A DNA stretch of 64,000 nt from NCBI RefSeq assembly GCF_902713615.1, contig NC_052166.1:45609870-45673869 (forward strand), in the 5' to 3' direction. Positions 1 to 64,000 of the stretch are shown piece after piece. This stretch comes from Scyliorhinus canicula (lineage: Eukaryota). Made by a program: the position numbers and the translations under genes. Under the pieces are notes generated by a model that ran no database searches, was not told where the DNA came from, and saw only the letters and a program-made list of their open reading frames with translations. Positions within the stretch are counted from its first letter, which is position 1; every line of letters begins with the position of its first letter.

Positions 1-2400
1 GGAGGGGGTGATGGACGGATAATTGGGAGGGGGTGATGGACGGTTAATGAGGGGGTGACTGACGGATAATGGGGAGGGTGTGATTGGCGGAGAATGGGGA
101 GGGGGAAGTAGGGAGGAGCACGAGGGGGGTGCATGGTGAGTTGGTAATGGTGGAGGGAGGGGGAAGTAGGGAGGAGCACGAGGGGGGTGCATGTTGAGTG
201 GGTATGGGGGGAGAAAGGGAAGGCGGGACTGGGCAGGAGAATGGGGAGGGGTTCTGGGCGGGAGAATGGGGAGGGGGCGATCGGGAGAGAATGGGGAGGG
301 TGTGATGGGGGAGAATGCGGAGGGGGGTGATGGGGAGACTGGGGAGGGGGTGAAGGGGGATCCGAAGGTGCGGGGGATTTGGGAGGAGAACGGGGAGGAG
401 GTGATCAGGGCAGAATGAGGTGGGGTGAATGGGGAGGGGGTGATGGTGGAAGGGGAATGGGGAGGAGTTGATGGTGGAGGGAGGGGGGCAGTAGGCAGGA
501 GCTCGAGGGGGGTGGATGGTGAGGGCGTATGGGAGGGAGAAGGGGGACGGGGTATGGGGGGGAGAATGGGGACGGGTTTGGGGGGAGAATGGGGAGGGGG
601 TGATGGGGGGAGAATTGGAGGGGTGGTGGGGAAGAATGGGGAGGGGGTGATGGTGGAAGGGGAATGGGGAGGAGTTGATGGTGGAGGGAGGGAGGCAGTA
701 GGGAGGAGCTCGAGGGGGGTGGATGGTGAGGGGGAATGGGGGCAGAATGGGGACGGGGTATGGGGGTGAGAATGGGGAGGGGTTCTAGGCAGGTGAATGG
801 GGAGGGGGCAATGGGGGGAGAATTGGTAGGGGGAAAAAGGAGAAGGGGTAATGGGGAGGGGGATTTTGGGGGAGAACGGGGAGGTGTTGCAGAGAATGGC
901 GAGGGGGTGATCAGGGGAGAATGGGTGATGGGGAGAATTGGGAGGGGGTGATGGGGGAGAATGGGGAGGGGGTGGTGGGGGAAGAATGGGGAGGGGGTGA
1001 TGGTGGAAGGGGAATTGGGAGGGAGGGAGGAAGTAGGGAGGAGCTCGAGGGGGATGGATGGTGAGGGGGTATGGGGGGCAGAATGGGGACGGGGTATGGG
1101 GTGAGAATGGGGAGGGGTTCTAGGCAGGTGAATGGGGAGGGGGCAATGGGGGGAGAATTGGTAGGGGGAAAAAGGGGAAGGGGTAATGGGGAGGGGGATT
1201 TTGGGGGAGAACGGGGAGGTGTTGCAGAGAATGGCGAGGGGGTGATCAGGGGAGAATTGGGAGGTAGGTGATGGGGTGAATGGGGAGGGGGTGATGGGGG
1301 GAGAATGGGGAGGGGATGATGGCGAGGGGTGATGGTGGAAGGGGAATGGGGAGGAGTTGATGGGGAGGGAGGGAGGAAGTAGGGAGGAGCTCGAGGGGGT
1401 GGATGGTGAGGGGTATGGGGGAGAATGGGGTCGGGGTATGGGGGTGAGAATGGGGAGGGGTTCTGGGCAGGTGAATGGGGAGGGGGCAATGTGGGGGAGA
1501 ATTGGTAGGGGGAAGAAGGGGCAATGGGGAGGGGGATTCGGGGAGAACGGGGAGGTGATAGGGAGAATGGCGAGGGGGTGATCAGGGGCGAAATTCTCCG
1601 ACCCCATGCAGGGTTGGAGAATCGGCCGGCGGCGGCGTTATTCCCGCTCCCACCGGGTTTTTAATTCTCCGAGCGGCCAAAAACCGGCGTTGTGCAAATC
1701 CCGCCGGCAGCCTCTGAAAACAGCTGGCGCCGGCGGGATGTCATTGATTTTTGTCAGACAGGCATTCTCCGTGCCGGATGGGCCGAATTCCCGCCGACAT
1801 GGCCAGAGAATTGGGAGGGGGTGTTGGGAGAATTGGGAGGGGTGTTGGGGGGGAGAATTGGAAGGGGGGTGTGGGAGAATTGGGAGGGGGTGATGGGGAG
1901 AAATGGGAGGGTTTGCTGGGGGGAGGTGGGGAGGGGGTGTTGGGAGAATTGGGAGGGGGTGTTGGGGGGAAGGGGTGATGCGGGGTTGGTGGTGGAGGGA
2001 GGGGGAAGTAGCGAGGAGCTCGAGGGGGTGAATGGGGAGGGGGTATGGGGGAGAATGGGAGGGGGGTGTTGGGGGGAGAATTGGGAGGGGGTGTTGGGGG
2101 GAGAATTGGGAGGGGGTGTTGGGAGAATTGGGAGGGGGTGTTGGGGGGAAGGGGTGAGATGTGGAGAGGGAGAGCTGGGAAGGAAGGGCGAGATGTGGAG
2201 AGGGCAAGATGAGCGAGGGTGATATCGGGAGGGAGGGAGACCTCAATGCGGGGGGGATGAGGACATTGTGAATGCAGGTAGAGGGGGAAGAGTTGGGGTG
2301 GGGGGAGGGAGAACAGTTGCGGGAATGTAAGGCAGACAGGAAGAGATATAGAATGAGGGGGAGAGAGAGTGATAGTGAGGATGGAGAGATAATGAGAGGC
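1..2400. repeat. Degenerate G/A-rich (polypurine) minisatellite-like array
   Basis: Recurring units such as GGAGAATGGGGAGGGG and GGAGGAGCTCGAGGGGGTGGATGGTGAGGGG with strong G-strand bias. The Pro-rich and Gly-rich ORFs here are by-products. Confidence 0.9.
1585..1800. mobile_element. Truncated GC-rich PIF/Harbinger-like MITE inside the G-rich array
   Basis: Starts GGGGCGAAATTCTCCGACCCC...GGGTTGGAGAAT, the terminal motif and hairpin seen in other copies. Confidence 0.6.
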
Positions 2401-2650
2401 AGGCTCGGCTTTTGGAACAGTAGTCCGCATGCCGGCATTTGGGGGGTGGTTAAATTTTGGGCAAGGGGGCAAGCGAGAGTGGGAATGCTTTGAGCTGAAC
2501 GCCCACTTCCAAGTGCCCTATCTCCATATTGCCGCTGAGAGTCTCTGCTAGTATAGAGCTGGGAGACCTTTGCTGCACTTCTCCATCATACTTAAACTGG
2601 CAGGCTGAACGAGGGCCTGAGTTTCCTACAATGGCTGCTGATCCATGAAG

Positions 2651-2952
2651 ATAATAATCTTTATTGTCACAAGTAGGCTTACATTAACACTGCAATGAAG
2701 TTACTGTGAAAAGCCCTTAGTCGCCTCATTCCGGCACCTGTTCGGGTACACGGAGGGAAAATTCAGAATGTCCAAATTGCCTAACAAGCACATCTTTCGG
2801 GACTTGTGGGAGGAAACCGGATCATCCGGAGGAAACCCATGCAGACACAGGGAGAACGTGCAGATTCCGCACAGTGACCCAAGCCAGGAATCGAACCTGG
2901 GATTCTGGCGCCGTGAAGCAACAGTGCTAACCACTGTGCTACCATGCCGCCC
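2651..2952 (-). mobile_element. tRNA-derived V-SINE (HE1-like head), tail type B
   Basis: Minus strand reads GGGCGGCATGGTAGCACAGTGGTTAGC...GGTTCGATTCC (A/B boxes), V-like core, and tail CTTTTCACAGTA...TACTTGTGACAATAAAGATTATTAT. Confidence 0.85.
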
Positions 2953-3680
2953 AAGTGCCTCATAACAGCCTGAGACATCATCGCACTCATGTGAGACACA
3001 GATTCCTCCAATCTCTCTGCAGTGGTACACGGTGCCGCTAGAGATGCTGATAGAATAGTGATGTCCATGGATGAACCACCCCCACGGAGGCTCAGCATCT
3101 GTGTCAAGCTGCGCTTGCATTGTCCTACAGCAAGTTCTCTCTCACTGCTGCCCCAGCTCATTTGTGACTCACCATGCTAGAATGTCTTTGAGGCCCATCA
3201 AACTGTGTATCCAAGCTGGTGGAAGGTGTGCAAGTGCTTCCTCACAATGTCCAACCTCCTCCTGCACCTTACCGTGTCACCCTTCAAGGACCTGTGGCAG
3301 ATGAAATCCATGGATTGGAACTGACAAGTGGAAAGGGGTCAAAGCCGTCATTGTGTTGTTGGTTATATCTCAGTTACTAGCGACATCAATTCAGCATGTA
3401 AGTGTGGTGTGCCATGGAACTGGAATATATCTTATTCTGTCAGCAGGTTCTAGGAGACCCAATCTCCATGTCAAATGGCCGTGCACTCGACCTCTCTGGA
3501 TCTCCAACCTGCATCCTCCAAAGCGATCAGTGACAATTACTGGAAGGCCAGCTCGCGTTCGCCACCTCTTTTGGAATTCTGTGTCTGGAGTGTGAGAAAA
3601 TGATTGTTTCGAGAGAATGGTTGGGACAGCATTTATGGAGGATGGGTGTGAGACGTGTGGTGAATGTCTTCACCAGGAGA

Positions 3681-3899
3681 TGTGGTGCCTGTGTAACCTT
3701 CAACATTTAAGGATTGAGCTGGAACCCCGGTGGGCTCCGCCTCTGGCTCCCCCCCCCCCCCCCCCCCTGGATGATATATAGTCCTGCGCCCAGAGGGTGG
3801 CGCTCATTTGTACAGAAGTCACTGGCAGGCCAGTTCTTTGTGTAATAAAGCCTTCGTTCACTTGTTCATATGGTCTCGCTGTGAACTGATGATATATCA
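3681..3899 (+). mobile_element. Possible solo LTR
   Basis: TG...CA ends, TATATA at ~3775, AATAAA at ~3844. No clean 4-5 bp TSD. Confidence 0.4.
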
Positions 3900-4536
3900 A
3901 GACGGCAATCAGATAAAGTTGAGTGTCACTGATGGCTGTTCGAATAGGTAAGTGAAGAGGTGCCTCGAGGAGAGGGAGGGGTGAAGCTGCAGAGCATGTT
4001 GGTCTGGGGAACACTGCAGGAGAATGCTTGGGACTATTGCGTGTTCTTGATCAGTACGTACCAGTCAGATAGGGAGGAAAGGGTAGAGCGAGGGAACCGT
4101 GGTTTACCAAAGAAGTGGAATCTCTTGTTAAGAGGGAAAAGGAGGCCTATGTGAAGATGAGGCGTGAAGTTTCAGTTGGGGCGCTTGATAGTTACAGCGA
4201 AGCGAGGAAGGCTCTAAAGAGAGAGCTAAGACGAGCAAGGAGGGGACATGAGAAGTCTTTGGCAGGTAGGATCAAGGAAAACCCAAAAGCTTTCTATAGG
4301 TATGTCAGGAATAAAAGAATGACTAGGGTAAGAGTAGGGCCAGTCAAGGACAGTGGTGGGAAGTTGTGTGTGGAGGCTGAGGAGATAAGCGAGATACTAA
4401 ATGAATACTTTTCGTCAGTATTCACTCAGGAAAAAGATAATATTGTGGAGGAGAATGCTGAGACCCAGGCTATTAGAATAGATTAGAGTAAGAAGTCTTA
4501 CAACACCAGGTTAAAGTCCAACAGGTTTGTTTCAAA

Positions 4537-4571
4537 CACGAGCTTTCGGAGCACGGCTCCTTCTTCAGGTG
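4537..4571 (-). ncRNA. Minimal type I hammerhead ribozyme (mirror copy in the inverted arm)
   Basis: Exact reverse complement of 5955-5989. Confidence 0.75.
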
Positions 4572-5207
4572 AATGGAAAGGCTTGTTCCAGAAATGTTTA
4601 TATAGACACAGTCAGAGATGCCCCGGAATGCGAGCACCTGCAGGCAATCAAATCATCAAAGATGCAGAGAGAGAGGTAACTCCAGGTTAAAGAGGTGTGA
4701 ATTGTCCCAAGCCAGTTCAGTCGGTAGGCCTCTGCAAGTCCAGGCTTGTTGGTGGGGGCCGAATGTAATGCGACATGAATCCCAGATCCCGGTTGAGTCC
4801 GCATTCATGCGTGCGGAACTTAGCTATAAGTTTTTGCTCAGCAATTTTGCGTTGTCGCGTCTCCTGAAGGCCTCCTTGTAGAATGCTGACCCGGAGATCA
4901 GAGGCTGAATGTCCTTGACTGCTGAAGTGTTCCCCAACTGGAAGGGAACAGTCCTGCCTGTTGATAGTCGCACGATGCCCGTTTATTCGTTGTCGCAGTG
5001 TCTGCATGGTCTCGCCAATGTACCACGCTTCGGGACATCCTTTCCTGCAGCGTATGAGGTAGACTACATTGGTCGAGTCGCACGAGTATGCGCCGCGTAC
5101 CTGGTGGGTGGTGTTTCCACGTGTAATGGTGGTGTCCATGTCGATGATCTGGCATGTCTTGCAGAGATTACCCTGGCAGGGTTTTGTGGTGTTGTGGTTG
5201 CTGTTCT

Positions 5208-5809
5208 CGCTGTGAGGATGGACATCTTGCCAAGGTCATCCCCACACCCCCACTACTGGCCTTCAAACAACCGCGCAACCTCAAACAAACCATTGTTTGC
5301 AGCAAATTACCCAGCCTTCAGAACAGCAACCACAACACCACAAACCCTGCCAGGGTAATCTCTGCAAGACATGCCAGATCATCGACATGGACACCACCAT
5401 TACACGTGGAAACACCACCCACCAGGTACGCGGCGCATACTCGTGCGACTCGACCAATGTAGTCTACCTCATACGCTGCAGGAAAGGATGTCCCGAAGCG
5501 TGGTACATTGGCGAGACCATGCAGACACTGCGACAACGAATAAACGGGCATCGTGCGACTATCAACAGGCAGGACTGTTCCCTTCCAGTTGGGGAACACT
5601 TCAGCAGTCAAGGACATTCAGCCTCTGATCTCCGGGTCAGCATTCTACAAGGAGGCCTTCAGGAGACGCGACAACGCAAAATTGCTGAGCAAAAACTTAT
5701 AGCTAAGTTCCGCACGCATGAATGCGGACTCAACCGGGATCTGGGATTCATGTCGCATTACATTCGGCCCCCACCAACAAGCCTGGACTTGCAGAGGCCT
5801 ACCGACTGA
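5208..5809 (+). pseudogene. Penelope ORF C-terminus (linker plus GIY-YIG endonuclease) with a 1-bp frameshift at ~5343
   Basis: PPLLAFKQPRNLKQTIV (ORF 5154) joins PCQGNLCKTC...VVYLIRC...YIGET (ORF 5297) only if the A present in the inverted arm (ACAAAACCC vs ACAAACCC) is restored. Confidence 0.88.
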
Positions 5810-5954
5810 ACTGGCTTGGGACAATTCACACCTCTTTAACCTGGAGTTACCTCTCTCTCTGCATCTTCGATGATTTGATTGCCTGCAGGTGCTCGCATTC
5901 CGGGGCATCTCTGACTGTGTCTATATAAACATTTCTGGAACAAGCCTTTCCATT

Positions 5955-5989
5955 CACCTGAAGAAGGAGCCGTGCTCCGAAAGCTCGTG
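5955..5989 (+). ncRNA. Minimal type I hammerhead ribozyme in the Penelope 3' repeat
   Basis: CAC-CTGAAGA-A-GGAGC(cgt)GCTCC-GAAA-GC-TC-GTG: CUGANGA and GAAA cores, 5-bp stem II, 3-bp stem I, palindromic AGCU at stem III. Confidence 0.75.
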
Positions 5990-6087
5990 TTTGAAACAAA
6001 CCTGTTGGACTTTAACCTGGTGTTGTAAGACTTCTTACTGTGCTCACCCCAGTCCAACGCCGGCATCTCCACATCATTAGAATAGAT

Positions 6088-7595
6088 GGCATTGAGGTGC
6101 GTAGGGAAGAAATGTTGGCAATTCTGGACAAGGTGAAAATAGATAAGTCCTCAGGGCCTGATGGGATTTATCCTAGGATTCTCTGGGAAGCCAGGGAAGA
6201 GATTGCTGAGCCTTTGGCTTTGATTTTTAGGCCATCATTGGCTACAGGAATAGTGCCAGACTGGAGGATAGCAAATGTGGTCCCTTTGTTCAAGAAGGGG
6301 AGTAGAGATAACCCCGGTAACTATAGGCCGGTGAGCCTAACGTCTGTGGTGGGTAAAGTCTTGGAGAGGATTATAAAAGATACGATTTATAATCATCTAG
6401 ATATGAATAATATGATTAGGGATAGCATGGTTTTGTGAAGGGTAGGTCATGCCTCACAAACCTTATCGAGTTCTTTGAGAAGGTGACTGAACAGGTAGAC
6501 GAGGGTAGAGCAGTTGATATGGTGTATATGGATTTCAGTAAAGCGTTTGATAAGGTTCCCCACGGTCGGCTATTGCAGAAAATACGGAGGCTGGGGATTG
6601 AGGGTGATTTAGAGATGTGGATCAGAAATTGGCTAGTTGAAAGAAGACAGAGAGTGGTGGTTGATGGGAAATGTTCAGAATGGAGTTCAGTTACGAGTGG
6701 CGTACCACAAGGATCTGTTCTGGGGCCGTTGCTGTTTGTCATTTTTATAAATGACCTAGAGGAGGGCTCAGAAGGATGGGTGAGTAAATTTGCAGACGAC
6801 ACTAAAGTTGGTGGAGTTGTAGACAGTGCGGAAGGATGTTGCAGGTTACAGAGGGACATAGATAAGCTGCAGAGCTGGGCTGAGAGGTGGCAAATGGAGT
6901 TTAATGAGGAGAAGTGTGAGGTGATTCACTTTGGAAAGAATAACAGGAATGTGGAATATTTGGCTAATGGTAAACTTCTTGGTAGTGTGGATGAGCAGAG
7001 GGATCTCGGTATCCATGTACATAGATCCCTGAAAGTTGCCACCCAGGTTGATAGGGTTGTGAAGGCCTATGGTGTGTTGGCCTTTATTGGTAGAGGGATT
7101 GAGTTCCGGAGCCATGAGGTCATGTTGCAGTTGTACAAAACTCTAGTACGGCCGCATTTGGAGTATTGCGTACAGTTCTGGTCGCCTCATTATAGGAAGG
7201 ACGTGGAAGCTTTGGAACGGGTGCAGAGGAGGTTTACCAGGATGTTGCCTGGTATGGAGGGAAAATCTTATGAGGAAAGGCTGATGGACTTGAGGTTGTT
7301 TTCATTAGAGAGAAGAAGGTTAAGAGGTGACTTAATAGAGGCATACAAAATGATCAGAGGGTTAGATAGGGTGGACAGCGAGAGCCTTCTCCCGCGGATG
7401 GAGGTGGCTAGCACGAGGGGACATAGCCTTAAATTGAGGGGTAATAGATATAGGACAGAGGTCAGAGGTGGGTTTTTTACGCAAAGAGTGGTGAGGCCGT
7501 GGAATGCCCTACCTGCAACAGTAGTGAACTCGCCAACATTGAGGGCATTTAAAAGTTTTTTGGATAAGCATATGGATGATAAGGGCATAGTGTAG
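6088..7595 (+). pseudogene. CR1 ORF2 reverse transcriptase (frameshift near 6425)
   Basis: ORFs 6040-6438 and 6435-7595 are consecutive RT segments in different frames, with non-LTR RT motifs (DFSKAFDKVPH, QGSVLGP, FADD). Confidence 0.9.
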
Positions 7596-7859
7596 ATTAG
7601 ATGGCCTTTAGTTTTTTCCATGTCGGTGCAACATCGAGGGCCGAAGGGCCTGTACTGCGCTGTATTGTTCTATGTTCTAAGTCAGAGTGTGTGAGTTGAC
7701 ACTTTAATGTGGGCTGCACAATATATCCTCTACAAAATGCTACTGCTGATCCAGTTATGTCTATTTGGCTTCTAATGCTCTCTAGTGCCTGTCCACTAGG
7801 AAGAGTATCTCTCTGCAGGCTCAAATAACGCAGGCAAGCCTTTCCACAGCCTTAAATTG

Positions 7860-8027
7860 GTTGTAAATGTCATTCTGAGCACAGAGGGTAATTTAGTAGA
7901 TGGTGTTCAATAGCGGAATCACATCTAATGGTGGACATTGTTGTTTGAGTTTTACAAGCACGGATTGGTTGCCCGTTATGGAAGGGGCATGCTGTTTTGA
8001 CACAATCCGCCAGAGTCCCAAAGGCAC
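7860..8027 (-). pseudogene. Old Penelope-like endonuclease remnant
   Basis: Minus-strand translation RACKTQTTMSTIRCDSAIEHHLLN, plus a degenerate LADRIKQH-like segment. Confidence 0.5.
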
Positions 8028-8028
8028 A

Positions 8029-8475
8029 GGGCAGGATTCTCCGGTTGCCGAAATCGCGTTCGCTGATTGGCTGGAGAATCACAGTTCCCGACCAAATCAG
8101 GGGCGGCACCACTTTCACGATGCTCCGCCCCCTCCAAAGCGGCGTACTCGGAGAGTACGCCTCGCGACGTATCAACGGCCTCATGACCTTGCCTGAGGCC
8201 GGCCCCCCGATGCTCCGCCCCTGACTGGCCAAGTTTCCGACAGTGTGGTTCTCTCATGGTCCTATCTGTCGGGAACTCAGCATGGCAGCTGCGGATTCAG
8301 TCCAGCGCCGCCACAGTCAGGGGAGGTCCGATCCACGTCAGGGGTGATTTTATTAGGGGCTGGGGGCACTGTGGGTTGTGGTCCCTGCGCGGACTGGCCA
8401 AAGGGAGGGGGGCACTATTTCGCGGGCCGGATCCGTGAGCTTTCGCCGCCATCTAGCATGGCGCGGCCGCTTGCC
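8029..8475. mobile_element. Truncated GC-rich Harbinger-like MITE
   Basis: Starts GGGCAGGATTCTCC with an internal GGAGAATC motif. Right end not found. Confidence 0.6.
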
Positions 8476-9539
8476 AACCAATCAACACTTTCAAACAGTA
8501 TAAATTTGTCATTTCCCCTGACATTAGAATTGCGAACTGCCCCGATGAGTGCAAAATCAAAAGCTTCAGCAAAAAAAAGTCATATTTTCAGCAATATTCA
8601 AAAAGGCCTGCCTTGTACTTCTGCACAATACTAACAAGCAATAGTTTGTACGGGGCTGCAGCAAAGTTAGATTATGCATCATGAAGTTCTTTTTCAAATT
8701 TGGATAGCCATGGGCATTCACGGGAACAATTGTGGTACAACGCCTCCAGGTGTTTTTCAATCGGAACAATGCTTACACATCCCACTCATTCCCAAGCAGA
8801 ATGGGAGATATATGCTGTTAACTGAAAAGGCAGAAATGTTTACAGCAATAGTACTAAATCATAAATGACAAGAAATGAAATGAAAATCGCTTATTGTCAC
8901 GAGTAGGCTTCAAATGAAGTTACTGTGAAAAACAACCTGTTATAGATTTTTTATGGACCTTAACTACCACAGAAAACATCTTAAAGTGAAAAATGTTGAA
9001 TAGAGAAACAATGCAACCATTATGAAGTAGTAGACTGGAAGATTTTACCTGAAATGGTTAATAAAAGCAGAATCAGCTCTTTTGTATCGGGTGTGCATTA
9101 TCACCAGGGTGAAGAACAACGGGGACAATGTGTGGGGAAGATCATGAGGCTGTTTTGAGTGAGATAATCGTGACCCAACAAACCACGCAACACTCCCCAA
9201 AATATCCTGATTCTCTTCCCATTTAAATGATTGCTTCCTTTGCCAAGACACGTCAATACACTTAAAAGAAACATGACAATTCGATGTGCAAATCTTATGT
9301 TGAATCAAGTTTTTAAGCACAAGAAGAGCCATCCTTTGTTGGGTTTTAAAGATGTATGCACATGTATACTAGTGTGCAATTTGCAATGGTTATGTTATTG
9401 AACTAGAAATCCAGAGAATGTGTTCCAATTACATCATGGAAATGTGAGAATTTTAAATACATCACAAAATGATAATAAGCTGGTGCACACACTGGTGTGA
9501 CCACAACGCTGGTTGTAAAAACCCAACTGGTTCACTAAT

Positions 9540-10200
9540 GGGCGGGATTAGTGTGCCGGGTCGGCGAATCGCCAAGGGGTAGCGTGAATCCCGCACCGAT
9601 GCTGGCTGCCGAATTCTGCAGCACCGGGGTTTTGGCGGAGATGGGAATCGCGCCGTTCAGCGGAGGCTGGCAGTGCCGCCCCCCCCCCCCATCCCCGGTG
9701 ATTCTCCGCCCTGCGATGGGCTGAGCAGCCGTCCGTTTTCAAACGGCCGCCCGTAAATCAAACCAGGTCCGTACCGGCGGGACCTGGCTCGACGGGTGGC
9801 CTGCAGAGTCCTCAAGGGGGACGCGGGGGGATCTGTCCCTGGGCGGGGGGGGGGGGGTGCCTGGCCCGCGATCAGGGCCTACACATCCACAGGCAGGCCT
9901 GTGCCATGGGGGCACTTTCCCTTTCCCTCCGCGCCGGCAGCTGTCAAGATCTGCCATGGCTGTCGCGGAGAAGAACCCCCCAGCACATGCTGGCACTCCC
10001 GCGCATGCACCGGCCGGCGGAGGCCCTTCGGTGCCTGTTGGCGCAGCGCCAAGCCCTTCCGCGCCAGCTGGCGTGGCGCCAACCCCGCCAGCGGCGGTCG
10101 AGCCACTGAAGGTGCGGAATCCGGCCCGACGCCGGAGTGCTTTACGCCACTCCACGGCGTCGGTGCGGCTCACCCCGCCGGGTCGGAGAGAATCCCGCCC
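9540..10200. mobile_element. Full-length GC-rich Harbinger-like MITE, TSD AAT
   Basis: GGGCGGGATT...AATCCCGCCC termini. AAT at 9537-9539 and 10201-10203. Splits an older SINE-like repeat (GGTTCACTAAT|GT). Confidence 0.88.
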
Positions 10201-10529
10201 AATGTTCTTCGGGGAAATGTTGGTTACACTCTTAACTAACTTAGTCTAAATGGGATATCCAGTCCCATACCATTGTGTTTGATACTAAATGCTGCCAACT
10301 ACACAAAGGAAAACAGTATTTATTATCAGTGCAGACAACATATGCAGGAATAGAAATAATCTCTTAATCGTGTGTTGGAATTCTTCAGAAGCACATGTAA
10401 AACAAACTAAAATCTGATGAGGATTCCTAGCTTCCAGGACTCAACTTGAAGGACCGATGTTTGAAAACTTAATCTGCTTCTGAGAAGTCATGCTGTGATG
10501 TATTAGCGTCCGAGTGAATATCACTCGGA

Positions 10530-11175
10530 AATTTATTTGTATTCTTTCACGGGATGTGAGCTGAAAGGCCAACCCATCCCATCCCCAATTGCGGTTGAAC
10601 TGTGTGGCTTGCTGGGCAATTTCAGAGGGCAGTTAAGAGTCAATACATTGTGGGTCTGTAGTAACATAGAACAATAGAATTTCTACATCATAGAATGTGG
10701 CCATTTGGCCCATCTAGTCTGCACCGACCCTCTGAAAGAGCTCCCTACCAAGGCCCACTCCCCCGCCCTACCCCCTTAACCCCACCTCACCTTCACATCA
10801 TTGGACTTTGAGGAAACCGGAACACCTGGAGAAAATCCACAGTCACAGAGAGAATGTGCAAACTCCACGCAGTCAGTCACCTGGCACGGTGAGGCAGCAG
10901 TACGAACCACTGTGTGCACCATGACATGTAGGTCAGATCAGGTAAGGATGCCAGATTTCCTTCCCGAAAGGACATTAGTGAACCAAATGGATTTTTTCAA
11001 CAATTAATAATGGTTCACACTACCTTAATAGTCAGCTTTATATTCCAAATTTTGTTTTTAGTTAATTGAATTTAAATTCAGCCAGCTGCCCTAGTAGGAT
11101 TTGGACCCATATATCCCCAGAACTGTAGCACGGGCCCTTGGATTATCATCTTGTGACATTGCCACTATCTCCCCT
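10530..11175 (-). mobile_element. Older tRNA-type SINE-like repeat with a nested V-SINE fragment (~10665-10925)
   Basis: Homologous to 44920-45270. The nested fragment has a CR1-type tail and V core. Confidence 0.6.
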
Positions 11176-11779
11176 TCACTTCATGCCTTAGACTGCTGCA
11201 GCTGCTGAAGATTATGGAAACAGGAACTCGGCAGCACAATTCGGGACAGCAAGAGGTACCCAGCCGTGAAAGCCACCTGGAAATGAGGATTTTGCAATGC
11301 CACAAACCCTGTTCACTATTTACTTCCCATCAAAGCCCTAAAATCCTGCATCAATTTTTAGACGCACAGCATTGCAACTTACAAGTTTCTAACATTCCAA
11401 TATCACAACGATATCACAGAAATGCTGCCATAGAATTATCTTTATCCTCGGAATTCTGTACCTGAGAGAAAATAGCAAGAAGACAGAGGCTATATAACAA
11501 GCAACACATTAATTATGAAACAATTGAAACCAGTCTGTAAGGATTAATATCCCCTTTTTAGAAAGCTAAGTGCAGTCTCTTGATATTTGGGATGCTCTTT
11601 GGTTGGAGCTCAGACAGTGCACGTTCTAACAGCTGAATTCTAAGATTGTATAAAAATCCTCCAGATATTTTAGGACCCCATCCAAATATGTCAGGGAGCT
11701 ACCAAGACCACCCATTCTGAAGACACCAAAAACATGGCATCGGTGCTGTATTAGCTGGAACACACCAGTAAGTTCTTCC

Positions 11780-12400
11780 TGGCAATGTTTGAGGCTATAT
11801 CACCGAGTGAGAGGCTGTAATTTCTGATTGCTGATAAGGCCAGTCTGATAGTGTGTGGAGCTGTATTGTGGTAGACACTAGTGGAGGGTCCATAAATGTA
11901 TTTCTCACCAAGCATGTCAAGGAGTGGGAGTGTGTTGGACTGCTCCATCTCAAAAGTGAATTTGAGCACAGGATGGAGTATATTGAGGTGTGTAAGGAAA
12001 TCCTTACATGTGGCTGCAGAATCAAAGATCACAAATGAATCACATATGTATGTAAAATATGCAAAGGGTAGGAAGTTAGGGCCCAGCTGGATTCTCCGCC
12101 CCGCCGCGCCACATTTCTTCCCCGACCTGCCGGCGGGATTCTCCATTACGCCAGCTTGTCAATGGGGTTTCCCATTGTGGGGCAGCCCCACGCCATCAGG
12201 AAACCCCCGAGTGCCGGCAAAACGGAGAATCCCGCTGTCGGAGAATCCCGTCGAACCAACCAAAATGTTAGCAAGTGGATAGGGGATCCCATAGCTACAC
12301 CGCCTATTTGGACATAGATGGTGTCATTAAGACTGAATTTGACTGTGCGAGTTGCTAAGTTCAATGAATACAGATTCAGAAAATGGTATCTATATTGCTG
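11780..12400 (-). pseudogene. Degenerate Penelope-like reverse transcriptase fragment, split by a short MITE (~12085-12250)
   Basis: YVQIGGVAMGSP (ORF 12146-12364) and YFTYICDSFVIF...LNILHPVLKFTFEMEQSNTLPLLD (ORF 11751-12146) match Penelope RT motif order. Confidence 0.75.
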
Positions 12401-12489
12401 TGATGTGATATGTTGCTGCTTCCTTCAGCAACATTTTCGTAAAAAACTTGCAATCTGGAATGAGCACAGAGTCAAGAAATTGCTATCAA

Positions 12490-12707
12490 AATAGGAAATG
12501 GTGGAAAAACTCACCAAGTCTGGCAACATCTATGGTGAGAGAAGCAGTTAACCTTTCAAATCACTGTGACTCTCCTTCAGAACTGACGTCGACCCTGGAT
12601 TTCACCTCTGAAGAAGAGTCACACGGACTCGAAACGTTAATGTTTCTCTCTCCACAGGTGATGTCAAATCTGCTGAGTTTTTCCAGGAATTCCGCTTTTT
12701 AATTTCA
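12490..12707. mobile_element. Short Penelope-derived inverted repeat with two degenerate hammerhead motifs
   Basis: ~12497-12585 is an imperfect reverse complement of ~12605-12690. Core CTGAAGA-A-GAGTC(acacg)GACTC-GAAA-CG-TT at 12608-12638. Confidence 0.65.
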
Positions 12708-12708
12708 G

Positions 12709-12868
12709 GGGCTGGATTCTCTGTCGGCGGGGTCTTCCGTTTCGCCGACAGTACACTCATGCGCCCGGATTTCCTGACTGCGTGGGAGTGCCCAAAATGG
12801 GGAACCCCATATACCAGCTTCCAGGGTGGAGAATCCCACTGCCGGCGGTGGGACAGAGAATCCTGCCC
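12709..12868. mobile_element. Short Harbinger-like MITE
   Basis: GGGCTGGATTCTCTGTC...GACAGAGAATCCTGCCC termini. Confidence 0.75.
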
Positions 12869-13951
12869 ACCGATTCCCAGCATCCAAGGTATTTTTCTAT
12901 GATATATTTTTACTATCAAAATGGTGGTTGCATGTAGTTTTTGCAAAGCTGAAGAAGTCCATTTTGTATGTATAGCTAAATAGCATTAGATGTAGAAATA
13001 TGGGAAATTGTTGAATTTCAAGCTCGGTGTTTTGTGCTGTTTCACAAGGTTTGATATCTAGAGTGAATCTCTCTATATTAGCTGAAGGGGTGGGGGAAGA
13101 GGAAAAGGGGCAAGGAATCCAAATAAAAAAACATTTAGATTTGGTAGATTCAACAGTACCTATTGTGAGGCAATGGCCTGAATAAGTGTTCAGCCTACCT
13201 AGCCCTCTGGAATGTGATGGAAGTTTATAAACAGTAAAAACATTCAAAAAAACCATGTGTGATTGTTGGAGAATATTCTGACAGACTCAGTATTCGCTAA
13301 ATTCATGGGAGAAGATCATGGGAACAAATTAAGTTTAATGTACCATTTTCCTTTCTAAATTCTAAAGCATTTAGTAATTTGATTTTAAAAATCCAACCAG
13401 AGGTTTGATTTTGCACTTTGTGCTTTTGTATTGCATGTTTTCCTACATACGTTTGGTGGTTTGATTAAACACACTTGGGTCTGGTCTGCAGAGGTGTTGG
13501 GATTTGATTGGCATACAACTAGCATAGCAATTTGCAATAAAGGTCTTGGGATATAAAACAGCAAGTTATTGCCAAAGGGTATAACAGATTTTGTTTTCTC
13601 CAGAGTTCCATCATGGAAGCAGATGTCCAATAACTTTTCTTTTACCTCTGTGTAATCTTTTCGTCTGTTTTATATTCTCTCAGGTATGTGATTGGCTCTT
13701 ATGCAGATGTGCGGGTAGCTATTCTCAAAGACTGGCTCATTCAAAAACCAATCTCTTGTTGCAATGGCTCCATCTACTGTGTATTTTTAAAATTTGAATG
13801 CAAATAGCAACTACAGTACCAGACATGAGTAAGAACTCCGTATTTTACCCTATCTTTGAATTAGTTGTGGATACAAACGTGTTCATGCTTGCCTGACTGA
13901 GAATTGATTTTTATTCAGAATACTGGTGCTGACGTTATATTCAGGAATATG

Positions 13952-14677
13952 GGGCGGGATTCTCTGATCCTGAGGTTAAGTGTTGACGCCGTCGGAAACG
14001 CCGTTGCTTTTCTCGACGGCGTCAATGGCCCCAGGATCAGCAATTCTGGCCCCTACAGGGGGCTAGCACGGCGCTGGAGCAGTTCACACTGCTCCAGCTG
14101 CTGATCCGGCCATGGAAATGGCGCCAGGGGATGCACGCATGCGCAGTGGGTCCAGCGCGAACCCGCGCATGCGCAGTCCCACCGGTGCATTTCGATGCAT
14201 GCGCGGCGTCTCCCTTGCCCGCGCCGGCCTCGACCCAACACGGCGCAGGAGTACAGGCGCTGGCGCGGATGAAAGGAGGCCGGGAGACAGAGAGGCCGGC
14301 CCGCCGATCGGTAGGTCCTGATCGCGAGCTAGGCCACATCGGAGGCCCCTCCCCCATGGTCAGACCCCCCCCTCTCCCTGACCACAGCCGTCACCCGACC
14401 CTTCAATGCTGCGTTCCCGCCGGCTGAGAGCAGGTTAGAACAGTGCCGGCGGGACTCGGCGTTTCCACGACGGCCGCTCGGCTCATCCCGGGCCAAGAAT
14501 CAGCGAGCCGGCCGCATAAAGCGGCCCGTGACTGGCACCGTGCCAACCACACCGGTGCCAATGGCACCAATTCTCCACGCTGCGGAGAATCGCGTGCCAG
14601 CATCAGGGCGGCGTGGCGCAATTTACGCTAGTCGCCGGGATTCTCTGGCCCGGCCCCAGGCTGAGAGAATCCCACCC
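13952..14677. mobile_element. Full-length GC-rich Harbinger-like MITE, TSD ATG
   Basis: GGGCGGGATTCTCT...AGAGAATCCCACCC termini. ATG at 13949-13951 and 14678-14680. Confidence 0.88.
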
Positions 14678-15167
14678 ATGATTTCTTCCAATCTGAACCG
14701 CTCCTCAATCTTTTAGCTAAGAACAAGCATAGGATCAAGCTCAAGATCAGGTGTGATGCCTGTTCTTGTCAAATTGGATCCAGTGTGTCAGTATGTCTCT
14801 TTTATGGGGACCATGAATTGGATTCAATTTGAATTTGAATTGTTGTTTGGAGCAAACAAGGAGGTAGATTAAGGGCTTGCCCCGTCCACTCTGTGCATTG
14901 GCTTCGTAACTCTGAGAAAGGAATAAAAACAAATTTTAAAAATCTGTATGATAGTGTCCTAATCTGTGAAATGGGTTATAATATATTTTGTGCTGCAAGA
15001 TTGCTCCTGTGAGAGAAAGCGGGATCTGTACCAGTAATTAGGACATTGATGACGTCTCATAGTTTCTGAAGTTTTCTTTTACTCTGCCATGAAAGGCAAC
15101 TTTAATGTCACCAAAGACAATGCAAGCAAAATGTCCTTCCTTGCACTTTCATTTTATAATTATATGA

Positions 15168-15312
15168 CGGTCTTTGTGGTTAGCACTGCTGCCTCACAAG
15201 GACCTGAGTTTGATTCCAACCTCGGGAGACTGTGTGAAGTTTGCACATTCTCCCCGTATCTACGTTGTTTCCTCTGGGTGCTCCGGTTTCCTCCACAGTC
15301 CAAAGATGTGCA
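15168..15312 (+). mobile_element. Partial V-SINE
   Basis: TGGTTAGCACTGCTGCCTCAC...GGGTGCTCCGGTTTCCTCC core. Confidence 0.75.
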
Positions 15313-15989
15313 CGGATTAAACCTTATCCCCGGTAGGGAATTTTGCAAACCAGCCTTGTCAGCCTTCATGACAGCGAAGATCTAGTTGGCTTATTCACCT
15401 GTTTAATGAAAAACTTCCAAATCAATGCTTTATATACTACAATATAATGAATATTTTGCACATATCCCACCATGTCTGTATTAAAACCCTATTCAATTAA
15501 ATTGAGATTCCTTCGGCCAAAGATTCAAAATGATTTTCAACTGTTTCAGATCATTAATATGAAACTTAAATCTACCAAAATTGTAATCGAATCTGGAATT
15601 TGTATTTCAGTGAATATTGAGGGTTAATCCTAGCGCCAATACAAGTAGATGGTGCTACTGTGCAAATGTAGGAACAATTTCTGTAATTGTATGATTTTCC
15701 ACAACCCTCTAGGTTCTGGAGCCAATTTGTGAAAAGTGACTCAATTAATGAATTCTGAGCACTCCCTGACAGACCCGAGTTTGTTTCATGGGCATAATGG
15801 GAAATGTTCCTTATTCTGTGCATAATCACATCAATATTTATCGCATGAAAGCTTATCACAGTAATCTTGCGAAGAGATTTCCCAGTGGAGGATTCAGGAG
15901 TGTTGGCTGGTAGTACAAGGGAACTATAATTAAAATTTAAATGGGTTTGGCGCCACCATTATTGAGAAATGATCACCAATAGAATTATC

Positions 15990-16615
15990 ATAGTATCATA
16001 GAATTCATACATTGCAGAAGGAGGTCATTCAGCCCATCGAATCTGCACCGATCATCTCCCCCACCCTAACCTTGGAACCTCTAACCCAATAACCCCACCT
16101 AGACTGCACAACACTGGACACTAAGGGGCTAAATTGCATGGCCAATCCATGTAACCTGCACATCTTTGGACTGTGAGGTCCTTGTGAGGCAGCAGTGCTA
16201 ACCACAATGACCTTCATATAATTATAAAATGAAAGTCTAATTGCTAATCATCTCACAATCTAGTGTTAAACTGTCCTCTCACCCTAAGTAGATCATATAA
16301 TTTATAGTGCAAAAGGAGGCCATTCAGCTCTTGAGTCTGCATTAGCCCCTGGAAAGAGTACCCTACTTAAGCCATCCACCCCATCCCTGTAACCCAGCAA
16401 CCCCAGCCAACGTTTTGGACACTCAGGGGTAATTTAGCATAGCCAATCCACCTAGCCTGAACATCTTTGGACTGTGGGAGGAAACCAGAGCACCCGGAGG
16501 AAACCCACGCAGACATGGGAGAACGTGCGAACTCCACACAGACAGTGACCTGAGGCTGGAATTGAACCCGGGATCCTGGAGCTGTGAGGCAGCAGTGCTA
16601 ACCACTGTGCCGCCC
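15990..16615 (-). mobile_element. Two adjacent V-SINE copies (~15990-16210 internally deleted; ~16290-16615) with CR1-type tails
   Basis: tRNA head, V core and GAATGGCCTCCT-type tail on the minus strand. Confidence 0.8.
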
Positions 16616-19087
16616 AAAATATTGGTACATGCTTTCAGTTATGTCTTACGTGAAATCTTATAAAACTAAAATTTTATATTTTTGCTGTGGTGAACTACCC
16701 AAGGCCGGGTCATTTGTTCTTTTCCCTATGCCTCGCAGTCCAGCCCTTTCTTTTTCTGTTTCCTGTAAAATCATCCAATTTTCAACTTCAACGAGAAATT
16801 AGCAAAATGACTATGAAAACAGAACATGTGAGTTGGTTTCCCGTTGCCCTCCTCGTGTGTACTTATAGGGAACACAAGTTATCTTCCCAAAGGATCCCTC
16901 CCTCAACGTTCCCGTTCTTCTGCCATCACCACTGAAAATCTGCTTGTTCTGCTGTTGTCTATGGCTCTTAACACTGAGAATGGGGCACTCACCTGGAACT
17001 GGGACAATTTGGCAAAGGGCAAGGACAACCAACCACTGAGGTCTCAAATGACCCTGATATCCTGATTTCATACCATAGGTATAATTCACACTTCAGTACT
17101 TGATATATTTTCAGTATCTTGTGCATTAACATAGTGTGCTGGTGATCTTACCACCTTGACTGCCATATTGATAAATGCCATAACCATTTAACGGTCATTT
17201 TCAGCTACTTTTGCAGAACGTGGAAGAGGTGTAAGTTTCATTCTTTTGATCAGAACCGAATAAATTAAATAAAATTTGTTCACCAAGAGGCCATGGAACA
17301 CGTTTCCCAATAAGGCTCCTGATAAGTAAAAGCACTCACAACGACCATTGGTCAGGGAACCACCAACCACAAAAGCCTCCAATCTTCAGTTCATTTAAAT
17401 AGATGGAAAAAAATCTCTGTCTCTGGTCCTGCGATTTCCCAACTGGCACTCCATGCAAGTGACATTTCTTGCTGGGAGCGCTGACTGGGAAATCAACCTT
17501 TGTAGGATCATGGAAAAATAGAACATGATTAAGTATTGACTTTGGATGGTTGGACTGAAGCAACCACAATAATTAAAGCTATGCTATTTGCATCAGTAAA
17601 AATAATTAAAAGCAAGAGGGGAAGTTTTACTTAATTGTTTTATTTTCACGCTCCAATTGATTCCAATTGTCCTTCTTTGTGAAATTACACAAAGGATATT
17701 TGGGTGTTAAGAATCAAGGTGTACAGTGACAAATCATTTCAACCTGGTGGCTTTAGCAGAAAGTGAAAACGGTACTTTTATGCAGTCTACAGTGGTTTAA
17801 CAGCTTGTCTTTCAACAATAACCTGAATTTATATAGCACCTTTGGAAAATAACGAGCTTTAAAGTTTCCATTTCTCTGTAGGTTAGCATGCACCAGAATT
17901 TGGATCAGTGATGCTTTTGAAACTGAAACTCTTGTTTCAGTGGAAGCTTTTCTTCAAAAGGAATTTTCCAATACAGCAACGAAAATTTAATATGGAAATC
18001 AATAATAAGCCGATGTCTCCTCAACATACAGTTCTGTGAATCATATAATTAACAATGTATATCTGCATGGAGAAATAATCACATGAAAAAAGCATTTTGG
18101 GCAAACCAGTGTAATCCTTCAGAAGAGTAGTCCTTGTGCCCATTTTGTCCTCAGTCACTTCAATCCCCTTTCCTTCAATGTTCCTTTTTTAATGTTGAGA
18201 AGGTCTCTGCTTCAATCACCAAATCCTCCACATCCTTGAGTAAAATAGAGATATCATTACAATGAAATTCAGCAGTCTTGATGATGTGTTATACCTGAAC
18301 TGTTTGTATACTGACTGTACCATTCAGTGTTTCAGCATTTTTGTGCTTGTTTCTGATACCCAGCATTAGTAGTTCATCCCATTCATATGTCAGTGTAAGC
18401 ATGTCAAAACTCTCACTGAAATTAAAAACTTAAACAATGCTCTATCGAGTAGTCAAATTTTTCTTCTATCAGTTTTCTTATTAAGCCACAATGGCCAATT
18501 ATAAAAAATTGCTCTGTTTTTATAGTTTAACGTGTAATTATATATACAAATACCTTTAGATCACTATGAAATAAGTTATGTCACGGGGAAATGATCAACC
18601 ATTAATAGCTCAATTTCTCAATTTGTTTCTAACCTCCTTCAAAAGTTCAGCAATGGCTATGGGGTGATGAAAATTTTAGTATGCTAATCATGTTCTTCCA
18701 AGAAACCCCTTTCATTACACAGCTAATACAAGGACCAATGATATCATCTGGCAATGATATCTAAGTACTATTGTGTTCTGAGTATTAAAACACTTGCACC
18801 ACAAAGTAACATTTAATGCAGCATGTTAAATGGGATGACAGATGCACACATTGTGCTGTGTGATCGCAATTCCTGTGGGCAGGTAGCCATTATAAAAGGA
18901 AGGATTTTAATCTGAAAACTAACAAAGTAATTGGAATTGAGACTCGAGGCTAGACTGTGGAACATCTGTGATCCATTCCTAATGTAATTAATCATTCTAG
19001 TTATTAATATTTTGGCTGCCTGTAATTGGAAAACAACATAACTACTTCCCAATAACTTTGAGGGTAAGTTTTTTTTAAATTCATAAG

Positions 19088-19422
19088 TACAGGCACCACA
19101 GTAACACAAGTGGATAGCACTGTGGTTTCACAGTGCCAGGGAAGCAGGTTCGATTCCCCACTGGATCACTGTCTGTGCGGAGTCTGCATGTTCTCCTCGT
19201 GTCTGCGTGGGTTTCCTCCGGGTGCTCCAGTTTCCTCCCACATTCCAAAGACATGCAGGTTAGGTGGACTGGCCAGGATAAATTGCCCTTAGTGACCAAT
19301 AAGTTTAGGAGGAGTTTTTGGGTTACGGGGATAGGGTGGAAGTGAGGGCTTAAGTGGGTTGGTGCAGATTCGATGGGCCGAATGGCCTCCTTCTGCACTG
19401 CATGTTCTGTGTTCTATGTTCT
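19088..19422 (+). mobile_element. V-SINE (HE1-like), CR1-type tail
   Basis: Head and V core followed by GATGGGCCGAATGGCCTCCTTCTGCACTG...TTCTATGTTCT. Confidence 0.85.
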
Positions 19423-22400
19423 ATTAATCCAGCCTCCAAAAAAATTAAACAAGTGAAGAAGGCACTCAGTAGAGCACATGCACCTGACTGTTAGCTCAAA
19501 TGTTATTACAATTATATAGCTCTTCCTTAGTTTTTTTTCTTGCTTGGTTGGTACTCTGTAATGACAAAGTTGAAAAAGAAAATATTTTTATTAAGAGCTT
19601 TCATCTCACAGAGGCAACATCAGCCCAATCCACATCCAACAACCAGCTCTGAACACTCTGCTCACATTTTGACAGCTGTGACAAATTCCAACACAGCAGC
19701 TAAGAACATCCACAACATTCTAAAACAAACAACAACACTCTAAATCAAATAACCCACAACACTCTTTAAAAAAGTCAAATCACCCAGTCTGGGATTCTTC
19801 GATCCAGATTTTAAGTTCTCCAGCAAGTGGAGAGTTGGGACTGTGTCCCGCTGGTGCTGGGAGTGCTGCCGATGTGGGATTCTCATGGCTTGACTATGCA
19901 CAAAATAGGTATAGTGCCAAACATACTGGTTTCCCTGCAGTTACTAGGGTCAGGCTGCCCGATCCCAGCGTCCAGGGACAGGCCCCTCTTCCTCCGCGCC
20001 ACCCTCACCCCTCACAAAGCAAAGGTTGACCCCTCCTCCCCCTGCTGATAAGTGAAGCACCCTCAACCCCCTCATCAAGGAGGGGCATCCTCAACCCCCC
20101 CCCCCCCCACCCACCATGTGAATAACCGGGTCACCCCTCCCAATACCATGCACTCATGAGAATCACCCTTGCTGAACAAGGGCATTATTCCCACTGATGA
20201 GTTTAAGTTTGAATGGGACAATGTAACTCAGGACAGGTGTGGGCTTATTTCTCTGACTTGGTGCTAGCAGTTTTTTTCTCTCTGTCTGTTTAACCCCATA
20301 ATTGCCCACTACATCTTTGATCCCATTTATGCAATTTCCCAATATCTCCCTCTCTTAACAAGCAGTAAATTGTCCGCATACAGAGACATCCTTTGCTCCC
20401 TACCTCCCCTTTCTATACCCTTCCACCCGGCCGGTGACCTAAGTGCGATGGACAGTGGCTCAATCGCCAAAGTAAACAGTAATGGGGGAAGTGGACACCG
20501 TGCCTTGTACCCCTGTATAACCAAAAGTACCCCGAACACAACTGGGACGCTTGCAGTGGAGGGCCCAGCACAAAAGCCTAACCCACAAAAGGAATTTAGG
20601 CCCAAAGCCAATCTGCGCCAACACCTCAAAAAGGTACCCCCATGCCACCTGGTTCAATGCTCCATGGAGATGATTACCTCTGGATTGACTGCTGACGAGG
20701 GCAACGGCACCACATTCAGAAGCCTCCTAATGTTGGCCGACAACTGCCGGCGCTTAAACAAAACCCTCTTATCATCAGATAATACCCCGGCAGGAACCCC
20801 TCCAAACGGGTTACCAGCTCCTTGGCCAACAGCTTTGCATTGGCATTCAACAGAGAGATGGACCCACATTACATAGGATCCTTGTCCTTTTTCAAATCAA
20901 AGACATCTGCCTGTGTGGTCGGCAACATACCTCGGGATAAAGTATCATTAAACATGTCCAACAGGTGTTGCCCCAACAGTGTCGATAATCTTTTATAAAA
21001 TTCCACAGGGAATCTGTCCAGGCCTGGTGCCTTCCCCGACCACATTGAACAAATACAACTCATAATTTCCTCCAACCTGAGCAATGCCTCCAACTCCTGC
21101 CTCTTTCCCTTTCCACCACCGGGAAGACCAACCTATCCAGAAACTGTACCATAGTCGAGTCCTCCTCCAGGGGCTCAGTCCTGTATAGCCGGTATAGAAT
21201 GGCTCACCGTCTTCCCCGTCAACACAAATTCACACTCCATCTGAACCTCCTTCCTTTCCATTAACAGCTTCGCCATTGGGGCAGCAGAGTATTAACGGTC
21301 CACCTCAAAGATGGGATCCACAAACCTTTGTTTCCCTGCCCTGCCAGACTTATCTCTATGAGCCTTAAACAAATTGATCTCGCCCCTGATGACTGCCTTG
21401 AGTGCTTCCCAGAACGTGGAACATGGATTAAAATCCACATAATTTCCAACAGCAGAAGCTATCCTCACATAAAACCCCTTGTCTGCGAGCAACGCCGTTT
21501 CCAACCTCCATGGGGATCGCTGAGCGTAGCCCGTCTTCAACAACATACCCACATAATCCAGGACGGGATCTTTTACATTTGAGAGTACTCCGCCTCCACA
21601 ATCCTGGGAATGCCTTCCCCACCACAAAGAAATCAATACGGGAGGAAACCCATCCATCACACAATTAAAGTCACCCCCACCCCCCCATAATCAATTGATG
21701 CAAGTCAAGCTCAGGGATGGCCACCAACACCTTCTTAATGAAGTCCATGTCATCCCAATCCGGCACATGTACACTAAGACCACTGGAGCAACCTCCAACA
21801 CCCCATTCATGATCACATATCTCTCCCAGTCCAATATTAGTCACCGAAAAGGTCACCCTGCTATTAATCAACACCACGGCCCCCTTCATTCTCGCATCAA
21901 ATCTCTTATTCCACCCGGTACCAGCCTCCCCGAACAGGCGCCGGAATGTGGCGACTAGGGGCTTTTCAGAGTAACTTCATTTGAAGCCTACCTGTGACAA
22001 TAAGCGATTTACATTTCATTTCATTTTTCACCCTCTCCACAGTCTTGTCTGATCCCGAAACCTCAGATGTATCTCCTGCATGAAAACCACATCCACCTTC
22101 AAACTCTTTAGATGGGAAACAGCTGGGACCTTTCAAACGGCCCATTTAACCCCGTCAATTTCCATGTAACCAACAAGACTGGGGGCCTTACGCCCCTCCC
22201 CCCCTCTACTATGATCAGCCTTATTCCACCCGCAAGGAAGACCACCACTGCCCCAACCTATACCAGCTCCAGACCCATCCAAGATGGCCACTTTCACCTC
22301 CCCCCCCCCCCCCCCCCCCCCACTCACACCAGTACATAAACAAAGAAAGCCTCCTCGTCTGCAATCTACCTCTCTCCCAGCCCCTTCTCCCTTCCTGCCG

Positions 22401-22822
22401 CATCCCCTGGAACACCAAAGAAATAACCCACCCAAATCCAGCAAACCAACCCCCGCATCACAACCAAAGAAAACCAGCTAACCTTGGCTCGTCACCTTAA
22501 CAAACAATGGAAACAATAAACACCCGTCTCCCAGGTAACCAGCTGCAGCTCTCTCCCCTACCTCCCTCCCACTTCGGAAAACATCAAAGTTATATCACCA
22601 TGGATCAGCAAACAGCCCCGCTACCCGAACCCATCTTTAATATCAATCGTTTCAGGAAAGGAAAAACAAATACCCTGCACCCAATCCTTCTGCCCCAAAT
22701 ATTTCCACCAATACAGTAAAAGAAAAAAAAGAACCACAAATCGAGAAAAAAAAGGAAAAGAAACAACAAAACACATCAAAAAGCCAACATTCCGGTGCAA
22801 CCAACAACTTCATTCAGTTCAA

Positions 22823-23042
22823 GGGGTGGCGCGGTGGTTAGCACTGCTGACTCATGGTCCGAGGTCCCAGGTTCGATCCCGGCCCTGGGTCACTGTCCGT
22901 GTGGAGTTTGCACATTCTCCCCCTGTCTGTGTGGGTCTCACCACCACAACCCAAAGATATGCAGGTTAGATGGATTGGTCATGCTAAATTGTCCCTTAAT
23001 TGGAAAAAAAAATAACTGGCTACACTAAATTGATTTTTTAAA
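22823..23042 (+). mobile_element. Short V-SINE variant, A-rich tail (type C)
   Basis: tRNA head, V core, ...AATTGGAAAAAAAA...TTTTTTAAAAA. Degenerate 15-bp TSD at 22806-22820 / 23043-23057. Confidence 0.8.
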
Positions 23043-23950
23043 AACTTTGTTCAATTCTCCCCCAGTCCATGCTTCTTTACAAAGTCATTGCCTCCTCTAG
23101 CGTGTCAAAATAGTGATCATTGTCTCTGAACATGACTGGAAGTTGAGCTGGGTACACCACTCCAAAACGCGCCTTGCTCCTGTAAAGAGCCACCTTGACC
23201 TTGTTAAACCTTGCACGCCCTTTTGCCAGTTCTGCCCCGACATCCTGATAAATTCTGACATGATGGCCCTCCCAACTACATTCTCGAGTGTCCCTCACCC
23301 ACCTCAGGATCCTCTCCTTATCCAAATAGCTGTGAAGTCGAACTATAATTGCCTATGGTAGCTCCCCAGACCTGGGCTTCTTTCTCAATGATTGAATGGC
23401 CCAGTCCACTTCGGGAGGACCACCCCCACAAGCTTCCCAAAGATCTTTGTCCCATTTTCCGTGGCACTCGTACCTTTTATGCCCTCCGGCAGCCCAACGA
23501 TCCTCACATTTTGGCATCTGGAACAATTCTACAGGTAATTGGCCTTGACCGCCAATATCTCTGCCTCTACATAGAACATACAGTGCAGAAGGAGGCCATT
23601 CGGCCCACTTAAGCCTTCACTTCCACCCTATCCCCGTAACCCAATAACCCCATAACCCCTCCTCACCTTTTTTTGGGCACTAACGGCAATTTATCATGGC
23701 CAATCCACCTTAATCTGCATGTCTTTGGACTGTGGGAAGAAACCGGGGCACCTGATGGAAATCCACGCTCTGCCAACATCGCCACCTCTGCCTCCAAAGA
23801 AACAATCCGATCAATATGCTATTTGACCGTCTCCTCCACATTCCGAATCTTCGAGCCCTGTACCTTCAGCCATTGTTCCACTTCGTCCGAAGTTACATGA
23901 ATGGGTGCCACCACCCCCTTGATCACCTTCGGCAGGTCATCAAAGATCAT

Positions 23951-24595
23951 GGGCGGGATTCTCCCCTACCCGGCGGGGCGGGGGGTCCCGGCGTAGGGGA
24001 GTGGCGCCAACCACTCCGGCGTCGGGCCTCCCCAAAGGTGCGGAATTCTCTGCACCTTTGGGGGCTAGGCCAGCACTGAAGCGGTTGGCACCACGCCGAC
24101 TGGCGCCAAAACCGGCACCAGCGGCCTTTGACATCCGGCGCCGGGGCTGGCCGAAAGGCCTTCACCGGTTCGCGCATGCGCGCTGGGGGATTCTCTTCCG
24201 CCTCCGCCATGGTGGAGGCAGTGGCGGCGGCGGAAGAAAAAGAGTGCCCCCATGGAACTGGCCCGCCCGCCGATCGGTGGGCCCCGATCGCGGACCTGGT
24301 CACCGTGGGGGCGGCCCCCCCCCCGGGGTCCGATCGCCCCGCGCCCCCCCAGGACCCCAGGGGCTCGAGCCGCCAATCCCGCTGCCACCAGAGGTGGTTC
24401 AAACCACGGCGGCAGGAGAGGCCGCCCAGTGGCGGGACTTTGGCCCATCGCGGGCCGGAGAATCGCCGCAGGGGGCTCGCCGATCCCACCCCCGCCAATT
24501 CCCGGGTGGCGGAGAATTTCTGCCACAGCGGGGGCGGGATTTTCAGCGGTCCCGGGCAATTCTCCGACCCTGCGTGGGGTCGGAGAATTTTGCCC
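23951..24595. mobile_element. Full-length GC-rich Harbinger-like MITE, TSD CAT, inserted in L1 ORF1
   Basis: GGGCGGGATTCTCC...GGAGAATTTTGCCC termini. CAT on both sides. Confidence 0.88.
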
Positions 24596-26065
24596 CATTT
24601 GTCTCTAATTCCTGATCTCCTGTGTAAGGAATTCCACCAGCCTCTCAGTTGTCCACTGAGACGATAATGACGACACAGGGACCTCTGCCATTTTTTCCCC
24701 TCCTGTGACATGAGGGCCTTCCAAGTCAGACGACGACCCCTTATTCGAGTCGTTCCGTGTAATATAACTTCCAGACATCACCCCCGGGGGGGAGGAACCA
24801 AAGCTTTCAACTTACACCACTTTTTTCTCCAATAAACATCTGTTAAACAGGCAAAAAGGGATAAAAAAACTAATTCCCAAGCAGGAGCCACTTCATGTGC
24901 AACGGTTCACCACATGGCCACCAGCTGAAGTGATTTCAAGCCTTTTCAAGTGTTGAGGGCTTTCTAGGAAGGCTCAAACTCCAAAAGCACAGGGCTGAGG
25001 GAGCAGATAGGTAAAGGGTTCCTGGCTTGATTCTTCACTGAACTATCTGGTACGCACATCAGTTGTCAGGCAGAGCAGCTCAGGGTGAGAAGGCCACTTC
25101 AGGATTAAACAGGTCAGACCTGGATGAAGATGTTGAACAGAGGGCTGCCAGTGGTAACCATACCAAGAGTGATCTTCATGTTGTCCAGGGCTGGAAGAGA
25201 TAGTCCAGATATGGGATGCCAGCCCGTTAATGCATTTTAATGAATGTAGATTTGCTGTTTGCATGTTCCCCCCAGTGCAGGGCAGGAAGCCAGCTGTGGC
25301 CGGTGTGACAGGACCACCAGGCGCCGATACCGTTTCTGGCCCGATGCGGGATTCACCGCCCGACCGGGACTCCCAATCTTGGCAGTGGAGAACAAAGAAT
25401 CCCAGCCCCAATCTCCCAATGTTAACAAATCTTTAAAAAAGTTCCAGGATCCAGATCCTCCCCCCAAAATAATCTTATCTGTATGTCACATTTTGTTGTC
25501 ATTCAGCCATCAGTTATATATTGTTTGCAGAGACACAGCCTACAGGGGCAAAATCATTTACCTCCGCCCATCTTCAATGATGGAGGTAAAAATGAGTTGA
25601 ATACATCAAAGTGTCCTGAGGACAACATCAAATAGTATTAGAATGCTTCATCTTCTTATTGGTCCTCTATCGTCCAATCTCCCTGCCCCATTTCCCACCA
25701 ACTGCCAGTACCCATCACCCCCAGCTCAATGATTGCCCGCGGGTAATACTAGAATATAGCTGATAATCATGTCAAGTTTAATTTTAAGCAAAAATATTTC
25801 CTTACCAATTTTTTTTAACAGGTTTTTCTAAATGAAAAATAGAGCCCTTTTTGTCATTTAGCATCCTAATTAAATGTTAACTGAGTTACCGCTACTTTTG
25901 CCACTGCCTTATTGCTGACTCATGCTTGCAATCAGTTGTACTCGTTTTGAATGGACAATTTTGAATTTACGATGAGGATTTGTCAAGTGAGGAAAATATT
26001 TACATTTAATGGTGAGGATTGGACGTGGAATTTGGAGGCATTTTGCTTTGATAACCCAACATTTT

Positions 26066-26661
26066 GGGCGGGATTCTATAATAATGGGGTTATGTCCCCA
26101 AGCCGATGTGAAAACCGTCGGCAACGACTCCGGCGTCAACGGCCCCCGGAAAGTGAGGAATTCCCATCCCTCTAGGGGGCTAGGTTGCCACTGGGGTGGT
26201 CCGCGCAGCTCCAGCCAGCAGGGAATGGCCCGTGCGAGTCCGCGTATGCGCGGAGCGGGCGACGTATTTCCATGCATGCGTGGAACGGCCGGCATATTTC
26301 CGCGAATGCGCAGTGGTTCCCTTCTCTGCGCCGGCCCACGGGCAATATGGCGGAGCCCGACAGGGGCCCGGTGTGGAGTAACGTAGGCCCCCGGGGTTGG
26401 ATCTCCAGGATGGCCCCCACACACCTATCTTCCAGGTCTCGCCGTGTGGGAGGTGAGTAATCCACACCAGCGGGACTCAGCCGAACTCCTCAGCCACTCA
26501 GCCCATTGGGGCCCGGAGAATCTCTGGGTGGGGGGGGGCGGGGGGGGGGGGGAGGGTGGGGGTTGGGGGGGGGGGAGGGTGGGGGGTGCTGTAAACAGCC
26601 CCCAACCAGTGTGGCGCCGATCCCGCTGGCTCCCGAAAAACAGAGGCAGAGAATCCCGGTC
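26066..26661. mobile_element. GC-rich Harbinger-like MITE, TSD TTT
   Basis: GGGCGGGATTCT...AGAATCCCGGTC termini. TTT on both sides. Confidence 0.8.
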
Positions 26662-27016
26662 TTTGAGTGGGCTCATGAATAAAAAGAGATGACCATTATA
26701 ACTCTGATCATCACCCTTCCTTCTAGACCATTGGCCCTGTTACAAACAGGAAATTAATTCCTACCAAGAAGTGCTGTCAAATACAGCATATTTGACTGCA
26801 CTACCCACACTTGGGTGGTCATCACTATGGGTCCGAGGAAAATTAACTCTGTTGTATGCAACATGGTTTAACAGACCTATTGTTTGTAAACTGCATGACC
26901 TCTGACCTATTAGAAGAGATTCCCAAATTAGTAATATTTCTTAATTACAAAATCAAACTCGTACATCACATGATGTCCTAAATTGAAAAGCTAATATGCT
27001 GTACTATGGTACAGAG

Positions 27017-28537
27017 CAGTGTTTTTTGCCTGGGACCACTTTATGCTAACCGGCCATCCTATGGGACCCATGCTGGCTGACTTTCGTGACCCACACCGGC
27101 CAACCTTTGTGACCCATGTCAGCCGATCTTTGCGACCCACCATTTTCACTTACCTTTAATGTGACAGATGAGCCTGCTTTGTGTCATTTGCTTTGTTATC
27201 CAATGCTACATTTCTGATAATGACTTCTGCTGATGATTTAAAGTCTCACTGCATCCGTTGAAAAATGTTTGTCCTCAAACTCGCCATGTTTAGTCTTCAA
27301 ATGTCTTTGAAGATTTGAGGGTTTTAAACTTTAATTTGCCAATAGTATCCTGCATATAACACACATGGGGTTTGCATCCTGATTTGCATTGGAACAATTA
27401 ATAACCCATCCCTCAAGTAATCATCTGTGTGCTGTTCCTGTTTTCAGCTTCTTCTTCATGGGTTGTTCACCAAAGGCTCAGGAGTTCTCACCAGCATTGC
27501 TGGCAGCTACAAAATTGAGGACTCTCTCTGGTGGCCAGAACACGCGACGTCAGCCCACGGGGCACTTGACCTGCCCTCTGCCGCCGCTCTTGATGGGAGG
27601 ATTTGATTTGATTTATTATTGTCACATGTATTAATATACTGTGAAAAGTATTATTTCTTGCATGCTGTACAAACAATGCATTACCGTACATAGGGAAGGA
27701 AGGAGAGACTGCAGAATATAATGTTACAGTTATAGTAAGTTGTAGAGAAAAGATCAACTTAATACGAGGTAGGTCCATTCAAAAGTCTGATGGCAGTAGG
27801 GAAGAAGCTGTTCTTGCGTCGGTTGGTACATGATCTCAAACTTTGGTATCTTTTTCCTGATGGAAGAAGGTGGAAGAGAGTATGTCCGGGGTGCGTGGGG
27901 TCCTTAATTATGCTGGATGCCTTTCTGAGGCAGCAGGAATTATAGATAGCGTCAATGGATGGGAGGCTAGTTTGCCTGTTGGATTAGGCTACATTCACAA
28001 CCTTTTGTAGTTTCCTGCGGTCTTGGGCAGAGCAGGCTCCATACCAAGCTGTGATACAACCAGAAAGAATGCTTTCTATGGTGCATCTGTAGAAGATGGT
28101 GAGAGTCGTAGGTGACATGACAAATTTCCTTAGTCTTCTGAGAAAGTTGGTGGGCTTTATTAACTATAGTGTAGGCATGGGGGGACCAGGACAGGTTGTT
28201 GATGATCTGGACACCTAAAACCTTGAAGCGCTCGACCCTTTCTACTTCGTTCCCATTGATGTAGACTCCCTCGGTTCCTGAAAAAGACTGGCACGCTGAT
28301 ATCAGGAGGAGGCGGTCCATCCCGCTGGGCTCCAGGCCTGTGCTTGCTTGATCCGGCACGCGTGCACGGGATGGTCAGCAATCTCAAAGGTCCATCCCCG
28401 CCGGCATTCTTAAAGGCCGGTCGCGGCAGTTGGGCATTCCTCCCGCGATCTGGAATGCAGCAACCGAGCATCGCGACCCTCCCGAAACCTGCCCCCGATC
28501 CATCCGCAGGGCGCAACCCTGAGTTTGAAAACCCCCG
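27017..28537. mobile_element. Non-autonomous hAT (Charlie-like) element containing a nested LINE
   Basis: Ends CAGTGTTTTTT and GTTTGAAAACCCCCG. 8-bp TSD GTACAGAG (27009-27016) / GTATAGAG (28538-28545). About four ~22-bp subterminal GACCCA repeats at 27050-27142. Confidence 0.7.
27599..28266 (-). mobile_element. 3' fragment of a Rex1/Babar-like LINE
   Basis: Minus-strand INGNEVERVERFKVLGVQIINNLSWS...KAHQ. 3' end ...CTTTTCACAGTATATTAATACATGTGACAATAATAAATCAAATCAAAT. Confidence 0.75.
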
Positions 28538-30539
28538 GTATAGAGGGTTACCAGTTCAGTTTTGTGTCCACGTTTTTCTCCATACAGGTGCTGGTAAAAA
28601 AAATCATAGAAAACGGTCGTGATTGTCAGTATACTACTTTGCAGATGCATTTACAATAATTATGAAAGATTGGTGGTTTCTCAGATCATGGTGGAACATT
28701 CTTGAAGGGCTGATCTTCATGGAAATCTTTGTTTTTTTTTTGAGGAGTGGACCTGAATATTTAGATTGGAACTTTGCTGCAATTTATCAAGTTGTGTACT
28801 TACAAATTGCAGACTGCTCTCGAATCTCCACTCTCTCCATCCTGCTGCCCACATTCCTGAATGTAATAAATATTCCCAGAAATGTTACCACAGAGGCTGG
28901 GTCCTTTTGTGGCAGGATTGCTCACTGCATTGATTTGGGTGCTTTCACCAGACAATACAGTTGTCAAATGAACATTCAGGGCAGTTATGGATGGTTTTTT
29001 TTTCCAGTTACAATTCTAATTACTTATTCTGAAAGCAAGAGGCGAGTCGACAAACATGGAGGAAACCTTCACCAGTTACTGTAACAGTTGACTATGTAAA
29101 GAAATGCAATTACTTCAATTCCAGCAAAGAATATAATGATTTGCAGATTCAATTTCAATAAACTTCATTGTGAAAAAAAAGCACACTTGCAGTGAAATAT
29201 AATCAATCTAATTTCCACTAACCGAAACTGGGCAGGCAAATACTCTGCACCTAGTTCTCCTACATCAACATGGTTATCGACCAAAGTTTTATTCCCTGCC
29301 TGTCAATAGTATAACTTTTCCCTCATTGCAAACACATTCCACCCCTTCATTTCACTTTCCCTTGCGCCTTCAACCTCCCCTCAGCCTGTGCATGCAGGCA
29401 CATATTTTTTGAGGGAGGCTGCGAGAGGGAAATAGCCAGTATACCCTGTTTCCAGTCAGAATCCAGCAACATCTGCCGGGAGTACATGTGTGTCGACATT
29501 GTTGAGGAACTGGATCGGGTTGACTATGATGCCCCGAGGGTAATATAGTTTGCTGATCATTACCCAGGCTCAACTCATGAATAATGACTACTCGGATAGT
29601 GAAAAATACAAGTAGGTGCCTGTTCAAAATCACGTAACAATTAAAGGGTTAATTAGAAAAATAATTCAATATAGAAAGGGCAAATGGCAATGTGAAATTC
29701 TCTGCTACAGGCCATTGTTGAAGCAAAGTCCACAAATTCCTTTAAGCGAGGAAAAAAAGGTTTTGTGCTCCAACTTTCAATGTACGCCACCACAAAATGA
29801 ATACCTTCAGGAAGGGGAAGAATTAGTAGAAAAGAGCAGCAAAGAAGAAACTGTTAAATAATCAAAACTGGGGCAGGTTTTGTCAAAAGGTTCGTCACAG
29901 TTTGTAAATTTGTTAATTTGCGTATTGAGTTGTGAACAGTGCAGGAGTTAGTTTGTCCTGTTGTTGATCCAATATGTTATGTCACACATGCTCCATTCAA
30001 AGGCAGATCCTTGATTCATTGCTGGTGCGTCATCCTGAGCCATTTTCATAGCAGTGTTTGTCAGTGGTAGTTTGGCATTACCTTGCACCCTCAGGGACAG
30101 GGCAAGAAGGTTGCCTACTCTGCCATACCCTCCTATCAGTCTATCTTAGCTGGAACAGGAATCAAACCTGCATTATTCTGACTCACAAGCTAGCCATCTA
30201 GCCAACTAAGCTAACTGTGATGCACTAAGGCAAACATTTGTCTGTTTCCATAGCTAGTAATTCCAGAACAGGTCACTAGTCTGTCGCCAGGGACTTATAG
30301 CTTCAGAGACACCACTCCACATTAAACGTGGCTGACCAGGATTTCTCCTATTCTTACCACCAACCACTGGCTTGGGAGGATTTTCAGGTTGACACACTCA
30401 GCCTGTTTGATCGTATAATGAACGCACCTTCCTTGGCCATCAAGTCCCGGGATGGGATCGAACCCGAAGCTTTTGGTCCAGCAGCAGGGACTTTACCACC
30501 TCATTACTCTAGACCTAATACTTAGCTGAGCGAATGATT

Positions 30540-31394
30540 TGCATGGTGAAATCCCAATTCTTCATAATCGACAGACCAAGCAAAGCCTACAAATTGCATG
30601 TTACATCTAAGAGCTCATGTTTGCAGACCAGTGCATACCTATTTACATACTCCTAAATATTCTATTTTCTCGGAAACTAGAGAGCACCTTGCAAAACTGC
30701 ATGAGAAGTGGTCAACTGTACAATACAAATTCAGGTACAGTTGAGGCAACAAGTTTGCATCTAGGATTCCACAAAAGGTACTCAACAACCAGCTGAGGTG
30801 ACAAGAATTCATTCGGGACCAAGCTTCTATAAAGTCATTACACGCAAGCGCAATGGTGAGGCATTACCGAGGACAAATCAGATCCATTCCAGCTCCTAAA
30901 CTGTTGTGCATTCCTACTGCATCTAGGAAACGATCCCAGATGCAACAAGGAACAATATCCAAGAATGACAATCCCACGGATCACTGTGAGCAATTACAGA
31001 CACCTCCAGAAAAGGTTACCATTACACGATCTGGGCATATTGGCAGATTACCTCCATGGTTTAGAGGCTCATAGATTCATCAGTTATGTAATGGCAACTA
31101 GACAAGAACATGTATTATAAATAGATACACTTCTTTGGAACAAGGAAATATATTTTAAAAAGGGGAGATGTTGTAATCTTCCTTTTAGGGGTAGCAGCAT
31201 GCTATTCACAAGAAAGGAAGTGTGTCCTGTTTTAGTTTTGCCTTTGCTTTCAGCAGAGCATGCATTCTTATGTCTTCAAACTTTGTATCGATGTATATCT
31301 GTTCACGTGCCTCAAATTAATAAATGGACCCCCAACATGCTTACCCAATCCCTTATAAATGATTAGTGCCTTTATATCATTAGAACACACAACA
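30540..31394 (+). mobile_element. Gypsy-like LTR retrotransposon 3' relic (pol end, PPT, 3' LTR 31169-31394)
   Basis: ITRSG..PP pol-end motif. Polypurine tract AAAAAGGGGAGA directly before TGTTGT. AATAAA inside. Ends ACAACA. Confidence 0.65.
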
Positions 31395-31998
31395 CCATGG
31401 ATTCAGCTTCCTTGGCCCTACGTCCTGGCGTTGCCTCCACAAACCCATCCGTCTCTACACCTCCCTCTCTTCCTTTAAGTCTCTCCTTAAAACCTACCTC
31501 TTTCCTGATCTGTCCTTAGATCTCTTTCTGTGACTCGGTATCAAATATTGTCTGATAACACTACTGATAAGTTCCTTGGAATGTCTAACAATGCTACAAA
31601 CACTAGATAAATACCAAGGTTGTAAATGGTTTTGTTCAGCCTCAGGCTATGGCCAGAGAGAAAGATAGAGTTGATAGCTGAAGATTGGAGTTTGTGGCAG
31701 GGACCAAAGACAATGACTTCAGTCTTCCCAGAACTTCATTGAAGGATATTTACTGACAAAAATCAATAAGCTAATTCATATTATGTTTTAGAACAGTTCA
31801 ACTATACAAACTTCAAGCTCTGAGTGGATATTACTAGGGAGAGGGAGGGGAAGGAGATATTTTGATTTATAAGATGATGCGATGTAGGAGCAGAGGCAGG
31901 CCATTCAGCCCATCGCATCCACCATTCAGTTGGATCGTGACGAATTTGATACGATAATCCTCAACTCCACTTTCCCACCTTAAACCTTGACTCCCTTA

Positions 31999-32295
31999 TG
32001 TTGTGTCCTGTGATCTTGTTTCTGCCATGATTCTACAGAACTGCTGGTGACTTAACTAGAATGATGATATATTGATGTAACCGTGGTAAGGTAACAATCA
32101 GAACGCTATACAGACCAAGTTATCATTGTTACATTAGACTCTCCTGGAACTACCCTTATGTGCAACTGTCCTATTGTATGCCTTACAACCTTCTGCCTCT
32201 AGCCGGATGTCACATGACTGATGTCTTCTGCCACCTGCTGGTGGGAGGTCGCACTGCTGAGTGCATGTAATATTATTCACAGGCATATCACTACA
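31999..32295. mobile_element. Solo LTR with 5-bp TSD, inserted in a CR1 3' fragment (~31885-32510, minus)
   Basis: TGTTGTG...CACTACA termini. CCTTA at 31994-31998 and 32296-32300. Confidence 0.75.
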
Positions 32296-33689
32296 CCTTA
32301 CTGGTTAAGCATACTTAATGACCCAGCCTCTACAGCTCCCTGCAATAAAGGTTTCCAAGGATTCACCACCGTCTGAGAGAATAAATTCCTCCTCATCTCT
32401 GACTTAAATGGGTTCCTTACTCTGAGATTATACCTTCTGATCCGAGGCTCTCCCACAAAGAGAAAGAACCTTTCAGCATCTACCCTGTCAAGCCCGCTGA
32501 GAACCCTGAGATCTTTATAAAAAAATATATTTATATATATTTAGAAAAATGTTAATTCAATGGGCCAGCTTTGCACACAGGTAACAAAGAAACGGCACCA
32601 TGTATTTTCCTAAATGTGAATAAAGAAGTCACAAAATTATGTCGAGTTCATTGTTATCCGTTGGAAATTAGAATTTCATCTCAAGCAGCCAAGTGATCAG
32701 GTTCAAATGACATTTCAAATCGTTGAATGTGAAATGGATACTGCAGGATGAGGGAAGGGAACAGAGATGTCTCATGATGGTGAATAATGATTTTGCAAAT
32801 GAAACAATCCTAATAGCTTGAACTGCTTCTGAGATTCCTTGCTTTCGAAACCGGTTGTGAATAGAGCAGTCAGAATGAGATCATCTACACACACTGTACT
32901 GCCAGCCATGTCTTCCGTGGAACACGTAGCAACATGACTCACGCAGTGGGCAGGTAACATTCCAGATTCCATTTTATTTCACGTCATCATGAAGACCATA
33001 GTGAAATTAAGAAACTTGGTGAAAACCTTGTACTTTCAAGTAGGTCATTCTTTCCATTGTTTGGCTGGCAGCTAGAAGAAAAATGGCACTTTATTGTAAG
33101 ATCAGCCTTGTTGCCCTAGTTACAGAACAAACTTGCATTTCCCTCCCCAAAAAAGCCAAGTGCTTTTAACCTCGGACTCCTAAATATTTCACGAGAGGGC
33201 ATTTAAAGAATGAAGTCAGATAAAGCCATTTCTGAACCCTACTGACGCATATACTGGGCAAATTGTTGTCCCTAGCATTTGGAGATGGTAATTGTGTTTG
33301 TGTTATTTAGGGCTCTGAACTTAAGACTCTCCATTGTTTCTGAATCTCTCTATTGCCACGAATAGTCAATTGGCCATTGCCATCTATAGCCAGTTGGGTC
33401 AATATGTTGCCATGGAGCTTGAAGTAAATTTTATGAGATGGAAAATTGCAGTTTTCAATGAAGTGCTTTTATGTTGACAGATTCTAGCATTGCTTAATAG
33501 ACTTGTGGTCAATGGTTTACCAATCCAGACTCAAGTTTTGAAATTATAGTGATAATGCATGTGATTAGTAGCACAAATAATAGTTTCATCTCCTTATTTC
33601 TCTCTCCTGAAGGTATTGTGTCCTTATTGGTGCCTGGTCCACTGTTCTTTCTGTCAATGACTGATTTTTCATGTGTGAACCTTAACAGT

Positions 33690-35080
33690 TATAGAAACAT
33701 AGAAAATAGGATCAGGAGGAGGCCATTCGGCCCTTCGAGCCTGTTCCGTCATTCATTATGATCATGGGTGATCATCCAACTCAATAGCCTGATCCCGCTT
33801 TCCCCCATATTCTTTTGATCCCCTGCACTCCAAGTACTTCATCTAACTGCTCCTCGAAAGCTTACAATGTTCTGGCTTCAACTACTTTCTGTGGTATTGA
33901 ATTCCACTGGCCAACCACTCTCTGGGTGAAGATATTTCTCCTCATCTCTGTCCTAAATGGTCTACTCTGTTTCCTCAAATTGTGACCACTGGTTCTGGAC
34001 ACTCCCACAATTGGGAATACCCTTACCGCCAGCTGCACCTGCATGCTTACCTTAAGTGATTGGTGTACGAGGACACAGGTCTCGTTGCACATTACCCTCT
34101 CCTAATTTATGGCCATTGAGATAATAGTCTGCCTTCTTGGTTTTGCAACCAAAGTGGAGAAACTCACATTTATCAAAATCCTACTGCATCTCTGTATCCT
34201 CCTGACAGCTCACCTTCCCACCCAACTTGGTGTCATCTGCAAATTTGGAGATACTGCATTTTGTTTCCTCATCTAAGCCATGAATATATATTGTGAATAG
34301 CTGGGGTCCCAGCACCAATCCCTGCGATACCCCACTAGTCACTGCCTGCCATTTGACAAAAGACCTGTTAATTCCTACTCTTTGTTTCCTGTCTACCAAC
34401 CAGTTTTCTATCCATCTCAGTACTCTATTCCTAATCCCACGTGCTTTAATTCTACACGCTCATCTCTTATGTGGGACTTTGTCAAAAGCCTTCTGAAAGT
34501 CCAAATAAACCACATCCACTGGCTCCCTCTCATCAGCTCTACTAGTTACATCCTCGAAGAATTCTAGTAGATTTGTCAAGCATGATTTCTCTTTCATAAT
34601 AAATTCATGCTGACTCTGATCGATCCTGGCACTGTTTTCTAAGTGTTCGCTCATAAAACCTTAGATAATGGTTCCAAAATTTTCCCCACTACCGACATCA
34701 GACTGACTGGTCTACAATTCCCTGTTTTCTCTCTAACCTCCCTTTTTAAATAGTGAGGTTACATTTAGCTATCCTCCAATCTGTAGGAACGGTTCCATAG
34801 TCGATAGAATCTTGGAAGATGACCATCAACGTATCCATTATTTCTAGAGCCACATCCTTAAGTACTCCAGGAAATAGATTTTTAGGCCCTGGGGATTAAT
34901 CAGCCTTCAATCCCATGAATTTCCCCAACACCATTTCTCTACTAATATTTATCTCCTTCAGTTCTTCCCTCTCACTAAACTCTGCGTTCCCAACATTTCT
35001 GGCATCTTATTTGTGTCCTCATTTGTGAAGATAGAACCTATATATGTAATTAGTTGCTCAGCCATTTCTTTGTCCCCCAC
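33690..35080 (-). mobile_element. Degenerate CR1 LINE (RT and 3' UTR)
   Basis: KSCLTNLLEFFE...DVVYLDFQKAFDKVPH, SGVSQGLVLGP, KFADDTKLGG. (TTTCTAT) tail at ~33690. Confidence 0.9.
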
Positions 35081-36251
35081 CGTAAATTGTTTGTACACTT
35101 TGACTACGGAAATGACTGCATCACAGCGAAATCCCATCCAGCGGATGGCTAAGAATGTGTACAGGCAACAGCCATTTAGATAGAAACCAGGGATGGAAAC
35201 CCTTACCTATTCTCTCCCCCTAATGTAGCTGGCTCCAAAACTTTGGAGGCTGTGATCTCAGCAGTTAGGTTGGGATGAAATGTGTCATGGACCATCGGTA
35301 CTGATCCCATTCGAGATGACTGGGTCAGTGGAAGGTTATTTTACTTGCATGGGGCCAACAATCGCCTGATTCACTACTGCTGCATTCTCAAGATCTGGTT
35401 TGAAAGTCCGGCAACTGCCCGACATTGGTGGGGAGAGACAGTACACTTAGGCTCAACCCTTCCCCACCTCACCCAGCCACTGCATTAAAGTACCACTATA
35501 CATTCCATTGTGAAAAATGCAACACATTTTCAAAACCCGGATGTACCATTTTATGAGGATTCAGGCTGTTTAAATGGACTGTATGCCCCTGAGGTGTGAC
35601 TTTCTAATGCCCATGTTGAGGCTGGCATGTCTCATATTGATTCAAAATTCCTTTCATTAAAACTTTAATGCATGAATCAGAAGACTTAAAAATTGGGATT
35701 TTATATTCCATGCAACATTGTAGAATCTTCCAGAATGGGAGGCCATTCGGTCCATTGCGCCTGTTGAAAGAAATATCAAATTGACTCCCTAGCCAAGCAT
35801 ATCCCTGCAAATTTGTCCTATTCAAGTACGACTTTTGCCTTTTGAAAGTTTCTATGGAATTTGACTCTACCTCAATTTCAGGTAGCATACTCAAGCATTT
35901 AGCAACCTTCTCTGGGAAGAAATGTCTCCATATTACCCCTCTAGTCCCTTTTGCCATTTATTTTAAACTTTGACCTCTGGTTACCCACTTGTCATAGCAA
36001 ATGGTTTCATCCTACTACCTCTATCAAAACCCATCATAACTTTGTGTACCTCTATTAGCTTTCTCTGCTTGAAGGTGAACAATCCCAGTTTCTGAAATCT
36101 CTGCACATAACTGAACTCCTTCATCGCTGCTGTCATCCTGGTAAACATCATTTGTACCCTCTCAAGGGCCTTAACATCCTACCTAAATTTTGTGGCCAGA
36201 ATAGGACACAATATTTGAGGCTGAGCCTGTCATTTGTAAAGATTTAGCATA

Positions 36252-36477
36252 GGGGCAGCACGGTGGCTCAGTGAGTAGCACTGCTGCCTCACGGCGCCGA
36301 GGTCCCAAGTTCAATCCCAGCTCTGGATCACTGTCCGTGTGGGGTTTGCACATTCTCCCCGTGTTTGCGTGGGTTTCGCCCCCACAACTCAAAGATGTGC
36401 AGGGTAGGTGGATTGGTCACACTAAATTGCTGCTTAATTGGAAAAAATGAATTGGGTACTTTAAATTTATTTTTAAA
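36252..36477 (+). mobile_element. Short V-SINE variant, A-rich tail (type C), 14-bp TSD
   Basis: AAAGATTTAGCATA at 36238-36251 and 36478-36491. Confidence 0.88.
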
Positions 36478-36566
36478 AAAGATTTAGCATAACTTTCATC
36501 TTTTTCTATTCTATGCTCCCATTCAAAGCCATGTAACCCATACACTTTCTTAACTACGTTCTCAAC

Positions 36567-36902
36567 GTAGCATGGTGGTTAGCATCAATGCTTCACAGCT
36601 CCAGGGTCCCAGGTTCGATTCCCGGCTGGGTCACTGTCTGTGTGGAGTCTGCACGTCCTCCCCGTGTGCGCGTGGGTTTCCTCCGGGTGCTCCGGTTTCC
36701 TCCCACAGTCCAAAGATGTGCGGGTTAGGTGGATTGGCCATGCTAAATTGCCCGTAGTGTAAGGTTAATGGGGGGATTGTTGGGTTACGGGTATACGGGT
36801 TACGTGGGTTTAAGTGGGGTGATCATTGTTCGGCACAACATCGAGGGCCGAAGGGCCTGTTCTGTGCTGTACTGTTCTATGTTCTATGTTCTATGTTCTA
36901 TG
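36567..36902 (+). mobile_element. V-SINE (HE1-like), CR1-type tail (type A)
   Basis: 3' end CAACATCGAGGGCCGAAGGGCCTGT...(TTCTATG)n matches the CR1 tail at ~7629-7679. Confidence 0.9.
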
Positions 36903-37679
36903 CATCCGTCCCTCTGCTCTTGCAATGTCCTCAAAAGTACCATTGAGATTTTACTGCCCCACCATGTTGTTCCTCTCAAAATACCATCACATTTATTGGC
37001 ATTGAAGTGAATCTGCTACTTGTCTGCCCATTTCACTGGTCTGCCTATGTCCTCTACTATCCCGTTCAATATTTACCACACCGTCTAGTTTTGTATCATC
37101 TACAACATTAAAGTTGCACTCCCTGTACACAAAGCTAAGTCATTTATACACAAGAGAAATATATCAATGGTCCCAATATTGACCTCTGAAGGACCCCACT
37201 ATATGCTTCCCTCCAGTCAGAAAATAATCTGTCCACTATTACTCTCTGCTTTCTATCTCTTAGCCAATTTCATATCCAAGTCACCACTGTCCTTTTAATC
37301 CCACGTGTTTCTACTCTCTGGATAAATCTGTTTGATAATACTTAATGAGAAGCCTATTGAAAATCTATATGAGTAACATTTATTGCATTACCTTCAGCAA
37401 CATTATCTGTTACTTAATTGAAGAATTTAATCAGGTTAGTCAGAAATAATTTATCTTTAACAAAATTGTGTTGGCTGTCCTTTTATTAACCTGACCTTTT
37501 CAAAGTTAAAATTAATTTTGTTCTTGATCGTGTCCTCTAACAGTTTTTCCATCATTAGCTTTAGACTCAGGTGTCCTTTGTCACAAGATTTAACAACCTT
37601 CCCTTTTCGAACAGGTGCTTAACATTTGCAGTCAGTTTTCCAGTCCCCTAGCACCATTTTCATATCCAAGGAAGATAGA

Positions 37680-38310
37680 GGGCGCGATTCTCCGCTCCCG
37701 CGCGGCATCGGGAAGGCCGTCGTGAACTCGGCCGAGTTTCATGGCGGCGTCGGTGTCCGCTCCTCGCACCCTATTCACTCCCGCGCCGCCACCCCCCCAC
37801 CCCCCCAGGGGGCTAGCAGCGGCGTTGTGAGAAACTTGTCCACCGGGCCTTGACGCTTGCGTCAAAGCGACGCGCCGAGAATGACGCGACGGCGGCGCGT
37901 AAGTTACGTCAGCCGCGCATGCGCAGGTTGGCCGGCTCCAACACGCGCATGCGCGGTTGCCGTCTTCCCCTCCGCTGCCCCGCAAGACGTGGCGGCTTGA
38001 TCTTGCGGGGCGGCGGAGGGGAAAGAGTGTGTCCCTTGGAGACGCCGGCCCGACAATCAGTGGGCACCGATCGCGGGCCAGTCCCCTCCCGAGCATGGCC
38101 GTGGTGCTCAATCCCCTCTCTGCCCCCCACAAGACACAAATTAACCTTTGGCGCCAGGTGTGGTTGCCGCCGGCATGAACAGGTCGGGAACGTCAGGCCG
38201 CTTGGCCCTTCCGGGCCGGAGAATTGCCGGTCGGGGTGAAAAACGGTGAGCGGCGATTCTCTGAGCGGGGGGTGGGAGAATCGCGGGGGGTGCCAGGGCG
38301 GCGTGTCGTG
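37680..38310. mobile_element. GC-rich Harbinger-like MITE (right end truncated)
   Basis: Starts GGGCGCGATTCTCC and has the shared core CCGATCGCGGGCCAG. Confidence 0.75.
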
Positions 38311-38400
38311 AGTCATCCTTGAGATGGGTAACAGGAGTGGGAAAAATACCAGCTTGGCTTACCTCAGAAGAAAGTGCCTGCAAGGACATGACTTTCATCA

Positions 38401-38409
38401 TGTGTGTGT

Positions 38410-38440
<31 letters not shown>

Positions 38441-38447
38441 GGGGGGG
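38401..38447. repeat. (TG)12 microsatellite running into poly-G
   Basis: Read directly from the sequence. Confidence 0.95.
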
Positions 38448-38949
38448 CACTTTTAAAGACCAAAGATCTGCTTTGGTGCTATAGGACTTCAGCAAAGAAT
38501 AGGTAATCAGGTTTGGCTGAGAGGCTGAAATCCTTTACTTATAAAAGATGTTGTTACAAAAAGTGTCTTTAAATAGTACAAAATAACACCACAATCGTCA
38601 TCAAATATATACAGATATATTCATTGAAATGAAGCTCAAAAATAACACATTTCAACCACTATCAACCTACTAACGCCTAACCCTTATACCTACAACTCAC
38701 AACAAATAAAATCCAAACTGATACCTAATAACCACGCCCCCCCCCCCCCCCCCCCCAACAGTGGGCGGTGACTGGGAAAGTCATCTTCTGAGAAAGGAAA
38801 TGAATGGCTGCCATCTCAAGTAGAAGCCATCTACCGACCCTCTTATGATGTACTTGACCTCGTTTCTGCTCCTGGTAACTGTGGAACCTTATGATAGTTG
38901 CTCATGATGGCTCGCCTGGGCGAGGTGTCTGACTGAGCAACCGATGGGC

Positions 38950-39531
38950 AGAACGGAGAATCGGCTCCATTGATGCCGGTGTGGTCGGTGCGGCACCGGT
39001 CAGGGGCCGCTCTATGTGGCCTGTCCGCCAACTGTCCGCCCGGGATGGGCCGAGCAGCCGTTGTAAAAAAGCTGAGTCCCGCCGGCGCCATCCACACCTG
39101 CTCTCAGCCAATGGGAACTCAGCGTGGAAGGGTCGGGGGGGGGGGCTGTGGGGGGGGGGGGGGTGGGGGGGGGGGGTGGGGGGGGGGGGGTCCGACACCA
39201 CGGGGGGCTTCCGATGTGGCCTGGCCCGCGATCAGGGCCCACCGATCGACGGGCCGGCCTCTCTGGCTGGGGGCCTCCTTTCTTCCGCGCTGGCCCCTGT
39301 AGCCCTGCGCCATGTTGTGTCGGGGCCGGAGCGGAGAAGGAAGCCACTGCGCATGCGCGGACTCCGTGGTGCCCACTTCATGCCAGGATCAGCAGCTGGA
39401 GCGGCATGAACCGCTCCAGTGCCGTGCTGGCCCCCTGTAGGTGCCAGAATTGCTGATCCTGAGGCCGTGTTGACGCCATCGAGAAAAGCGACGGTGTCAA
39501 CACTTAGCCTCAGGATCACAGAATCCTGCCC
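38950..39531. mobile_element. GC-rich MITE, same subfamily as 13952-14677 in opposite orientation, within L1-like remnants
   Basis: ...GTCAACACTTAGCCTCAGGATCACAGAATCCTGCCC is close to the reverse complement of the 13952 start. Confidence 0.8.
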
Positions 39532-40647
39532 AGGACCTCCTCAGTTGAATTGCGGAAGTCCTCGGAGACTGCCGTTGTATTTTGAATTCCTCAGCAAAAC
39601 TGCTCATAAGCATCTCGATCATCAACGGGGTAACCTCTGCTTTGGCAGCGGCCCCTGCCATTTTATCAATTGACGAGCCCCGAGAGATTTCTGAATCAGA
39701 CGCGATTCTTTGCTTTCTGGATTCTTCGACCTTGATTTCCCTGGCATTTCCACAAAATGCGAGCCTTATCCCAACAAATTATTTCAATTATCACCCCAGC
39801 ACCATTCAAAAACCTGTTTGGAAAGGTATAAATCAAAGTGCCCAGGTGGGAGCTGCCTCGTGTGTGGCCGTTTCTTAAATACTGTCACCGGAAGTCAGCC
39901 CAAAACTCCTTTAACCTGTTGAAACACCTGAGCCCCAGAGAAAACATTACTTCATTGACAGCTTTGGTTCTCTGATCCATGTTGTCAACTTCACGATGTT
40001 TATTTACACAAGATAAAGAGGTTTCAAGTGCTGACAGTTTCAGCCATTGGTGCTTTAAATGGTTTGGATGATTGGCACTTTTTTAGCATGTAGTAAAAAT
40101 GAGTTTAAAAAACTAAAGTGCAAAGTTAGCAATTAATTATTTTAAAAAACCCGTTTTACACATATTGCTGTTGCTATTGGGTTAATTGCTTCTCTACATT
40201 GCACAGTAGATGAATGGGCATGTAAGTGACATACTTTGACCTGGGGAGATGAAGACCCACAGATGGTGGGTAGAGGGATACTTTGAAATGAAGGGCATGA
40301 GAGGCCATAGGGGATGTTTTAGGCCAATCTTTGGCATGGTGGATGCATGAGGAAGGACCTTCCAAGCTTTCAAAACATTCCCTCATACAGACTATGGTTC
40401 ATGAATCTCTGAGGTGCCTCAAACCACAACTCTGTGAAAAGGTAGCCTGACTGCATTAAATTGTGGAGGACAAGCACATGTGTGTTCCCGCAATGGAGCT
40501 GGCCTGGTTGGGAGTACAGGGTTTGTGCTCATGACCCAACCCTCAAAAGGCACTCATGAAAATGGAAAAATCCCAGGAATCCCAACCATTTTAAAAAGGG
40601 CCCCAAGCCATCCTGATTGAAAATCCAGCCCATTAATTTAATCTTCT

Positions 40648-41600
40648 GCACAGTGGGTAGCATTGTTCCTTCACAGGTCTAGGGTCCCAGGTTCGATTCC
40701 CGGCTTAGGTCACTGTCTGTGAGGAGTCTGCACGTTATCCCCGGCAAGGAGTCTCCCTTCTGAGGACTAAGCCCCCACGCCGGCATGAGAACCGGCGCCA
40801 ACCACTCTGGCGTCAACAGCCCACGAAACTGCGGAATTCTTTGCACTTTCAGGGGCTAGGTGGACGGCGGAGGCGTTGGCGCTGCTGCAACTGGTGCTGA
40901 AGGGACAATGCGCAGACCAGCTGGACTATTTTGGCGCATGTGCAGGGTTTCCCTTCTCCACGCTGGCCATGGCGGAACCCTACAGGGGCCGCCGCGGAAG
41001 GAAGAAGTGCCCCCACGGAACACGCCCGCCCGCAGATCGGTGGGCCCCGATCGCGGGCCAGGCCACCGTGGGTGTCCCCCCAGGGTCGGATCCCCCGCGC
41101 CCCCACGAGGACCACCCCCACTGACTTACTTGCCAGGTCCCACCAGTACGTGCGTGGAGTGATTCACGCCAGCGGGACTGGTCAAAATCGAACGGCCGCT
41201 CGGCCCATCAGGGCCTGGAGAATCGCCGGGGGGAGTGGGGCGCTGCCAATGGCCTCCGACCGGCGTGGCGTGAATCCAACCCCGCCTGAGAAACGGCGCT
41301 GGAGAATACGGCAGCCGGTGTCGTGGCGGCGGGGCGGGATTCGCGCTGCCCTCCCCCCAGGGATTCTCTGACCCGGCGGGGGGTTCGGAGAATCCCGCTC
41401 CGTGTCTGCGTGGGTTTCCTCCGGGTGCTCTGGTTTCTTCCCACATGTCCCAAAAGACGTGGTGTTAGGGAATTTGGAAATTCTGAATTCTCCCTCTGTG
41501 TACCCGAACAGGCGCCGGAATGTAGCGACTGGGGGCTTTTCACAGTAACTTCATTGCAGTGTTAATGTAAGCCTACTTATGACAATAAAGATTATTATTA
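40648..41600 (+). mobile_element. V-SINE tail type B split by a GC-rich MITE (~40742-41400)
   Basis: SINE ...GCACGTTATCCCC| resumes |CGTGTCTGCGTGGG... and ends GACAATAAAGATTATTATTA. Confidence 0.85.
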
Positions 41601-41609
41601 AATAATTAT

Positions 41610-42500
41610 TTTGTGAAGACAAATGCGAAGTACTCATTCAGTATTTCAGGCATGCCCTCTGCCTCCAGATGTCCTTTTTTGCCACTAGTTGGCCATACTA
41701 TCCCTTTAACTATCCTAGTTTTTATATATTTACAGAAGATTTGAGGATTCCCATTTGTTACCCACTAATCTTTTGTTATACCCTTTCTTTACCCTTATAT
41801 ATTTTATTAATTTCTCGCGTGCTGTCTCCTCTGCCTGACAGTTTTCATTAAACTACATTTTCCATGTTATTTTAACCTTTTTTTTGTTATCTAAGCAGCT
41901 CTAGCTTTGTATGCCCCATCTTTCTTCCTTGTGGAAAATACTTGGTTTGTACCTACTGTATCTCTGCTTTGAAGGCCGCCATTAATCATTAATTATTTTC
42001 CTGGCCCTATCTTTGTATCAGATCCACCTCAGCTAGATCCGCTCTCAAATCACGGAAACTGTCTGTCTTCCAGTTCAGCATTTCCAACTTTGATATTTCT
42101 TTATCTCTTTCCATAATTGCTTTAAATCCAATTATATTAGGATCACTATTACCCAGATGTTCTCCCACTGTGACAAACTTCATTTGCCCTCCTTCAATTG
42201 CTAAAATTAGAGCCAGCAGTTTTATTCCCCTTTGGACCTGAAACATACTGATTAAGATAGTTCTGCTGTACATATTTTAAGAATTATTCACCCTTCTTAC
42301 CCTTTACTCTAGTTTCCCCCCGATCTATGTTAGGGTGATTGAAGTCCCATATTAGTGTTGCTTTATTATTTTAACATTTCTCTGAGATTTGTTTCTCTAT
42401 TTCCCACTATTTAGGAGTCTGTAATAACACCCAGAAATGTAACATTTCCTCTTTTGTTCCCTAGCCTTAACAAAATAGATTTAGTCTTTGAACAGTATAT
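41610..42500 (-). mobile_element. Highly degenerate CR1 fragment
   Basis: VGEHLGNSDPNIIGF...LNWK...DLA motif typical of the CR1 EN-RT linker. Confidence 0.6.
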
Positions 42501-43064
42501 TGTTCCACTGGAGAACTTCTGGTCAATACTGCCACTCCCCCATTTCTTTTTTCTATTCCTCTCCCTCTTTAAAACATCTCATAGGAATTGATTTCAAATT
42601 TAAATTTTCTCTGCTTTGCGTCACTCTATTTCTGAAGTTTACACCAGTTTCCTGCTCCACCATCAGTAACATCAGTCTAGCTAGCCATCAGTCTAGAATT
42701 CATTTCCTTTTTAACACCATTAGTCTTGCCTCATTTCTCATTTCCTCAAAAGCCTTCACATAAATTATGTATTTGACTGTACATTTGATCACTACTTCTC
42801 CTTAAGCATTGGGAATTTTCTAGTTTAGTGTGGCAGCAAAAGAGTTCAATATATCAGAGGAGATCATGATTAGGTTGAGGAGATGCCCAGGGTGCATAAA
42901 GGTAGGGAAAGCTCCCGAGGGTGGGGGCAGAATGAGCTCCTGATGATTGTGCTGGGGGGGGGGGGGGGGGGGGGGGGGATGGGGTGGGTCGCAGGAGTCC
43001 TCGATGCTTGTGCAATACTTATTGCTGCTCTGCAATTGATTGGACAATTTTAGCTGCCCTTAGG

Positions 43065-44070
43065 ACATAGAAATCATAGATTCCTCCAGTGCAGAAGGAG
43101 GCCATTCGGCTCATCAACCCTGAGCACTCCACCCAAGTCCACTCCTCCATCCTATCCCTATAACCCCTTAGCATAACCTACACATCTTTGGACACTAAGG
43201 AGCAATTTAATATGGCCAATCCATCTAACCTGAACATCTTTGGACTGTGGGAGGAAACCGGAGCACCCGGAGGAAACGCACAGAAGCACAGGGAGAATGT
43301 TCAAACTCCACACAGTCACCCATGGTTAGAATCAAACCTGGGCCCCTGGCGCTGATCTGCCTCCTAGTTTTGCTGCTGTCTCAGCCACTCCATATAAGTT
43401 CATTTTGTGAAACATGCTTCCTTCATACCTCTGCCTCAACACCTCTCTACTGCATTCAAAAGCTTCCTCAAGAGCCTTCATTTCGACTAGGCTTTCAGAC
43501 ATTCACAATTCCTCTAAATTTCCTTGTGGTGTTTTGGGGTCAAGTTGTCCACTGCCTTACATAAAGTGTCTGAAATGTCTCTCCATGTGTAAGGTGCTCT
43601 CTGGACTGATTTTGGTTGTCCTATGAGTCTTGGATGCAAGAACCAAATGCTGATCATGATCTCTTTTGACATATTCAACTCTTTTGGCTATACTTAGTGC
43701 TGCCCTGCAATTGATAGGACAATTTTAGCTATGAGTCTGCCCCTAGGACATAGAAATCATAGAATCCATAGAGTACAGGAGGCCATTTGTCCCATCGAGC
43801 CTATGCCGACCCTGAGCACCACCAAGCCCATTTCTCCACCCTATCCCAATCACCTCTTAACCTTTGGAGTCTAGGGAGTAATTTAGGATGGTCAATCCCC
43901 CTAACCTGCACATCTTTGGACTGTGGGAGGAAACTGGATCACCTGAAGGAAATATACTCAGGTTCAGGAAGAAAGTGCAAACTTCACAAACCACCCATGG
44001 TTAGAATCAAACCTGGGCCCCTGGCGCTGTGAGGCAACAGTGTCAAACACTTTGCCACCATACCACCCCA
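43065..44070 (-). mobile_element. Two related V-SINE copies (43065-43354 and 43748-44070)
   Basis: Both have a CR1-type tail and share CACCCATGGTTAGAATCAAACCTGGGCCCCTGGCGCTG. Confidence 0.8.
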
Positions 44071-45707
44071 ACACTTTCAACTGAATACTTAGGTATAATA
44101 ATAATATTTTGTTGTCACAAGTAGGCTTACATTAACACTGCAATGAAGTTACTGTGAAAAGCCCCTGGTCGCCACATTCCGGCACCTGTTCGGGTACACA
44201 GAGGGAGAATTCAGAATTCTCAGCTGGTACAGGAATTGAACCCACTGCTGGCATTGTTCTGCATTACAAACCCACTGTCTAGCCCATTCAGCTAAACCAG
44301 CCATTCCCGATTTTCCACGCTGCTCGCTGGTAATGTCATGAGGTCCACTCCCACAAAAAGCGAGAACCTCATTTTGATGGATTTAAATAAATTTTAAAAT
44401 GATTAGATCGTCCCCCACCACATGATCCCCCTCACTGGACATTCAAATCTCACCGATTTGGCGTCACGTTGGCGAGGCTTACAACGGCAATTTAAAAAAC
44501 AGATTCAATTGAGGAGATACCCAGAGTTCGCTAAGGTAAGGATAGCTCCCGGGCCGGGGGGGGGGGGGGGGGGGGGGGGGCGGGGGATTGAGCCCCCCTA
44601 ATTGTGCTGGGGGTGGTTGCAGGAGTCCTTGATGATTGTGCTGGGGCAGGAGAGCACCCAATGATTTTGTGGTGGAGGCGGAGATGTGGGGGGCATGTTG
44701 AAGTAAGTGAACTTAGAACGAAGAGTCGGCCATGCCGGCTGTATCATGCCTCGCCCCTCCAAAGTGATGGCGTAAACTCCAACCCAGTCACTTTTTTTAA
44801 AAACTCAGAGCCTCACGCCCTGGAGAGAAAACTGGTCTGTGCACCTGGAGAGCTACACACCATTTCTCAATCGCAGCCTGACACTTTGAAAAAATGTGGT
44901 AAGATTCCACCCGTAATTTATTTTTTTAATTCTTTCAAGGAATGTGGGCATCACTGGTAAGGCCAGTATTTTTTGCGCATTCCTAATTGCTAATTGCCCC
45001 TTGAATTGAGTGTCCCTTTCAGGCAAAGGTCAACCACATTACTGCCGTCACATGTAGGCCAGATCAGGTAAGGGCGGCAGATTTCTGCCTTGCCTAAAAG
45101 GGCATTAGTGAGCTAGATGGGCTTTTACAACAATCGACCGTAATCAATTACAGAACGGTCATTACATATTTATTAATTGAATTTAAACTCTACTATCTGC
45201 TGTTGTGAGACCCATGTCCCCAGCCTGAGCCTCTGGATTACTAGTTCAGTGACAGTAATACCATCTCCCCACAAAACGTAAGTAAGTTAGAAGCAGTAGA
45301 GCTCCCCATGCAAATTCCTGAGATAATCTGCCCATGAGATGCTCCTTCGTAACTCCTTTTAACCCAAAGGCCTTTCAAAGATATTAAAATCTGTATCTAG
45401 TTTGACAATACTAAGGAAGGGCATTGACTCAGAGACATATTTTATTTTCTACTGGACAGGAACCGTAACTATCAATGGTAACGTCTTATCAACTGTTTGC
45501 ATCTTGCAACTAAATAATCCAAATGTATTTAATTCTTGACCATATTTGTTTTAACGAGCGGTGAATTGTGACCCTTTTGTATAGCAACTTGTAAAGCAGA
45601 CATGTGGGTTCTGACAATTTACTGTCTTCTCATTTTAATTTTATAAAGGCAATAGTTTTAGAACAGCAGTGCAGCTTTCCAGATGCATTCGAGAGGAAGT
45701 GTCCAGC

Positions 45708-46337
45708 GGGCGGGATTCTCCGACCCCCCACCGGGTTGGAGAATCGATGGGGGTAGGCATGAATCCCGCCCTGCCATCCTCCCACCCCCCAAAAACCGGT
45801 CCAACGTGAGTCGCGCTGCCCACCTTGGAGAATGGCGGGGTCCGGCGCGACTCAAGGGGCCCCTGAGCTGTCCAGATTCTCCAGCCCGCGATGGGGCGAA
45901 GACCCGCCCATTCTATGCTGGTCCCGCCGGCGTAAATTAGAGTTGGTCCCTTACCGGCGAGACCTGGCAGCGCAGGCGGGCTCCGGGTTTCTTGGGGGGT
46001 CGCGGGGAGATTTGGCCTCGGGAGGTGACCCCATGGTGGCCTGGCCCGCGGTCGGGGCCCACTGATCCGTGGGCGGGCCTGTGCCGTGGGGGCACTCTAT
46101 TCCTTCCGCACTGGAGGCCGTGATCATCTACCATTCCCGGTGCGGAAGTGAATCCCTCAGCGCATGCGCGGGGATGAAGCCCGCCGGCCGGCGGGGCGCC
46201 AACCACTCCAAGGAGGGCAGAGGATTTCAATCCCTGAAAGTGCAGAGGATTCCGCACCTTTGGGGGGGCCCGATGCCGGAGTGGTTCACGCCACTCCGTC
46301 CCGCCAGGACCCCCCGCCCCGCCGGGTACGGGAGAAT
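45708..46337. mobile_element. GC-rich Harbinger-like MITE (right end eroded)
   Basis: Starts GGGCGGGATTCTCCGACCCC...GGGTTGGAGAATC and has the shared internal core. Confidence 0.8.
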
Positions 46338-48194
46338 GTGTGGAGTTTACTGAAATAATGCTACTAAATGTTTATTGTTAATTGGCTGTACAAAGCATTA
46401 AAGCAACTCTTTGATTCCAATTTTGTGAATTTTTGTGAACATGGAAATACTAGGTTTAGATCTTTAATAAATTGATGCAGCACCCACAGAAATAATGGTC
46501 ACTACCAACGTTTTAATTTTGACACTCTCCATTGTACTTTGACGTTTTATTCAGCAAAGGTTCATAAGGCAGTAGATAATGCAGAAACATTCTTGTGAAG
46601 ATGTTCTAGGGAACATCGCACTACTTTCAGAATTTGAACTGATGAGAAGCATTAAAATTGCAAAAGGCACTGAAAAATCAAACTGGTTTCGATGCAGCTT
46701 ATGTGCATCCTTTAGAAATTGTTTTTAAACTGCTCGTTGCTGTTAGAAGTAACCTGGGTACATAAATTCCACCTTCCAAAGTCGAACCTTGTTGCTGCTT
46801 GAATCAATTTGTTCATATGACATCTGCAGTGAAGGAGGAAACATAGGAAAATAGGAGTAAAAAGACCAACCAAAGATGGATAATTCTCAATGTCCCCTAC
46901 CCCCTGCAATAATCTACTCCGTTGTTTTCTGTCTTCTTGGGTAGTCGCCACCCTCTGGAAAATAGTCCAGTGTGACATTTTTACCCTTATAATTCAATAA
47001 GGAAAGGCAGGAGATAAGAAGAAAGTGATTGAAACCATCCCCAAAAATCACTATTAATCATGTCTTTTAGTTCCATACATGCTTCAGTCAGAGGCTGGAG
47101 ACATGATTTCTTGTGAGGTGGCATTAATGAATAGAGAGGTTGACGCAGCCATCAATGGAACCTTTCATTCAGTGAAAGAATTATTGAAATTTACAGAAAG
47201 GCAGTGAGATATTAGTCAACCAAACCGAGGGATTGGAATGTATCAAAACAATAGGCATTTACCCAGGGTTCCCGCAACTAACTAAATTAGTCACCCAGCT
47301 GTGGGGGTGGAGTGCAACCTTAAATAATTTAGCACTGGTTAAACTGAACTGTCAAACATTAACTGGGGAAAGCTATTCCCCTGGAAGAAAAGGCAATATC
47401 AACATTTACCATGGATACACACCATTGTTCACTACCTTGTAAACGTGGAATATACTAGCCCCCTTCCCAATAACAATCGATGATTTATGGCTACTTCTCA
47501 ATTAATGAAACCATATTCATTCACCTTAGGCTGGAATTTATTTTTTTGCTTCAGTCCCAGAGGACTCACTACATAAAATGTGCATTTAATAGGTTGTCAT
47601 GGAGAGTGCTAGAGAGTATTTAGCCATGTCAAGAGAAGCTTCATGTTAGGGGATGGCATAACATACTATATTTTTCTATGAAAATGGCAGTCAAAACTCC
47701 TACCCATGTATTTCACCCTGGAACCTTGTAAGTGGGCAGAAACATTTTTTTTATTATTAGAATCTATTTAAGGTCCTTGTTTTCATCAAGAATGGAATGG
47801 AAGAACAGAAGTGTTACATTTAATTTCCCCCTAATGCACCTGAAGTGATTTACCCTCCCAATTGTATATGAACATGTTTAATACATCAGTATTGAATTTT
47901 AACAGAATTAACTTCAGGCCTTCAAGCCTTTATCTAGTTTGTTCCAAAAAAATAGCAGGATTGGTTACAGCACATCATATGTCATGTAATGACAGAATAC
48001 ATAAACTATTTTGTTAAAAAGTACAATCATCTACAATCACAAAAAAGTACAATCACAAGTGCTAAAAGTTTACAATCATCTTTTCAGAGAAAAAAACACT
48101 TCCTCCCCAAACTCTAAAATAACCAAAGTTTGATATTCTGGGGCTTGTTTTCCTAAATGAAGCATTACTTGAATGTGCTGTACCAATGATATTT

Positions 48195-48960
48195 TAAAAA
48201 ACTTGCATTTAGATGGCGTCTTTAACCTGGAAAAACATGCCAGGGTGTTTTAATGAGAGACTCCTGCCCCTAATTTGTATGTCCATATGTACAAAATGGA
48301 CACAAAGCCGAAACAAAATAATAGGAGGGATGATCATAAGCCTAGTGAGAAAAGTGGGTTTTATGGAGGGAGAGCGAGTGGATTGGCACAAGGGATCAGG
48401 TAGGAGCATTGGACCTTGGTGGCTGAAGACATGGCTGTCATGGTGGTGTGAAGGGAGGGGACATGCACAAAAGGTCCGTGTCAGACGAACAGACAGTTTG
48501 GGACAGAAGGTGAGACAGCTGGATGTTGCAGAGAGGGGGAGGGGCAAGGCCATGAAGGGCTTTAACACAAAATGAGAATTCTAAATTGAAGGCGTTAGCG
48601 AACCAACGTCAGCAAAGGCAAAGGTTAGAAGTGAGTGGAATGTCATGAGGGATGGGGCATGGGCAGCCGGGTTTGGATGAACTGAAATTTAGAGGGTGGC
48701 AGTTTGGAAGTCAGTCAGGACAGTGTCTGAAAGCTGGCTGAGCCTGGAAATGAAAATGTAGGGATGAGATTTCAGCCACAGATGGGCCGAGGCAGGAAAA
48801 CTGTGGAAGTAAAGTAGGGGGATTTTGTGCTGAAACATGTATAGGCTCAGAACCTGGGGATCAAATAGGATGCAGAAATTGTATACAATTTAGTTCATCC
48901 AGAAAGGGACATGGAATTAGTAGTGAGGGTACAAACCGTGTGCCAAACACGACGGCTTCA
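48195..48960 (-). mobile_element. Old L2-like LINE 3' remnant
   Basis: ACTTGCATTTA.AT.GC tail motif and an ILVLKPF-like translation, resembling L2 3' ends. Confidence 0.5.
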
Positions 48961-49809
48961 ATCTCTGTACCTTGATGCCAAGACTAAGGGCTGGATTCTT
49001 CCACCCCGCCCGCGGCAAGAACGCCATGGGCGAGAGGCGGACAATGGAGAAGTCCATTGACCTCGGGTGGGATCCTCTGATTGCCGGGCGGACGTGGCCC
49101 GTGAAAATTTACATTTCTTATTTGATATTCAGAAATGGAGATAGAAATACTTCACTGGCATTCACTAGGAACACAAAATGAGTTGCTATGTTGCTTTTAA
49201 ATGTATTCTAACTCTTGGATTAAGCTAATCTTTTTGTCGGTCCTGAATAATACAATATGTCATCAAAATGTTACATTTTTAAAATTCTATGGCATGTATG
49301 GCAGCACAATAAAAAAAATAGAATCAAGTGTCGCATGTTTTCACATCTACAATAAGGTAACTAAATTCTTCTATTGTAGTGAGACCTAAAAGTACAAATT
49401 CCTCACTGTTAATTGTATATTAGTTATATTTAATTGTACATAGGTTATAGGCATTAACCTGTGTAAGGAACACCTTGAAACTATGGCTGTTGGGTTGGGA
49501 GATAGCTCTGTAAATAAAAACTTATAAAAGAGTGTAAAGTGTATATAACTGAGTCCAGTTATATCCTTCATCACTTGGTTTTCTGGGATATAACACTCAA
49601 TGCCTTGATATTAAGTATGTGCTGCCTTGGTCATACTATTCATTCCATCGTGATCTTTGAAGTAATTTCTCAAAAGGTGGAAGTTGAGCGAAAGTGTAAT
49701 TTACAGGAATTGATTGGATAGCGGTGACTAAATATGAGCAAGGACAGACAGACGGAGGAATGGAAGGAAGGACAGATGGATGGATGGGAGGCAGAGAGGA
49801 AGGAAGGAA

Positions 49810-50440
49810 GATTTGCATCCATATAGCACTCTTCACAACCAACGGAGGTCTCAAAATGCTTTACAGCCAATGCAGTACTTTAGATGCGTAATCACTGTCG
49901 TAACATAGGGAACGAAGCTGCCACATTCTGCACAGTAAACTCCTAGCACCAGCAGTATGATAATGATCATATAATCTGTTTTTCTGATCTTAAATGAGGG
50001 ATAAATATTGGACAGAGCACTGTTTGCTCTTATTCGAATTTGTATCATCGGACAAGGTACAGAGAAAGAAATACTTGCTTTTACATAGCACCTTCCACAA
50101 CTTTAGAATGCGTCAAAGACAATGAAGTGTTTTTAAACAGCTGCAATGAAAGTTACCACAACAGCAATGTGATACTGACCCAATTATCTGTTTTAATGAT
50201 GTTGGATAGATAGCGGCCCGTATATCAGGAGATTTCCTGTTCTTATTCAAAATAGAGGCACCTTAGAGGGGCCTCAGTTTAGTGCCTCATCTGAAAGACA
50301 GCACCTCTGAAGCACAGCATTGCCTCAGTGCAGTATGGAAGTGTCAGCCTAGATTAAGTGCTGTCTGGTATGAGACTAGAACCCACAAGCTTCAGCACTC
50401 ACAGGTGTGAGTGCCGCCATTAAGCCAAGGATGACACCTT
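49810..50440 (-). mobile_element. Two tandem Deu-domain SINE remnants (SacSINE1/AmnSINE-like)
   Basis: Repeated TTGC.TT..ATAGCAC.TT.CACAAC...CAGCAATGTGATA.TGA.C..AT.ATCTGTTTT blocks, and a tRNA-like head near 50370-50430. Confidence 0.55.
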
Positions 50441-50927
50441 GAGAGGGAGTACACACTTATACTCTCCTGATGAAGGACCAACAAGTGATACACTACATAG
50501 ATGGAAACATAAAGACAATGGACAACTAAACTTCTACCTCCACTATACCATTCTATATCAAAGGAGTATATTTTGAATACAATGACGCAGCATTGAAGAG
50601 CTAAGGCTCTAAATTAGAATTATTTATATTTTTACTGTACATCATGGGACAGTAATAGTTTTGTTAATATTTATTAATGCAACTTGCCATATTATACAAT
50701 ACCTTTATTCAAAATAATATTTTGTTTCATTTTATTTTAGTGGCTGTTCCTTTTAAATCCAATCACTCTACATTAGAATTGTATATGAGTGATTGCTGGT
50801 CAGTTCACTCTATCAAGCTACCTGATACAATGTTCTAAATTACTGGGTGGCAAGAGAAATAATTAAAACTTTTCCAGTGATGTAAAATTTGTTCCGTTTT
50901 TAACTGACTGACAGCCAGTCTTTGATA

Positions 50928-51268
50928 TAGAATTTACAGTGCAGAAGGAGGCCATTCGGCCCATCAAGTCTGCACCGGCTCTTGGAAAGAGTGCCCTACC
51001 CAAGCCCACATCTCCACCCTATCTCCATAACCCAGTAACCCCACCCAACACTAAGGGCAATTTTGGACACTAAGGGCAATTTAGCATGGCCAATCCACCT
51101 AACCTGCACATCTTTGGACTGAGGGAGGAACTGGAGCACCCGGAGAAAACCCATGCAGACACAGGGAGAACGTGCAGACTCCGCACAGACAGTGACCCAA
51201 GCCGGGAATCAAACCTGGGACCCTGGAGCTGTGAAACAATTGTGCTAACCACTGTGCTACAATGCTGC
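50928..51268 (-). mobile_element. V-SINE (HE1-like), CR1-type tail
   Basis: Complete head, V core and tail. Confidence 0.88.
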
Positions 51269-51567
51269 TGAGAGTAATGAGGATAGATTAGAAAGGTTGG
51301 GATTATTCTCCCTGCAGAGAAAAAGGTGAAGAGGAGATTCGATAGAGGTGTTCAAAATCATGAGGGCTGGACAGAGTAGAGGGGAAGAAACTGTTCCCAC
51401 TCATATAAGGATCAAGAACAAGTGGGCACAGATTTAAAGTGATTTGCAAAAGAAGCAAATGTGGAGAATTTCTTTTTCACACAGTGAGTGGTTTGGGTCT
51501 GGAATGCACTGCCTGGAAGTGAGGTGGGGGCTGGTTCAAGCAAGGCATTTAAGAAGGCATCAGATGA

Positions 51568-52890
51568 AGGAGGCATTGTCGGTCATTTAGGGGGCTATTT
51601 TGGGAGAGGAGGCACCGCTGGAAGGGATCAAAGCGAAGTGGGAGGAAGAGTTGGGAGAGGATATGGAGGAGGGGTTCTGGTGTGAGGTGCTCCGGAGAGT
51701 GAATGTCTCCACCTCGCGCGAGGTTGGGGCTAATACAGTTGAAGGTGGTATATAGGGAGCACCTCACAAGAGCGAGGATGAGCCAGCTCTTTGAGGGGAT
51801 GTGTTTGAACGTTGCGGGGGGAGCGGGCCTGCGAACCACGTTCATACGTTTTTGTCCTGTCCAAAGCTGGAGGATTACTGGAAGGAGATTTTTAGGGTAA
51901 TCTCTAAAGTGGCGCATGTGAAACTGGAGCAGGGCCCTCGGCAGGCCATATTCGGGGTGTCGGACCAGCCGGGGTTGGAAGCGGGTGCGGATGCAGATGT
52001 TGTAGCCTTCGCCTTGTTGATCGCCCGAAGGCGGATCCTGCTGGGATGGAGATTTACCAGAATGTTGCCTGGTATGGAGGGAAGATTTTGAGGGAACGCT
52101 GAGGGAACTGAGGCTGTTTTCGTTAGAGAGAAGGTTAAGAGGTGACTTAATTGAGGCATACAAGATGATCAGAGGATTAGATAGGGTGGACAGTGAGAGC
52201 CTTTTTCCTCGGATGGTGATGTCTCGCACGAGGGGACATAGCTTTAAATTGAGGGTAGATATAGAACAGATGTCAGACGTGGGTTCTTTACTCAGAGAGT
52301 AGTAAGGGTGTGGAATGACCTGCCTGCAACAGTAGTGGACTCGCCAACACTAAGGGCATTCAAATGGTCATTGGATAGACATATGGATGATAAGGGAATA
52401 GTGTAGATGGGCTTTAGAGTGGTTTCACAGGTCGGCGCAACATCGAGGGCCGAAGGGCCTGTACTACTCTGTAATGTTCTATGTTCTATGTATGTTCAAT
52501 CTCTCCACCCTGTGCCCTGGCGTGGCGTGGCGGGGTGACCTGTTGGAATTCTTGACACTTCAGAAGGTCAAATTTGAACTGAGGGGAAGGATGGAGGGGT
52601 TCTATAATTCATGGGCCTTATTCATTATGCACTTTTGAGAATTGGATTACATCAAACATTAGGGGGGGTTTGGAGGAGAGACTGTATGTGTTAATGGTGA
52701 CCATGGTTGATTCCTGATTCCTTTTTGTTATTTGTTTATGTTAACATATGGGCTGCTGTTTGGCTGTCTGGTGGGAGGATTGGATTGTTGTTGATATGGG
52801 GATCGATATTATATTCGTTACTGCTTATTGTTTATTGTGGGTGGGTGTAAATTTGGAAGAAAAAGGAGAAAAAAATTATTTTTTTTAAAA
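51568..52890 (+). mobile_element. L1-clade 3' fragment with 17-bp TSD, interrupted by a young CR1 3' end (~52050-52492)
   Basis: C-terminal cysteine-rich region (RCGGSGPANHVHTFLSCPKLEDYW). TSD AAGAAGGCATCAGATGA (51551-51567) / AGGAAGTCATCAGATGA (52891-52907). Confidence 0.82.
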
Positions 52891-52926
52891 AGGAAGTCAT
52901 CAGATGATTATTTGAATGGAGAAAAT

Positions 52927-53052
52927 GGGTGGGATTCTCCGGCACGTTCGCCCAGGTGACCGGAGAATCCCACTCGAAGTCAATAGATTATTCCAACATT
53001 GGCGTCTCACCCATGGTGTTCTTCCAGTGGGCAGGGCGGAAGAATCCAGCCC
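52927..53052. mobile_element. 126-bp Harbinger-like MITE, TSD AAT
   Basis: GGGTGGGATTCT...AGAATCCAGCCC termini, AAT on both sides. A related short copy lies at ~48988-49105. Confidence 0.85.
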
Positions 53053-54791
53053 AATGTGCAAGAGTGCGGGTAAAAGGCAGAAGAATGGCATTAAGTCATG
53101 ATGCCCGTCTGGAGACAAGATGGGCTGAATGGCCTCCTTCTGCAGCTAACAATTCTGTGATTCTGTAAACTTGAGTGGTGGGATGTTCAAAATCCTGGAA
53201 GCCCTGCTCGCTCTATCCTGGCACATTAAAAAGGAGTCAATTTGAAAACAACTGAACAGTCTTGTGCTCCTGAGAGAGAGAGGGAAAATTTGATTTCAAC
53301 TTCCCAACATTCCAATCCTGAGAAAGGCTCTTAATATTCAGTACCCAGCTGTGAAGAGACATCTAATTGTGTAGGATGTTTAGCACAGCTCGCTCTCTTA
53401 GATAGTTGCTCCCTTTCACAGGTGCAAACATGATATCAGAACAATCAATCAGAGTGATGCATTTGAACCCTACCATAATTGACAATTATATTTAATTGTG
53501 ACCTTTATTTGCCTTAGTTCGGTTTTTAAAAAAGGAACATAATTGGGTTCCTTTTGAGGAACAAAAGTTCCTCAGAAAACATTTGTTCCAGCAGGCAGCT
53601 GATGAGCCATAGCTAGTGAAATACTTGGTAAATATCAGGGTTTACTGTCATTTTTTCATTTAATTTCTTTCTTCAGAAGTTTGTCCCAAATTGTCTTATT
53701 TCAAGATCTTAGAAGTTTTGAAACTGATTAAACTGTTGGTGAGAAACCAAACATTTTAACGTACTGCTGCCAAGGAATCTGTGGTCTGGGCTAGACGCCC
53801 TGAGAGGGAGTATGCAACTCTGTGAACAAATGTTATTCTGACCTGTTAATGTAGGCCCTGCAGTTTCATCTTAGAAGATGCCAAACACTGCTTTGAGGTG
53901 ACACAAAATGGCCCATGTAACTAACCTATGAGTGCACTGAACAGCCAGCTCTGTAGCTCATGATGATGATGCTGACCAGTGTAAACTATGCCAACTTGTA
54001 CTTTTACTGCTTGAGTCGGCAGACGGCAGCATGAATCACGATCTGGTGACAGAGCAGCTGCTCGTTCAGTGTTGCTTGAACTGGGACAAAATTGTACTTT
54101 GAAAATCAGTCTGTAACACATTACAGGACTTGTTCCTAAATTTAAAAAGAAAAGACTTGTTTCCTTAGAGAAGTAAGAAAGGGTACTTTATGAACTAAAT
54201 AGGGTTCTGCATCCATGAACTGCTAAATAACAGAGCTTTTCCTGTTTTGGATAATGTTGTGCAATGTTAATGAGGCCCCATATTTATGCTTATCTGCCAA
54301 TTTATTCTTCTGTATAATTGTTTTCTAATTAATTACTTAGGTAACTGATTTTAGCCTGAGCTTCATGATCCATCAGTATATAGTTTCTATAGATTGCAAA
54401 GGATCTGGAAAAGATGGTGAACTGTGTTTAATATTTTCTACCCCAAAGGTGCAAGCCTTCATTGTTCGTCTTGTGGTATGTAATCTCATATATTTTGGTC
54501 ATAAGGTTAACGTTCAGTTCAAATTAAGTGCAAGTTTATCAGGGAAGTTAACTTTTTTTTGCCTTGAGGCACAAACGTGACAATGCAATGGATTTACATT
54601 CCATGCTTCACCCTGGAGCTGTGAAGCAAATGTGATAACCACTGTGCTACCGTGCAGCCCATTCTCTGTAACCATTGATGTAACCAGTGCTGTAACCATT
54701 CTCTAATTTTTGAGTCTCTGTGGGGGAAGCAGTCCATGCTTTCAGGAACTAGTCTCCAACCTCTTCCCTCATTCTCTTGGTGACAGTCTTA

Positions 54792-55100
54792 GGGCAGCAC
54801 GGTAGCACAGTGGTTAGCATTATTGCTTCACAGCTCCAGGGTCCCAGGTTTGATTCCGGCTTTGGTCACTGTCTGTGTGGAGTCTGCACGTTCTCCCTGT
54901 GTGTTCGTTGGTTTCCTCCGGGTGCTCTGGTTTCCTCCCAAAAGTCTTGCTGTCAGGTAATTTGGACATTCTGAATTCTCCCTCCTTGTACCTGAGCAGG
55001 TGCCGGAATTTGGCGACTAGGGGCTTTTCACAGTAACTTCATTTCAGTGCTAATGTGCGCCTGTTTGTGAGAATAAAGATTATTATTATTGTTATTATTA
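54792..55100 (+). mobile_element. V-SINE, tail type B
   Basis: GGGCAGCACGGTAGCACAGTGG head. Tail GGGCTTTTCACAGTAACTTC...AATAAAGATTATTATTATT. Confidence 0.88.
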
Positions 55101-57005
55101 AATTTGTCACTCACTCCCCAACAAAAGGAAACATACTTTCCCTATTCATCCAATAAATAGCAGGCGGTAAGTACGGGAGTGATTTCTGGTCAGCTAAGTG
55201 ATGGAAGGACATTTGGAGCCTCCACCATCACTCTCCATAGTGCCAGACTGCAACATGCATGTCAAAGTGCACATTGCAGAAGCAACTCAGACGCACTGTG
55301 TGACCTGTGTCTCTGATTCACCACACATCCACCCTATCAAATCCTTTCATAATTTTAAAGGCCTTTATTAAATCTCCTCTTGACCATCCCTTTGCCAGTG
55401 GATTCGGTCCTAGTATCTCAAATCTCACCTCATGCTGATTATTTTTCATCTCTGACGATCAATAACCCACCCCCCACTGACACTAAATTTGCAATAAGAC
55501 ACCCTAATTCCGTTTTTAAGTAACCCAAGCTTTTGCTTGTCACCTACCTGTGTTCCGACTATTTCAGCATTTTGGGTTTTTTGGCCTTTCAAAATTGACT
55601 TTTCTCTTCCCCCCCCCTCTCTTTAAAATACAGATACAATTTTTTTGGAAGAGCAGTAATCGTAACAGGAAATGGAAAGAAAATACAGGACCGATCACTT
55701 AATCATGCAGAATTTCTTAAACAGGCCCTTGTGTTTTTATGGACAAGATCCCTTTTCAGCTGCCCCCTTGCTCCTGTCATTCTCACATCTTGAATTTGAT
55801 GGCTTTCGGTTTTGAGCCTCCCCCCTCCCCCTCCCACTTCGTTGGCAATAAAAGGGAACCAATTCTAACTATAGCTCAGCCAAGTCTTTCTGAAAACCCT
55901 GGACGATTTATTCTTGTTGCAGGTTGAACTTTTGCCTCAAAAAATGTGCACCTACCAATGAGAGTGGAGCCCTGGCTGACAGTCCACACCAGTGCTGCCT
56001 GCAGGAGAAACAACTTCCCCACACTTTCCAATCACCCTCACAAAACACTGAGGTGAGTTGTGCCCGTTTTACATACGAATAGCAGATGCAAGGGGGAGGG
56101 AGAAACAGCTAAATTTGGTGAGGTAAATGGACCAGCAGCGACGTTTTCAGGCCGGGGGGGGGGGGGGGGGGGGCAAGGCCTCGTCTCCTCCTCGGACGGT
56201 AGTGAAAACAAGATACCTCATTACCATAAGAAAAGTTGAAGAGCTTTTTCTTCACAATATTGTGGTTGGTGGGTGGGGGAGCCTTTGGCACAAGGCGAAT
56301 AAGAGACACAACTTTCATCAGGTTTACATTGAAGGAAAGGAGCCAGCGTCCGTTAGAGAGGAGGATTATATATTTGGAGTAAGGGTTTGAGCTTTTTTTT
56401 TTCGAGACCGGTTAAGCTTTCCACTCGAATCCGATCATTTAGAAGTAATTGCAGATTTAAAAATAAAATAGAAATAAATCCTGCCCTTTGCTGCGATGCG
56501 CCGTGCAATGAGAGGCGGTCATTTGCAGGTCCATACCTGAATGGAAAGGTTCGCTCCACCCTGACAACGATGGAGCCATCTTCCCATGCAAACTCGCTCA
56601 GGCAAAACAAGCCACAGCCTAATGTACCCCCCCCCCCCCCCCCCAAACAAATTGGTTTCACAGCTTCACCTCCCTTCGGCATTAACGCTTCTATTAATGT
56701 AGTAGGATCGTTTTTTCTTTGTTTTAAAAACCTCAATTGTATGTGAGCATGTTGGTATTGTATGTATGCATCGGTAACTTCACTGCATGGATACGTTTGT
56801 GAATCCCTAATGAGGTAAGTTTACTTGATGTATCTGCGTCGGCCACTGGCGAAAACATCATCCGAGTTCATTAGGCTTCTTGCTGCCCGACGGCACCATT
56901 TAGTTGTTGCCGGAATAGAGGGGCACACTTTTATCTTCTGCCTTCAGTTTCTTTTTATGTGACTTCTAAAATCTTTGATTGTTACAGGGGGTTGAAGAAA
57001 GAACA

Positions 57006-57050
57006 ATGCGTGGGGCCGTGACAAGAGTTTGGTTCTGCTCCGCGCTTCTG
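57006..57050 (+). CDS. ADGRD2: Coding exon 1 of an adhesion-GPCR-like (ADGRD2-like) gene: MRGAVTRVWFCSALL
   Basis: Acceptor TTGTTACAG ends at 56987. ATG has A at -3. Donor CTG|GTAAGT at 57051 (phase 0). Signal-peptide-like sequence. Symbol is from recalled similarity of exon 3. Confidence 0.55.
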
Positions 57051-57266
57051 GTAAGTTTGTTCCTGTTGCACACTGGTTCCGATTTTCAAGAAGACTGACG
57101 GCAATCATTGGATCTTATCGCAAGTGGGATACAGTTCGCTAAAGTATTATTTTTATTTAAAAAAAGAATCGTGAATCTCTCGTAATAAAATGGAATGGCG
57201 TTTTCGGTCAGCTTAAAATACGGTCCTGATGTGTATTTATTTCTATCATCCACTTTATTTCTGCAG

Positions 57267-57297
57267 GTCTGTCATTTGGACGAAACCCATTCACGGG
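57267..57297 (+). CDS. ADGRD2: Coding exon 2 (31 nt): VCHLDETHSR, phase 0 to 1
   Basis: Acceptor TTTATTTCTGCAG, donor GTAAGA. Keeps the frame between exons 1 and 3. Confidence 0.55.
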
Positions 57298-58747
57298 GTA
57301 AGAATGGATATTTTGTAACGCAGGCAACTTGTATCTTTCCCAAGGTGTGACGCAGTAGCGGTGACCGAAGATGTATATGTAGCAAATGCGAGTTTGAGTC
57401 AAAAGGTTATCACGCTGTCTGGGTGGTCTTTAAAAAATACTGTTAAAATAATTAGACGATTAATGTTTTCCCTTACGTTTTGATGCGGGTGTTAGTATTT
57501 CCATTCCAAATGTATATTCTGCTGAGGAGCATGGTGAAACGAGAGACTCGATTCTACTCAAGCCACAGTGGTTATAACGGTGGATAACTTCGAGGGGGTT
57601 CCATGATAACTAGGTGTCCAGTTTGAATGCTTTACTTCGTTGGATTTAACTCGGCCCTATTTAACCTCTCCATTCAGATTCCTTCAGGATGTCATCAGCA
57701 CTCTGCTTAAACACATATGGACAGAAATTGTGGGTTATTAAACTGTTTTTCGTTAAAAGGGTACTACTGTGGAGATTTTCTGACAACAGATAACATAACA
57801 TAACACTTAGATACTGCATAACGTAACTGGACAAAAAAAACTTTTGTGTTGTACTTTTTTCTCCATTATAACTTACATATATGTCAGATCCAAAGAGAAA
57901 TGGGAAATGACGTGGAAGTAACCATTCACATATGCATTTGTGCTCCTTCAAATGGCCTAACCTACTACTGTGTTTTACTCAAAGAGCATCTGTGGGAGTG
58001 ATATTGATAAAAAAAATTATGTTTTTGCTTCTCATTATGCCATTCTCTTCTCCTGATGTGGTTGTTTGCCATCTTCATCATTTGTTTAACAAGATGAAAT
58101 TATAAATCAATGGACCTCATAGATCTGAGTGTAATTTCATGTTAAAATATGATTGAATCATGGAGATGTGAGTGTTTAATGTGAGTGATCAAATTAAAAT
58201 ATTACTAAATTTGTTGTTTGCTGCATAAATACCTTTCTTATAGCGTGTCATAAATTTCCTTCATGCTTAGTAATTGGGATATAATTTGGCGAGCAAGGTG
58301 TGGCTGTATTTTTCTGCTTAAATATTTAATGTATTAAATTAAAATGATTAAACCATCATTACCCACCATAATAAATTGAGGGTTGACCTTTTGGTAGTAA
58401 AATAATTTAGTTTTTATTATGAAGGATTTTTGTTAATTCTGAATTTTTAAATGGGGGATAATTGAGTCCCCGAGATTTGGACTTGCATTCATCGTGACAC
58501 AACCTTGACAGGCACGAAGAGAAGAACAGTACAAATAGAAAACAGAACATTATGTGACTTTTTTTCAATTCACCAAGAAACAAATGTGGAATACAAATTT
58601 GATTTGATTCTGATAGATAATCAGGGAGGCAGCTAACTTGTGTGGATGGTTACCATTGTAAATAACTCATGTGGGCCATTATATAAAGATAATATATTTA
58701 AGTATAAGTGTTTGGCTGTTAACTGTATTTACTTTCCACTTTAACAG

Positions 58748-58996
58748 CTTTCAGTAATTCACCAATCTTTCAGTCATCATACTACATTTATGAATATATG
58801 AATATGTCATTAAAATGGGAGCATGCATCCAAATATTGTGAGCTACGCTTTGGCAGTCTGCCTGATGTTAGTAATGTTGAAGACAAGACTGTTATGTTGG
58901 ATCTGTTAGCTACCCAAGGGGTTAATCAGCACGTATGGATAAATGGAAAACAGAATTGGGCATCAGAAAAGGAAGATACAACTGTGGGAATGAATG
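58748..58996 (+). CDS. ADGRD2: Coding exon 3 (249 nt, phase 1-1): partial C-type-lectin-like module
   Basis: Acceptor TTTAACAG, donor G|GTAAGT. Open frame AFSNSPIFQSSYYIYEYMNMSLKWEHASKYCELRFGSL...QHVWINGKQ...GMN. The L.W..A...CE..FG.L...VW pattern resembles the ADGRD2/GPR144 N-terminus as I recall it. Confidence 0.7.
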
Positions 58997-59229
58997 GTAA
59001 GTAATAATATATTATCCATTTGACAAATGTGATGTGATGAATGTAGGAAATTGTTAACAAAAATTCTGATGTAATGTTATTAAAAACCCGGGATTCAAAT
59101 ACACGATCAGTATGTCTACTAAAGCTGAAATAAGGTGTTGTAAAAGTGAGGTAATCATTGTTTATAACCATATACTTGTTTACATATAGATGGCAAATGG
59201 AGTATCATTGATAGAAACGGGGTTCCCTG

Positions 59230-59742
59230 GGGTGTAGATCATTAATGAGGGATGGTGTTTAGTCCTAGCTAATCAGGTCATGGGACATCTTAGTGAGATA
59301 GAGATGATGTAATTAATGGGACCAGCCAGGTCTGTATGTAGTTTTTGGCAGTTTTGCCAGAGTAGGATTTGAGTCTGACAAGACAGAAGGATTTTCAGGT
59401 TGTTCCTGAGCCTGCACATTGCTAACGTTAGTTATGAGTGGATTTTGAGCTGTATTGATTTACTTAGTTGGGATATATATACTAGCAGGTCTAGATAGTG
59501 AGTATTTTTTTTCCTTCAATTTAAAAACTGTTTAATTGTTAATTGTAAAGCTCTTTCTTTAATAATGTGATTGATTCTATGTTTAAATTAAAGTCTGTTT
59601 TAAGATAAAGGATACCTATTGGTCAGAGCCATCACTCCTGGGGTGATGTACCCTTTCCTCACAGCTTTACAAATTGCAAATTGTTGCAGTTTCTAACTCG
59701 GTGCCCTGACAGAAAATTGGAGTCCGGTTCGACATCCTAACA
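59230..59742 (+). mobile_element. Possible LTR remnant in an intron
   Basis: ATTAAA followed by a U5-like region ending ...CCTAACA. 5' boundary unclear. Confidence 0.35.
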
Positions 59743-60039
59743 GTGATAACTGATTCTCATCAAAAAAGTAAATGTAACACACCAATGAACATCCCACACC
59801 CATTGCTCATGTGCAGCAGCAAAGGTGGCAGAGGAACAGTCTCCCATGATTGGAGGAGCAGTATCTTTCAGAAATTTCCACTCCACTTACCTGAATTTTG
59901 AAAACTGCCCCATTGGAGGCTTTCTGGGCCATGTGCGGCCCGTGACAAGCCTGAACTAAATCTTCAATAAATCATTGGCTCGGATTCAGCTAGAGTATTG
60001 CACCCAACTCTTGACACCACAATTTGATGAAGCTCCCAC

Positions 60040-60555
60040 GGCCTGAAGATGATGTTGAAGAGATCAATCAGAATGAAACAAGGGGTGAGGGGCTTCTGTT
60101 ACGCGGTGTGTTAAGAGAAATTAGGATTGTTCTTTGAGGTCAGTATTGAAAATTATGTGGGGCTTTGTTGGAGTCCATAAAAGAGAAACTGTTTCCACTG
60201 GCAGGAGGGCAGAAACCAAAGGCCACAGCTTTAAGATGCTTGTCAGAAGAACCAGTGGGAAGGTGAGGTGACATTTAGTTACACAGCAAGGAGCTATGAC
60301 CTGGAATGTACTGCGTGAAAGGGCAATTAGGGATGGGCAATAATTGCTGGCCAGTGATGCTGGAGATGAAAAATGAGTGGCGGAAGCGTAATCAGTAGTA
60401 ACTTTCAAAAGGGAATTGGACATAAACTATGAACAGGAATGTTTGCCGAGTTATGGAGAAGAGCAGTGGATGGGATTAACTCAAAGTAGCTCTATCAAAA
60501 AGCCAGCACAGGCACAATGAGCCAAATGACTCTTTCTGTGTTGTAAGATTCTAGT
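60040..60555 (+). mobile_element. Old CR1 3' fragment
   Basis: REKLGLFF...ETVSTGRRAETKGHSFK-like translation and a CR1-type tail. Confidence 0.65.
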
Positions 60556-61394
60556 ATTCCACTGGAGCACTGCTCATACCACATTCCTATGTCATTGAGC
60601 TCTTCTCAATGGCTGGAGTTCGGCTACAATTGAATTATCCTGTTGTAATGGGCTATGCTATGAGACCTGGCTGCTTTGACTGTTGTGCTATTCTGTCACT
60701 TCCAGGTTTTACAGTAATGTTTTCTAACCTGAGGCAATTTGCACCTGCTGTAGTTACCCTCTGAGCTTCCGACTGTGCTTCAATGCACAGGTGTTTTCCC
60801 AACTTTTTTCTGTAGCAGTAGGCTCCGGAAAGAAATTAAGTTTTCCCTGGGCCAGAGTCCATTTCTCCATTGCTTCTGACTGGACATCGTACAGGCCTGC
60901 AGCTCCCTGCCATTTTTAAAATAAAATTGTAAAATTTACTGTGTTGCCATAGTTTTGTATTTAACCTGCTGCTGGAATTCCAATTTATGAGGATCTTTTA
61001 CTCTTCGCTGAGCTAGCTTTGATGTTTGTTTGTTTTGCTGCTGCATTTCCATCCTGTTCTGGATTCAATACAAATGAAAGAATTTGGTGCATGCTTCCCC
61101 ATTGTTGCCATCTCCATTCACCCCGGCAGTCATACACTGGATCAGAGCGACCAATCACAAATATTCTTTTTAAATGCAGTATATAAAAACTATGAATACA
61201 AATATCCAATAGTCAATTATAAATCACTTATTTTCCACCCTTCGATAAAATTGGCACAAAAAGCTGTTTGGTTTCCTACACCTATCTCCCTCATGGTAAC
61301 AGTTGTTTCAATCCACATGTTCTGCTTTTGTTATTTGGCGATGTGTTCATAATAGAAAATCACAATTTTAACATTTATGTAAATTCATACAAAG

Positions 61395-61699
61395 TAATAA
61401 TCTTTATTATTGTTACAAGTAGGCTTACATTAACACTACAATGAAGTTACTGTGAAAATCCTCTCGTCGCCACACTACGGCACCTGTTCGGTTACACTGA
61501 GGGAGAATTCAGAATGTCCAATTCACCTAACAGCACGTTTTTCAGGACTTGTGGGAGGAAACTGGAGCATCCAGAGGAAACCCGCGCAGACACAGGGAGA
61601 ACGTGCGGACTCCGCACAGACAGCGACCCAAGCTGGGAATCGAACCTGGAATCCTGGTGCTGCGAAGCAACAGTGCTAACACTGTGCTACCGTGTCACC
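61395..61699 (-). mobile_element. V-SINE, tail type B
   Basis: Same structure as 2651-2952. Confidence 0.85.
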
Positions 61700-62014
61700 C
61701 TCAAATAAACTCTTTGAAAATTCAACACCTAGTTTGTTTCACAACTACCTTTATAGCAAAGGTGAATTCTGGACAATTATGCAATTTACGTCTACTCAAT
61801 ATGCGAATGTGACTCTTATCTGTTTTAACCGTAACCAGACAAAATATCCACAATCAAGAGCTTGAGACAGCTGAGGCCTTCAAAGAAACATTTTAATAAA
61901 GAAGCTAAAACCATCAAAGGGCAATTCAATGGATAAATTTAACGAACCTTTTGAATAATTTTACTTAATGTTTTGAAAATAAAGTATTGTAATTAACTTA
62001 TTTTAGTCTTCTGA

Positions 62015-63830
62015 GACTTAACGGTGGTGACATGCAGAGAGCAGTCACACATGAGTTGGCTCTTGCCAGAGGACTTTGATTTTGGCCCTTTCACCCCTTT
62101 TATTGGGGATAATTTTGGGGCAAACTTTATTAGTTTGATGGGATATGGTTCCCACGTAAAAGGAATTCCCAAAAAGTACTAAAGCAGGCAAGTAAAGAAT
62201 CGTCAGACCCGTCTGCTGAGAAAAATGGTGGAGGCTCCTGCTGAGATTTTGGCTACTCCGCTGACAGCCGAAATGCTGACAGGCATCTTGGCGGTGGAGC
62301 TTAAGAAGTTACAGCAGGCTGTTTCTGAGGACCTCAACAGAACTGGCCTTGGTGAAAATGGACCAGATGGTAAAATTGCAAGGCTCAGTGATATAGCGTG
62401 TGGAGGTGGCCCTCTCGAGGCAGAGTGACCAGATCGTCACCTTGGAAGCTGAGATGGCAAGGATGGCCGGGAATGACAAGGCGCTGAGGGCCAAGGTGGA
62501 TGATTTGGAGAATCGCTTCAGAAGGCAGAACTTGAGAATCATGAAGGCCAGAATCCAAAGGAATATATGTCGCAGAAGTTTGGGAAGATGGTGAGGCAGG
62601 GTAGAATGACAACCCCTCCCCAGCCCACAGGTCACTCAGGCAAAAGCCCCATTCTGGTGAACCATTGCGGGTGATCATCGTGGAGTTGCATAGTTACCTG
62701 GAGAGGAAGCGAGTCCTGTGGAGAGCAAAGTACCATCGGAACTATATATGGGAGGGTGGGACAATAAATTGGAGGGCCATGCCATTAGGCTCTACCAGGA
62801 TGTGGAAGTGGAACTGGCTAAGAGGAGTGCTGTATAATAATAATCATCTTTATTAGTGTCACATGGTATTCAACAAGGCCAAGGCTGCATTGTACAGGAA
62901 CAATGTTTGATTTGTTGTGGTATATCCTGCACGCCTCCGAGTGTCTTACGATTCGACAGACCACTATTTTGATGTGCCAGAGGAGGCAGATGCATTTGTG
63001 AAGAAGCATGGGTTTAGGTTGGGTGAAATGTGAATTGTATTTATTGTGACATCTCTGTTTGGGCAAAGGGCATTTTGGGGATTTAGTGGGGTTTTTCTGA
63101 GCATTTTGGAGTTTGTATTTTTGTTGTACATTTATGGGATGGGCATTGTTCTTTTTTCTTTTTTAATTTTATAATCTATTAAATTTGGGTGGGGGACTGG
63201 ATGGTGGTATGGTTATTTGTTCCATTTGTACTCTGAGTGGGGACCGTCCTGCTAGCTGTACAGTTAGTTAAAAGAAGCAGAATGCGGGCTGTTTGGGGGT
63301 GGGGGGGGGGGGGGGGGGGTGTTAACTGCACTCATTACATTTGGGGAGTTTTATGATGAGCTTAGGATTTCTGTTAACATTTTGTTTGGGTTTAGAGGTG
63401 AGAACATAGGAATTAGGAGTACAAAGTACAAGTATGGAATTCAGCCATTCGAGCCTGCCATTCAATCAAATCATGGCTGATCTATTCATGGTCTGAAATC
63501 CACCTCCCTGCCTGCTCTCCATATCCCTTTAACCCATGGGGAGGGAGGATCTGGGCCTTTGTTCATCTTGTTGCTATTTATTGGTTTACGTAGGTGTGGT
63601 AGTGGTGGAAGGCGAGCTGGTGGAGGGTTAGTTTTCTGACAGCGAACACAACTTTTTTTTTTCTGTGCTGAAGAGGGTTCGTGGTCATCTTGGGTGGGCC
63701 CGTGATGGCACTCTCTGGTAGTTGCTGGGTTACCCCGCATGATGGGAATGGCTAACTCTAGATACGGTAGGAGGGGGTGGTGGGGGGGTAGACGGCCTCC
63801 AGTCTGGCTGGTTCCTTGGAACGTAAGGGG
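62015..63830 (+). mobile_element. Degenerate L1-clade 5' portion (5' UTR, ORF1, inter-ORF region)
   Basis: LEAEMARM...KVDDLENRFRRQNLRI (L1 ORF1 coiled coil/RRM start). A downstream FNKAKAALY-like block is homologous to 23077-23325. Confidence 0.8.
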
Positions 63831-64000
63831 TGCCATGATGGAGAGATATTAGGGACGTGGGTCCAGAAATGGGGCCCAAGATGTAGCAGGTAATTCAGGG
63901 GTTAAACTGAAGGAAAAGACTGCAAGCAGCTGAATCAGAGGGGTACGCCTACAGCCTCTTGCCCCATTCAGACTTAACCTCTTTAGTGGGAATACACAGG

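What the first reader, a model, noticed from the sequence alone, without database searches (positions are those of the whole stretch)
2651..61699. One SINE head with three interchangeable 3' tails pointing to three LINE classes in the same window
Seen: the same tRNA head and V core ends in three ways. (A) A CR1 tail with (TTCTATG)n, e.g. 36567-36902 versus CR1 ~7629-7679. (B) CTTTTCACAGTA...TACTTGTGACAATAA plus (ATT)n or (CATTT)n at 2651, 40648, 54792 and 61395, with fragments at ~8870, ~21930 and ~44100. Tail B shares both blocks with the Rex1/Babar-like LINE 3' end at 27599-27650 (CTTTTCACAGTA...TACATGTGACAATAA). (C) A short T-run/A-run tail with 14-15 bp TSDs (22823, 36252), like the L1 end at ~52870-52890. 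Known: the HE1 SINE/HER1 LINE shared tail. Inference: tail swapping lets one SINE lineage use CR1, Rex1/Babar and L1 machinery. I am not aware of B and C being described, but cannot check.
Basis: partly seen in the sequence, partly recalled or inferred. Interest (0 to 1): 0.72.

Follow-up and report, generated by a model that had tools for sequence, protein, structure and literature searches.

The report
Shark V-SINE subfamilies with different LINE-type tails
One family of small parasitic DNA elements (tRNA-derived V-SINEs) in this shark-like genome comes in three old subfamilies whose 3' ends imitate different LINE retrotransposons, a real pattern but an instance of the well-known "module exchange" by which SINEs change their LINE partner.

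Summary
At least 17 copies or fragments of a tRNA-headed V-core SINE lie in the window, with three kinds of 3' end.

- **Tail A (CR1-type):** it comes in two variants. Each matches a different CR1-like LINE end in the window.
- **Tail B:** it ends in the same terminal signature as the Rex1/Babar-like LINE end at 27600-27652. I found that signature again at the 3' ends of homologous LINEs of two teleosts. The match is about 27 nt in two blocks. The loop length and the microsatellite unit differ, so the LINE copy in the window is not the donor.
- **Origin of tail B:** it is part of a ~120-nt module shared with a second SINE that has a different tRNA-like head (44098-44318). The swap was therefore probably SINE to SINE.
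- **Tail C:** a short AT-rich tail. One copy has a perfect 14-nt target duplication; the other copy's does not exceed chance. Its likeness to the L1 end is only a T-run plus an A-run, so the L1 link is plausible but weak.

In a head/core tree B and C are each one clade, which points to one swap per lineage rather than free interchange.

Partner switching by tail exchange is established in the literature. Many first-reader notes on other DNA of this genome report the same pattern. No genome-wide test was possible.

The parts
2651..2955 (-). Type B V-SINE, full length: head, V core, tail-B module, (ATT)n
54792..55095 (+). Type B V-SINE, full length
61395..61700 (-). Type B V-SINE, full length
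40648..41605 (+). Type B V-SINE split by a 656-bp insertion (40745-41400) of another interspersed repeat
44098..44318 (-). Second SINE family: a different tRNA-like head (ARAGORN tRNA-Ile-like at 44220-44303; Rfam tRNA 16.6 bits), no V core, and the same ~120-nt tail-B module (87-93% identical to the B copies)
21929..22035 (+). 5'-truncated tail B' variant: shorter hairpin loop, (CATTT)n
8872..8935 (-). Tail B' terminal piece, about 60 nt, (CATTT)n
36567..36902 (+). Type A1 V-SINE: its CR1-type tail with (TTCTATG)n matches the CR1 ends at 7629-7679 and 52432-52491
19101..19424 (+). Type A2 V-SINE, full length: second CR1-type tail variant (GGGCCGAATGGCCTCCTTCTGCAC...)
50925..51268 (-). Type A2 V-SINE
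16299..16614 (-). Type A2 V-SINE; a further A2 piece lies at 16008-16175(-)
43087..43354 (-). Type A2 V-SINE, partial
43800..44068 (-). Type A2 V-SINE, directly downstream of the second-family SINE
36252..36477 (+). Type C V-SINE: an 18-nt core deletion and a short AT-rich tail ending in a T-run plus AAA. It is flanked by a perfect 14-nt duplication, AAAGATTTAGCATA, at 36238-36251 and 36478-36491
22823..23044 (+). Type C V-SINE. Its flanks match 10/15, which is not above chance.
6040..7682 (+). CR1-clade LINE: RT ORF pieces (RVT_1), stop at 7595, then a ~90-nt 3' UTR ending in (TTCTATG)n at 7623-7682
52118..52500 (+). 3' piece of the same CR1 family (84% identical), inserted into the L1 ORF2 end
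33700..34660 (-). Another CR1/L2-like LINE 3' part; its end (33717-33738) resembles tail A2
27600..28380 (-). Rex1/Babar-like LINE, 5'-truncated: ORF2 C-terminal pieces, a ~160-nt 3' UTR, a terminal hairpin at 27616-27648 and (AAATC)n
51703..52895 (+). L1-type LINE 3' part: ORF2 C-terminus at 51703-52088, continued at 52500-52637 beyond the CR1 insertion, then a 3' UTR ending in an A-rich run, a T-run and an A-run near 52850-52890

Best explanation
The window comes from an elasmobranch-like genome and is littered with copies of one tRNA-derived SINE lineage that carries the conserved V core (HE1-like). The lineage has split into old subfamilies that differ in their 3' module.

**Subfamily A** keeps a CR1-type tail. 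Two variants exist, each matching the 3' UTR end of a different CR1-like LINE in the window. CR1-like LINEs presumably copy it by recognising that tail.

**Subfamily B** arose once. The V-SINE body was joined, at a short microhomology (CAT|TCTGAATT), to the ~120-nt 3' module of another tRNA-SINE. The likely routes are template switching or recombination between SINE RNAs or DNAs. That module ends in the terminal signature of the Rex1/Babar-like LINE group: CACAGTA, a hairpin, TGTGACAATAA, then a variable microsatellite. B is therefore most likely copied by a Rex1/Babar-like LINE. That LINE is a subfamily other than the copy at 27600.

**Subfamily C** lost the LINE-like tail and 18 nt of the core. 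It ends in a short AT-rich tail with a T-run and a few A's. It integrates with a long target duplication, as expected for priming on an A-rich end by an L1-type LINE.

**Shown:** the three tail types, the shared junctions, the LINE-end matches for A and B, and one 14-nt duplication for C.
**Inferred:** which LINE actually mobilises B and C.
For: **Shared body and separate lineages.**
- The shared head and core are seen in alignment A1.
- A-box and B-box motifs occur in 7 heads against 0 in shuffles.
- In the head/core tree B is one clade (91/95), C is one clade (99/98) and A is paraphyletic.

**Tail A.**
- Tail A1 is 94% and 90% identical to the CR1 ends at 7629-7679 and 52432-52491.
- Tail A2 resembles the LINE end at 33717-33738.
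- The CR1 RT is closest to bird and turtle CR1-like proteins.

**Tail B.**
- The pattern occurs at the LINE end 27616-27648 with 0 expected by chance.
- The same LINE end appears in an independent contig, L001.
- Homologous LINEs of Merluccius polli (L122) and Silurus asotus (L123) also end in ACTGTAT...ATGACAATRA followed directly by a microsatellite, while the rest of their 3' UTRs cannot be aligned.
- The LINE hairpin is predicted with z about -2.
- The tail-B module is 87-93% identical over ~120 nt to a second SINE with another head.
- All B copies share the same junction (alignment A2).
- A B-type copy with yet another microsatellite sits in an unrelated contig, L124.

**Tail C.**
- The ~45-nt tail is conserved between the two copies.
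- One copy has a perfect 14-nt target duplication, while no A or B copy has an exact flanking repeat longer than 7 nt.
- An L1-type ORF2 end is present in the window.
Against: **Tail B.**
- The similarity between tail B and the LINE is only 12/12 plus 14/15 nt and is not found by BLAST.
- The loop is 6 nt in the LINE against 15 or 26 nt in the SINEs.
- The microsatellite units differ: AAATC in the LINE, ATT, CATTT or CTTTA in the SINEs.
- Folding of the SINE tails gives no consistent hairpin and z about 0.
- The RT of the LINE at 27600 is missing, so its Rex1/Babar clade rests on C-terminal homology and on my knowledge of teleost elements.

**Tail C.**
- There are only two copies.
- The second duplication is at chance level.
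- The A-run is only 3-6 nt and follows a T-run that could terminate Pol III.
- There is no significant similarity to the L1 end.
- The target sites fit TT|AAAA poorly.

Confidence: 0.62

Rival explanations
1. Tail B is not Rex1-dependent. On this reading the two short blocks shared with the LINE end reflect an old or convergent hairpin motif, and B (with the second SINE family) is mobilised by another LINE, for example an L2- or CR1-group element with microsatellite ends that is not represented in the window.
For: BLAST finds no similarity between tail B and the LINE end. The loop length and the microsatellite unit differ. The SINE tails do not fold consistently into the LINE-like hairpin. About 90 nt of the tail-B module upstream of the motif match nothing in the LINE 3' UTR.
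Against: The combined motif is expected 0 times by chance. It sits at the very 3' end in both, directly before a microsatellite. The same terminal signature is kept in LINEs of this protein family from a shark-like source and from two teleosts, whose microsatellites also differ from each other. No other LINE end in the window resembles tail B.
Confidence: 0.2
2. Type C is not an L1-dependent subfamily. On this reading it is an old V-SINE variant whose original LINE-type tail was lost or decayed, or which is mobilised by some other LINE that makes target duplications. The T-run plus A-run end and the one long duplication would then not point to L1.
For: There are only two copies, 84% alike. The second duplication is at chance level. 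The similarity to the L1 end is not significant. The A-run is only 3-6 nt, and the target sites fit TT|AAAA poorly.
Against: The ~45-nt tail is conserved between the two copies and ends at the same point. One duplication is perfect over 14 nt, whereas none of the 7 A/B copies has an exact flanking repeat longer than 7 nt. An L1-type LINE is present. Several unchecked first-reader notes on other windows report long duplications for this short-tailed type; these are leads only.
Confidence: 0.35
3. The different tails are local accidents at single loci, such as nested insertions, deletions or assembly chimeras, rather than transposing subfamilies.
For: The window is full of nested insertions, for example B_40648 split by another repeat and the L1 split by CR1.
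Against: Four B copies at different loci, plus one in an unrelated contig, share the same junction. Two C copies share the same tail and the same core deletion. The tail types form clades in the head/core tree.
Confidence: 0.03

Closest known systems
HE1 SINE / HER1 LINE of sharks and rays (V-SINE superfamily; Ogiwara et al. 1999, 2002, as listed in PMC3747384 and PMC4824008)
   Same: A tRNA-derived head, a conserved central V core, and a 3' tail shared with a CR1-like LINE ending in short tandem repeats. Type A here fits this description.
   Different: I had no HE1 or HER1 reference sequence, so identity was not tested. Types B and C carry other 3' modules, and I did not find them described for HE1 in the papers I could search.
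Module exchange and partner switching in SINE superfamilies (CORE-SINEs Ther-2/Mar-1, MetaSINEs, bivalve HCD-SINEs, CmiSINE/SacSINE1-CM: PMC3531059, PMC4824008, PMC11481361, PMC5499810)
   Same: The same head and core carry different LINE-derived tails. A change of tail is taken as a change of partner LINE, and template switching is the proposed mechanism. In Callorhinchus the new tail came from another SINE, because the shared region is longer than the LINE-like part. That is exactly the situation of type B and the second SINE family here.
   Different: The partners proposed here are a Rex1/Babar-like LINE and an L1-type LINE, beside CR1, within one elasmobranch genome.
SINE2-5_NV / Rex1-24_NV of Nematostella (table in PMC3747384)
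   Same: A tRNA-SINE whose 3' end matches a Rex1-clade LINE.
   Different: It is a cnidarian pair. That table lists no vertebrate SINE with a Rex1 partner. The match here is limited to a terminal signature.
UnaL2/UnaSINE1 type 'stringent' recognition (Kajikawa and Okada 2002, cited in PMC4824008)
   Same: A 3'-terminal stem-loop followed by a short tandem repeat, shared by a LINE and a SINE.
   Different: In that pair the tail, including the repeat unit, is the same in LINE and SINE. Here the loop and the repeat unit differ. Nothing was tested experimentally.
L1-dependent A-tailed SINEs (Alu, B1, B2 type; PMC3575423)
   Same: No LINE-like tail sequence, an A-rich end and a 14-nt target duplication (one copy).
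   Different: The A-run is very short and preceded by a T-run. Only two old copies were seen, and the target motif is poor.

Membership tests
V-SINE superfamily (HE1-like) | 5' head derived from tRNA with Pol III A and B boxes | tested here: met
   The pattern TRGCNNNGTGR...GTTYRAYYCC occurs in 7 heads at a fixed spacing of 43-55 nt, against 0 in 50 shuffles. The Rfam tRNA model does not reach E 1 on the A1 head, so the head is tRNA-like and not a recognisable tRNA.
V-SINE superfamily (HE1-like) | ~80-bp central V domain conserved with other V-SINEs (DANA, Lun1, HE1) | not testable with these tools
   No reference V-domain sequence was available. The core is the best conserved part among the copies and, from memory, resembles the DANA core.
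V-SINE superfamily (HE1-like) | 3' tail shared with a CR1-like LINE (HER1), ending in short tandem repeats | tested here: met
   This holds for type A only: 90-94% identity over 51-60 nt to the CR1 ends at 7623-7682 and 52432-52491, both with (TTCTATG)n.
Rex1/Babar LINE (the element at 27600-28380) | RT phylogeny places it in the Rex1 clade | not testable with these tools
   This copy is 5'-truncated and has no RT. Its C-terminal pieces have 2751 relatives, including teleost proteins with RVT_1 and ALKBH8_N (PF09004) domains and one that UniRef names an endonuclease/exonuclease/phosphatase domain protein. No named Rex1 reference was available.
Rex1/Babar LINE (the element at 27600-28380) | Conserved 3' UTR followed by oligonucleotide repeats of variable length and sequence (PMC6274825) | tested here: met
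   The 3' UTR is 87% identical in L001. The ends are (AAATC)n here, (ATCTTA)n in hake and (CTTGA)n in catfish.
SINE-LINE pair with a shared 3' tail (type B with the Rex1/Babar-like LINE) | Significant sequence similarity of the 3' ends | tested here: inconclusive
   Two blocks match, 12/12 and 14/15 nt, at the very end in both. The pattern is expected 0 times by chance. No BLAST alignment is found, and the loop is 6 nt against 15 or 26 nt.
SINE-LINE pair with a shared 3' tail (type B with the Rex1/Babar-like LINE) | Same terminal repeat unit in SINE and LINE | tested here: not met
   The LINE has (AAATC)n. The SINEs have (ATT)n, (CATTT)n and (CTTTA)n. The unit also varies between LINE lineages of this group.
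L1-dependent SINE (type C) | A-rich 3' end without a LINE-specific tail | tested here: inconclusive
   The tail ends in a T-run plus 3-6 A. It has no significant similarity to the L1 3' end.
L1-dependent SINE (type C) | Target-site duplications of about 7-20 nt at TT|AAAA-like sites | tested here: inconclusive
   One copy has a perfect 14-nt duplication. The other has 10/15, which is chance level. The targets are TGT|AAAG and AAC|AACT.
SINE module exchange | The same junction between body and new tail in independent copies, with the tail module also present in another element | tested here: met
   The junction is at CAT|TCTGAATT in all B copies, and the module is shared with the second SINE at 44098-44318. 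A B-type copy is also present in contig L124.

The most novel reading that the evidence does not exclude
Type B and the second SINE family would be the first vertebrate SINEs shown to depend on Rex1/Babar LINEs. The terminal signature they share (CACWGTA, a hairpin, TGACAATRA, then a variable microsatellite) is kept from sharks to teleosts, and would then be the element that the Rex1 reverse transcriptase recognises. Together with type A (CR1) and type C (L1-type), one V-SINE lineage would have used three LINE clades, two stringent and one relaxed, within one genome.
Probability: 0.3. Interest if true: 0.5.

Novelty: new member of a known kind. Interest (0 to 1): 0.33.

Why it matters
SINE superfamilies with conserved cores are thought to survive for hundreds of millions of years by changing their LINE partner. 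A genome in which the CR1-type, Rex1-type and A-tailed forms of one lineage coexist with all three LINE types would be a convenient natural system for dating such switches.

It would also allow a test of what a Rex1/Babar reverse transcriptase recognises. In the papers I could search I found no experimental work on this, and only a cnidarian SINE partner is listed there.

The principle itself is textbook knowledge for SINE biologists. The gain is a well-documented case and a candidate recognition motif, not a new mechanism.

Tried and rejected
1. **Metagenome scan.** I scanned metagenome contigs for a 17-nt piece of tail B. All 119 loci were chance matches, and none carried the rest of the tail.
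2. **Reads.** No read-based copy numbers, empty sites or family-wide ends could be obtained. 
3. **Shark genome DNA.** Fetching it around LINE proteins failed because the files were too large or the gene range too long.
4. **Word-indexed protein search.** With the Rex1-like C-terminus it gave only 3 hits.
5. **PDB search.** The L1 piece gave nothing.
6. **Rfam.** At gathering scores it finds nothing in the window.
7. **RNA folding.** Folding the SINE tails gave no consistent support for the LINE-like hairpin, so I make no claim of covariation.
8. **Degenerate duplication test.** A 15-nt test with offsets does not separate C from A and B.
9. **Literature.** Searches for RepeatMasker-style class names, for RSg-1 with Rex1, and for the Pfam domain gave nothing useful. 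The V-SINE paper itself is not held.
10. **Local accidents.** I rejected the idea that the tails are single-locus accidents, because the junctions are shared between loci.

Full report
**What is there.** The window (64 kb, 46% G+C, no N) is dense with retrotransposon debris. Alignment A1 shows that all share a 5' head and a central core up to the motif CTAAATTGCCC, after which they diverge into three kinds of 3' end. Seven heads carry A-box and B-box motifs at a fixed spacing, against none in 50 shuffles. ARAGORN and Rfam do not call these heads tRNA, so they are tRNA-like only. I could not compare the core with a reference V domain. HE1 of sharks and rays is listed as a V-SINE with the CR1-like partner HER1 (PMC3747384, PMC4824008).

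**Type A.**
- The copy at 36567-36902 ends in a tail that is 90-94% identical over 51-60 nt to two LINE ends, 7623-7682 and 52432-52491. All three carry (TTCTATG)n.
- The first of these LINE ends lies 28 nt after the stop of an RVT_1 ORF. That ORF's best named relatives are bird and turtle CR1-like proteins (50-54% over 98%) and shark proteins.
- Most A copies (19101, 50925-51268, 16299-16614, 43087-43354, 43800-44068 and others) carry a second variant of this tail. It resembles the end of another CR1/L2-like LINE at 33717-33738.
- Type A therefore already contains two tail variants that follow two LINE subfamilies.

**Type B: the tail and the LINE end.**
- Four full copies end in a module of about 120 nt.
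- Its last part reads CTTTTCACAGTA, then 26 nt, then TACTTGTGACAATAA, then (ATT)n.
- A shorter-loop variant (15 nt) with (CATTT)n is seen at 21929-22035 and 8872-8935.
- On the minus strand at 27600-28380 lies a 5'-truncated LINE. It has three ORF2 C-terminal pieces, a ~160-nt 3' UTR, and the end CTTTTCACAGTA, 6 nt, TACATGTGACAATAA, (AAATC)n.
- The combined pattern is expected 0.00 times in the window by chance, and each block alone is also far above chance. BLAST does not join the SINE tail and the LINE end.

**Type B: what kind of LINE this is.**
- The LINE's C-terminal piece has 2751 relatives in the representative library.
- One piece carries the Pfam ALKBH8_N-like domain, which also occurs, together with RVT_1, in long teleost relatives. 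UniRef names one teleost relative an endonuclease/exonuclease/phosphatase domain protein.
- An independent contig (L001) has the same LINE (87%) with the same end.
- The homologous LINEs of Merluccius polli (L122) and Silurus asotus (L123) also end in ACTGTAT...ATGACAATGA + (ATCTTA)n and CACTGTGTATAGT...ATGACAATAA + (CTTGA)n. The rest of their 3' UTRs cannot be aligned with the shark-like LINE.
- So the block TGACAATRA directly before a variable microsatellite is a signature of this LINE group, and tail B has it. This fits the published description of Rex1: a conserved 3' UTR followed by an oligonucleotide repeat of variable length (PMC6274825).
- That the group is Rex1/Babar rests on my knowledge of the teleost elements. 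The RT is missing in this copy, so the clade was not tested.

**Type B: limits.** The loop and the repeat unit differ between the LINE in the window and the SINEs. The SINE tails do not fold consistently into the LINE-like hairpin: z is about 0, against about -2 for the LINE. The LINE copy in the window is therefore a relative of the presumed partner, not the donor of the tail.

**Where tail B came from.** The 'fragment' at ~44100 is in fact a complete SINE of another family. It has a different tRNA-like head (ARAGORN tRNA-Ile-like; Rfam tRNA 16.6 bits), no V core, and the same ~120-nt module at 87-93% identity. Alignment A2 shows that all B copies follow type A up to TTGGMCAT and follow this second SINE from ATTCTGAATTCTCCCT onward, with a few shared bases at the joint. 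The shared stretch is four times longer than the LINE-like end. The swap was therefore most likely between two SINEs, as argued for CmiSINE and SacSINE1-CM in Callorhinchus (PMC5499810). A B-type copy with a (CTTTA)n end lies in an unrelated contig, L124.

**Type C.**
- Two copies (36252-36477 and 22823-23044) share an 18-nt deletion in the core. They also share a ~45-nt AT-rich tail that ends in a T-run and a few A's.
- The first copy is flanked by a perfect 14-nt duplication.
- No A or B copy has an exact flanking repeat longer than 7 nt.
- The second copy's flanks match 10/15. My null test gives P = 0.024 for that, and two of seven A/B copies reach the same score.
- The window does hold an L1-type LINE end. 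The ORF2 C-terminus at 51703-52088 hits a Scyliorhinus torazame protein that UniRef names a reverse transcriptase zinc-binding domain protein. That protein's C-terminus continues in the window at 52500-52637, beyond an inserted CR1 piece.
- The L1 3' end and tail C share only TTTTTTAAAAA, which is not significant. L1-type mobilisation of C is thus a reasonable reading of one good duplication and an A-ended tail, and no more.

**History.** In a maximum-likelihood tree of head plus core, the B copies form one clade (91/95) and the C copies another (99/98). A is paraphyletic. C differs from A and B by about 25%. Each tail type is thus an old subfamily that arose once, and the tails are not freely interchangeable. 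Copies within each type are 70-91% alike, so none is young.

**Comparison with what is known.** A change of 3' tail as a change of partner LINE, by template switching or recombination, is an established model for CORE-, V-, Deu- and MetaSINEs (PMC3531059, PMC4824008, PMC5499810, PMC11481361). In the table of SINE/LINE pairs in PMC3747384, the only Rex1 partner is that of a Nematostella SINE. I found no paper describing a vertebrate SINE with a Rex1-type tail or a V-SINE with an L1-type end. Repbase and Dfam could not be consulted. I therefore file this as a new member of a known kind.

**Limits.**
- Shark genome DNA could not be fetched.
- All counts come from one window and a few short contigs.
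- The scan's first readers noted the same three-tail pattern in many other windows of this genome. These are unchecked notes and I do not count them as support.

Noticed in passing
window 40745-41400: A 656-bp G+C-rich insertion splits the B copy at 40648. It belongs to another interspersed repeat with at least 6 further partial copies in the window (9555-9990, 24003-24356, 26096-26540, 38042-38084, 39176-39358, 45710-46292), 68-84% identical.
   Followed up: partly
window 5297-5806: An ORF inside the CR1 element has a weak GIY-YIG hit (E 4e-4, below the Pfam cut-off).
   Followed up: partly
window 51703-52895: The L1-type ORF2 C-terminus is interrupted between ...ILLGWR and PGVAW... by a 5'-truncated CR1 3' piece (52118-52500). 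This gives a relative order of insertion: L1 first, then CR1.
   Followed up: partly
L124 (ENA ERZ27276711 contig k141_68411), 148-257 and about 330-560: A contig labelled metagenomic carries a Rex1-like LINE fragment with a B-type V-SINE next to it. Several contigs of this sample (L001, L002, L125, L126) are 79-88% identical to the window's LINE, so the sample holds elasmobranch-like host DNA.
   Followed up: no
The tool itself says the filter also trips by chance.
   Followed up: no
window 405-2438 (-): Two long ORFs (400 and 266 aa) have no Pfam hit and lie next to the B copy at 2651. I did not examine them further.
   Followed up: no
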